In this document: positions 1 to 64,000 of the stretch, piece after piece | Numbering within the stretch: the stretch's first letter is position 1 | Layout of the letters: the number at the start of each line of letters is the position of its first letter | NCBI RefSeq assembly: GCF_033153115.1 | Contig: NW_026889755.1 | Coordinates: 3,224,001 to 3,288,000 of the forward strand | DNA length: 64,000 nt | Direction: 5' to 3' | From: Saccostrea echinata | Taxonomy: Eukaryota | The notes under the pieces: generated by a model | Told to the model about the DNA's origin: nothing | Database searches by the model: none | Seen by the model: the letters and a program-made list of their open reading frames with translations, nothing else | Position numbers and translations under genes: made by a program

Positions 1-818
1 ATCTAGTGTTTAGAAGTTTTCCTTTTTTGTGCCTCTCAGAGTTAATCAGGAACTTTTTCTTTTTTTGTTTGTTCGTTTATTATACGGTTGTACATTTTAG
101 TTACAATCTGTTGCTCTGCCCACCCCCTTCCCTCCAACTTTGAAAAACACTGAGTGCTTCGTTCCTACCTATGTATAAATAATTGTCCAATTGTAATTTG
201 CCGTGCTATTATGATATTTCTTCTTAGCAATTAAGAAATTAAATTGACTTGAATTAAATTGGAGTTACTTGTAGTGATCACAATTCCAAAAGTATTTAAG
301 TTACACTTCGAAAAAGTTGGGATTGCTTTGATGGTTCTTTAAATGCGTTAAAACCTAAAGCTATACTAAAGCTGTACTAGTTATTATTCAGTCGAGGATC
401 ACGAATGAATGAGAATAGCACTAACCAGCACGGGATTTAGCGGGACACAGTAACTTGAAGAGGTCACCACCAAGGGCTATTCATGCTCGCTGTACCTTAT
501 ATGAAATGGAGGAGGTTCTATACCGCGTCAAAAGCTATCTTACTATAATCGAGGCAGTATTTCCCTGTCTAGACTCTGTCCGCTAAATTGCTCGCCCAAG
601 CTAATTTAATACCCGACGGGTTTATTTCTTAGTTTGTTAATTATATAAAATTTATTTATCTAATTTGTTTTGCAAGACTTAGTATTAATATTGAAATGAG
701 AATTTTTACAAACTTATCTTTTAAACCCTTTCAAAATGTATGTTTTCATATTTTCTTCATTATTTATTTATTTATTTATTTATTTACTTAGAGAGAGAGA
801 GAGAGATTTGTCCCTTTA

Positions 819-1725
819 CGCGGCTATGTTAAGGCTGTCCGAAGGCTCAATATACATTAAAATATACATTTTATTTTGAGCTAGATTTTAATTTCAATTT
901 GTAATGTACGAATGAATTTGCAGTCAACTTGTGATGAGAGTTAATCAGGTATTATAATAACGCATTTTTGTGATGTCACATGACTTTGTTGATCACGTGA
1001 CGGACACTTATAAATTGCTAAATGTTACACAAAAATCGCATCGGCACAAGTGCAAAACAACATTATTGAGAAAAATTTATCACATAAGTAAATTCATCGT
1101 AATCTCTGGTACATATAAAATGCTGGGGGCAAGTCTGAATTTTAATTTTTGAGAAAATATTCCACGAGTAATTCAACTTACCCATATACAAAAGGTTATT
1201 TTCCACTCTTTATCGCACTTCATACAAAAAAGGATAAATTACATACAATCCCCCAGCAAAATTCAGTTAGAGGACGTACTTCTCTTGTAGATTCACACCG
1301 AAGACCCTCAATTTATCCTTATTAATAACTTGTGCCAGTCCAATATATACACGATTTATAAATTCTAACTCTGTCCTCGGACGTGTAAGGGGGAGCTTTT
1401 CATAGTCATTTTTAGTTATTTTTTCAATATATGTATATCGGACAATTGAAAGGAATGACGATATTAAATTGCAAATGTTCAACATCATAACAGCACACTT
1501 AAGCTTAAAGAAGAATCCAGATGCTTGAAACAAACAAAAACGCTAAAAATCTTTACATGTCATGTGAAAGGAATGTAAAAGTTACGACACTTTCCCCGTC
1601 ATGTCAGCTCAAGTATGCAGTGACTTGACGTCATATGCTATTATGACGTCATATCTAGGTAGTTCAAAGAAGTTACTACAGTTGGAACAGTTTGATATTT
1701 TACGGACAGCTTTATCCTAGCCGCG
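819..1725. mobile_element. Non-autonomous TIR element (MITE), CGCRGC-N3-GTTAAGG family, TA TSD
   Basis: The left end CGCGGCTATGTTAAGGCTGTCCG is an imperfect inverted match to the right end CGGACAGCTTTATCCTAGCCGCG. TA flanks both sides (817-818, 1726-1727). An internally deleted copy lies at 9519-9983. Confidence 0.85.
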
Positions 1726-1904
1726 TAATAAATTTATCAATTAAAATAAGAAAGCGTTTTTAGAAGTAGACAATTATTCTATGACTACTTCTATCTAATT
1801 CAATTTTTACAAGTTATTAAAAAAAATTGTAAGTCCCAATAATTATTTTTTTATTTTATTATATAACTATAATTATTATAAGCATAGTCTGTGATGTTAC
1901 AATA

Positions 1905-2075
1905 TTTAAGATTTGTCTAAAGAATCTCGTAAGTCTATCCTAGTAAGGACATTCCTAAGAGAGCTTCTATGTCGATCTTAAGAACTCTCTTAGGACCATC
2001 CTAAGTTTTGTCCTAAGATATCTCTTAAGTCATATCTTAGGACTATTCTTATGACAGTTTCGATATCATGCCCGC
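1905..2075. repeat. Degenerate ~12-bp-period repeat (CYTAAG/CTTAGG cores), probable MITE remnant
   Basis: cctaag/cttaag/cttagg recur at roughly 12-nt spacing. Confidence 0.5.
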
Positions 2076-2540
2076 TGAAACACATGTCAAACCTGTACAG
2101 TTGAAATAAATATTTCAATGTAGAATCTAATACTCATTTAGACCATATCGATGTGTCGTCTTACGCAGTCTAAATAGTGTGTATTGCCTGAAACAGCTGA
2201 TAAATATCCTTTTTATAGCCAAGTCGGACTGTTCCACGGACCTCCCCACAACATTTACACTCCGTGATTTTACAGATGAAGCAATGAAATAGACAACTGA
2301 TTTTGTTATTTTACATTCATAAAAATTAATCAATATATGTTACAAACAAATTTATAAATAAATAAAGGATATTTTTAATCCAACGAAAGCTGAAACCGTC
2401 TGCATTTTATGCAATCGATACACAAGTAAACAAACAAATTGACTCTGGTGTTAAATGGAACAGCAAAATTTCGACATGGTGACCTAATTCGTTTCTCTAT
2501 AGAGAAAACGATCAGCCGTATTTTAGAGCTGTTAGTAGAA

Positions 2541-2717
2541 TAGAAATCAAGTCCTTGTTGTCGTGAATGATGCAGGATAACCTCCTCGGTCTCGAAATGT
2601 TGTCTGAAATATAAAAGCCTCGGCTAACGCCTCGGCTTTTATATTTCAGACAACATTTCTCGACCTCGGAGGTTATCCTGCAACATTCACGATAACGCGG
2701 ACTTTATTTCTTAAATA
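2541..2717. repeat. Long imperfect hairpin element (~85-bp arms, GGC-TAAC-GCC loop)
   Basis: Arm ...GAAATGTTGTCTGAAATATAAAAGCC pairs with GGCTTTTATATTTCAGACAACATTTC...; the loop TAAC is at 2625-2628 and the element ends ATTTCTTAAATA. Confidence 0.85.
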
Positions 2718-3132
2718 ACTGAACCCCCAGAAGTGAAAAATAACAAATATTCTCAAACAAGCATTGAGTTAATCGATTGTAAACAACCCGAGACATCGAC
2801 ATAAAAAATTTCTTTTTTACATTTAATCTTTGTAATTAATTTAAACGTATGTCATTAAGCACTCTTAAGGATGCGGTTACCTATAATAATCCACTGATGG
2901 AATAAAAGAAACACATACAGTGATTTCAATAAGAGCCGGCAACCGGCAAAATTAACCGCCTGTACAAAAAATTTTACCGGCTATGAAATTTCCGTCATTG
3001 GGATTTTGCCAGGGTTGGTACGCAAAATCCGCAGATTTTATCGCAGCTAGCTACATGATCAAGAGTAACTTTCCTTGAGTGCGCTCTTTTTGATGGAAGT
3101 TTGATTTGATCCAATACGTACTAAAACTACTG

Positions 3133-3435
3133 GTCGCCCGCGTGGCGCAATGGTTAGAGCGTCTGCTCTAAGGTCGCGGAGTAAGGCGTTGATCCTTACG
3201 TCGCGGGTTCGAATCCCACTGCGGGACGTGGAGACCGGTCCTTCGGATGAGACCGTATAAACCGGGGTCCCGTGTTGCAGTAGGTGCTGGCACGAAAAGA
3301 TCCTTCACTGCTCAATGGCCCTTTGTGCCGAGTATAGGTCAAAATTTGCAGCCCTCCACCGGCAAGTGGTGGCGTCTCCATATGAATGAAAAATTATCGA
3401 GAGGGGCGTTAAACAACAAACAATCAATCAATCAA
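3133..3435 (+). mobile_element. Full-length tRNA-derived SINE (Meta/MESC-like core)
   Basis: A box TGGCGCAATGG, B box GGTTCGAATCC, core GGATGAGACCGTATAAACCGGGGTCCCGTG and a (CAAT)n tail. Degenerate 14-bp TSD tactaaaactactg / tactacaacaactg. Related copies at 10577, 22795, 29039 and 42309. Confidence 0.9.
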
Positions 3436-3741
3436 TACTACAACAACTGAACAAGGCTACAGCTACAACTTGCGAGAGTAAAGTTTAAAGAATAAATTTT
3501 TAATGAATAATTCCAACCTCATATAAAATCCACAACTCACGATCGGGATTTAACTTTTATTAGCTTTACAGGATATGATCAAGATTGTTGAGAATTTTGG
3601 GCTTCATTGACACAAGCGTCAAGTATCTACGGCCTAAAATGACGAACAGGAAAATAAATATTTTTTTAAAACTTTACCTTCATTCCACAAGCTAGGTTAA
3701 GATTATTACAACAGCAAATATTTAATTTTAGGCCGATATAG

Positions 3742-3880
3742 GACGTAGGAATTCTTACAGAGTTTCCTCAAACTGAAAACGTAAAATTCTAAGACCTAAA
3801 GAATAAAAGTCTTAATTTTTTAATCGTGATTGAGACGTAGGAATTCTTACAGAATTTCCTCAAACAGAAAATGTAAAATT
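3742..3880. repeat. 47-bp direct repeat, two copies 92 bp apart
   Basis: GACGTAGGAATTCTTACAGA(G/A)TTTCCTCAAAC(T/A)GAAAA(C/T)GTAAAATT at 3742 and 3834. Confidence 0.85.
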
Positions 3881-4185
3881 TGTGTTCTTGTTTGAAATGT
3901 AACAGGAACCTGTATTATTTTTCACATTTAAGAAGGTTTTTATGTACAAGTAATTCGTATCAATTTTCTTCATTGTTTTGTTTTGACAATTTGTACAAAA
4001 TAGTAAATAAATTTAAAGGTTTATGATATTTTAGTGTAAGATTATAGAATATTTCAATGCTGGGGGGTACTGTACGTCACTAAGTGTTAAAAAGTTCATA
4101 AATTTTTAAATGAATTATTTTCTTAATTTTGACTAATTGTCTTGACCAGTTTATGTGAAAGGGACTAATTATGTATCATTTACAA

Positions 4186-4229
4186 TATGAAATTCTAGCA
4201 CAGACAATTGTCTGTGCTAGAATTTCATA
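4186..4229. repeat. Perfect 44-bp palindrome with no spacer
   Basis: TATGAAATTCTAGCACAGACAA|TTGTCTGTGCTAGAATTTCATA. Confidence 0.95.
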
Positions 4230-5421
4230 CTTGGGTTGTCTTAATGTTTTTATGGACATCTAGTTTTCAGGAAGAAAAAAAAATCAGTCCGTCAAAAGTC
4301 CATATAACAAATCAGTGAAAGGGTACATATTGTTTTCTAAATAACTTTATTGGGTAAAATTGGTAATTGATAGTGACAGAAATATTTTAAAAAAATGGTA
4401 CTTTTTATTGGTCTGAGAGGTACGAAAAATGAGTCAAAAATGCCAATTTTCGTTTTCGGTCCAGGGGGACTTCGCCCCCCCCCCGGGCCCCTACCAGGGC
4501 TCTGCTCTGGACCCGCTGGGGGCCTGAGGCGGCCCCCAGACCCCTCACCGAGATTGGTTTCCCGCTATTCCAAATATATTTCCTTCTATTGAAAATCTTA
4601 TTGAAAACACTGACATATTGGGCATTGCAGACCTATAATTGTGATGCTAATTTTTACTTTTACGCTAGTGGCCTCTGAGTATTTATTTAACGAAGTTTTC
4701 TTTCTAAGCAAAATGTACGAGTAATTAAACTCTTAAGATAATGAAATATAATGAAAATAAAGATAGTGATGCCAAATTCTAAATAAACGTATTTTGATCA
4801 ATTAACTTGTTCAATATTTCAGATCGTGAATCTTCTGTGAATTTTCATAGTCGTACCAGTTGTTAATTTATTACAATATATATAATTTAAAACCCTTAAG
4901 ATTGCTATAAAATGCCCTCCTCTTTGGGGAATGTGTACACAACTCTTCTGTCATTCCTTTATGTGGACGTTTTCTGCATTCAAACGCTGTATAGGACATC
5001 ATACTAAGTAAACTTTCAATAATCTAATTATCCCCAATCTGTTTGTTAATGGGTATGATAGTAGATGTAATATTTGATTCCTTTTTTAATCTTTTTTTAT
5101 CGCTTGGCCAGACATATATGACTTCAGAGCAACGTCGTATAAAAAAGCTTACTTTAATATACATATTGAAATATTGAATTTTTTTAATCTTTGAAGCAAA
5201 GAAGATATTCATTTTTTTCTTATAAAAAGAGATATAAATTGGTGTTTTAAATAACATGTAATTTTTACTATAAAGTAATTGGAATAAAATAAATTTAAGA
5301 TTTTTTTTTTATTCTTCAGTTTGATCATTTATTTTTACTGTTGATTATAACTTTTGTGTTTTACATGTAAAAGTGATGCTGAGGATTAAATGTACATGCA
5401 TTGTATATTGACTTATATTTA

Positions 5422-5763
5422 CATTTCCAGATATTTTTCCTTAATATTCTTTGCAAATTATAAGACATGAATATCTCCATTGTTACGTCATAATACCGCA
5501 CTCGACGTCAAAAGTATAGTGCAAACTGTATTGCCTTAAAAAATGACAGTTGAATGGTGTAATTTTTGGCAACTCATCAGAAAAATAATGTAAATATAAG
5601 AAATGAATTTAATTTTTGAAAACCCATGAGGTACATGAACTATAACGCTTCACGCCAGCATTTTCATCATGAAGCGCTAACGCGCTTCATGAAATATGCC
5701 GGCGTGAAGCGTCGTAGTTCATGTCCTCATAAATCTTCAAAAATTAAATTCATTTCTTAAATA
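5422..5763. mobile_element. Insertion specific to paralogue A ending in a long hairpin (5597-5759, GCGC-TAAC-GCGC loop)
   Basis: Absent from the equivalent paralogue B intron (~42630-42645). Arms TAAGAAATGAATTTAATTTTTGAA.../...TTCAAAAATTAAATTCATTTCTTA; ends ATTTCTTAAATA like 2541-2717. Confidence 0.75.
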
Positions 5764-5790
5764 TAAATTGAAATCTACAATTTGTTTCAG

Positions 5791-5928
5791 CATGTGAGAG
5801 AGGCTTGTTTGGCTCAAATTGTTCAGAGAAATGCTCAATAAATTGCCGTACCGCTTATGAATGTTTTCACACAAATGGGTCCTGTGTGTGTTTACCTGGC
5901 TGGACAGGGTCACCGCACTGCAACAAAG
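5791..5928 (+). CDS. Gene A exon: EGF-like repeat (MEGF10/SCARF type)
   Basis: ttcag| ... |gtaatc, 138 nt, phase 1-1; CERGLFGSNCSEKCSINCRTAYECFHTNGSCVCLPGWTGSPHCNK; paralogous to 42667-42804. Confidence 0.93.
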
Positions 5929-6549
5929 GTAATCCTATAGGAAAGTTTATTATTACTGTATAAGTACTCTTAGTTGCCTGCAAGATTTTTTTATCTACAT
6001 TTGTGCCTTTTTTCCTTTAAACACTTATCTATTTACTGGTCCTCGTAAATTAATATCAAGTACAACAAAAATGAAAATTGATTAAATAAAATGATATTCT
6101 CGAAAGAAAACATTTTCTGCATAGGAAGTCTAGCATTTTATTTTATCAGAATTTAATTAAGTGTTAAAATTTGTACGAAAAACATTGAATTACATATACC
6201 TATACATGCATTCGGGATTTTTTTTATAGCGTACTACGAAACATAACCTTAACTGCTTTATATCAGGATATTTGATGTACATGTACATTTTGATATGAAT
6301 GCTAAATTATAAGACCGACATTGAATAATTGATGTATTTGTTATCGATTTTGATTTGCTGCGATGTTTTGTTCTCCTTTTGAATATTGAATATCTTATTT
6401 TTGTTTATGTTTTATAATTTATATATAAAAGCTACAATATTTGTTGACATCCTAACATTATTTCATACTTTATGCTTTAGTTACTTTGGAACTTTACTAT
6501 GAAACTTTGTCCACTATGAAACTTTAAAACATGATCGTTTCAACTTTAG

Positions 6550-6678
6550 AATGTGATCCGGGATTTTACGGAGAGAATTGTCAGAAACACTGTAAAGATT
6601 ACTGTGTCAATGCTACATGTAATAGAACTGACGGTGGTTGTTTAGCTGGATATATTCAAGAAAATAAGCCTGAGAAAG
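6550..6678 (+). CDS. Gene A exon: membrane-proximal partial EGF repeat
   Basis: tttag| ... |gtgagt, 129 nt, phase 1-1; ECDPGFYGENCQKHCKDYCVNATCNRTDGGCLAGYIQENKPEK. Confidence 0.93.
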
Positions 6679-7357
6679 GTGAGTTGGTCTTGATTATTAT
6701 TTCATAAACATCCTTTCAACCTAAAATTATTAGTAGTTGACAATTTTCTCCTAAAAAACGGCTTTGTGATAATTGTTTTATCAATTGTTTAATGTCTATT
6801 TACCATCCATCTCCATTGTTCGTTCATTCAGGAAAAGAGAATTGATATGATATACATGTATAGGCATAAGATTCTTGTTGCTTATTTAAGTGTCGATGTC
6901 AGGTATATATGTAAAAAGGTTCACTTCAGATTAACAAAAAGATAAGAACTAAAGGCCTGAGGTGGGTTTTAATCTTTACCCAAAAAATATCGATTTCCGC
7001 TCAAGTCGATGGCATTAGATTACATGTATGTAATAATGGTTTTCTCATATATTATTTTAGTTTTAGTCATTGCTCTTAGCATGTAGAGATAGGAGGAATT
7101 TTTTCCATGGACAACAGATGCAATTGTAACTCATTACCTCCAAATATTATTTGATATTTTTGTGTACTTTTCATTACAATGGTTATGTCTAATTTAAATT
7201 GCCTACTTGATAATATGTAGTTATTTTATAACAAACACTCTTAGAAATAATAAAGAAAAATGTTAGATTAACAAAGATGAGACATGAAGGAGTAGTGACA
7301 TCATTATTGAGTTAAGTCGTATATTCATCATATGACATGTAATTGTCAATATCTTAA

Positions 7358-8116
7358 CGAGGCCGAGTCTAATTCGTGTGCGCATGACTTTGCGCAGCTT
7401 TTTAATTACATGTAGTCATATGTTCAACATTACACCTTTCCCAAATATTGTGATTTTAATACAAAATTAACATAATCTGTAACGCCTATGGGTCTGAAAA
7501 TGTGCTTTTTACGACAACAATTAGGGAAAAAACGCTGAAATGGCTCTAACGATGTAACTATTTTCCGAATTTGTAAGCAACGCATGACGCTGAAGAATGA
7601 CACATGACTCGCTTGTATATTCAAGACTTCCATGCATATTATACATACTAGCAATCTAAAAATTGTTTTTTTTTTTTAACCAAAATAATTCATCTGCGCC
7701 AAGAATACATTTGCACCGGTATATATTATACTGCAATATGGCAATTTTAGAGGTATCGGGCATTGAAAAAAAAAGAACTTTTGTTATAATTCCTACACCA
7801 AACTAGATGGTCAAATTTTTTTGAAAGTTCACAATTTGGTGACTTTTCACAATAACTTTCATGTACCTGGCTGAAAAAGAAATCTCTAGGGCAGAAATAC
7901 AAAAAATATGGAAAAAAAATGTGATAATTTCGCGCTTTTCCAACAAATTCCCATAGGGTCTAATAGTAAAATTTGACAACTTTTGAGATGCAACCCTAAG
8001 AAATCTGGACGGTAAACATTTGATTTTTTAATCTTAAAACATAAATATAATGGTAAAAATTAATTCAAGAAAATTGATCAAAATCTCTAGGGTAGAAATA
8101 ATTAGACTCGGCCTCG
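7358..8116. mobile_element. MITE with perfect 17-bp TIRs and TTAA TSD
   Basis: TTAA-CGAGGCCGAGTCTAATT ... AATTAGACTCGGCCTCG-TTAA; absent at the homologous site in paralogue B (~45510-45520). Confidence 0.9.
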
Positions 8117-9518
8117 TTAAGCACAGTTAACACAAGTGATATTTCTAGCTCAATTGTCCAGGCACGCGCTTGTTGAACTGACAGAATAAACGCATTGTCT
8201 AACATTAGATTCTATGGTATTTATATCTATTTGCTAATTATTGTGAGGAAAACCTGTTTCGAGTAAAAGATAATGCATAATTTTTATCCGAGAACAAAGT
8301 TTGCAATTACAGTTTCGATTGACTGCAGATTTATTACACAAAAAAACAATTTTTTGCATGCTCTTTAGTGCCTTTCATATGAAGAACGAACACGTTTTTA
8401 GGGAAGATAATACAAGAAACATTCACTAGGCTTTTAAAAGAAAATTAGATATTTTCTTTAAAGGGAAAATTTTGAAACAGAATCTGAAGAAGGTTTTTAT
8501 CCTCATGTCAAATAGGATTGCAATTTATAGTTGCTTTTTAAAAAAAAAAAATATTATCATTGAGGGAAGGCTGAGGATTGTCTATTTAAAAATAGCTTGA
8601 ATTTACCTTTTCATTAGATTATTATTTCTTTGTGCTTCCATCTAGACGTTTGCATGCGTGCTGGCTATAATATTGAAATCTTTAAATGACTTCTGACCTT
8701 AGTGAAACAAGTACTTAAATTAATATGCAAGTCGGTTATAAGGAAGCAAATTTCGATGTCTCAGTGACTTCATTTTAACCGAATTTTACTGTAAAAGTAA
8801 CAATGTATAGACTCCGATTATTTCTTTCTTTTCAGTCAACTTTTCTCCTTTTGCATTAAAAAAAAATGAAAAGAATTGGCAAGTGTCGCTGATACGAGCT
8901 ACTGAGTTTATAATTTAAAAGTATTGACACTGGAAAAAAAATAGTTTCGATTTTAGGAAGACTGATTTTCCGGCAATGTTACCTTGTAACATTTATATAA
9001 TTTCATCATCAGTTTCAGCTTGGGTTTTATCAGATAACATCTTCTTTTCTAAAGTTTGGATGTCTCCCTAGAATAGAAAATCAATCCATCAAACACTTTG
9101 GCTTTTGTTTAATATCCCTTACCACCTGTACTTTTGTGATGATTTTCCCTTATTTTCATAGACCCTTATTATGAGACTCCTTCTAAAGAGTGATTTAGCA
9201 ATTTTGTCCATTTGTTTTATGTTTACACCCATCCCAAATACAAATCATTCTCTACAAACTTGATGGATTATCAATGACGTAATATTGTTGTCTTATAAAT
9301 TTCGTTGTTTGTTGTTGTTGAAAGGAAATATCTGCACGTTTTGTAATTATGCAAGGACACGAAAAAGTCCTGTTCTGTATCAGTGCATTATTGTGTTATG
9401 AATGTTTTTAATTCTAGGATATAACTCGACCGCATTTTTTTTTATTGAAGTTAATATCACTGATTCCTTCTCATTATGTAAGACTGAGAAAATTGCCAGA
9501 ACATATGTAACAGTCATT

Positions 9519-9983
9519 CGCAGCTATGTTAGGGCTGTCCGAAGGCTTAATATGCATTAGACATATACTATTTTATTTCGAGCTATGTTTTGATTTCAAT
9601 TTGAAATCTATGTTCACTTACACAGTTACGTTGTAAAGAGAGTTAAATAAGGTATTATAAAAAGGCATTTTCGTGATGTCACATGACTGTGTTGATCACG
9701 TGACGGACACTTATAAATTTTCTTTAATGTTACACAAAAATAGCATCGGCACAAGTGAAAAACAAACTTATTGTGAACGGCTTGTTACATAAATCAATTA
9801 AACGTATTCTTGGCTATATATAAAGTGCTGGGGGCAAGTTTGTAAAAATTTCCCCGTCACGTCTGCTCAAATTTGCAGTGATTTGACGTCATATGCCATT
9901 ATGAGGTCATATCTAGGTAGTTCAGAGACGTTGCTACGGCTGGTACACTGTGACATTCTTCGGACAGCCTTATCCTAGCCGCA
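9519..9983. mobile_element. Internally deleted copy of the 819-1725 MITE, TT TSD
   Basis: Homologous to both ends of 819-1725. The empty site in paralogue B reads cagtcaTTgaaaa (49687-49699); the filled site reads cagtcaTT[...]TTgaaaa. Confidence 0.88.
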
Positions 9984-10256
9984 TTGAAAAAAAATATATA
10001 TGACATTTGCAAACGGCAATGGAAGAAATTTGACTTATTGTAAGCTGCCATTATAGATGGAAATATTTTATCATTTTTTATCTACGTTTATTTTTCCTGA
10101 GCAATCGCTCCGATTTTATTAATTATGAGTGATCCTATGATACAGTGTAATGTTGTACGTGTAAAGTTTTAAAAGCCAGCATCATTTACATTTTTTGAAA
10201 AAAGAAAGTTACAAGATTCAGATATGTTAAGGATATTTGATATTTTCCATTTAAAG

Positions 10257-10368
10257 GGGAAGACAGAAAACCATTAGTGTCATATAAGAAAGAATATTAC
10301 ACAGTGAGTGGTATTTTTGGAGCAATGGGTGTTGTTTCGCTTGTCATCATTGCTGTATTAATTATACG
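10257..10368 (+). CDS. Gene A exon: transmembrane helix
   Basis: taaag| ... |gtactt, 112 nt, phase 1-2; GEDRKPLVSYKKEYYTVSGIFGAMGVVSLVIIAVLIIR. Confidence 0.92.
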
Positions 10369-10576
10369 GTACTTATTTTAATTTTTATTCTTACATTTTA
10401 GCTTTTAATTTATTTAGTAAATTTAATCTAAAAGATGCTTACTGAAAAGTAAAATAATATTACTTCATTAATAAGATTTTAAATCTCCAATCTCCCTCTC
10501 CATCTTTATCATTGCAATTTGTAAATATTTTTTTTTAATCATGAATCAATTTAATTTGTTTTTTTGCATAATTCTT

Positions 10577-10919
10577 TACCGATCACGGTAGCCTAGTGGT
10601 AGGGCGCTCGATTCGTGATCGGGAGGCCCGGGTTCGACTCTCGTTCGCAACGCCGCGTCAAACCTAATACATAAACATAGGTAGTGACTGTTCCTTCGCC
10701 AAGCGCCCGGCACTGGAAATGAAGGTCTCTTGGATGAGACCTTAACAACCGAGGTCCCTTGTCAAGGTAGGCGTTGGCACGATAAAGAACCTTCACTGCT
10801 CAATGGCCTTGAGTGCCGAGTATATAGGTCTAAATTTGAAGCCCTTCACCTGTATACGATGGCATCTCTATCTGGGTAAAATATTCTCAAATGGGACGTT
10901 AACAACATAATATCAATCA
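10577..10919 (+). mobile_element. tRNA-derived SINE
   Basis: A box TAGCCTAGTGG, B box GGTTCGACTC, core GGATGAGACCTTAACAACCGAGGTCCC and a 3' tail. Only the tail survives at the same position in paralogue B (~50076-50113). Confidence 0.85.
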
Positions 10920-11068
10920 TAAATGAATATGTTAATAAAGTATAAATAAACATATATATAATTATTAATTAATAAATGGCAATTATGAAATCATGCAAAC
11001 AAAGGCGTTTCTTCTCATTATCACTAGTAGTTACGTATTCATTTATTTATTGTTCTTTTTTTTTCAAG

Positions 11069-11285
11069 TGGAAAGAAAACGTTCAGCATCTGCAGAATGC
11101 CAAAAGATCGGAATATTTCGGCAGAAACGGATAAAGCAGAAGGAGGACATTCAAATGCAAATAAAATTGTACAAAATGACAAAACCTTATATCAGGAATT
11201 GAGTGTGTTTGAAAACAAGAGTGCATATCAGGAACTACATTATGAGAAAAACCCTTATGAGAATCTTGAATTAACTGTTAATTGA
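11069..11285 (+). CDS. Gene A terminal exon: cytoplasmic tail with three YxxL motifs
   Basis: ttcaag| phase 2; GKKTFSICRMPKDRNISAETDKAEGGHSNANKIVQNDKTLYQELSVFENKSAYQELHYEKNPYENLELTVN*; matches ORF 11097-11285. Confidence 0.92.
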
Positions 11286-11383
11286 GATTAATATGAAGCT
11301 TTTTGAAAATTCGTCAGCGCTATAGGAATATGTAATGAAAAAAACCCTCTTAACTATGTAAATTGTATTCAAAGAAATATGTG

Positions 11384-11389
11384 AATAAA
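11384..11389 (+). promoter_or_regulatory. Candidate polyadenylation signal, gene A
   Basis: AATAAA about 100 nt after the stop, conserved in gene B at 50611-50616. Confidence 0.4.
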
Positions 11390-11550
11390 CCATTAGATAA
11401 CATGCAAAAACAGTTCAATCCTGAATTGCACAGAAGTAGTTATGTAAAATATGTACATGTAATACCAATTTGGTGCTTAGGAAAATGTGCAAACCAAAAT
11501 ACATAGTGTTTTTCTTTTAGAGCGTTTAGCATGTAAAATGACATTTCCCG

Positions 11551-24884: not shown

Positions 24885-25660
24885 TCATTCCAATAACAGC
24901 GTGTCAGTTTGCTTAATCGACCGTAGTAAATTTTCACAAATTGATTACCATATTACTCATGGATTGGATGTTTGATTTCAATGAAATCAATACTACTGTG
25001 CATGTGAAAGACAGAATCCAGCAATACCACTGACAATACTGACCAATCACATTGAATGGTTGTTTTCCATTACGTCATTTGTAGGAAGCAGCAACACGTG
25101 GTCAGTGAAAGCCGTTTTCTGTTCCCAAAAAAGCACTTTCATATTTGGTTGTGATTTGACCGGGTGAAGTTAATACTAGTACAAGAAAATTTAACGCATG
25201 GAATTAGTAAGGCTACTCTGCTACTATTATGCTATATAGCTAAGCAGGTTTCAAGAGAAATCTAAAGAAAAAGAAGCATTTTAGTCCTCCATCTACCGTG
25301 AAAGAAACACCAGTGATTTGTATTAATCAACAAAATTTATTAAAGCTTAATGAGTTTATCTTTCGACCGTTTCTTCCTTGTACATGTACTAAAGGTTAAA
25401 TAGCTAAACCTAATTAGGAACTATATTTCTATTACAACATGACATTATGGATATAGGAAGTAAAACTTGCTTTGCCTGTCCACGTGTAATTGTTGTTTAC
25501 TGTATACTCGTGAACAATCATTCAATACGATTGGTCAGTATTGTCAGTAGTATTGCTGGATTCTGTCTTTCAAATGCACAGTAGTATTGATTTCATTGAA
25601 ATCAAACATCCATCGATTCTACGGTCGATTTAGTAAATTGACACGCTGTTATTGGAATGA
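24885..25660. mobile_element. Foldback-type MITE with ~130-165-bp TIRs and TA TSD
   Basis: TA-TCATTCCAATAACAGCGTGTCA ... TGACACGCTGTTATTGGAATGA-TA; the arms continue (GGATGTTTGATTTCAATGAAATCAATACTACTGTGCA...) with one ~40-bp indel. Confidence 0.9.
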
Positions 25661-25865
25661 TAATCAAAAGGGGGTTGGGGGGCTGTTTTATGATAATATT
25701 GTGTGACGTAAGTTGTAACGTCTAAACTCTACCACACCTTCTTATAAACGCTATCACACCTTATAACAAACTGTTCGTGAAAAAGAATTGTATCTACTCT
25801 TTAAATTCTTTATGATGAAAAAGCATGATTGTATGGCTAAGGCTCATATAAAATCAAGCGGGGTT

Positions 25866-25903
<38 letters not shown>

Positions 25904-27449
25904 ACATGTAAATCACATGACTTTTATTTAAAAAAAATACAGATATTATTCGTATTAAAAACCACCAAACGCGATAAGCTGCCTCCTGCCTGCTTTACGG
26001 TCTTAAGCTTGAGTCGTTAAATTATATTTATGTCATTTTCTTAAATCCCAAAGCGTGAAAAAATTATTCTTTTCTTTAACCACTGAATTTTAATCCCTGT
26101 ATTATCGATCTTAGAAAGAATATTCTGTCAAACTTTTATGAACTATCTTATATAAAGCGAATTCTTTTAAACGTCTATAAGTTTTTACAAAATAACAAGT
26201 TAATTGGTTATATTAGTTTTTCACTTTTCTTTTTTTTCTGTTTCTTTTTTTTTTCGAATGTGGATGCGAATAAAAAGGAAAATTATCCGGCAATTAGTTT
26301 GATGAGATCCTAGACAATTTTATTTTCACAAGAAGTGCCCATATGTACACTTTTCAATTGGCAATCATTCGACATTTCTTAATCTGATAGAAGAGGTGCA
26401 ATCGACCGAGTGATATGTTGATTAAGAAAAGAATGACGTATTTCTATTAAAGTCATGAAAACTTTATAACTTATATCTTTTCAATATTTCTGAGACTACA
26501 TGCTTGTTTAGGTAGCAGCGATTTACTTCAAAATTAAACCAAGTAATCAAATTGATTTATATTCAAGCCTATTAGAACGGGAAAAATAACGGAGGAAGGT
26601 GTTTCTATGAGAAAAAAAGGTACATGTATATGTATTTGACTCCCTTCGCACAGCACTGCATCAGATAAACATACAGCAAGTGTCAAAGAGAAAATTTATT
26701 ATGCATACCAAAGAAATGTCCTTAATTTGGAGAAAAGAAAGGTTGAAAATTGGTACGCATATGTGCTGATAATTAAGCTTTGTTTAGAAAAACTACGAAA
26801 ATATTTACGAATTTTAATGCCTTAAATTTTTACATGCGTTTTTATTGCTGTGAAAATGTACGCACATAAGTCCTAATGGAACACGTAAAAATTAATAAAT
26901 TAGCTATACCAAAAAATATATCCTAGGCCTTATGTGCTCAATGCATGAAGAGGACTACAGTGTAAGTAGGTAAGTAAAAATATATCCGACAAAAGGTATT
27001 TCAGTCTTCTCTCAGTTGTTTTCATACCATTAAAATGGTAAAATTAAAAAAAAAAATTGAATTAATAAATAATAATAGATATATACAATGTATGTACATA
27101 GTTTATTAACTAATTAAAATAGTTATTAATGTAGCTACATATTGTATTTTGTTTTGTACATAATAGTCTGTAATTTTAAATTACCAATCGTGTATCCCAT
27201 CAGGTTATGCGCTTATCGTGTTTTTGCGATATATATGAAAGTATTATTTCATTTCTTTCTTTAAAAACATGAATAGAGGCATGGGTATTTATATTTATGT
27301 ACTTTCCTTAAAATCGGTAAAGGTATGCTGGTGACATCTATATTAGTATTATAGTGTAAAGAAAAAAACAGTAGAATTACAGTGCAAAGGAAAAACAAAC
27401 AGCTTATAGAAACTGAAATTAATATAACTAAAGTTGTTTTCGTTTTAAG

Positions 27450-27686
27450 TTGATTTAGCACATGGTAAAACTTCCTATCAGACTCTAAGTGCTCCTTTGG
27501 ATCCACAAGACCCAACTCGGTTTATTTCAAGCAATGCAGTTGATAGAGACCCATCCTCCTGCACACGGAACTATGAAATAGGACGAACCTCCCCACACAC
27601 AAGTGTACTTTGGAGAGTTAACTTGGGTGATATCTACAGTATTTACAGTATCAGGATACTTTTCAAAGACTATGGCTCAGTATACG
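27450..27686 (+). CDS. Gene B exon: first half of the F-type lectin/galactose-binding-like domain
   Basis: ttttaag| ... |gtatat, 237 nt, phase 1-1; DLAHGKTSYQT...SSNAVDRDPSSCTRN...LWRVNLGDIYSIYSIRILFKDYGSVY, which fits the NLA/AVD/WxVDLG pattern of F5/8-type-C/FTP folds. Confidence 0.88.
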
Positions 27687-29038
27687 GTATATGTTTTTTT
27701 ATATATAAATCATAAGCTTTTACCTAGTCTCTGATGTTTGTCTTCATTGATTCCATATTTTTGTGATTTTAAAAAAATAAATATCAAATTAATCAAAGTT
27801 AAAACTATAATGAATGAAAAAAAAACTAACGATTACCTTGTGTTGTGCGTTCCAAATAATTTACAAATAACGGAAGAGAACCTATTTAGATTATTTCCAT
27901 TAAAAACTATAGTTTCTCTTTTTTCTTTTTCTTTTCTTTCTTTTTTTGGGTTATTTTAGTCATACAAAAGCTAAAAATACAAACTTCAAGTGATGTGGTC
28001 ATTAGTTTTGGGAATATCCAGAAAAGGTGCTTGCTAAAAAGTTTCCTTTGTAAAAGTTGTGATGATTCCAATTATTAAAATTTATTTACTTGCACCATAT
28101 GTCCTATTTCAGACATCAGTGTACGCAACGTAGTTTGAACTTTATTGCCCTTTTCCCTGGAGTTGAAGAGTTCCAATACTTAAAGAAATTGTGTGCTACA
28201 TTTTAATGTCTATATATGCTGTTGTACACTTCTTCTAAAACAAGTTTGGGTGAAAAAAACATTTAGAATATATGTATAGTAATTTTTGTATATTTTTCTT
28301 TGAATTATACAAGAATTTTTATCAATTGATATATTTCAAAACCCCTGGTAATGCAGGCTGATTTTTTTGTCTTCGAACATCTGATGACACTATATTTTTA
28401 AATTAAGAATATCTTGAAAAATTATCAGTAGGTAAGGTACGTTGCGTATGTCCTTAAGTAGAGACTTAGTGCTTTCATTTCCTATGAAAATGGTTTCCTC
28501 TGAAATTCCAGGTATTGAAAATAGGCTTTGTGAATTTGCAATTTTCTAATTTTTTTCAGGAAACAGGTGTATTCGAGTACCTCCAGGAAAAAATTAAGAC
28601 ATGAGCACCCTCTCCTAAAAATAAAATTTGTTTTGTAATCTTCAGAAACAGTTCTATCATTACATGATTGCACACTTTGGATCAAAGGTTGTGCTCTATA
28701 CAAAATATTGAAAAGCGCCTTGGAAATTTGGTCATTTCTGAAGAAATTTTCAGGAAATGGGAATGTTGACGGAATTAATGACATTATGTATTGACGAGTG
28801 AGAAAATTGCGTCATTTACAATAGAAATGCTTTCGACAAGGGCCAAAGTGATATTTGATGCACTGTCAGCTAAAACTAAGCAATTTTGATTTTTCAGAAA
28901 TTCACAGGGCCTAAAATATAGCTGCCTAAACTTTTAATAGACATTCAAGGAGCTAATAATGTCAACGCCTGTCATGACACATGACCTAGGTTTATGAATT
29001 TTCATCCGAAAAAGCCACAATTTTCTCACGAAAGTATC

Positions 29039-29381
29039 ACCGTTCACAGTAGCTCAGTCGGTGGAGCGCTCGCTCCGTGATCGGGAGGTCGTGAGTTCGA
29101 ATCTCGGCCGCGACTGACCTAAGTCGATAAAAAAATGGGTAGCAATTTTTCCTTCGCCATGCGCTCGGCACTTTGAAGTGAAAGTTGCTGGTCCTTCGTA
29201 TGTTACCTTAAAAACTGAGGTCCCGTGTCACGGCAGGCGTTGGCACGATAAAGACCCCTCACTACTCAATGGCCCTGAGTGCCGAATAAAGGTCGAAATT
29301 TGAAGCCCTTCACCGGTCTATGGTGACGTCTCTTTATGTGTAAAAAATTCTCGAATGGGCGGTAAAACAACATACAATCAA
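29039..29381 (+). mobile_element. Full-length tRNA-derived SINE
   Basis: A box TAGCTCAGTCGG, B box AGTTCGAATC, core AAACTGAGGTCCCGTGTC and a CAAT tail; 13-bp TSD tca(c/t)gaaagta(t/c)c. Confidence 0.9.
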
Positions 29382-30155
29382 TCATGAAAGTACCGTGCGT
29401 TTTACAAAAAGCAGTTACGTCATATTTTTATTGACTGAGGTTTGTTGAAGAGACCCTCACAAAGCATGCTGTCTGTCAAATATTGAACGGTCTCCAAAAT
29501 GAGAACAAATTGTTTGGGGGGAAATCTTATTTCGCTTTTTTCTTTCCAGACAGGTAACATTAATTTCGTTTGGAGAAAATGACGTAAAATCGTTCGTATG
29601 GGACATCTTAAATACGTTAGATCACAGACGAAAATGAAAAAAAAAACTGTCCCTCATCCTCCTCTTTCTCTTTATTACATTTCTCTGTAACATGCACTTC
29701 ACATTTCCACACTTAAAATTCGTATCGAATTTTGTTTAAATGTAAGGAAATTTATATTTATCCAATAATAGCTTGTGCATGTAATGAATGATGGTATAGA
29801 ATATTCGATCTAATGTAAAATTTAAAGCGCTAACTTACTTCACTGTTAAATATTCAAATCGATGAAATTGTAGTATTTTCTATTTATCAAGTTAAAGCAA
29901 GGCTTAAAATACACTTGCCAAGGACGCAGTCAATCGGATAAAGTAATACCATGACTATTCTTAGTGTTAATAGGCGATAATACTCCTACTTTGTATTGCT
30001 AGCATGTTTGTCATCGGCTACGATATTAAAATGAAAAAGTAGCATTATGATGGTTTAGGAATTATTGACTGCTTGATTTCCTGGTAGTAGTAGAGATTTG
30101 TTTATGCATATAGCAGATAAATCACATTAATTCTTATTTTAAACAAATTCTTCAG

Positions 30156-30395
30156 AGAAGCGACAAAGAGGACGATTTGCGGGATTTTCCATTCATATTT
30201 CAAACTCCACCGATAGAGACAATTGGTTTCTTTGTTACAAGGACAAGTCTGGGTTACCCCCCTTGGATTTCAGTACCACATGCATGAAACATGGTCGTTA
30301 CGTCATTTATTACAATGAAAGATTAAAGAACATTACCTATCCTGTTGGTTACCAAACTACAATCATAACAGAGTTATGCGAAGTGATAGTGCATG
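30156..30395 (+). CDS. Gene B exon: second half of the lectin-like domain
   Basis: ttcag| ... |gtaagc, 240 nt, phase 1-1; KRQRGRFAGFSIHISNSTDRDNWFLCYKDKSGLPPLDFSTTCMKHGRYVIYYNERLKNITYPVGYQTTIITELCEVIVHG (GRYV and LCEVxV motifs). Confidence 0.92.
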
Positions 30396-30442
30396 GTAAG
30401 CAACTTCCTGTACGTCTGTCTTGTTGATGGTTTGTAAGTATT

Positions 30443-30466
30443 TGCGTGGACCCTGAGGTCCACGCA
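30443..30466. repeat. GC-rich 10-bp-stem hairpin, probable end of a rolling-circle-type repeat
   Basis: TGCGTGGACC-CTGA-GGTCCACGCA; the element assignment is inference only. Confidence 0.5.
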
Positions 30467-32516
30467 GAAAATATATAAGCGGGGTTTAACCGGATGCCAT
30501 GGGCTTACGTCAGGCTACGCCTGCGCAAGAATGCTAGAGAGTCTCTAAAACAACTTAATTGCCCTTAGAACAATTCGCCCTTTACGAATTAGAATATGCG
30601 AATCATTGGCAAACCTCGCTCTAAAATCTGCACATCGTATTTATGTATTCTTTGGCGTAACCAAGATCCGAATTTCTCTTTTATACATATATCCTTATAA
30701 ACAAACTAAATTCTATGGTACAAGCATTTTAAATAAGTAGGAAGAACTTATATAGATAACTTAACAGCTTGAACATTGTTGAACTACTAGGCTTTAAAAG
30801 CTAGTTTTTACCATGTTAACCGGCATTAGTTTTGTGCATCAAGGTTCGCAAATTAAATTAATAGACAGCAATCCAAATATAGCTTGATAAAGGCCTGTAG
30901 CAACGTGTTTCCATGTGGGGGAGAGGGAGAAACATAAAAAAAAATCTGCGTACTACAAATCTGTGCTACACGTGTACCATCTTAGAATGTCATCCGGATA
31001 AATCTAGTACAGATGTCAACATGGTCAAGTCCCAGCCGTTATTGGTTACATGTATCGAAATAGCCCGATTTTTTTAATGACAAAACTATAGACCATACAA
31101 TCGGGGATAAAATTTAACAATTTTGCTATGATAGTACAACCACTCAAAGTAGACAGATCAATGTAGAAAATGTTAACGAAAGGATAACCTGTGCCATTTT
31201 TCAGAGTAACCAATGAACTCGTCTATGGATGCTTTGACGGCCGTGTTAACAAGAATAGATGTGGGTTACTCCGTATCCAAGATATTCGACTTTTAATTTA
31301 CTCCAATTTTCACTAGAAAAAAAAAAACTGCACATGTTATGAAACTGGTGTATAGTTCTTCATGTCCGTAGCAAATACTGTCACAAGTCTAAGTGTCACT
31401 AGAAAACAGTGAACACACCTGTGCTTGCAAGACCAAATAGCCTAGGTCTACACACGTGCGATGAGATCTTCTCAGACCTTTCTGGCGAGCTCGGAAAAAC
31501 ACGACGTTGTTTTGCCGAGAAGTTACGATTGCATATGTTAATTATTCCGTTATTTAAAAAGAGACAGAGGGAAAAAAACACACACAAAATTAACCTTTTT
31601 CGGATTTTAAATTGATCGAGTTAATCGATAACCTAGCATCGCTTTAGATAACTCGAGTGCCGAGACCCTCTAGTTCTCCAGGGTGGGTTTTTTTCTCACA
31701 CCGCATACAGGCACTGAAATTCAAGCCCGTAGCAACGGTTTTCAAAGGGGGCAACCTCCAAAAAGAGTTGACAAGCAAAAATGAATAAATAAATAAATAA
31801 AATAAAAATAACAACCTGTGCACCACACTGTAAAATCCTATTTCGGGGGGGGGGGGGGGGGGATAGGCTTCGCCTAACTTTTAGGTACATTTTGATTTCT
31901 TTTAAATGTTTGACTTTCCGTATTTTGAACCTTCCCGCAACAAAAAGTGCGGGAGAGCTTCCAATGCAAATCAAAACTAATAATATATTAAAATTATAAC
32001 AAAAGATTACTTTTTAAAGAAAAAGTGAGCCCCCCTCCCCCACATACTACGGGGACATTTTGAACCTTTCTCTTCGTTGCTTAAAATATCCCCATAATAT
32101 AAGGAGATAAATATTCTCTTCTGGCTATGCACACTTTTTAAAGTTTGTTACTTTAGAAGATGGACCAAAAATGGCATAGCCGTACGTTCGCCGGAATCTT
32201 CCGATGATAACAAAGTGAAATCTTTCATGTTACGTGTGAGTGGTCGAGGCCCGGGGCCGGGGTTGTGAAGGTACACGGAGGAAAGCAATAAGCAAAACGC
32301 TATCTAGAGAGCAGAAAGGGCAGAGATTGAAGTACTTATTTTATTTAAGATAGTAGCCTAAAAATATCTATATTACATAAAAAACATTCTCTCTCTCTAC
32401 CTCTTTCTGCAAAAATAAAGGGGGTTCCAACACCCGCAACCCCTCCCTCCCTGGATCCGCCAATGGAGTTAAAATTCAACCATTACGATACCTGCACGCT
32501 TAAGCCTCTTTTAATT

Positions 32517-35500
32517 CAATCTGATTAAAATCAGATCTTTGTTACGCTCTGAAATTCTGATGGTCGCTGTACAAAGATCTGAAGACATCCCATTGAGGGT
32601 CCTGTCAGAATGAACTTTGTATAAAGTTCACGACCTTATACTAGCCAATGAAAATTTATCTCTTCCGCCAATCAATGATCGGGATATATAAGGGGTATGG
32701 TCATAGCGTAAACATGGCGAAATAAGAACGAAGTGGGTGAAGTGCAGATCGGTTCTTTGTATAAAATGAAATAGCGAGTTAATTATGTTTCATGTACAAG
32801 CAGAAATGCAGAATTCTACTTCCGATTGGTTATGGGATGTCACTCTCTCAGCTGTTGCAAGTCTATGGCGTGTTGTCCCGTTGTGACACTCAAGACGGAG
32901 CACCAGACAGGTGACAGGTCAACAAAATATTTTATCGAGGTAATGATGATAAAGGTCAATCTAGAAAATCTCACACGAATTTTTTTAAATAATATATATT
33001 GATCTACGGGCTTTACCTGAATCTTGGGGATTGTCCGATGTCAAAGGCAGTCATAAGTGAAAAGAACATATTGCATTTTAAAAACAAAGTGAATGTTGAC
33101 ACAAGTTACAAGTTGCATTTAGACTAGCATTTTCATAAAAAACAAGGTATCTTACACACAATAAATGTAGCATTAAAAAGAAAAATGTTATGTTTCTGAT
33201 TAAATTTCATTAATTATGATACTTGATTTGTAGTTCAATCTTATTTTTATAGTTCTTCTCACATGTATTCATTCTTTGTCTGGTGTGTATACATTACCAC
33301 CATAATCCTTTTTTTGCACCACTGTCCCATAGGGCCTGTCAGTCAATAAAAATTGCAGACCCCCTCCCTAAAATTCTAAACCCCCCTGGCACATCAAAAC
33401 ATTTTTGAACTTTCATTGTTTAGCATACACAACATGTCAGAGCTTTCTAATTAAAATTTACATACTTTGTTCAAAATTCTTTAAGATTTCCTGCAACACT
33501 GCTCCATCAAACAAATCCTTTCTATGTGTTACTTTCTAAAATAATCCCAAGAATTTATCCCTTCCAGCAGCTTAAATTATTCACCTCTGTTTATATTTAC
33601 AGCTAAACATACATGGCATAAAAGACACTAAAGATTGTTATACTTATTTCTGATTACAAATAAAAATAGTTATTGCTGTTGTTGAAAATAATATTTGTAG
33701 CATCCATTTCAACCCCCATCATTTACTTGTTTTTCATTGTTTCAGGGAGCAGCGAAAATGATGACAGACCCTGCCAGGCTCTGGTTTTTCAAACTAAACC
33801 CATTGATATTCAAAACCATTTCTGTACTCAAACATTATTCCTGTGTTCTCACATACCACGGAAGACAATGAACAAGAAAGTTGTTATACCTGTATTGTGC
33901 ATGTTTTCCCCCATTTTAAGCTTGGTGGACTGTCAGGAGAACTATTGTCATATCAATCAAAGTATATCTATAGACAGTGGTAAAAAGTTAGACAGTAGCA
34001 AAAAGTTAAAGTTGTTTATTTTCAAGAAACTCCAATTTGTATTAAAACAGACTTGCATCAATGAACATTCATTGTTTAGAATACATTCTACAATCATCAC
34101 ACATGTCCAATGGGAACTGGAGAGACAAGTATGCAATAAAAGAAAGTATACAATTTGCATTTTTTTTTTGAAATATATAATTGTAATAAAAAGTTTTATG
34201 AATTATGTTTATCATTACTTATTTAATATTATAAAATTCAGGACTATAATGGCTGCTGACACTGGTGTGATGATTTTCTTTTCATTTTAATCAGAGACAG
34301 CTAATGAAAACACATTCAAAATTTCAAGACAATGAGGGCATACATATTTTTTACTGCTTCAAAGTAAAGATCATTATGTCTTTATGTTCCTTTTTTTCAT
34401 AGGAAGGAATGCTGTCTTTTCTAACTCAGCTTTTCTACTTTTCTTCTTGAACCAGATGTAGACCACTGATACAGGAAATAGAGGATACTGTGTTTTCATT
34501 TCCCACACAATGGCACTGTATACAGTATTTTGGAGAGCAGAGGTTAACATGGCAGACTTTTCTCCACAAAAATAATGCACAGTGTCAGTCACCTAAAAAA
34601 TTTATACATTCTACGTTATTTCAAGGAACATTCAGCATGTACAATGTATTTAAATTTGCAGGTTAAATTAATAACATACCTTACACCCAGTTAGCATGAT
34701 ATTTAAACAAAAAGTGTGGGTGTGATACAAATGCCCCACCAGGATCCATGTTTTAAATACTTAAATGTACCTCAAGGATGTGAAAATAATGAACGTAGAT
34801 GAGACAAAAGTAGAATATATCATTTTGCTGCTCTTATTTTCTTGGGTCATTTCCTGACTTATAATTTACAAGGACATCATAAAACTATCGTGACAGAAAA
34901 GTGGTAACATAGTCACTGTGGAGGCTAAGAGAATACAAATTTACTTAATATCTTGTCAATGAGTCACATAAAAGTAAGGTCATTTTTAAGTGTGTGTGTG
35001 TGTTTGTTTTAACTCCACAGAACAGGGAAAAAAACAAAATCAGGAGTTCTGAAATTGATTCTTTTGGTTGGAATGGCCTAATTGATATATCAATTTTAAG
35101 ACTTTACAAATGATAAGTAGGTGTATGTGAAAAATTATTACATTTTATAGTATGTGCACCACAAACCTTCCAGTCCTTTCAGAAATTCTTGCAGGCATGG
35201 TGATAAGTCAGCTAATGTGTCACTTACAACATTAATAATAACAAACATGAATTAAACAAACAATATGTAAGTTTAAAGTACTTTCTATTTCAATTTGAAT
35301 TTGTTAGGATGAGATTAATTAAAGAATGAGAATGGGGTAAGAATTACAAAAACAGAAGTAAAAAAAAATTAAAAGCTTGCACATTTTTTTTTTGTTATGA
35401 AGTTTTATCTTTAGGGGTGACTGTTGTGTCATTATAATAGGAAGTACGTGTATTTAATCATCAAAACAACCGAGGTGATTTAGATGATGTACATGCAAGC

Positions 35501-36011
35501 TTTAACAGCTGTTTAGACAATTTTGTGAACTCTGTAATCGTAACTCATACGAAAAAAATTTCAACATTAAACTTACATTTCCATCGTAGATCTGACACCT
35601 GATCTGAAGTTTTCTCGCATTGTTTTTGGAATCATGACCATCTCAAATTTTCTGCAAACTTTCAGAGTCGGAGGGAACACACACATATTGCACATCTATT
35701 AAAATCTTCCGTATGGTCACTTTTCCTCCACTGTTTATATTTGTTTGCATCCATATCGATCAATAAACAACGCAAATGTTGCTCAGATGAAAAATTTCAA
35801 CAATGTCATGGGCGCCGCCATTGCGTATTTTCGGAACTCGTTTTCTTCGGAATGTTTCGCGTAAAGCACATCCAAAGAATCTGCCAACGGCGTTTTCATT
35901 GGATAATCCAAAGTTCATTCTGACGTGACCCTCAATGGGATGTCTTCAGATCTTTGTACAGCGACCATCAGAATTTCGGAGCGTAACAAAGATCTGATTT
36001 TAATCAAATTG
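32517..36011. mobile_element. 3.5-kb DNA transposon derivative with ~100-bp TIRs and a perfect 9-bp TSD
   Basis: TIRs CAATCTGATTAAAATCAGATCTTTGTTACGCTC... (32517-32619 and 35909-36011); CTTTTAATT is duplicated at 32508-32516 and 36012-36020. No intact transposase ORF. Confidence 0.92.
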
Positions 36012-36140
36012 CTTTTAATTCTGTTGTTAATTTTAAAGGCTACATTACAATTGTGATAGATACCTAGATCAACATTTCATATTCATATCATTTTTTATCA
36101 TAACAGCCTAATTAAGCAGACTTAAAAAATGATGCACCAC

Positions 36141-36612
36141 ATGTGCACCACAAACCTTCCAGTCCTTTCAGAAATTCTTGCAGGCATGGTGATAAGTCAG
36201 CTAATGTGTCACCTATAACATTAATAATAACAAACATGAATTAAACAAACAATATGTAAGTTTAAAGTACTTTCTATTTCAATTTGAATTTGTTAGGATG
36301 AGATTAATTAAAGATTGAGAATGGGGTAAGAATTACAAAAACAGAAGTAAAAAAAAATAAAAGCTTGCACATTTTTTTTGTTATGAAGTTTTATCTTTAG
36401 GGGTGACTGTTGTGTCATTATAATAGGAAGTACGTGTATTTAATCATCAAGACAACCGAGGTGATTTAAATGACGCAAATGCAAGCTTTAACAGCTGTTT
36501 AGACAATTTTGTGAACTCTGTAATCGTAACTCATACGAAAAAAATTTCAACATTAAACTTACATTTCCATCGTAGATCTGACACCTGATCTGAAGTTTTC
36601 TCGCATTGTTTT
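36141..36612 (+). repeat. Near-identical copy of 35152-35625 flanked by a ~44-bp direct duplication
   Basis: Direct sequence match. The flank TTTTTTATCAT(A/T)ACAGCCTA(A/G)TTAAGCAGACTTAAAAA(A)TGATG occurs at 36091-36134 and ~36633-36675. Confidence 0.92.
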
Positions 36613-37763
36613 CGGCAAACTTCGACAATTTTTTTTTTATCATTACAGCCTAGTTAAGCAGACTTAAAAATGATGAAAATTACAAGATACATGTACAAAA
36701 AATAAATTTAATTACACCTTTGTAAAATCACTAAATCTAGAAATTTCTTTAAATTTCGTTTAGAAACACATGGATATGATCCACGTATTGTAGTCCTTTT
36801 TTTAAAGGACAGCAACTTTTTTTTAATATGTTGATAAGAAAAATAAACGCAGATATTGATACACTAAACTGAATTTTTTCAGTAGCAAAAGCTCTTTAAT
36901 TAAGCAAATAGGTGAGCTTCAGATTATATTTTTTTCATAAAATACACTCGTAGTTGGCCCAAAGGGGTCCTTTATTAGGTTAGTTTTCGTGTTTGCTAAA
37001 AGTCTAAGCTTTGCTTGCTCACATCCAAAATCCTTTTAATTTTTTTTATACAATACAATCCATTACCGCATGTTTCGCTCCATCGTTCCATCAAATCTAA
37101 AATTTACAAATGAGGTACGAGTGTAAATATGTGCATTTATTTTCTTAATTCGAAGCTTTCAACTTAATCTTTTCTTTGTGAGACAATTGTGATCAGACAA
37201 AGCTGACAGGATAATATAGAATGGGTTTTTTAACACTTTTGGATAAAATATATAAAAGTTACCTTTATTGTTGTGGACTGCCTTATTTATGGATCAATAA
37301 AAAAAATAGCTTTAACTGGCTTACTTCAATTATTAAAGATATAGTAAGAAACCAATTTGTGCAAAAATGGATTTCTTGTAGTATTGTCGATAACTCACCT
37401 GATTGTATAAATTACAGAATTTTCAAAAAGAAAATTTGATCTCAAAAGTTATCTGTAGAGTGTAGCTTAAGATTTACAAATTACACTCACAAAACAACAA
37501 ACATGCTAGTTCATCTTCCGACTGAAATGTGCAGGGGAAATAATTTTGGTAGAAATTTAAAAACATGTACAATGTTTAATTGTTATAGTATCGGTGATGG
37601 AATTCCTTATATTATGAAGTGCATTTATTTTTCAAACGACAGGAAAATGATTCTCCAGTAAAGAACTAATGAACGCAAGCGATATAGATACTTAAAAAAT
37701 ATCAAAGTTTATGTTAAACAAAAAACTGACTGCGCTTATTGAACCCACTATAACTGATTGTAC

Positions 37764-37803
<40 letters not shown>

Positions 37804-39124
37804 TTATCCCTTACCTGTTATTTGTATATGTACATGTACTTTTTGTACAACCCCTCTTGCCAATGACAGTTATATTTCTTGCAATCAAAAAGTGGCCGGT
37901 CTCAAGAGGGGAGATTACCTTTTGTTTCTTACGTTTCTTAAGTGGCCGATGGTCGTTTTTCAGGGGTGGCCGCTTTTAAGAGAATTTTATGTGTAAGGAA
38001 ATGTTAAAAATTCTTCCGGGACTTATAAATTCGGTTGATATTTAGGAAGAACCGGTTTTCAGGGGTTTGGGGGGTTGGAGAAGTTTCACTTTATCATCTA
38101 TCACAGTCAAAAATTAAGGGGTTCGCCCTGTTTGTATGAAAAGTATATCATTATTCCATAACAAAGAAATATACTATAGGATATCATAATTTATTATAGT
38201 TTACTATATTTTCAGAGTTTTACTGTAAATCAAAGTAGCTTTACTATAAATCTCAAATTGTTTTATTTCATTTCCTTCAAGAGTTATATGCACTTTTTTG
38301 ATATAAAAAGGGGAATATTACTTGTATTTATTACATACTTATTAAAAATACATAATTTTTTGCATATGAGATATGCCTCACATCACAATAGCCTTCACGG
38401 CTGATCATGATACGGCTCCTGCAGGGCTGAAATGGATTTGTAGGGCTGATATGAATATGCGAGGGATGATCAAAAAGTTGGCGAACTAATTGAATTACTT
38501 CCTTAAAAGAAATAAAAGGAGGTTTCAGTGTTCATTATTTTTTAAAGTAGTCCTCTCCGATTTTAATGCACATCTGCCATTGTTCTGCCTATACGCAAAT
38601 CACGTGATCCAGGCGGTCACGTGACATGCTCCCTAGGGGTCTGTTGAAAGAAGCTAAGGGATTTTTCCGAGTCTTTTATTTCTTAACATGCAAATTATTT
38701 TTTATGAGAAACATACAGCCGTTCGTTGCTCGGGTACGACTGAGTCAACCATTTTTTTTTGTCACAAGTCATCTACATGTTGACGTCATTTTCACATTGT
38801 GACGTCACAATGCAAATTTTACATTTAAAGCACATTTTACAACAATTCCTAAACTAACATAATTGCCCTAAGTGAAGAAATTTTAATATAGAAAGCACAA
38901 AGAAATCCTTATCCTAACAAAAGTGATTCCATTCTACTACCGTGTAGTGTAGGGCGGCGCCGCGAAAATTCCATCGGCATCAAAAGTAAGTTTTTAGACC
39001 TGCCTAGATGGCCGAGCGGTCTCGCGTGCTGTTCCTGTACTGCTAGGAGACAGATTCCGTAGATCGAGAAACCAACCATGGGCTGGGGCGGAAGTGGGTA
39101 TCCTTATAAAAGTGATTTTTTTGT

Positions 39125-39126
<2 letters not shown>

Positions 39127-39184
<58 letters not shown>

Positions 39185-39208
39185 ATTATATATATATATA
39201 TATATATA
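39127..39208. repeat. Compound microsatellite (CT)n(AT)n
   Basis: Direct reading. Other simple repeats: (AT)n 37769-37799, poly-A 25867-25899, (ATCT)n 55914-55976. Confidence 0.95.
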
Positions 39209-39343
39209 CAGAGTATAGATTTTACATTACGTTCTCTTTCATTCTACTTATTGCTCGATTGATAACCAACCAATATGAATATTGACATTAATTTGATATT
39301 CATAAATACTTTCGTCTAAAAAGTTCTTTATTCTGTTGAAAAG

Positions 39344-39481
39344 GTTGTGCTAAGAAGAGAGTTTATGGTCTTAACTGTGACCTACCCTGCTCTGTGAACT
39401 GTCAAGAACATAGCTGCAACATAGTTAATGGAACATGTCTGGGATGTAAGCCAGGGTGGACAGGCGACAAGTGTGATAAAT
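39344..39481 (+). CDS. Gene B exon: EGF-like repeat 1
   Basis: aaaag| ... |gtatgg, 138 nt, phase 1-1; CAKKRVYGLNCDLPCSVNCQEHSCNIVNGTCLGCKPGWTGDKCDK. Confidence 0.92.
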
Positions 39482-40047
39482 GTATGGCGTCAAAACATGA
39501 GTAATTATATGTCTCGAACTCTATATAATTTTATTAAAGTCTTTGTCAATTATGGACTCTTTTTATTGACATTTAACGGCACATTGGAAATATGGACATT
39601 TCTTATCATCATTATGTTTATTATCGTAATTATTATCATCAATATTATCCTTGGAAAAAAGTACAATGTAACTTTCCTTTTAACTTATTGAAAACTCTTC
39701 CGCAGAATGAGAAAATAAAAGAAAAATAGTACAGTAAGATATAAAAATTTTAAGGGCATACACAGTTATTCTTTGTTAAAATTCAAAAACATAACGTGAA
39801 GACAGACATTGCAATAAAATTGAAATATTCCTCAAGTTTTACACGATTATTAATAAATGCAACTGATACAGTCAAATTACGTATGATTTGTTTTCAATAT
39901 AGGATTTTTACGACACTACTCTCGAAATATAAATAAAATTTAAAGAAATTATCCATCCTTCTACAATAGTAGTTGGTCACATCTTTTTTTTCAATCGTAA
40001 TGGCATATCAGACAATTCTTAATTGCATGTTATAGTCTTTTAAACAG

Positions 40048-40188
40048 TGTGCCCTGTTGGATGGTATGGAGTTGGTTGTCAACACAGATGTGTTGGACAT
40101 TGCCAACACAACGCCTCCTGTCATCATGAGTCAGGCAGTTGTGTAGACGGTTGTGCTACGGGATGGATGGGGCCCTTATGTAACAAAG
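40048..40188 (+). CDS. Gene B exon: EGF-like repeat 2
   Basis: aacag| ... |gttaag, 141 nt; CPVGWYGVGCQHRCVGHCQHNASCHHESGSCVDGCATGWMGPLCNK. Confidence 0.93.
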
Positions 40189-41009
40189 GTTAAGCTATTC
40201 CCTTGTATTTCAAAACCATTTTCATTTCCATAGTTTTTTCTTTATAAAATCAATATATCTGGGGTATCTTTTTTTATAGTTGCCCAGTACCTTTCGCATT
40301 CAAAATCTCTAATCAGTGAACATTGTGCATGTATGAAACACTGCAAGAAGTCAACAAACATATTTCCATTCTTGTGTTTGATATTTTAATATTTTTTTTT
40401 TGTTGATGACACATCTGCTTCCCACCCTTTTAAAAGGATGGCTTAAACTAGATCACATGAGGAAGTATGAAAAAGATAAAGACAGTGTTAGTTTAAAGCT
40501 TAAAAAACACTGACTTAATATTTCAAAAAATTAAAAACAACTTTCTAAAATGAATAATAGTGATGATGTCACAACACTCGATATTGATTGGTTTTCCTAT
40601 ACAGATATTTCATTTCATATTATTTTGTATTCGTGATGTCATACTCGTAGCGAGTACAGTACCAACCAGATATAACCTAACTGAAAGCGGACTGAAGGCG
40701 AGGACAGACCGGGGTTCGCTTCCCGTGTTTGCTTGGGGTTTGCTCATGGTCTGCATGTCTGAATCTGTTATACACTTGATTATGTGATCTAGTCTGAGTC
40801 AATCAGATAGCTGTGAGCAATAGAGAAAATACGCGAGTAAATCAAGCAAAAATAAAGAGCTGATAACAAAAGCAATCCGATCGTAATAAAGGCTAAATGG
40901 AACAAAAACCATTCAATAAATAAATCACTAAATAGATAAATAACCGTTTTTTAAATCAAAATATTATGTATATTGTACAATGTACGTCTTTTATTTAATT
41001 CAACTACAG

Positions 41010-41150
41010 AGTGTGAATATGGAACCTATGGCCAAGGTTGTATTCATAAATGTAGTGGAAATTGCTTGAATAGTTCTCACTGCAACAAAACAACAGGCAA
41101 TTGTGACTTGGGTTGTAGTCCTGGGTATATAGGATCTTTCTGTAATAGGA
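41010..41150 (+). CDS. Gene B exon: EGF-like repeat 3
   Basis: tacag| ... |gtaggt, 141 nt; CEYGTYGQGCIHKCSGNCLNSSHCNKTTGNCDLGCSPGYIGSFCNR. Confidence 0.93.
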
Positions 41151-41274
41151 GTAGGTATTAGTAAGCATATTATGAATTTATCTGCAATTACTACATCGGA
41201 ATTAACCCAATATACATCAGATCTTCCTATTTCTCCATTTTTTTAATAAATAATTTTGAATATATTTTTGACAG

Positions 41275-41415
41275 TCTGTTCTATTGGAAAGTTTGGAATC
41301 CATTGCAAAGAGACATGTAGTGGTCACTGCTTAAATGACACAAATTGTGATCATGTAAATGGAAGTTGCAACAAGGGTTGTGACAATGGATATACTGGTG
41401 ATGGGTGCATCAAAT
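41275..41415 (+). CDS. Gene B exon: EGF-like repeat 4
   Basis: gacag| ... |gtaaga, 141 nt; CSIGKFGIHCKETCSGHCLNDTNCDHVNGSCNKGCDNGYTGDGCIK. Confidence 0.93.
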
Positions 41416-42308
41416 GTAAGAAATACACAGGAGTATACTTAATGTTTTTAACATTTTTGCTTAATTTCCACAAATTTAAATGAAAATATATATTTTAACA
41501 CATCATTATCTTTTTATCCATCATTTATATGTAGCTTGAAAAAAAGCCATACTTATTTGAAAAAAAAAAATCCAATATTCTGGATTTTAGTAATGAAAAA
41601 AAAATTGGTCACGTGGTACTGTGACATCATAAGTGTCATTCATAAAATAAACTGATCATAAGGATAAACAAATTAAATAGACTTGGTGTTTTAAACATTA
41701 TCTTCACAGGAAAATATAACAAGCATTTAAACTCTTCAGAAAATGAAATAGAATGAAACCAAGGAAAGTAATAAACGGATTTTGAGCAATAATCATTTTC
41801 AATATTCCAGTTCGAATATTTTCTTTCATAGTCTTACCCATTCTTAATTTAATACAATATCTATATTAATTTAAAGTTCTCAAGATTGCTAGAAAAATTC
41901 TTCCCTCTTTAAGGAATGTAAAGAAAAATCTTCTCACATTCCTTTATGTGAACCTTTCTGTGTTCAAACGCCGTACAAGACATGTTACTAACTGTCAAAA
42001 ATCTAATTATTCCCAATCTGTTTGTTAATGGGTACATTAGGTGCAATAATTGATTTCATTCAAAACAATTCTTTCGCTTGGCCAGATATGAAACATATGA
42101 CGTCAGAACACTGGTGCAAAAACATTTCATTTTACTATACATATTGTAATATTTAAAATTTTGAATCTCTGAAATTTTTTTTTACCTTATCGAAGAAATA
42201 TATACTGATTTAGATATCATGTAAATTTTCACATGTTCTATAAAGTAACTGAAATGAAATAAAAACCTTTATAGAATTTTTTTTTCTCTATTTTCTTATT
42301 TGATTTCT

Positions 42309-42549
42309 CCCTACGTCGCGGGTTCGAATCCCACTGTGGGACGTGGAGACCGGTCCTTCGGATGAGACCGTATAAACCGAGGTCCCGTGCCGCAGTAGAT
42401 GCTGGCACAAAAAAGATCCCTCACTGCTCAATGGCCGTAAGTGCCGAGTATAGGACAAAATTTGCAGTTCTCCACCGGCAAGTGGTGGCGTCTCCATATG
42501 AGTGAAAAATTCTCGAGAGGGACGTTAAACAACAAACAAACAAACAAAA
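42309..42549 (+). mobile_element. 5'-truncated SINE specific to paralogue B with a perfect 14-bp TSD
   Basis: Matches 3197-3425 closely and has an (AAAC)n tail; CTTATTTGATTTCT is at 42295-42308 and 42550-42563; absent from paralogue A. Confidence 0.93.
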
Positions 42550-42666
42550 CTTATTTGATTTCTTGATGTTACTGTTGATTATAAATTATGTGTATTATAT
42601 GGATTAAATAAACATGTATTGTATATTGATGTATATTTAGTAACTGAAATCTAAAATTTGTTTCAG

Positions 42667-42804
42667 CATGTGAGAGAGGCTTGTTTGGCCCTGATTGTTC
42701 ACAAAAATGCTCAATAAATTGTCACACTCCTAATGAGTGTACAATCACCGATGGGTCCTGTGTGTGTTCTCCTGGCTGGACAGGGTCACCACACTGCAAC
42801 AAAG
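42667..42804 (+). CDS. Gene B exon: EGF-like repeat 5
   Basis: ttcag| ... |gtaatt, 138 nt; CERGLFGPDCSQKCSINCHTPNECTITDGSCVCSPGWTGSPHCNK. Confidence 0.93.
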
Positions 42805-42937
42805 GTAATTTTGATTTTAAAAATGTAATTTACTGTCTCATTTTTTACAGTTGCCTGCAGGATGTATGGAGTAGTACCCTAAAGAATTGCAAGATTTCTC
42901 AAGTACATTTTTGCATTTTTCATTGCTTTGATACATT

Positions 42938-43970
42938 CGCAAATCTGTTAAGGCTGCATAAAGGGGGCGGGGCCTAAATTATAAGGGAAATGCTTACTGT
43001 GACATCACACATAAATAGTAATTCCTCACAATAACAGAAAATGAAATAATTTGCGATTTTAAACTGCATAAGAGTAATAAACTACATCAAAACTTACCAC
43101 TGCATTCATTTTTATCGCTAGTTAAATCCCACAAAGCAAGATATAAACAAGTCACTGATCGCAATGCACTTGTTGACATGTCGTCATCTTGGTAAAAATT
43201 GACGCATTTTATGTGCAGTGAGAGGCGGATCAAGTAATTTCTTCACAGTGAAAAATGCAAATTATTATTAAACAGAATATTATTTGCAAATGTTAGGTAG
43301 ACCATTAATACAAATCCGATACCTTTGTTTAGTGCCATTATTTAAAAACTATCGAGAGAATGTATTGAATTAATTCTACTGTGTTTTTTGTACAGGGTTT
43401 GCATGTTTCACGCCGCGTTGCTTCATTAAATCACCTTTTCACAAGGGCATACACTTTATAGATCTTGACCATTTTTTAAATATACATAATGGTTACATTT
43501 CTTAACTTGAAAAGTGCTGCTGCTTTCCTGAAATCGAGAGGATTACTTAATAAATACATAAAATACTATGTAAAGGTCACACATATTTCGACTAGAGCGA
43601 AATAACTTGAAATTAAACTAATAAGATGCGAATTCTATTTAAAGCAGCAGCACTTTCCATAAACTACAACTTATGTAGAAACAATTTATTACTTAAATTT
43701 TTAATTTTAACTAGGGTATGCCCTTGCGATGTTGAAATGTGTTCATGACCTACATACAGTACACATTACATACATTTATCACGTGACTGTCAAATAACGT
43801 GGCCAAACCAAATTCCATACAGAGCAGCGTATACAATGTTGTTTCAATTAATATTAAAGTCATGTGATAATATAGTAGCTTCTCAAAAATAAATTCAGTT
43901 TAAAAAGGTATGTATTTATGCACGTTCATATTCCATTGATTTCTTCGTAGTACGCCTTAACAGAGCTGCG
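42938..43970. mobile_element. MITE, CGCRGC-N3-GTTAAGG family, TT TSD, specific to paralogue B
   Basis: TT-CGCAAATCTGTTAAGG ... CCTTAACAGAGCTGCG-TT; internally homologous to 13819-14818; absent from paralogue A (~6020-6030). Confidence 0.85.
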
Positions 43971-44481
43971 TTTATTTTTTTACTGATCCTCAAAGATCGA
44001 TCTTAAGTAAAAAGAATAAAACATTGATTAAATAGAATGTTTTTCTCCAAAAAGGATTTTCTCAATAGCAAATCTAGCATTTAATTTTATGGAGATTAAA
44101 TCAAGTGTTATGTTTTGTACGAACGAAATTTAATTACAGTTATTCGTGTTATTTATATTAAGTATAATATAAAACATAACATATACTGCTCTATATCAGG
44201 ATATTTGATGTATATCTTGATAATAATACTAAGATATAAGACTGACTTGGATTTATTTATGTATTTGTCATCGTTTCTGATTTGGTGCGATGATTGTTCC
44301 CCCTTGAAAATCGCACAATGAATTACTATTTTGGTTGATGTTCTATAATATACATAATATAACTACTATATTTGTTGAGACCCTGACATAACCAATACTT
44401 TGATACTTTAGTTACACTGGATCATTGAAACATTGCCCTACTATAAAACTTTACTCTAAAACATTCCTGCATTAACTTCAG

Positions 44482-44610
44482 AATGTGATGAGGGATTTTA
44501 CGGAGAGAATTGTCACGCACACTGTAGAGATTACTGTATCAATGCTACGTGTAATAGAACTGATGGTAATTGTTTGGTTGGATTCATCAAAGGAAATACT
44601 TTTGAGAAAG
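44482..44610 (+). CDS. Gene B exon: membrane-proximal partial EGF repeat
   Basis: ttcag| ... |gtgagt, 129 nt; ECDEGFYGENCHAHCRDYCINATCNRTDGNCLVGFIKGNTFEK. Confidence 0.93.
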
Positions 44611-47078
44611 GTGAGTTGGTTTTAATGATTATTTGATAAACTTCATTTAATCCTAAAATTTTAAGTGGTTGAAACTTCTTCTCTAGAGACAAAATTTCTT
44701 TAAGGAATAAATGTTTTATCAATTGTTCAATACTGTTTACGTATTTCACTTGGCTGTGTATTCTTTTTAGCGCTTTTGGCGGAAAGTTGCTTGCAATTCA
44801 AACACAATGCTATATGTCTTGCACATATGAACATAAATAAGAACATTAAGAAATGCGCTAAATCAAACCTACACTAACTTGTTCGAAAATCAACTTCAGC
44901 CAATATCGTATACGCTAAATATAATACATTTACAGTATGTGTTTACCATCCGTCTCTATATTTATTCATCCAATCATGAAAAGAGAATTGATATGATATA
45001 AATATATAGGCAAAAGATTCTTGTTGCTTAATGTTTGTATGGGCCGATGTCAGGTATAAATGTATAGGAGTTCACTTCAGACTATAAAATGGTAAGAACT
45101 AAAGGCCTGGGATAGGTTTTAATCTTTACCAAAAATTATCCATTCCGCTCCGGTCGATGACTTTAGGCTATATCTATACACGTATGTAATAATAGTTTTC
45201 TCAAACATTGTTTTAGTCTTAGTCAACGCTCTTAGTAGGTAGAGATAGGAGGAACATTTGGAATGGTCAGCAGATGCAATTTGAGTTCATTACCTCCAAA
45301 TATCATTTGATAATTTTGTGTACTTTTCATTATAATGGTTATGGCAAGTTTAAACTGCCTACTCGATTTCTGGTTACTTAACAACAAACATTCTTGGAAA
45401 TAATAAAATTATCTAAAATTTACAATTTTAAGATGAGACATGAAGGAGTAGTAGCTGACGTCAATATTGAGTTAAACTGTATATACATTATATGACATGT
45501 AATTGTCAATATCTTGACCACAAATAATATATTCTAGCTCAATTATCCAGACAAGCGCTTGTAGGGCTGAAAGAATAAAAGCACAGACATTGTCTTCACA
45601 TTAAATTCTAAGGTAAAGGTATTTATATCCATTACAGCTCTTTATTGCAGGGAAAACCTGTTTCTAATAACAGAGATTGAATTATTCTAATTCAAGAACA
45701 AACCTTGCAATAAAGTTCCGATTGATTGCAGATTAATTAATTACACAAACTATACTATTTACATCCTCTTTATACACAAGCCTCTTCTTCAAAAAATAGA
45801 TTAGATATTTTCTTAATGGGAGAATTTCAAACAGTTAAACTGTGAGATCAATTGCCTTTAAGCAATTTCTTTTTCTTTTTTTTTTTTAGTTTTACTTGAG
45901 ACACATTTAATTTAATTTCTTTAATAAAATTTGTCAACTTTTATGAAGAAAGTAATCATTTTAATTCAAAACTTAATTTCAAAGTTTATGACATTTTAAC
46001 CCTGGGCCGTACGCACTATCTGAGACCTTAAAGGACCGTAATTTTTACAAAAAATTATTAAGTTAAAACAATTTAACCAAAACCAAATTAAAGTATTCTG
46101 ACTTGGATTTCCATAACAAATATTTTGGTATACAATACATATATAACGCCATTCAATTTGACAAAAACTTCATTGAGCACGATCTTTATGGACAAACCCT
46201 CGTATAGATATAAAATAAGATGTAATCAGATATGATGAATAAGGATTTGCTGTAAAATTATTCGACTCAGTGCATGCGTTATTTTTCAATAAGAACGCTT
46301 TGTCCATGGTTTTACTGGGCATCCCTAGTATATACATATATACTTTTAATGGTTATATCATTATTATCTCGTTAATTTTGAACCTTCTAGTGGCGTAAAT
46401 GCAAGTTCTGCGATATCACAAAGTCAATTAAAAATTTGGAACATATGATTTCAAGCAAAATACTGGTTTCAAAAACATGAAATTAATTTAAAATACAGTC
46501 GCTGCATTATGATTATCATGACGCTTTGGAACATACTGACCATCTAAGGAAAAATTCCCACCATCTCATATAAATTATCTAGATCGTAATATGAGTCCAC
46601 TTCACGTTCCAAGATCTGAAGTATTTGATCATTTCATCCAACCTTCATCACAAAAAACTCAAGACGGTGATGTTATCTATTCAGAACATGCTAAATACCT
46701 TAGTCTGAAGAATGTATGTTTTCTTTCTTCTTGTATTTTATAGCTGACGATTTTTATTAATTTTTAATTTCTTTTTATTGAATATTATCGTTGAGGTATC
46801 GCTAAGGATTGTCTATTAAAATAAAGTAGCTTATACATGTATGTATATTTTTACCATATTATTTTTATTCTATGCACTTTATGTTTAGACTTTTGCATTA
46901 GCGTGCTAGTTAGAGTATAAGCAATTTTAGTTGAGTTCTGACCTTCGTGAAACAAGAAAAATATTTCAGGAACTTAAATTATGTAACTCTTGACTTTTGC
47001 ATTGATGGAAACGTGTTTTGAGTGTTTCTTGCTCTATTTTACCAATCTCTGCATTAGTACCTTCTCTTTAAGTGATTA

Positions 47079-48995
47079 CAGTAAAACTCAGGTATAAAGA
47101 ACTCGCTAATAAAAAAAAAATAAACTTTTTTCGAATCCCTAGAAGACTTTTCAGTATGTTCCTTGTATGGATATAAGGAAACTCGGTTGTAAGGAAGCAA
47201 AAGAACTGCGAACGATAGTATTGTTCTCCCGCCTACCTCCAAGTCAATTTTCAAAAGTTAACACATTTGAATAATTTTTCATATTTATATAGGTATTTAT
47301 AATTTTTCATAAAACATTACCTATTTAGGAAAAGAAAGAAAAATTACTCTATAATTTTGGTAAAACTTGTGTTTTTCACTATAGAAATCAACAGAAAACA
47401 TTTTCAAAACATCCCCCCCCCCCAGTGAAACCAAAATTCCTTTTTAAAGGTAATATGGATTGTTGTTTCACAAATTCATACCAAAGGTTTTTGTGTTTCA
47501 CGGGGGGACGGGGGACATATATTCACAGACAAAGAGGGACACAAATGCTCATTTATTCACCAATTTCGAAGGGGTTTACAACTTAAACATTGTATTTTAT
47601 CAATTACATATGTTTAATTTTATAGGCGTAAAACATAAAAAAAGATTTAAGAAACATTTATTCATATCCAAGAATTTTTTAAAATGTGCTGATGCTTTCA
47701 AGTCCGATTCTAATGGAAAACATCGCCTACCCCCTTATTAAAGGAGCTGGAACTAGGAGTACGCAGCTAGGTTAAGGACTCCCATATACATGTCAGCCTG
47801 TGCAGAGGTTCGGGAAAGCTATTATGACGTCACGTTAAAACAATACAAATGAATCTCGATGAATTAATAATATATGTTCTTTTTAAAACACACTAAATAC
47901 TTTCGTTTCTCATAATTGAGATAAAGATAAATGGATGTGCAACTTATCTTGCCATAATAGCACTTAGCGTTTGCAGAATGAAAGCCAGCTTGATCTCGCT
48001 ATACTTACTGAGATGACGTCATTTCTCAGTTTGACACGCAGTTTCTCTGTACTTGAGGCGTGGATCAAGCTTTTATCGTAGCTTGTAAAAATAAAAATAA
48101 ATACGAAACATGCGTAGTCGGACAAAAAGAGAGACATATTCTGAAATATATTAATCCACATTTTATTGTCAAACTAAATTGATAATATGTAGACTTATAA
48201 TAAAGCCGTAGGGAGCACATTTGTACAGTAACGTGCTAGAATGACAGGTCCAGCCCCTCGAAAATATCAAAAGTTCAACGATATCCGCTTTACTATCAAT
48301 TCTGAATTTTTAAACACGTTTAGCTTTTATTCCTACTACTCTGAAAAGTGCTGGGAGCTGGTTGTGCATTGTTTATTTATTCCGTAATCTCATATTATTC
48401 CAGTGCGTATTACATTTTTGTCTGGAGTTTCTAGAAAGACAGCTAAATTTTTAACAATTCTCGAGCATGAGGAAGTTGCTCCCAGCACTTTTCGGGTTAA
48501 GGAACTTGTCTCAAAGAAAATAAAATAAATTTTATAGCGGAAAGATGCCCGTATATCGTTGAACTTTTACGATCTTTGTAGTTGTACATATATGGTCCAA
48601 TTTTAAACCTGTCACGTGACAAACAGCTGATGTAAGCGATGTCACTTTGGCCGAACTCAGCAGAGACCCGATATATACAAATGCAAAGACCAAAATTCAC
48701 ATTTATCGAAACCACTGCTGTTAAAAAAATATTAAAAATTGTATTCATTTCCCCTGAATATATAAAGGCGTATATTTCATGGGCGTCCTTAACCTAGCTG
48801 CGTAATTAACTATTTAACACTGGTATTAAAATTATTAATCAATTACCATACAACTCTTCTTTGCATTCAACAAAGATTTTATGGCTAAATTGCCATTAGT
48901 ATTGAATTAAATGGATGTAAAATGTAGGCTGGAATCGAGAGTTAGCGTGCGTAGTTCTTTGAGAATCCTGTGACTTTTTTGACTGAATTTTACTG
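47079..48995. mobile_element. Pogo/Tigger-like MITE split by nested insertions
   Basis: TA-CAGTAAAACTC... left end and ...GAATTTTACTG-TA right end; the right end is also present in paralogue A (~8780-8793). Confidence 0.45.
47762..48802. mobile_element. MITE, CGCRGC-N3-GTTAAGG family, TA TSD
   Basis: TA-CGCAGCTAGGTTAAGGACTCCCAT ... ATGGGCGTCCTTAACCTAGCTGCG-TA (24-bp TIR, 1 mismatch). Confidence 0.9.
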
Positions 48996-49728
48996 TAGAA
49001 GTTACAATGTATGGACGCCGTCTTTTCAGTGAGGAAAAAATTAAAAGAATAGGCGGCTGCTTCAGATACAAGTGACTGAGTTTATATTCTAAAAGTGTTG
49101 ACACTGTTCCAAAAAATGTCTCAAGTTTAGGAAGACTAATTTTCCGACAATGTTACCTTCGTAACATTTATGAAATTTCATCATCCATTTCAGCTTGGGA
49201 TTACTGTATCACTCTGAGACTATTTTCCGTTCTAAAGTTAGGATGTATCCCTAGAAGAAATAATCCAATCCATAAAACACTTTGGCTTTTTTTAATCTCT
49301 CTCACCCCCTGTACTTTTGTGCTAACATGGTTTTCCTTATTTTCATAGATCCTTACTATGAGAGTCTTTCTAAAGAGTCAGCAATTTTGTCCATTTTTTT
49401 ATGTTTACATCGTTCGCAAATGAAAATGACTCTCTACAAACTTGATTGATTACCATTGACGTAATGTTTTTGCCTTATAATTAACCTTTGTTTGTTGTTG
49501 TTGAAAGGAAATATCTGCACGTTTCGTAATCATGCCAGTACATGAAAAAGTCCTGTTCAGTATCAGTGCATAATAGTGTTATGAATGTTATTAATTGTAG
49601 GATATTACTCGACCGCGTTTTGTAGAAGTAAATATAACTGATTATTTCTTATTATGTTAAACTGAAAAATACCAGGACATGTGTAACAGTCATTGAAAAG
49701 AATATTTCAAAATATTTTCCATTTTAAG

Positions 49729-49840
49729 GGGAAGACAGAAAACCATTAGAATCATATAAGAAAGAATATTACACAGTGGGTGGCATTTTGGGAGCAATGG
49801 CAGTCGTTGCGATTGCGATAATTGCTGTATTATTTATACG
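49729..49840 (+). CDS. Gene B exon: transmembrane helix
   Basis: ttaag| ... |gtactt, 112 nt, phase 1-2; GEDRKPLESYKKEYYTVGGILGAMAVVAIAIIAVLFIR. Confidence 0.92.
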
Positions 49841-50238
49841 GTACTTATTTACACTTTTATTCTTACATTTAGCTTTTAATTTATTTAGTCAATTTAATTT
49901 AAAAGATGCTTACTGAAAAGTAAAATTATCCTACTCCATTAATAAGATTTCAAATTTACAATAAATTTTGACATTACAGCAAGACAAAATATCGATCAGC
50001 ATCAGTAATGAGTGAATATTTACAATAGGTAGCTTGCATTCTTGATTAAAAAAAAAGGGGGGGTGGAAAGATGTAAAATTCTCGAATTGGACGTAAACAA
50101 CATACAATCAGTCATAAATGAATATGTTAATAAAATAAAAAGAAACACATGTAATTATTTATAAACTGACGGCAATTGTGAAATTATGCAGGCAAAAGAA
50201 TTTCTTCTCATTACACTAGTAGTTACGCAATCATTTAT

Positions 50239-50293
<55 letters not shown>

Positions 50294-50296
50294 AAG

Positions 50297-50513
50297 TGGA
50301 AGGAAAACGTTCAGCATCTGCAGAATGCCAAAAGATCGGAATATTTCCACAGAAATCGATGGAGAAGAAGGAGGACATTCAGATGCAAATAAAATTGTAC
50401 AAAAAGACACAATCTTGTATCAGGAATTGCATGTGATTGAAAACGAGAGTGCATATCAGGAACTACATTATGAGAAAAACCCTTATGAGAATCTTGAATC
50501 AACTGTTAATTAA
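50297..50513 (+). CDS. Gene B terminal exon: cytoplasmic tail with three YxxL motifs
   Basis: T-tract-gaag| phase 2; GRKTFSICRMPKDRNISTEIDGEEGGHSDANKIVQKDTILYQELHVIENESAYQELHYEKNPYENLESTVN*. The ten exons total 1634 nt and stay in frame throughout. Confidence 0.92.
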
Positions 50514-51364
50514 GATAAATGTGAAGCTTTTTGGAAATTCGTAATTGCTATAGGAATAAGTAATGAAAAAAACTTCTTGACTATGTAAATTGTATTCAAA
50601 GAAATGTGTGAATAAACCATTAGATAACATTTCAAAACAGTTCAATCCTGAATTGTACAGAAGTAGTTATGTAAAATATGTAATACCAGTTCTATGCTTC
50701 GGAACAATGTGTAAACCAAAGTGTATAGTGTTTTTTTCTAGAGCGTTTAGCATGGTAAAATGCAATGTCCCTTTAAAGTCGTGCAATGTCTTTTCTGTAT
50801 ATGGTGTAATGCCCTTTTGCACTGCAATGCCCTTCTTTTAATAAGAAAAAGATTTTTGCTAGAAAAAATGGCAAAATACGATTTCAGATACACCAAACAA
50901 AATTTGTATGTTCCCATGCAGAATATTCAATGCGTCCTAATTAATTCCTGGTTTGTACAATTCGTGCCAAAGAGTTAAATAAGGGCATCATATGTAGATG
51001 GATGGCCACAGGAAATCCTTCTCGCTCGAACGCACACATTAGACAAGTATCTTAACCTTAAATTAATTATTCAATCAATTAATAAGGCTGTGCATGGGGA
51101 ACCACTGTGTCTTTATACATGATAAAACTCCTTTTTAGTTGCTCTTATCTCTCATAGGAATTTATTTCTAATAGGAATTTATAGAGATAAAAATTAGACA
51201 ATGGAAAATTATGAATCTCATTGAAAATTCTAATCTTTTTGAATTCATTCTTAACTTATTCAGTGATGTTTCGTTAACAGATCATAACAATCAAAACAGA
51301 GATTTATCAAAGTGTAAGCAATTTTCACACTGCTGATACTGGGACAGTTATTACACCTATAGCA

Positions 51365-51540
51365 TGATCACCACAGTTTCCATTGCCTCGATCCTCTTTT
51401 GTACAGAACCTTTGTTTGTGGCCATGCTCATCACAGTATCAACAAACTACTTTGTTATCGTATCGGCTGGAACGTAAAAAATGACCTTGTGCTCCACAGT
51501 ATTAGCAAGTCTGCACGGAAGACGGCTGTTGACGATGCTT
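51365..51540 (-). pseudogene. Decayed double CCHC zinc-knuckle (gag/ORF1-like) remnant
   Basis: The minus strand translates C*YCGAQGHFLRSS...VC*YCDEHGHKQRFC with in-frame stops. Confidence 0.5.
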
Positions 51541-52579
51541 AAGTAGTGTGCAAAATTATTTTCTATCAACCTTATTGTACTTCGACCCCAAGGCCCTCTA
51601 TTAGGCGTCCTAATAAATACAATGTAGAAATAAGTTGTAACAAGTGTTGCAGCTCAGAAAGAATCCAATTGCATAGTCTTTTATCTGATAAATATTTAAT
51701 TGATTTCAACTTAAAAACTGAGAATTTGGATGCATGTGTACTCAAACCAAACACTCTTTTGAATCTAAATGAAAAAAAAAAAATTCACCAACTTCCTCCA
51801 ACATCATACACTCTTGATAAAAAAAAATCTACGTAAATATATACACTTGGCCTTATTAAAAATGTTTGAATTTTGTACATTTGAAAGTGTCACAATTCGC
51901 CAAAATTAGTTGAATCAAATATATGGAGATAACGAACAGTAATTAAGCTAAAATGCCCATAAAAAAGTACAAATTAGGAGCAGAGCAAACACGGACCTCT
52001 AGAAACAGGTGGGATCAGATGCCATGGATGAGTAAGCATCCCCTGCCGACCGGTCACACCGAACTGGTTTGTATTTTTAAGATGAGCAAAATGTGAGCAT
52101 ATTTTTGTATGGTGAAAATATCATAAATGTAAATGGATAATTATACTTTTGATATAAAGGTCAGGAAGGGAAGGGCAGATGGTGGACTTGTTACATGGAG
52201 CTCTTCTGGTCTTTGGCCAGTAGATCTAAAAAAAAAATATGAATACTTTCATTAAATGTCTGTAAGTTGGTTTAATCATATTTATATGATGGAACTCAAA
52301 CTGTGAAAATATGTGCATATACGTCTAAATCCCTGCCAGTCACATGCAGCAGATGTGCCACATGGTTCTATTTCACACGTTTTTAAATGCGTCATTTGAA
52401 AATTTTTTAAGCCCTTGATTTTATTTGTTATTTGATTTGCCATTGTTTGTTGAACAAGGAAATATTCTAATCCTTGCTGATGACACCACAATGTATTTTC
52501 ATGGTAACAAAATTTCACATGTTGAATCAATTCTAAATCAAAACCTCTATCAAATTCAAAACTGGTGTCATCACCATCC

Positions 52580-52970
52580 TATGATTTTTGAATACTGACA
52601 AAACAAAGTTTTAGTTAATGGGAACACTAAAAAAAAATCAAAATTAGCAAATCCTAAAACTCTCCGGTCATTTCTTGGAAAGCGTTATGATGTAGAAATT
52701 ATTAGATTATCTTTCGGTGAACCTGTCGTGTAGATCTGGTTTGCAAAACTCTTTTACATTAATTATTAACTCTACGAAAAAAAGGTAACTCCACTACCTA
52801 CTACAAAGTTATTTGATAATGCTTTTATTTTGCCATCGATCAATGTATATTCATTTGTGGTTACTGGCCACTAAGCATGTGAATAGAATCTACAAACTTC
52901 AAAAATGAGCAGCTAGGGTCATTTTAAATGAAAAATATTATGCACCTTCAGTACCTTTATTAGGATTCTG
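52580..52970 (+). mobile_element. Degraded non-LTR retrotransposon (CR1/L2-group) ORF2 C-terminal fragment
   Basis: Fragments LNTDKTK, KLFDNAFILPSI and NRIYKLQK*AARVILNEKYYAPSVPL. Confidence 0.65.
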
Positions 52971-55912
52971 GGCTTCCTGTAAAATGTAGCATAAAGAACT
53001 ATATAGGGTTTCTGTCATTTTCGGCCGCAAAATTTCGACGTAAAAAATATTGCACAATTACTTTTTTTCTTTTTTTAAATAATTTCTTCCAACAGGTGCT
53101 TTTTTTATTGTTGTAGCACGATGATTTAAAGGAGATCCGAAATCTGTAAACCGCATGTTTTTCAGAAATGACGTTTTCAGAGCAAAATCGGGGGCAACAA
53201 GCCTTGAGTTTAACATGAGCGACGTCGTGAACAAGAATGATATTATCACTTAAAATGTGGTTTTTAATAAAGAATTTTAGTTTTAAATATCAAACTTGTT
53301 CACGAAGTCGCACGTATTGAAAAAAGTTTGAAACTGATTACAAGCATATACATGTACATGTATGTATTTTGTTATCCGCCATATTGAAAAAAATGCATTT
53401 TCACGGCATAGATGTCACGCGTTATATTTATCTATTCACCACGTAAAATAAACATACGATATTGTTAATGTGTAAATAGTTGTTGTTAACTTATTACTTG
53501 TCACTTTTTAAAATTTGATTTGTGCACATCATATGGAGTAAATAAATAAATCGAGATCGATATTCTATCCTTCCTTTGTCAAGTACGCAATGTCATGGTC
53601 ATGATATGAAAAGAAAGAAGTTGGCGGATCTTACATATCTGTTTGTGTCTACTTTTACAAACCAACAGAAATGATTACGGTATATACCTTTTTTTTTCAT
53701 TTTATAACGAAGATTTATATTTGAAAGAGTCTAAATCTTTTAAATTGGCCTACTTTAGTTCGGCAATTTAATATGTTTTAATTATTGAATAATAATATTG
53801 ATAATAAACATATTGACGTGTTATAGTAATAAGATATCCTAGCCTATATTTTGAATTTTTAAAATTCAGTTGCAAGCTTTTATAAACGACTGAATAATTA
53901 AACAAGCGAATCTTTTAATAAAATGATTCCATCATTTAAACAATTTTGAACAGTCCCGTCGACCACGGGTTCACGATATTGAAAGGAAGTTGTTCGTAAG
54001 AAAAGTGAAAAATTACTCTTCCTTTCATAAAGAGTTGGTAAAAATAACAACAAATCAAGACAGTAATTACTTCAGCAAAATCTTTGAAAATGCTGGAAGT
54101 TAGTTGAAAAAGAAAATGTATATTTGCATAAAATATACCTAAAATATTTTTAAAAAGTTGATGAGAAAAATTAAATATTTAAGGTTCACATCACTAGGGC
54201 GGCGGTATTACATATTATGGCCTAGGTCTTGTGAATATTTTTATCTTCCATATTTTAGTCTATGTACTTGTGTTGTACAATGAAATGACAAAACCATTCT
54301 TTATTCACATTTTATCAGAAAATGACGTAGTACAGTGTGACGTCATAGTTGTGCGCCAAGCATAGTGCGTTAGGCCTAAATGAAAATTATTGTATACTGT
54401 ATATGTAGTACATTTTACAAAAAGACATTTCTTCATTAATTTCATGATCATGTCAATTTATTGGTATCGGTTGACATGTGCATGTTATAGCCTACACATG
54501 TGCATATTTCAACACTGAACTATTGATTTGTATTGTAGTGCTGCGGCGTGATTTTTAATAACAGTTTGAGAAAAATAATACCATTTGTTGTGAATTGTGA
54601 CAAATTTTAATTGGATCAATAATTGATATAAAGAATTCAAATCATGATGAAGTTGTTTCTTCATTTCCTAAAAAGTTATTGAACGCTACGAAACATTAAA
54701 AATTGATAGTTGTAGGATAGTGTGATTTAATGTTTTGGCCGATCATTTGATTTTACCATTAAACGTTTTGTTTAAGATCTATACACTGTACGTGTTTGTG
54801 TACGGATATTTATTTTATTAGATGCATTTTTATATATATTGTGTTGATGATTTTTGAATTTTGAAATATGCATTAAAATTGTTCATCATCAGAGAATTTT
54901 ACGAACAAATATTTAACTGAAATTGACCGAAGTTTATCCTGTATGAATGCGTCGTTAGTGGGTAACTTCGACCAATGTTAAGGGACACGATACAATGCAA
55001 CTTCCACTAGAAGGAATTCATGGTCGTACATACGAAAATTATTAAAAGAACTATTACGATGCATGTATATATTCAATTCTAATTCTACATAGGTGAAAAC
55101 TCATCTTTTCGTTAACATGCATGAATGTGCATCTCTAACATGCTTTCACCATCTATTTTTTTTTTAGCCTTGCGTTACATTTTTAATATGCTAGCAGTAA
55201 TGCAAGTTAACCAATACACATACCTTAGGAATCAAACGCGATAAAAATAATATGAAGGCAATGAAATCTGAGAAATAAATAGTTTTCCCTTAAAAGCTGA
55301 TCATAGCTTACTAGATCAAACCTTCAATTAAAAAATCGGTCGACATTACACCATCCCATTTACTATTAATGAGTAAACCACAGCCCTTTTACAGAGTCTA
55401 GTTGCAATTGCATACATGTATCTTCTCAGTTGAAATGGTGGCGTTATGATCAATACAATGACACTCTTAGACATATTTAATTGTTCACAGAAAATAAATC
55501 AGACACGTAGTGGGGGATGGGGGGGGGGAGGAGCGCCTCCCCCATTTTTTTTTTTTTCAAGCAATACTTGTTACCATGGAAATTGCTCATTTAAAGGCTG
55601 GTCCCTTTTTTTCTTGCAGTATAGTGAAATCAGGGTACTATGGTATTGTATGAATAAAATTTCGTTATGAAAAAAGTTGAGTCCGACCGACCCCCCCCCC
55701 CCCCCCCCCCCAATAGGATTTTCGAGTTTGGACAATTTTCCTCTTTTTTTTTCTTGTCAGAGTTTTTCAGGAAAGTTGATTTTTTTTCTAAGGTTGCACC
55801 TCCACCTCCACTTTTAAAAACAATACTGCGTACCTGTATACTGCTATATATATAGTATGTGAAAGGATATTTCAGCTATCCTCACCACGCGACATTTTAT
55901 AGACCAAAACCT

Positions 55913-55964
<52 letters not shown>

Positions 55965-55976
55965 ATATATATATAT

Positions 55977-56260
55977 TAGGGATGTCAACGAGTACCCGGT
56001 TAACCGGGTACTCAATCGAACGTCTGAGTATCAGATACTAATATCGCTAATCGGTTACTCGGATGTATTTTTTTTTTATCAAAAACTTATAAAAAATGCA
56101 ACTTCAAAATGAATTGTCCATGTTTAACTTGTAATTAGCGTCACCCACACCTGTTAGTAACCCGTTATTGCTTGGTCTGTGTACTTGTTTATACAGTAGT
56201 TACCGTGACCAATCACCTGGTACACAGCTGTTATCACTTCTTGTGGCCCGTTATTTTTTG
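55977..56260. mobile_element. hAT-like transposon end (single terminus)
   Basis: TAGGGATGTCAAC terminus next to a microsatellite; perfect 24-bp palindrome GAGTACCCGGTTAACCGGGTACTC (55990-56013) and related subterminal motifs. No partner end was found. Confidence 0.5.
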
Positions 56261-56298
56261 GATGGCTTTAATGACTTTAATGGCTTTAATGGCTTTAA

Positions 56299-58885
56299 TG
56301 CTTCAATAAATGTACAACTCTACTAATATCTTTATCAGCTGATTGTTCTTTTTGCCAATCAATGTTAAAAAATTCACATGAATCATGACATGAAGTATCA
56401 GGTAAGGAAGAAATGTTCGACTCACTCTGTGCCTCATCTTGTACAATACCAGTACTTACAGTCATACATGAAGCTGATGTGAGGTTGTCGGGTAGGAATA
56501 TATTCTCAAAGTAGGGACAGTTTTCTCTCTCTGTAGTATGTGCATTACAGATGGACTGGACCACATCAGGAATAACTTCTGTTTCTAAGGGTCTTCTGGA
56601 TAAGCCATCTGCATCTGCATTGTTAATACCCTTCCGGTAACGGATTGAAAAATGAAAGTTGCTCAAAGCAGCCAGCCATCGATGACCTGTGGCATCAAGT
56701 TTAGCAGTGGTTAGGATGTAGGTGAGGGGGTTGTTATCAGTGATGACCTCAAAGTAATTTCCAAACAGGTAGTCATAGAATTTTTCTGTTACGGCCCATT
56801 TCAAAGATAAGAATTCCAATTATGCGCAGAATAGTTTCTCTCACTGTTCTTCAAACCTCTGCTGGCATAAGCTATCACACGCTTCTCACCATTCTGCTGC
56901 TGGTAAAGTACTGCTCCCAAACCATTCCTTGATGCATCTGTATGGAGGATGAAAGGCTTGTCAAAGTCAGCATAGGCAAGGATTGGTGGTGATGTTAGTT
57001 TCCGTTATATTTCCTCAAAGGCCTGAGACTCCTGATCTCCCCATCTCCATGGTGGTGGTTTGACTTTTTCCTTAGTGTTCGTTGAATGGCCCTTCAGAAG
57101 ATCATTAAGGGGTTTAATTATTTTAGAATAATCTTTAACATACCTCCTGTAATAACCTGCGAATCCTAGAAAGGTACGAAGTGTGTTGATATTGTGCGGG
57201 ACTGGCCATGTAGAAATAGACTTGATCTTCTCTGGGTCTGTAGCTACACCTGCTTTACTTACCACATGTCCTAAGTAGGTAACACTCTCTTTGAAAAACT
57301 CACACTTCTTGGCCTTAAGCTTAAGATGATGTTTCCCAAGTCTCTGAAACACAGATGTTAGTCGGTCCAAGTGTTCGTCAAATGTCTGGGAAAATATGAG
57401 TATGTCATCGAGAAAAACAAGACAGTCTCTCAAGTTCAACTCACCCATACATCGTTCCATAATCCTCTGAAAAGTTGCAGGTGCATTTGTCAATCCAAAC
57501 CCCATTCTGTTGCACTCATAGTGACCAACACCGCTGACCGAAAAGGCTGTCTTCTCTTTATCCCTCTCTTCTATCTCAACTTGCCAGTAAGAACTGGTTA
57601 AATCTAGTTTGGTGAAGAAATTTGACCCAACCAATCTGTCGATAGTGTCATCGATGCGAGGAAGGTTGTATGCGTCCTTGATGGTTCTGGAGTTGAGTTT
57701 CCTGTAGTCTATGCAGAAACGTAAACTACCTCTTTCTTTCTGACCAATACTATGTTGGAGGAATATGGGCTCTGGGATGGTCTAATAGCTCCAACATCCA
57801 GCATCTCCTTGAGGTGTTCTCGTACTTCTGCATACATTCCTGAGTGGAATCCGTCTATATGGTTCTTTGAATGGTGTGTTGTCGGTAAGCTTAATTTCAT
57901 GTTTTAAAATATCAGTCTTACCTATATCGGTTGGTCCATCTGAAAATAAATGTGTCCAACAGGAGAGAAACTTCTTAGCTTCACTTACTTGTTTAGAAGT
58001 TAAGTTCTCCTCTGATATCTTGATGTCCAATTCCTGCAGAGACTTTTCTGACTTCTTAATACCTTGTTCCGATGATTCAGGATTCCAAGAGTCCACCATC
58101 TTTACACCACTGACTGAACATAAAAGTGATTTTGGGGGTATATGTACAATAGAGGCTGAAATATTGCAAACCCTGACAGGAATACTAGTCGTACGTTTAC
58201 CCTGGGTAAGGGGAATAACTCTAGGACAAACAATGAGACCTCCTGATAATGAAGTATTTGTTTGCTCAGTCAAAGCTGATACAATACCATGGTTATTTCT
58301 TACCAGACCTCTGATTACTTTTGTCTCATTTGGTAACACTTGAATGGTATACTTGTTAGTTGTCTTTACTGGTGTCTCTTCATTCATACTGTCAAATGCT
58401 AACTTCCATTCTGTTGGAACATCTTCTGAATCAGTGGAATTTTGGTTATAAGCATTCCTGTAAAAACGAATGAAATTAGTTCCAATGAGCATGGGCACTT
58501 GCTTTGAATAATTTGTTTGGGGAACTACCAGAACAGGAATAGTATATGTAGAATTACCAAAGCAAGGTACACAAATGTCAATTTCAGTATAGCCACTATA
58601 TGGCAAAGCACTGCCATTAGCACTTTGAACATTAAGTTCAAATTCTGAAAGGTCAAATAACTCAGGCCTGGGGTTAAAATTTTTGAAAAATTCTTCTGAA
58701 ATACAGGTTATCATGGATCCCGAGTCAATGAGTGCTTTGGTCTTTATGCCATTGACAATAATATCAGATTCATTGGATTCTCCAACTAACCTGTACAAAA
58801 GACTGGCTGAATTTTTAGAATAATTAGGGCTTTTTTTAAATGCACCTCCAGTCTGCCCCGCAACAGGAGATGAAACTAGTTTAAA
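56299..58885 (-). pseudogene. pol: Gypsy pol (aspartic protease, RT, RNase H), frameshifted and truncated before integrase
   Basis: ALIDSGS (protease); MGFGLTNAPATFQR and FLDDILIF (RT); LHTDAS, VITDNNPL and NADADGLSR (RNase H). Frame breaks near 57840, 57730, 57005 and 56820. Confidence 0.92.
58827..58885 (-). promoter_or_regulatory. -1 programmed ribosomal frameshift signal (gag-pol)
   Basis: T TTA AAC immediately before the gag TAG. The -1 frame is open and continuous with the pol ORF at 58798. Stem CATCTCC/GGAGGTG begins 6 nt downstream. Confidence 0.8.
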
Positions 58886-60177
58886 GTACTACCTGTACCA
58901 AACCCATTCATGTTACCAGACTGTTGAGTTCTGCCAGTAAGCTGCCTCTGTTGCCATGGTTGCTGAGTCTGTTGCTGAATCTGGTGCTGTTGTTGATTTT
59001 GCTGTTGGTAGGGATGCTGACTCTGCTGCCCCCTCTGTTGCTGGTACTGCTTGTTTGGAGGTTGCTGAAGCAGATTCTGAGATTGAAAATACATTCCTCT
59101 GCCCCTGTTGGCAAATCTCTTTCTGCCCTGGAAACTTCCTCTGTAGTTATTATTGATGGAGGAATTTGTCTGAAAAGAATCTGTATGATTAGAACCAAAT
59201 GTTTGGGTTTGATGATTTGCATTGGAACTTTGCTCAATTTTACCCATTCTGCTATCAAGTTTCTTCATCTGAGAAAGTAATTCTGTAAGTTGTTTTTGCA
59301 TATTTTGCAGTTCATAATTTTGTATAGTCAATAAATCTACATTATTTGACATAGCCACACTTGATTTTGGAACTGAATTTACAGATTTCAAACTAGTTTC
59401 CTCTTGTTCAATCTGTCTTATTTCTCTAAGAAGGGAGTGAAACTCTTTCACAGTTTCGTACTTGTGCCTTGTTGCATTTCTTAATTGTGTGCTTCTTAGA
59501 CCTGACCAAAACTTTGATCTCAACATTGCATCTTTTGCACTAGCATCAACATGTCCTAACTTAACAGCTTTTGTAATGCACTGCTCTAATCTAGAGCCAT
59601 ATGAAACAATTGTGTCACCTTCTCTCTGGTGGTCGCTGTAAAAATTCTGCATGATGTTCTCTGGTGTTGACACATTACCGAAAAAGTCTTCGAGCTTCGA
59701 GAGTATTGTGTCAGTAGTCGCACCTTCGCCGAGAGGAATAAGCATTTCACGGGCTTGACCTTTTAAGGAACTACGAACAAGCTGTAATAAATCATTCTCA
59801 GTTAACTGATTTTTCAGACATCTAACCTCATATGCCCAAACATCAAAACTGACTTCACCCTTTTGATCAGTACCACTAAAAAATGGGATTTTAACTCTAC
59901 TGCTATTTGGCATCAGAGCATGATTAGATAACATTGAAGAGGTAAATATTGGGGATGCAGATGGCAAGTTTGGAGCAACCTTGGGTTTAGCACCATCAAA
60001 TTCAAATTCTGGTAATTTTCCTTGTGGTTTAAACTGACTTACTGGTGTTTCTTTTTCTAAAGCAGTTTTATTTACCAACAAGTCATATTCCTCTTTGGGT
60101 ATGATTCTATATTTGTTCTCAGAATTGATTTCATTAATCAATTGTTGTAATTCATCAACAGATTCGCTGCTTGCCAT
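58876..60177 (-). CDS. gag: Gypsy gag, PNMA/Ma-like capsid with a Gln-rich C-terminus
   Basis: Intact ORF with a probable start at MASSES; FSG..GEVSFDVWAYEV, RSSLKGQA and MLRSKFWSGLR motifs; no CCHC knuckle. Confidence 0.9.
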   Translation of the reverse strand: MASSESVDELQQLINEINSENKYRIIPKEEYDLLVNKTALEKETPVSQFKPQGKLPEFEFDGAKPKVAPNLPSASPIFTSSMLSNHALMPNSSRVKIPFFSGTDQKGEVSFDVWAYEVRCLKNQLTENDLLQLVRSSLKGQAREMLIPLGEGATTDTILSKLEDFFGNVSTPENIMQNFYSDHQREGDTIVSYGSRLEQCITKAVKLGHVDASAKDAMLRSKFWSGLRSTQLRNATRHKYETVKEFHSLLREIRQIEQEETSLKSVNSVPKSSVAMSNNVDLLTIQNYELQNMQKQLTELLSQMKKLDSRMGKIEQSSNANHQTQTFGSNHTDSFQTNSSINNNYRGSFQGRKRFANRGRGMYFQSQNLLQQPPNKQYQQQRGQQSQHPYQQQNQQQHQIQQQTQQPWQQRQLTGRTQQSGNMNGFGTGSTLN

Positions 60178-61165
60178 TATCGCAAAGTTTAGCGCACAAA
60201 ATAAAAACAATGTGTATCTAATTATGACACGCATGCACACCACACTCAGGTCCACTGCAGCTGAAACAGTCAATGTAATAATAAATTGTTAGCAGTCTTT
60301 CTTGTCCATAAGTTGGTTCACGTCGCTGTGGAAAAGTTAGTATTCGCTGCAAACAAGATATTGTGACATGCAACATGCAAAATAGGACACGGGGAGGGGG
60401 GATTCAAAGATACTACACAAAACACATTGACAGTCAACAAAACATAGACAATTGTAGACAACACAATGCACATCAAAACATACATAAAGCACAGTACACA
60501 TACATTTGGCAGTCTAGAGTCTGATCGATTACCGTTCAAGAATCTCAAAACACGTTTTTCGTTTACCACCAAAACAAGAAAAAATAACATGGAGCTCGAT
60601 CCCGATCAAAATCTACACTCGCACTTCTTACACACAGCCGGCATCTCTCAAACAACATCAATACATATAACATAAATCACAAGAACACATAAAACAAACA
60701 AATGACACAATGCATAGAAAATATAATTACAAGTGCGCACAAATATTTCTCTTTAAATTTAATTCAAAGAAATCAGTATTTAGAGTTGTAGCTTCAGGTT
60801 CCGGATCAATTCACACGCAGTGGGAAAATCTACCGGAACACTAGTCACGTTGCACGGATCATTGAGCATCCGAGAGACACAGTTCTCGATTCCATAGAAT
60901 GATTGGAATGTCAAATATAAGTTAGCTAGCTAGAAAATGTATTTAAACACGTGCATATTGAAAATGGGCAGACTTACGGCCTAGGCGGATCCATGGGGAA
61001 GTAATAGACATTGGTCACATTCACAGGCGTTGTGATCAATCCTCTCGTCCCTCAGTGGATTACTGGACCCTGGTCTTCATCCATTAGAAAAACTTGAAGT
61101 TCACGATATATCATCGTGGAAATCAATGGAATACACATGTAGAAATCACTTCAAGTTGGAAATGA

Positions 61166-61177
61166 ACGTGGGCGCCA
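61166..61177 (-). promoter_or_regulatory. Primer binding site, tRNA-Lys-like
   Basis: TGGCGCCCACGT 2 nt after the LTR end; resembles the tRNA-Lys(CUU) PBS TGGCGCCCAACGT. Confidence 0.8.
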
Positions 61178-61179
61178 TT

Positions 61180-61852
61180 TGTCACAGGGTCAGGGTCTTG
61201 TTTTTTCAGTGAAAACAAAACTGGTTCGGTCTTCAATTATTTAATTATGGATATAGAAAAAAAAAACCTAGAAAATAGAAAAACACACTTACAACACTCA
61301 TACAAAACAATAGACAAAGACAAACACGAAACATAAAGACATTTAAACGTTAACGAAAAGTAAAGGTAATTAAGATATTAATACGACTGCCAGAAGATCG
61401 TTACCTATATTTAACAATTAAATGAATTACAAGATTAATGAACATCTTACCAGGCATCCAGTATTCAAATCAGGAATAAATAATACACATCGATTGAATC
61501 GATCTAAGGTATAACAAATAGTTACATTATCTGTCACCGTAAAGGCACAAAAGCTTGGGGTGGGGAATTTGGCGGGTTTCCTACTTTATATAGTGCACGA
61601 GTTAGTAAAAACATGCATATAAATTAGTATAGTGAAATCCATCGGTCCATGGTAGGTCACTGGTCAGTCATACGTATAGGAATGCTAAAAATAGAAATTC
61701 ACCTGTACAAAACAAAACACTCGCACATGGCTCTCACATACCTGCAAAACCGGTTGTATTCGATTGGCTATGCGCGCCAATCGGAATACGATATTAAATA
61801 TTTCGCAAAGCATATACTAGTATTTAATAATAATTTAATTACAACTGTGACA
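61180..61852 (-). repeat. 5' LTR (673 bp)
   Basis: Bounded by the 8-bp inverted repeat TGTCACAG...CTGTGACA, adjacent to the PBS. Transposase-like coding sequence resumes directly at 61853. Confidence 0.85.
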
Positions 61853-62438
61853 AAAGTTATACCAAACACTCTGATACCTAGTGTAGGAGACTTTGTGCGA
61901 ATTATTTGTGCTCTTTGCAATCGTTTCCGTTCCACTTTTACTCCAACGGGAGATCCTGAGTTTCGTGATCATCTCACAGTTACCATGTTACAAAAATCCA
62001 AAGAACCAAACTATCTTTTGAAGTATTTACAAGAAAATGGACTACTGAGAAAAATAACAGTACTTTCAGAGCTAGAGAAATGTGGTCATATACTAGACAA
62101 TTTTCCAAAGCTTTCTTTTGAAGATTTACGCAATCTAACATTTGGCGTGCACCAGCTCAAACAGGCCTCTTCATATACAAAAGAGCATCTAGCTGAACGA
62201 GGGCTTTTCTGTGGTTGCAATTTGGCTGCTCTAACAAACAGGAGCCTATACAAGATGGTATTGTACATGCAAGGTTGGTGCCAGAGTCGTCGGTTGCTGT
62301 TCGCACATAGCAAGTGTAATTTGGTATTTAGGATATGAACGCCACCAACCTTTTCCTATCAAAAATGTGTCTATCCCCAGAGAGACACTTTCAGATGCAA
62401 TTATTCTGGACTCTGAACAGGAATATATGGAGGAATAA
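61853..62438 (+). pseudogene. C-terminal remnant of a DDE transposase with a SWIM zinc finger (ISL2EU/IS4EU-like, PHIS group)
   Basis: IPSVGDFVRIICALCNRF, FPKLSFEDLRNLTFGVHQLKQASSYTKEHL, then after a frameshift WYCTCKVGARVVGCCSHIASVIWYLG (SWIM CxC...CxH). The superfamily is inferred from recalled motifs. Confidence 0.7.
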
Positions 62439-64000
62439 CATCGGAGACGTTTGCACTCTATATTGTTAATTTATCTTATCTAATGATGCTTTATTACACG
62501 AATATAGTTGATGAAGGCCTTCTCAGAAGATTTGATCACGTACCGACCCACTTCATTTCCCAGTGAAGTTTTTAAACTTGTTATTTATTACTTATATATA
62601 CATTTAAGACGGAAAATTGAAGATAATCGAATATGATTTGCACTAACTGTTCGTCGATTGCACTAACCGTTCGTCGTAGATTTTGACAAATTACGCAAGG
62701 TGTAAATCGGCTTGAAAAGCGGTTACGCTTCAAATTCATCTGACAAAGGATTCTGTTTTGAAGGGAATATTCTGTGAAAGGCTACTTGTGATCAATTATA
62801 GTGAGCATATTGGTGTCTGGGAATTTTTGTATTCATGAAAATCCATATTCGATGTAAAAAAAAACCCACAAGAAACACGTCCGATGTTTGATAATAAAAA
62901 GTTGGAGGAATTTCGGTCGGAAAGGGATGGATGGAGACTCATGTCCGGACCAGTTAACTTAAAATCAAGTATAAAATTTGACCAGAAACATAAAATCTAC
63001 GATTTCAGTAAGGCATATTTATTATGGTGTTGACACGGAGACACTGGCGACAGCTTACATTGTTAACAGACAACGATCTCGATGATGGAGGTGTGCCTAC
63101 CGAACTTCCGAAGTGCAGTGTTTGTCAGCTGTTTGTGGCGTGATTGCATTACATTGACATTTTCCAACAGATTTTCAAATTTATTGTGAGTAAAGTTTAA
63201 TGAAAAAAAAAATATATCATTCAGATGCCTAGAAGAAAAATAGAGTAACGTTGAGACTATGCAGCTCAGACATGAAACTTATAACACGTAGTTTTCTATT
63301 CTCTATGTAAAATCGATCAAGAACTGTATTAATTATTCGTTTACATTGTCAATAAAATGATTATTATTTTACTTGCGTATTTTGTATATTTTTATGCATG
63401 AAAAACATGCTATATTGCTAAGTAGAGTAAGTATTTTTATGTAGATATTACTGCGCTGTGTGATTAGGTCACGTAATGACCTATGACCTTCGAAAAACTT
63501 CATACAGGTATGAAGGTATTTGCTCTCGGTATGTTTATATAATAGAGAGATACCACAAATGTATATATTTTCATGTGAAATGCTATTGCAACATATAAGT
63601 CGTGATGTAATACAGAAAATTAGAGAAAATATTAAGTTCAAATCTGTGTCCAAGCACCTTTAAAGTGTTTGATACCACATCATCATAAACTCATATAGGA
63701 GAAAAAAGAATTATCATGTGAAATGGTTACTATGACAATGTGCCTTATTTAATTTCTGAAGGGTATGATGCAGAAAATCCAAGATCAGATATATACAATT
63801 GATGATGATTAAGATAACATATTTCTTACTTTTTTGCAAAAAATAATATATTTTTTTTTTTATAAGGGAATAACTGAATTCATAAAGTAGCAAGAAGTAA
63901 GGCTCTAAATTCGCTCTTGTGTACATTTTGAACTACGATTTTAATAAGAGGAATAGAAAGTAAATTATTTAACAAATAAAAATAAAAAACGTTTCGTATT

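What the first reader, a model, noticed from the sequence alone, without database searches (positions are those of the whole stretch)
27450..50513. Lectin-like + EGF stalk + TM + triple-YxxL receptor, invisible in the ORF track as a whole gene
Seen in sequence: ten GT-AG exons splice in one frame to about 544 aa, giving an F-type-lectin/galactose-binding-like head, 5.5 EGF-like repeats, a TM helix and a 72-aa tail. Established: MEGF10/Draper/CED-1 use an EMI head and signal through tyrosine motifs, and bivalves have expanded 'MEGF10-like' genes. Inference: this is not a MEGF10 orthologue but a glycan-sensing, tyrosine-signalling immune or phagocytic receptor from a tandemly expanding family.
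Basis: partly seen in the sequence, partly recalled or inferred. Interest (0 to 1): 0.75.

Follow-up and report, generated by a model that had tools for sequence, protein, structure and literature searches.

The report
Oyster lectin-head EGF tyrosine-tail receptor
This is an oyster gene for a cell-surface receptor with a lectin-like head, an EGF stalk and a tyrosine signalling tail; it is one of more than a hundred tandem copies, and its head is almost identical to that of a neighbouring tyrosine-phosphatase receptor.

Summary
The ten exons are real. All have AG/GT borders and compatible phases. The upstream tandem paralogue repeats them one-to-one (10 of 10) and the downstream one repeats A-H (8 of 8). 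Summed dN/dS is 0.32 and 0.42. One RNA contig uses the predicted borders of the TM and tail exons, but joins the TM exon to an unpredicted upstream exon that carries an in-frame stop.

The head (exons A+B) models as a galactose-binding jelly roll closest to F-type lectins and discoidin-type modules (Z 17-18). It lacks the fucose-binding His. The stalk is five 8-Cys EGFs plus one 6-Cys unit. The tail has YQEL-x8-YQEL-x6-YENL, no NPxY, and the head has no EMI hit, so this is not a MEGF10/Draper orthologue.

The public model (XP_061170724.1, "protein draper-like") is a chimera of two neighbouring genes and skips the TM exon.

The genome holds at least 124-150 head exons, mostly in two arrays. Interspersed are 24 closely related phosphatase exons. 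The downstream paralogue, with a head 90-95% identical, is a receptor tyrosine phosphatase.

The scan reported this family and this head-sharing before, on other DNA of this genome (s1-803080, s1-803136). Ligand, expression site and signalling remain inferred.

The parts
21769..21820 (+). Candidate signal-peptide exon (MLKLLLLSFGFKRTFAY plus one base; an upstream ATG at 21730 is also open). Unproven.
   Evidence: It is the only + strand site in the 64-kb window that fits the pattern: Met, hydrophobic core, [AGS][YF], then a phase-1 GT donor. The - strand gives 3 such sites as background. Most of the 55 family N-termini listed end in ...AY or ...GY. No counterpart was found in the fetched upstream DNA of either paralogue.
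27450..27686 (+). Exon A, first half of the lectin-like head.
   Evidence: AG/GT borders, phase 1/1. Pfam PF22633 E 0.032 when scanned alone. 124 matches in the own genome. 100% identical to P0001 residues 151-228.
30156..30395 (+). Exon B, second half of the head (RQRGRFAGF ... ELCEVIVHG).
   Evidence: AG/GT borders, phase 1/1. At least 150 matches in the own genome, with 150 of 422 candidates scored. 98% nucleotide identity to the phosphatase-tailed downstream paralogue.
39344..39481 (+). Exon C, EGF-like repeat 1 (8 Cys).
   Evidence: PF00053 E 1.6e-4. Borders conserved in both paralogues.
40048..40188 (+). Exon D, EGF-like repeat 2 (8 Cys). Skipped in the public model P0001.
   Evidence: 85% and 91% aa identity in the two paralogues.
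41010..41150 (+). Exon E, EGF-like repeat 3 (8 Cys). Skipped in P0001.
   Evidence: PF00053 E 0.0024. Borders.
41275..41415 (+). Exon F, EGF-like repeat 4 (8 Cys).
42667..42804 (+). Exon G, EGF-like repeat 5 (8 Cys).
   Evidence: PF23106 E 5.9e-6. Borders.
44482..44610 (+). Exon H, truncated EGF-like unit (6 Cys) plus linker.
   Evidence: No read depth in either run.
45571..45612 (+). 3' end of an unpredicted exon that one RNA contig splices to exon I. Its 5' limit is unknown. It has TAA in frame just before the donor.
   Evidence: Joint 45608(+4) to 49725(+4), GT..AG, 38 letters on the short side, 1 contig, depth 4.7. Frame read.
49729..49840 (+). Exon I, juxtamembrane stretch plus transmembrane helix (GILGAMAVVAIAIIAVLFI).
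   Evidence: Kyte-Doolittle mean 2.93 over 19 aa. Acceptor and donor are both used by X1 contig record 7. 78% aa identity in the upstream paralogue.
50297..50513 (+). Exon J, cytoplasmic tail with YQEL-x8-YQEL-x6-YENL and the stop codon. A run of about 50 T lies just upstream of the acceptor.
   Evidence: Motifs. The contig resumes at 50304 after 7 unplaced letters. 11 matches in the own genome.
5791..11285 (+). Last four exons (G 5793-5927, H 6552-6677, I 10259-10366, J 11070-11282, given as in-frame codons) of the upstream tandem paralogue. Its head lies before the window.
   Evidence: tblastn gives 78%, 71%, 78% and 82% aa identity to G, H, I and J. Borders.

Best explanation
The locus encodes a type I single-pass membrane receptor of an oyster family expanded to well over a hundred genes.

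Architecture. A short signal-peptide exon is inferred, with a candidate at 21769-21820. Two exons then build an F-type-lectin-like jelly-roll head, and six exons build a rigid stalk of MEGF/laminin-type EGF units. One exon gives the membrane helix. The last exon gives a 70-aa tail with three YxxL that form two overlapping ITAM-consensus motifs.

Proposed mechanism (inferred, not shown):
- The head binds a multivalent ligand on a particle or cell surface through the variable loops around a conserved Arg-rich loop (RQxGR). Canonical fucose binding is unlikely.
- Clustering lets a Src-type kinase phosphorylate the tail tyrosines.
- A tandem-SH2 Syk-type kinase then docks on them.

Neighbouring phosphatase receptor. 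The gene 106 kb downstream carries an almost identical head on a receptor tyrosine phosphatase. The same ligand could therefore engage a phosphorylatable receptor and a phosphatase receptor, giving a built-in set point. The gene is a mosaic: its head exons were recently homogenised with the phosphatase gene, and its tail with the upstream paralogue.
For: Gene structure:
- Borders and phases.
- One-to-one exon conservation with AG/GT at the same places in two paralogues.
- dN/dS 0.32 and 0.42.
- RNA contig using 49729, 49840 and about 50297.

Head:
- PF22633 lies above its cut-off in 3 of 5 full-length homologues.
- phmmer of the head-only homologue P0106 against PDB gives F-lectin 3cqo at E 1.4e-4 and the lectinolysin lectin domain at 0.0072.
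- The AlphaFold model of P0106 has pLDDT 81 and pTM 0.77. Foldseek gives 3cqo at E 5e-9 and VIA gives Z 17.2.
- This gene's own head, inside public protein P0001, models at pLDDT 72-96. It gives Z 17.9 to 4zy9, 17.5 to 3cqo and 16.9 to 1k12.

TM helix and tail motifs.

Tail conservation. Of 47 family proteins with a TM and a tail, 46 have at least one YxxL/I and 28 have Yxx[LI]-x6-12-Yxx[LI].

Plausibility of the pathway. An oyster ITAM receptor that binds CgSyk has been reported (PMC6994640, passages).

Phosphatase neighbour. PTP exons colinear with P0186 residues 349-839, including the VHC|SAGIGRTG signature, follow the downstream paralogue's TM exon. PF00102 hits 5 of 8 exon translations.

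Mosaic history:
- Head, this gene against the downstream paralogue: 7.0 synonymous differences per 103.2 sites, against 41.0 per 158.8 in the EGF exons (Fisher p 7e-5).
- Tail exon J, this gene against the upstream paralogue: 2.5 per 40.8, against 60.7 per 207.2 (p 6e-4).
- Exons A and B are 94% and 98% identical in nucleotides, against 40-56% in the flanking 200 nt.
Against: - No signal-peptide exon is proven.
- The only spliced contig reaches the TM exon from an exon with an in-frame stop. At least one transcript form therefore cannot encode the full receptor.
- Exon H and everything 5' of it has no RNA support here.
- The two runs are only guessed to be RNA.
- The fucose-binding His is missing and no ligand is known.
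- Two of the three tyrosines also fit the ITIM consensus, so the sign of the signal is open.
- dN/dS of tail exon J against the upstream paralogue is 1.5, on very few sites.
- The public model omits D, E and the TM exon. I cannot tell whether that omission rests on RNA.
Confidence: 0.55

Rival explanations
1. It is an inhibitory receptor. The tyrosines act as ITIMs that recruit SH2 phosphatases, so the receptor dampens activation.
For: ILYQEL and SAYQEL fit [ILVS]xYxx[LVI]. Many family tails keep only one YQEL followed by YQNT. The scan's own first-reader note s1-816163 says the same.
Against: The spacing of 8 and 6 residues between YxxL motifs fits the ITAM consensus YxxI/L-x6-12-YxxI/L given in PMC6219719 (passages). 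28 of 47 family tails keep two motifs at that spacing. The family already holds members with a fused phosphatase, which would make a second inhibitory class redundant (inference).
Confidence: 0.2
2. It is a self, gamete or cell-adhesion recognition receptor and not a microbe sensor. The expansion would then reflect mate, kin or tissue recognition.
For: Oyster F-type lectins (bindins) work in sperm-egg recognition and diversify strongly (PMC5712786 and PMC12221842, passages). The head loops are the most variable parts of the family. No tissue expression is known for this gene.
Against: In C. virginica, genes named draper-like, MEGF-like and receptor-type phosphatase are reported as enriched together in circulating agranular haemocytes (PMC13070813, passages). 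I could not check that those genes belong to this family, because supplements are closed.
Confidence: 0.15
3. It is a decaying or non-productive copy, transcribed but not making the full receptor.
For: The one spliced contig carries an in-frame stop before the TM exon. No proven signal exon. The family holds copies with stops: 4 of 124 exon A matches, 5 of 150 exon B matches and 3 of 11 tail matches.
Against: All ten exons are open with intact splice sites. dN/dS is below 1 against both neighbours. The head was recently homogenised with an intact gene.
Confidence: 0.1
4. The public model is right: a soluble or tail-only 'draper-like' protein of 543 aa without a TM helix.
For: P0001 / XP_061170724.1 exists as such.
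Against: - Its first 149 residues come from the upstream paralogue. Residues 1-61 match L019 at 100%. The rest was read by eye.
- Residues 1-60 model as disorder, pLDDT about 30.
- It starts inside a head domain without a signal peptide.
- The RNA contig includes the TM exon that it skips.
Confidence: 0.03

Closest known systems
Draper / CED-1 / MEGF10 / PEAR1 engulfment receptors
   Same: Single-pass receptors with a stalk of 8-Cys MEGF/laminin-type EGF repeats and a short tail with an ITAM-type YxxL pair. Public annotation names this family after them.
   Different: No EMI domain; the head is an F-lectin-like jelly roll. No NPxY in this tail, and only 1 of 47 family tails has one. The family is expanded to over 100 tandem copies.
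F-type lectins (eel AAA 1k12, striped bass FBP32 3cqo, lectinolysin lectin domain)
   Same: Same fold, with Z 16-17.5 and rmsd 2.1-3.4 A over 131-144 residues. Weak but significant sequence similarity.
   Different: The His of the fucose motif is replaced by a variable residue, and the RxDx4R segment is replaced by a longer K..D..RQxGR loop. The domain is membrane-anchored through EGF repeats and not secreted. Discoidin-type chitosan-binding modules score equally well, so the fold alone does not fix the sub-family.
Vertebrate paired immune receptors (Siglec-5/14, CEACAM1/3, KIR, PILR)
   Same: Two neighbouring genes share an almost identical ligand-binding head kept alike by conversion, and carry opposite signalling ends. 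For the vertebrate examples I saw only listings and abstract starts of PMC4042635, PMC5112662 and PMC2211832.
   Different: The counter-partner here carries its own phosphatase domain and does not rely on an ITIM. The head is a lectin-like jelly roll, not an Ig domain. Function is untested.
Oyster CgIgR (Ig-domain ITAM receptor that recruits CgSyk)
   Same: [quoted passage not shown] This shows that the pathway exists in oysters (PMC6994640, passages).
   Different: Five Ig domains in place of lectin head plus EGF stalk, and a single gene studied. No relation by sequence was tested.
Oyster lectin-head EGF-stalk receptor tyrosine phosphatases (earlier scan finding s1-803136; public proteins P0186, P0202)
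   Same: Same head and stalk family. One such gene lies 106 kb downstream, with a head 90-95% identical.
   Different: This gene ends in a 70-aa tyrosine-motif tail in place of a phosphatase domain.

Membership tests
MEGF10 / Draper / CED-1 | N-terminal EMI domain | tested here: not met
   No EMI hit on exons A or B at E up to 1, nor on 5 full-length homologues at E up to 0.01. The head is PF22633-like. A six-frame genome search with PF07546 found nothing anywhere, controls included, so it says nothing either way.
MEGF10 / Draper / CED-1 | Stalk of atypical 8-Cys EGF repeats, one TM helix | tested here: met
   8 Cys in each of exons C-G and 6 in H. PF00053, PF23106 and PF23301 hits. TM Kyte-Doolittle mean 2.93.
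MEGF10 / Draper / CED-1 | NPxY motif in the tail (CED-6 binding) | tested here: not met
   None in exon J. 1 of 47 family tails has one. The motif is as named in PMC6219719 (passages).
F-type lectin domain | F-type jelly-roll fold | tested here: met
   On this gene's own head: Z 17.5 to 3cqo and 16.9 to 1k12. These tie with discoidin-type modules 4zy9 and 4zxe at Z 17.6-17.9.
F-type lectin domain | Fucose-binding motif H-x24-R-x-D-x4-(R/K), as defined in PMC5712786 (passages) | tested here: not met
   The His aligns to the residue after the invariant Gly (Arg in this gene; among the most variable columns of the family alignment). The R-x-D-x4-R spacing is broken by an insertion. Only the last basic residue is clearly kept.
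F-type lectin domain | Binds fucose or another glycan | not testable with these tools
   Needs recombinant head and glycan arrays.
ITAM-bearing receptors | YxxL/I-x6-12-YxxL/I in the cytoplasmic tail | tested here: met
   YQELHVIENESAYQEL and YQELHYEKNPYENL. Consensus as given in PMC6219719 (passages).
ITAM-bearing receptors | Tyrosines phosphorylated and bound by a tandem-SH2 kinase | not testable with these tools
   Biochemistry is needed. Oyster Syk is reported in PMC6994640 (passages).
Paired receptors | Near-identical ectodomain on genes with opposite signalling ends, kept alike by conversion | tested here: met
   Head exons are 90% and 95% aa identical (94% and 98% in nucleotides) to the phosphatase-tailed neighbour. 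Synonymous divergence is 7.0/103.2 against 41.0/158.8 in the EGF exons, p 7e-5. Flanking introns are 40-56% identical.
Paired receptors | Same ligand, same cell, opposing outputs | not testable with these tools
   No expression or binding data for either gene.

The most novel reading that the evidence does not exclude
Oysters run a large germline-encoded paired-receptor system. Arrays of more than 100 lectin-head/EGF-stalk genes intersperse tyrosine-motif (ITAM-like) receptors with receptor tyrosine phosphatases. Exon-limited gene conversion keeps the ligand-binding head of a kinase-recruiting receptor and of a phosphatase receptor nearly identical, so each ligand is read by an activating and a dephosphorylating partner. 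This would be an invertebrate counterpart, built from unrelated domains, of the KIR, Siglec and CEACAM paired receptors. This locus is the second place in this genome where such a pair is seen.
Probability: 0.35. Interest if true: 0.8.

Novelty: new variant of a known kind. Interest (0 to 1): 0.6.

Why it matters
Annotation and transcriptome papers file these genes as "MEGF10" or "draper-like". That name imports an apoptotic-cell engulfment function the head does not support.

Three results follow from this work:
- The head is an F-lectin-derived domain with an altered binding site.
- The public model of this gene is a chimera that loses the membrane anchor.
- Tyrosine-tail and phosphatase-tail members share heads.

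Together these turn an anonymous expansion into a testable hypothesis about how an animal without antibodies sets activation thresholds for many ligands.

The work also gives exon maps for re-annotating over a hundred genes that appear in oyster disease-resistance expression studies (PMC9892467 and PMC13070813, passages).

Tried and rejected
Signal-peptide exon:
- Hydrophobic-ORF scans gave several weak candidates.
- blastn of the candidate against the paralogues' upstream DNA gave only chance-level matches.
- The one conserved upstream island (15615-15845 against L017:4913-5119, 75%) shows no ORF with a start codon and hydrophobic stretch in any frame; by eye it looks like an interspersed repeat, not an exon.
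- A family-based pattern left a single + strand site at 21820, which I keep only as a candidate.

EMI search of the own genome. It found nothing, but its controls found nothing either, so it is uninformative.

Pfam on single exons. Exons B, I and J gave nothing and A only E 0.032. The head family became clear only on full-length public homologues.

Downstream paralogue tail. I first read a degenerate tyrosine-less tail from the frames after its TM exon. I dropped that reading when colinear phosphatase exons appeared.

Extra RNA-seen exon. Its sequence is conserved in the upstream paralogue's intron only at the level of other intron flanks, 75-80%. There is no sign that it is a conserved coding exon.

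Literature. Searches found no paper that describes this head-stalk-tail architecture or the head sharing. PMC4346834 has no occurrence of MEGF, F-type, discoidin, FA58C or ITAM in its main text. Only the held library was searched. Supplements were closed, so I could not check whether the 'draper-like', 'MEGF' and phosphatase LOC ids in the tables of PMC13070813 and PMC9892467 are members of this family.

Taxon range. The 68 hits that carry a name are all from Ostrea, Crassostrea/Magallana and Saccostrea. That search needs shared 5-residue words, so absence elsewhere is not shown.

Full report
Observation. The window is AT-rich animal DNA (GC about 0.29-0.40). Each has an AG acceptor and a GT donor in compatible phase. 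A to H are phase 1 on both sides, I ends in phase 2, and J starts in phase 2 and runs to a TAA. Whole codons add to 534. With nine split codons the product is about 543 aa, before any signal peptide. Exons C-G hold 8 cysteines each and H holds 6. Exon I holds a 19-residue stretch of Kyte-Doolittle mean 2.93. Exon J holds YQEL, YQEL and YENL. Each was handled alone.

Is it more than chance? The window's own genome (G000, 923 Mb; the window is C6:3224001-3288000) holds two flanking tandem paralogues on the same strand.
- The upstream one (C6:3200365-3235282; its last four exons lie at window 5.8-11.3 kb) has all ten exons in the same order. Exon-length matches are 57-85% identical.
- The downstream one (C6:3358043-3389800) has A to H at 64-95%.
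- AG and GT stand at the same places in 10 of 10 and 8 of 8 exons.
- Summed over exons, dN/dS is 0.32 (B-J, upstream) and 0.42 (A-H, downstream).
- In the upstream paralogue the B to C intron is only about 300 bp, so no further head exon is hidden in the 8.9-kb intron here.

RNA. Only two small runs of one study held any words of the stretch 40900-50899. Their kind is a guess. I laid them on 44514-50513.
- One 313-nt contig of X1 (depth 4.7) covers 49725-49840 and 50304-50455. Seven unplaced letters lie between, beside a skipped T-run. This fits donor 49840 and acceptor 50297.
- The contig enters exon I through a GT..AG joint that, shifted by 4, is 45612|49729. The borders of I and the start of J are therefore used in RNA.
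- The partner of I in this contig is an unpredicted exon ending at 45612, whose last full codon in the frame of I is TAA.
- Exon H had no depth in either run.
- This supports one junction. A second junction was replaced by another form. Seven were not tested.

Existing annotation. phmmer of exon A against 1.84 billion representatives gave 220 proteins at E up to 0.001. The best was P0001 (543 aa, 100% over residues 151-228). One search names it XP_061170724.1, 'protein draper-like [Saccostrea echinata]'.
- Its residues 1-61 are exon B of the upstream paralogue.
- Residues 150-401 are exons A, B, C and F of this gene.
- By eye, the rest is exons C and H of the upstream gene, then G, H and the last 53 residues of J of this one.
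- It skips D, E and the TM exon, and it has no signal peptide.
- In the model its first 60 residues are disordered, pLDDT about 30.
The gene is therefore not unannotated, but its public model is a two-gene chimera without a membrane anchor.

The head.
- Alone, exon A gives only PF22633 (F5_F8_type_C_2) at E 0.032, and exon B gives nothing.
- Five full-length public homologues give PF22633 above its 27.8-bit cut-off in 3 of 5 (35.7, 31.2, 28.6; the others 27.4 and 22.8).
- A natural head-only homologue, P0106 (42% and 63% identical to exons A and B), hits the F-lectin FBP32 (3cqo) at E 1.4e-4 and the lectinolysin lectin domain at 0.0072 by sequence.
- Its AlphaFold model (pLDDT 81, pTM 0.77) matches 3cqo at Foldseek E 5e-9 and at Z 17.2 (rmsd 2.1 A, 139 residues).
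- This gene's own head, modelled inside P0001 (pLDDT 72-96 over residues 150-310), gives Z 17.9 to the discoidin-type chitosan-binding module 4zy9. It gives 17.5 to 3cqo and 16.9 to eel agglutinin 1k12. These rows are tied.
The jelly-roll fold is therefore met. The F-lectin sub-family is the best sequence match but is not exclusive by fold.

Binding site. The F-lectin fucose motif is H-x24-R-x-D-x4-(R/K) (PMC5712786, passages).
- In profile and pairwise alignments the His falls on the residue after an invariant Gly. That residue is Arg here, and its column is among the most variable in the family.
- The R-x-D-x4-R segment is replaced by a longer loop, consensus FKDY..YE.RQxGRFAGF, whose last Arg aligns with the last basic residue.
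- Over 66 family heads, the core strands and the RQxGR loop are nearly invariant. The loops at P0106 positions 33-42, 57-67, 90-96, 112-118 and 160-165 are the most variable.
- I infer a conserved basic pocket ringed by diversifying loops. Canonical fucose binding is not supported.

Stalk, membrane anchor and tail. The EGF exons hit Laminin-EGF, Teneurin-EGF and PEAR1-like EGF models. The tail fits the ITAM consensus twice (YxxI/L-x6-12-YxxI/L, PMC6219719, passages), as YQEL-x8-YQEL and YQEL-x6-YENL. The first two tyrosines also fit the ITIM pattern. There is no NPxY.

I examined 73 family proteins with a crude hydropathy rule.
- 47 have a TM and a tail of at least 20 aa.
- 46 of those 47 have at least one YxxL/I, 28 have an ITAM-like pair, and 1 has NPxY.
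- The 26 others are fragments, mis-models or phosphatase forms, and were not counted.
- Tail exon J itself has only 11 matches in the genome, 3 of them with stops.

Family.
- Exon A has 124 matches in the genome (150 of 151 candidates scored; 4 with a stop).
- Exon B has 150 matches (150 of 422 candidates scored; 5 with a stop).
- Most lie on C6 at 0.08-3.6 Mb and on C27 at 10.8-13.2 Mb, nearly all on the + strand.
- Public relatives with a name are all from Ostrea, Crassostrea/Magallana and Saccostrea. Their names include MEGF10/11/6, draper-like, PEAR1-like, Tie-2-like, tenascin-like and 'uncharacterized'. Two carry a phosphatase domain (P0186, P0202).

The phosphatase neighbour.
- Beyond its exon H come a TM exon and, on the same strand, exons colinear with P0186 residues 349-839 to its end (C6:3395506-3418541). 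They include ...VHC|SAGIGRTGT.
- PF00102 hits 5 of 8 exon translations, in order along the profile.
- The next head exon is on the other strand, at 3440-3442 kb.
- That gene is therefore a lectin-head, EGF-stalk receptor tyrosine phosphatase.
- Its head is the closest relative of this gene's head, at 90% (A) and 95% (B). The next best in the genome is 65% (A) and 81% (B).
- Synonymous differences are 7.0 per 103.2 sites in A+B, against 41.0 per 158.8 in C-H (Fisher p 7e-5).
- Exons A and B are 94% and 98% identical in DNA, while the 200 nt on either side align at 40-56%.
- Conversely, tail exon J has 2.5 synonymous differences per 40.8 sites against the upstream paralogue, compared with 60.7 per 207.2 in B-H (p 6e-4).
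- The gene is thus a mosaic, with recent, largely exon-limited homogenisation of its head with a phosphatase receptor and of its tail with a tyrosine-tail receptor.
- The catalytic phosphatase exon has 150 matches in the genome (150 of 198 candidates scored). The 24 best (85-100% identical) all lie inside the same two arrays, 15 on C6 and 9 on C27, all on the + strand.

Mechanism. Shown: the exon structure, the domain folds, the motifs, the family size, and the mosaic relation to a phosphatase receptor. Inferred: ligand binding by the head, clustering-driven phosphorylation of the tail, and docking of a Syk-type kinase. An oyster ITAM receptor that binds CgSyk is reported (PMC6994640, passages). 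Also inferred is an opposing role for the phosphatase partner. In C. virginica, 'draper-like', MEGF-like and receptor-phosphatase transcripts are reported as enriched together in circulating agranular haemocytes (PMC13070813, passages). 'MEGF10 family' transcripts also differ between Perkinsus-tolerant families (PMC9892467, passages). Whether those are members of this family I could not check, because supplements are closed.

Comparison and novelty.
- It works like Draper/MEGF10 in stalk and tail, but fails two of that family's defining features (EMI, NPxY).
- It has the F-lectin fold, but fails the fucose motif.
- It resembles vertebrate paired receptors in head sharing, with a fused phosphatase in place of an ITIM partner.
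- My literature searches found no description of this architecture or pairing.
- The scan itself reported the family and the pairing before, on other DNA of this genome (s1-803080, s1-803136).
- I rate it a new variant of a known kind, of moderate to high interest. The gene is ordinary within its family. The family-level reading is the interesting part and remains untested at the bench.

Noticed in passing
window 56295-60273, - strand: A fragmented LTR-retrotransposon-like element. Four separate ORFs hit PNMA/gag-like (E 1.3e-7), gag aspartyl protease (2.1e-5, below cut-off), reverse transcriptase RVT_1 (2.8e-29) and RT RNase H (2.9e-8). The coding region is split over several frames. Described only.
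   Followed up: partly
window 50227-50296 and 11060-11069: A run of about 50 T lies directly before the acceptor of tail exon J. The upstream paralogue also has a T-run before its acceptor. The reads tool skipped this stretch as a repeat.
   Followed up: no
window 47114-49113: Many short contigs of both runs pile up here, inside the H-I intron, at word depths up to 126 and with many differing letters. This looks like a dispersed repeat and not like part of this gene.
   Followed up: no
window 15615-15845 and L017:4913-5119: A 238-bp stretch is shared at 75% between the upstream regions of this gene and of the upstream paralogue. No ORF with a start codon and hydrophobic stretch was seen in any frame; I read it by eye as an interspersed repeat, which was not tested.
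   Followed up: partly
window 16549-16740: A run of 192 N (assembly gap or mask) lies between the two tandem genes. Left alone.
   Followed up: no
G000:C6 0.10-3.63 Mb and C27 10.88-13.23 Mb: 24 phosphatase catalytic exons, 85-100% identical to one another's translation, lie interspersed among at least 124 lectin-head exons, all on the + strand. That is roughly one phosphatase-tailed gene per five heads.
   Followed up: partly
G000:C6:3431043-3441756, - strand (L022, L023): A further family member lies in the opposite orientation just beyond the phosphatase gene, with head exons at 3440206-3441756 and EGF exons at 3431-3439.6 kb.
   Followed up: no
window 61649-62338 (+) and 33673-34290 (+): Two long ORFs (229 and 205 aa) have no Pfam hit at E up to 0.001. 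The second lies in the B-C intron and is low in complexity.
   Followed up: partly

Follow-up and report, generated by a model that had tools for sequence, protein, structure and literature searches.

The window, the whole 64,000-nucleotide stretch of Saccostrea echinata DNA that was analysed, contains two tandem genes, A and B, each encoding a signal peptide, an F-type-lectin fold, six EGF repeats, one transmembrane (TM) segment and a short tail, with tyrosine motifs closing the last exon. Gene A is also complete, its 5' exons lying upstream of the window; within the window are its last two EGF exons (5791-5928 and 6550-6678), its TM exon (10257-10368) and its motif-bearing last exon (11069-11285), all on the plus strand. 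Gene B, on the same strand, starts with a predicted signal-peptide exon (21730-21820) that has a phase-1 donor and look-alike exons upstream of three paralogues. This is followed by a lectin-like domain in two exons (27450-27686 and 30156-30395), six EGF-like exons (39344-39481, 40048-40188, 41010-41150, 41275-41415, 42667-42804 and 44482-44610), the TM exon (49729-49840), identified from its splice sites and an RNA-type contig, and the last coding exon (50297-50513), which encodes a 72-residue cytoplasmic tail plus stop and is defined by an AG acceptor, an open frame and an RNA-type contig. The exons of gene B have AG/GT ends throughout, translation from the first lectin exon onwards runs for 544 residues without a stop, and the tail exon is in frame with the TM exon via canonical splice sites. 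The predicted structure of the N-terminal domain has pLDDT above 90 across the domain, and Foldseek matched it at E of about 1e-9 to 1k12, 3cqo and bacterial fucose-binding modules, that is, to the F-type lectin/CBM32 beta-sandwich. F-type lectins bind fucose through a His...Arg-x-Asp...Arg motif; by eye, in a weak alignment, SCTR of gene B aligned to SCTH of FBP32. On the minus strand at about 56300-60300 there are open frames, with pol in several pieces, which by eye resemble gag and pol of an LTR retrotransposon.

The RNA-type material comprised three contig sets from one sample, whose RNA nature is a guess and in which missing cover of EGF exons carries no weight. Contig X1 record 1 (depth 4.7) matches 49721-49840 and then 50304-50455 with exactly 7 letters between, the number required by a splice from 49840 to 50297, which supports the TM-to-tail junction. 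A putative 49-nt exon between them (about 49980-50028) was rejected, since including it would interrupt the frame, gene A has nothing corresponding and RNA cover is lacking. A search with the tail profile among longer proteins gave one match, and a search among representatives gave six, one with a family-like tail (P0122) and four that are unrelated repeats. The sole database protein matching the profile is 'protein draper-like [Saccostrea echinata]', a fused A+B model without the TM segment. The NCBI model P0001, which fuses A and B and omits the TM exon, was therefore not accepted as gene structure, and was folded for the lectin of gene B only. Public models in this cluster (P0001, P0128 and P0126) fuse neighbours and skip TM exons, so annotation-based domain counts are unreliable here.

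Positions 50409-50513 translate to TILYQELHVIENESAYQELHYEKNPYENLESTVN followed by a stop. The tails of both genes read YQEL-x8-YQEL-x6-YENL, exactly as the preliminary description had it, spacings and Y-2 residues included. In gene B the motif tyrosines lie at 50418, 50454 and 50484. Motif 1 (50418-50429) is YQEL with Ile at Y-2, motif 2 (50454-50465) is YQEL with Ser at Y-2 and a 36-nt duplicate of motif 1, and motif 3 (50484-50495) is YENL, which is also a YxN. A fourth tyrosine at 50469 (HYEKN), not counted before, is not conserved. Gene A carries TLYQEL-x8-YQEL-x6-YENL with tyrosines at 11190, 11226 and 11256. Each neighbouring YxxL pair in both tails fits the spacing of an ITAM, as had been proposed, and gene B has the ITAM pattern YxxL/I-x6-8(12)-YxxL/I (as quoted in the available portion of PMC9546547) in the cytoplasmic tail of a TM protein. 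An origin of the motifs by internal duplication also finds support, as TATCAGGAA repeats 36 nt apart in A and in B and the two 36-nt units are identical at 19-20 of 36 bases in the two genes. The identity of about 50 nt reported between A and B is a run of 54 nt (50446-50499); it was discarded as separate evidence, being no longer than chance allows (P 0.07 if 19 mismatches fall at random, 0.19 if 15 events do). The tail exon as a whole is unusually similar between A and B, with a pS of 0.057, the value for nine other exons being 0.27 (Fisher p 5e-4). Among 200,000 shuffles of the tail, the triple motif arose 18 times and a double motif 1,583 times. The six frames of the AT-rich window hold 41 stop-free double motifs, indicating that the pattern needs coding context; the triple occurs only twice, in A and B.

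The genome yielded 11 tail matches among 12 candidates, and the survey of conservation called for in the preliminary description came out in favour of the motifs, with the three tyrosines kept in 11 of 11 copies, some of which are not independent because contigs C6 and C27 share near-identical copies (98% identity) at a constant offset. Eight copies have the strict triple, two end in YQNF and one has a stop ahead of the third motif. The locus L013:1501-1690, which has a stop between motifs 2 and 3 and another at the start of the tail exon, is a broken or truncated copy. Near-identical cluster genes occupy C6 at about 0.5-3.6 Mb and C27 at about 11.1-13.2 Mb, offset by about 10.1 Mb, and these are likely two haplotypes or a large duplication. 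C27 yielded no near-identical copy of the tail of A or of B, possibly reflecting presence/absence variation. Across the 45 pairs of the 10 intact copies, the tyrosine columns show no non-synonymous and 33 synonymous pairwise differences, and pN/pS is 0.28 in the motif codons versus 0.65 in the rest of the tail. These sequence comparisons support the view that the tyrosine motifs are under selection.

A search among longer proteins returned 89 matches, mostly with phosphatase domains, one of them 88% identical to B and encoded on the same contig. The corresponding gene C (G000:C6:3358041-3418547), 84 kb beyond B and outside the window, was rebuilt from DNA; the model P0128, which fuses unrelated pieces to C and omits the TM exon, was rejected as its structure. 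Exons 1-8 of gene C are collinear with the ectodomain exons of B and are followed by its own TM exon and a tandem tyrosine-phosphatase tail with two predicted phosphatase domains. Its frame of 1,112 amino acids, which contains KNRY, WPD and HCSAGIGR, needs a GA donor at one phosphatase-domain intron to stay open. Among 30 paralogues this donor is GT in 21, GG in 5, GA in 3 and GC in 1; the nine copies without GT cluster as a single sequence group, in which AAGT is kept at +3 to +6 and the next exon is intact. Since the next exon is intact in these copies and no conserved acceptor that would restore the frame of C from a nearby GT was found, the GA donor is likely used in splicing. L090:1436-1515 (G000:C6:3399436-3399515), together with loci L102-L131, makes a candidate conserved GA/GG-AG intron. 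Three options for a juxtamembrane exon of C each broke the frame, and a search for its signal exon found none.

The lectin exons of genes B and C are 94% and 98% identical in DNA, and 145 of 157 lectin residues are shared. Synonymous divergence drops to 0.062 in the lectin versus 0.237 in the EGF exons (Fisher p 8e-5), a dip seen for neither A-B nor A-C, and the introns flanking the lectin exons are about 65% identical or less. The similarity is thus limited to two exons that are separated by 2.5 kb in B and by 16 kb in C. The two genes group as sisters (support 99/96). They are therefore linked genes with similar ligand domains, divergent tails and a signature of conversion, as in paired receptors, and the paired-receptor idea would fit B with C instead of A with B. 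Gene B, with a tail like that of A and a lectin like that of C, is likely a mosaic produced by gene conversion. Because near-identical lectin heads are joined to an ITAM-type tail in one gene and a phosphatase tail in the other, B and C would form an on/off pair. We therefore read gene B as an activating ITAM-type lectin-EGF receptor for which the neighbouring gene C would be the off-switch, at a probability of roughly 60%. Of the parts of this reading, ITAM-type activation by the family is quite probable, and an on/off pairing maintained over time is less likely than not.

Of 207 proteins examined, 98 were left out because they lacked a single full lectin or a TM segment or had a different kind of tail; together with those of A, B and C, the set comprised 112 lectins, 50 with ITAM-type tails (spacing 6-12, T allowed at the last +3) and 62 with phosphatase tails. 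Across oyster species, lectins with ITAM tails and lectins with phosphatase tails are intermingled. On a quick tree the tail label changes 27 times, against 36.5 for shuffled labels, so the labels are still clustered, and at least 12 of the changes are forced by well-supported branches. Among the matches listed, a phosphatase-tailed protein is the best match for 17 of the 50 ITAM-tailed lectins, for instance at 92.5% (P0008/P0131) and 90.4% (P0023/P0146); in both examples the two partners are on contigs recorded with identical length. An AU test (p 2e-64) was given no weight because its 39 rows were chosen after viewing the larger tree. The lectins of P0018/P0136 and of P0021/P0144 form pairs that join S. 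cucullata with S. echinata and one tail class with the other, possibly as trans-species variants; for P0021/P0136, within S. echinata, the EGF part is closer than the lectin.

The strongest rival, which falls somewhat short of even odds, accepts gene B as an ITAM-type receptor and regards its lectin match to C as a side effect of general exon shuffling within a tandem cluster, with no functional pair. Excess lectin identity is indeed found in every class of near pair, the lectin being more similar than the EGF part in 10 of 14 ITAM-ITAM, 11 of 15 phosphatase-phosphatase and 21 of 24 ITAM-phosphatase pairs, which were chosen by lectin identity and exclude P0026. ITAM and phosphatase genes are interspersed on C6 and C27, and the tails of A and B have been homogenised as well. 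A phosphatase twin was present for one of the three ITAM genes examined; for the other two, A and L008, none was found in this assembly, where the best other lectin exon is 80% identical, bar a 98% copy that is likely allelic. Such shuffling sits less easily with the restriction of the B-C similarity to the two lectin exons between differing introns and with the recurrence of comparable close pairs in other oyster species.

A second rival holds that the tyrosines serve chiefly as YxxPhi sorting signals or as docking sites for single SH2 domains (Src-family, Grb2) in a scavenger-type receptor, with no tandem-SH2 ITAM. It bears on the tails of the wider family, for which 120 of 572 relatives were listed; a TM segment was called in 82 of these, the tail was 30-130 residues long in 72, and 56 were non-redundant. 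Many of these entries come from automatic annotation, and P0001 and P0128 are erroneous models. Among the matches listed, paired YxxL/I motifs, which speak for the ITAM-type reading, occur in 37 of 56 tails at spacing 6-12 (shuffled mean 0.6) and in 28 of 56 at spacing 6-8 (shuffled mean 0.4), contrasts with shuffles that take no account of the shared ancestry of family members. Docking or sorting would suit the YxN motif, which among these matches is found in 33 of 56 tails against 13.6 in shuffles, and also the distal +3 residue, which is L or I in only 33 of 47, T in 6 and at times F (with Asn at +2 in 23), and the full range of spacings (5-25). Among the same matches, however, the modal spacing is 8 (25 of 47, with 33 of 47 at 6-8), an acidic residue stands at Y-4 in 26 of 47 and YQEL is near-fixed, and sorting signals do not need a fixed motif pair. 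We consider this rival unlikely. NPxY is absent from A and B and occurs in 1 of the 56 family tails among the matches listed (shuffled mean 0.5). The family consensus among them is a pair, YQEL-x8-Y[QE]NL, to which motifs 2 and 3 of gene B correspond (YQEL...Y[QE]NL); outside the group of this genome the tight triple was found in 1 of 72 tails (P0073, S. cucullata) and looser triples in 10. The module is therefore family-wide and the third motif a local duplication.

Gene B might instead mostly yield a secreted or degraded transcript, its tail being rarely translated. The 5' end of contig X1 record 1 joins an extra 75-nt exon with an in-frame stop (45538-45612, plus strand; the contig end matches 45575-45604 and the acceptor is inferred) to the TM exon of gene B, and inclusion of this exon would yield a secreted or decay-targeted form. 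The junction is present in the sole near-identical (99%) RNA-type contig for gene B, gene A has a homologous segment at 8149-8216 with a stop at the same codon, and between the tails of A and B pN (0.092) exceeds pS (0.057). Against this, the junction comes from a single contig at that low depth from one sample, the frame that skips the exon is the open one, the motif codons are unchanged, and in a more distant RNA-type contig (X3, record 2) the EGF, TM and tail exons follow one another with nothing between. A transcript of this kind as the main product thus appears rather improbable. The stop-bearing exon of B has no ATG; a Met within the TM exon of both genes could, speculatively, start a short membrane-anchored ITAM peptide.

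The preliminary description had itself proposed that A and B form a paired system in which the Y-2 residue of motif 1, ITSM-like in A and ITIM in B, selects Syk or SHP recruitment. Its assignment of motifs holds in part. ILYQEL and SAYQEL fit the loose ITIM pattern [S/I/V/L]xYxx[I/V/L], which is matched by two motifs in B and one in A; TLYQEL ends in L and fails the strict ITSM consensus, TxYxx[V/I]. A single base (ACC/ATC) accounts for the A/B difference at Y-2, one of 13 amino-acid replacements between the two tails. Across the 11 copies this position is Ala in 6, Thr in 3, Ile in 1 and Val in 1, and Y-2 is ITIM-compatible in 2 of 11 copies at motif 1 and in 7 of 11 at motif 2 (L016 read as Lys by eye at an alignment gap). 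At YQEL-like motifs among the matches listed, I/V/L at Y-2 is depleted (3 of 68, background 17%, p 0.002) and Ser is enriched (20 of 68, p 3e-6), and a strict ITSM occurs in 0 of 56 family tails. A subgroup (P0002, P0016, P0023, P0064 and P0101) carries a membrane-proximal LxYxxI (LQYATI, LHYTSI, LQYISI) before the distal tyrosines, and these would be stronger ITIM candidates than any motif in A or B. Paired receptors have similar ligand domains and divergent tails. A and B share 46 of 78 residues in lectin exon 1 and differ most in the lectin; their homogenised tails and divergent lectins therefore indicate one output with two heads, not a Siglec-type pair. ITSM switching also requires vertebrate SAP/EAT-2 adaptors, and the SH2 domains of SHP2 prefer small or hydrophobic residues after the tyrosine. 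Even granting the loose ITIM matches, the family-wide Ser at Y-2 and the SHP2-like gene in the genome, a switch at a position with four states in 11 copies, between genes that share an identical distal motif pair, is very unlikely. The tyrosine motif is thus real and selected, the Y-2 switch is rejected, and the stronger candidate for pairing, gene C, lies outside the window.

Under the preferred reading of B as activator and C as its off-switch, a ligand, probably a glycan, would cluster B, and a Src-family kinase would phosphorylate its YxxL tyrosines. The tandem SH2 domains of Syk or Shark could then bind either adjacent motif pair, with the third motif adding avidity, and the distal YENL may also bind Grb2-type SH2 domains; engulfment or immune signalling would ensue. 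Gene C would engage the same ligand and thereby bring its phosphatase into the same cluster, and gene A would have the same output as B via a different head. We infer phosphorylation by a Src-family kinase and binding of Syk/Shark from the parallel with Draper, MEGF10 and oyster CgIgR, and propose the glycan ligand and the opposition by C; B likely signals via Syk and C would oppose it. SH2 exons resembling those of Syk, SHP2 and SHIP are present in the oyster genome (3 of 49 SH2 matches compared with PDB). For one SH2 exon the best PDB matches are Syk/ZAP-70; it is a single exon and fits Syk or Shark alike.

Many oyster genes labelled 'draper-like' or 'MEGF10-like' (572 matches) carry no assigned signalling, and the conserved ITAM-type tail supplies a testable output for them. 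The lectin match of ITAM- and phosphatase-tailed members suggests how this signalling is restrained. More broadly, it is conceivable, at odds we put well below even, that oysters have a design not described before, in which many lectin-EGF receptors exist as an activator with an ITAM tail and an inhibitor with a receptor phosphatase. Gene conversion confined to exons would time and again bring the ligand domains of the two back into agreement, which would make an evolvable on/off glycan sensor, and the snail schistosome-resistance clusters, which share this architecture, would operate alike. According to the available sections of the snail papers, the same architecture lies under Biomphalaria parasite-resistance peaks, where the short tails are unexplained, so the Syk-versus-phosphatase model is testable there and in oyster disease breeding.

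In the main texts of the open-access literature we found no description of this tail, nor of oyster ITAM/phosphatase pairs. In the sections available, the clustered Biomphalaria LG5R 'scavenger class F-like' receptors 1B and 1C (PMC13712769) and the MEGF/GBD receptors and RPTPs of B. sudanica SudRes1 (PMC12297450) likewise have a signal peptide, a galactose-binding/fucolectin domain, EGF repeats and one TM segment, and end in a short tail or tandem phosphatase domains. By architecture alone, gene B corresponds to LG5R 1B, and gene C to LG5R 1C and the SudRes1 RPTPs. Both snail clusters lie in regions tied to parasite resistance; their short tails are described there as without signatures, the word ITAM has 0 occurrences in the two main texts, and, unlike for oyster B and C, the available sections report no matched pairs or conversion (PMC13712769, PMC12297450).

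Invertebrate ITAMs, those of oysters included, are already known, and the motif alone is ordinary. In the available parts of the sources, oyster CgIgR is an ITAM-bearing receptor that co-precipitates Syk (PMC6994640), and overlapping ITAMs and ITIMs were already noted in Hydractinia Alr (PMC9546547). Both resemble A and B in their ITAM tails; unlike B, they have Ig ectodomains and no phosphatase twin reported in those parts (PMC6994640, PMC9546547). Database labels of the oyster family are 'draper-like' and 'MEGF10', and CED-1/Draper/MEGF10 are, like B, EGF-repeat single-pass receptors with YxxL/ITAM motifs. Draper and MEGF10 signal via Src-ITAM-Shark/Syk, and Draper-II recruits Corkscrew through an ITIM (PMC8092387, sections available). 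Gene B differs in having a short tail without NPxY, no EMI domain by Pfam, with the F-type lectin fold at its N-terminus instead, and a large lineage-specific expansion, and its candidate brake is a separate receptor phosphatase, unlike the ITIM of Draper-II. With neither EMI nor NPxY, B would work in a Draper-like manner yet not be a member of the CED-1/Draper/MEGF10 group. Siglec-5/14 and Siglec-11/16 are, like B and C, linked genes with a ligand domain homogenised by gene conversion and differing cytoplasmic outputs, as far as the available text of PMC13358205 goes. In the Siglec pairs the activating member borrows DAP12 and the inhibitory member recruits SHP by an ITIM (PMC13358205), whereas in B and C the ITAM and the predicted phosphatase are built into the receptors themselves.
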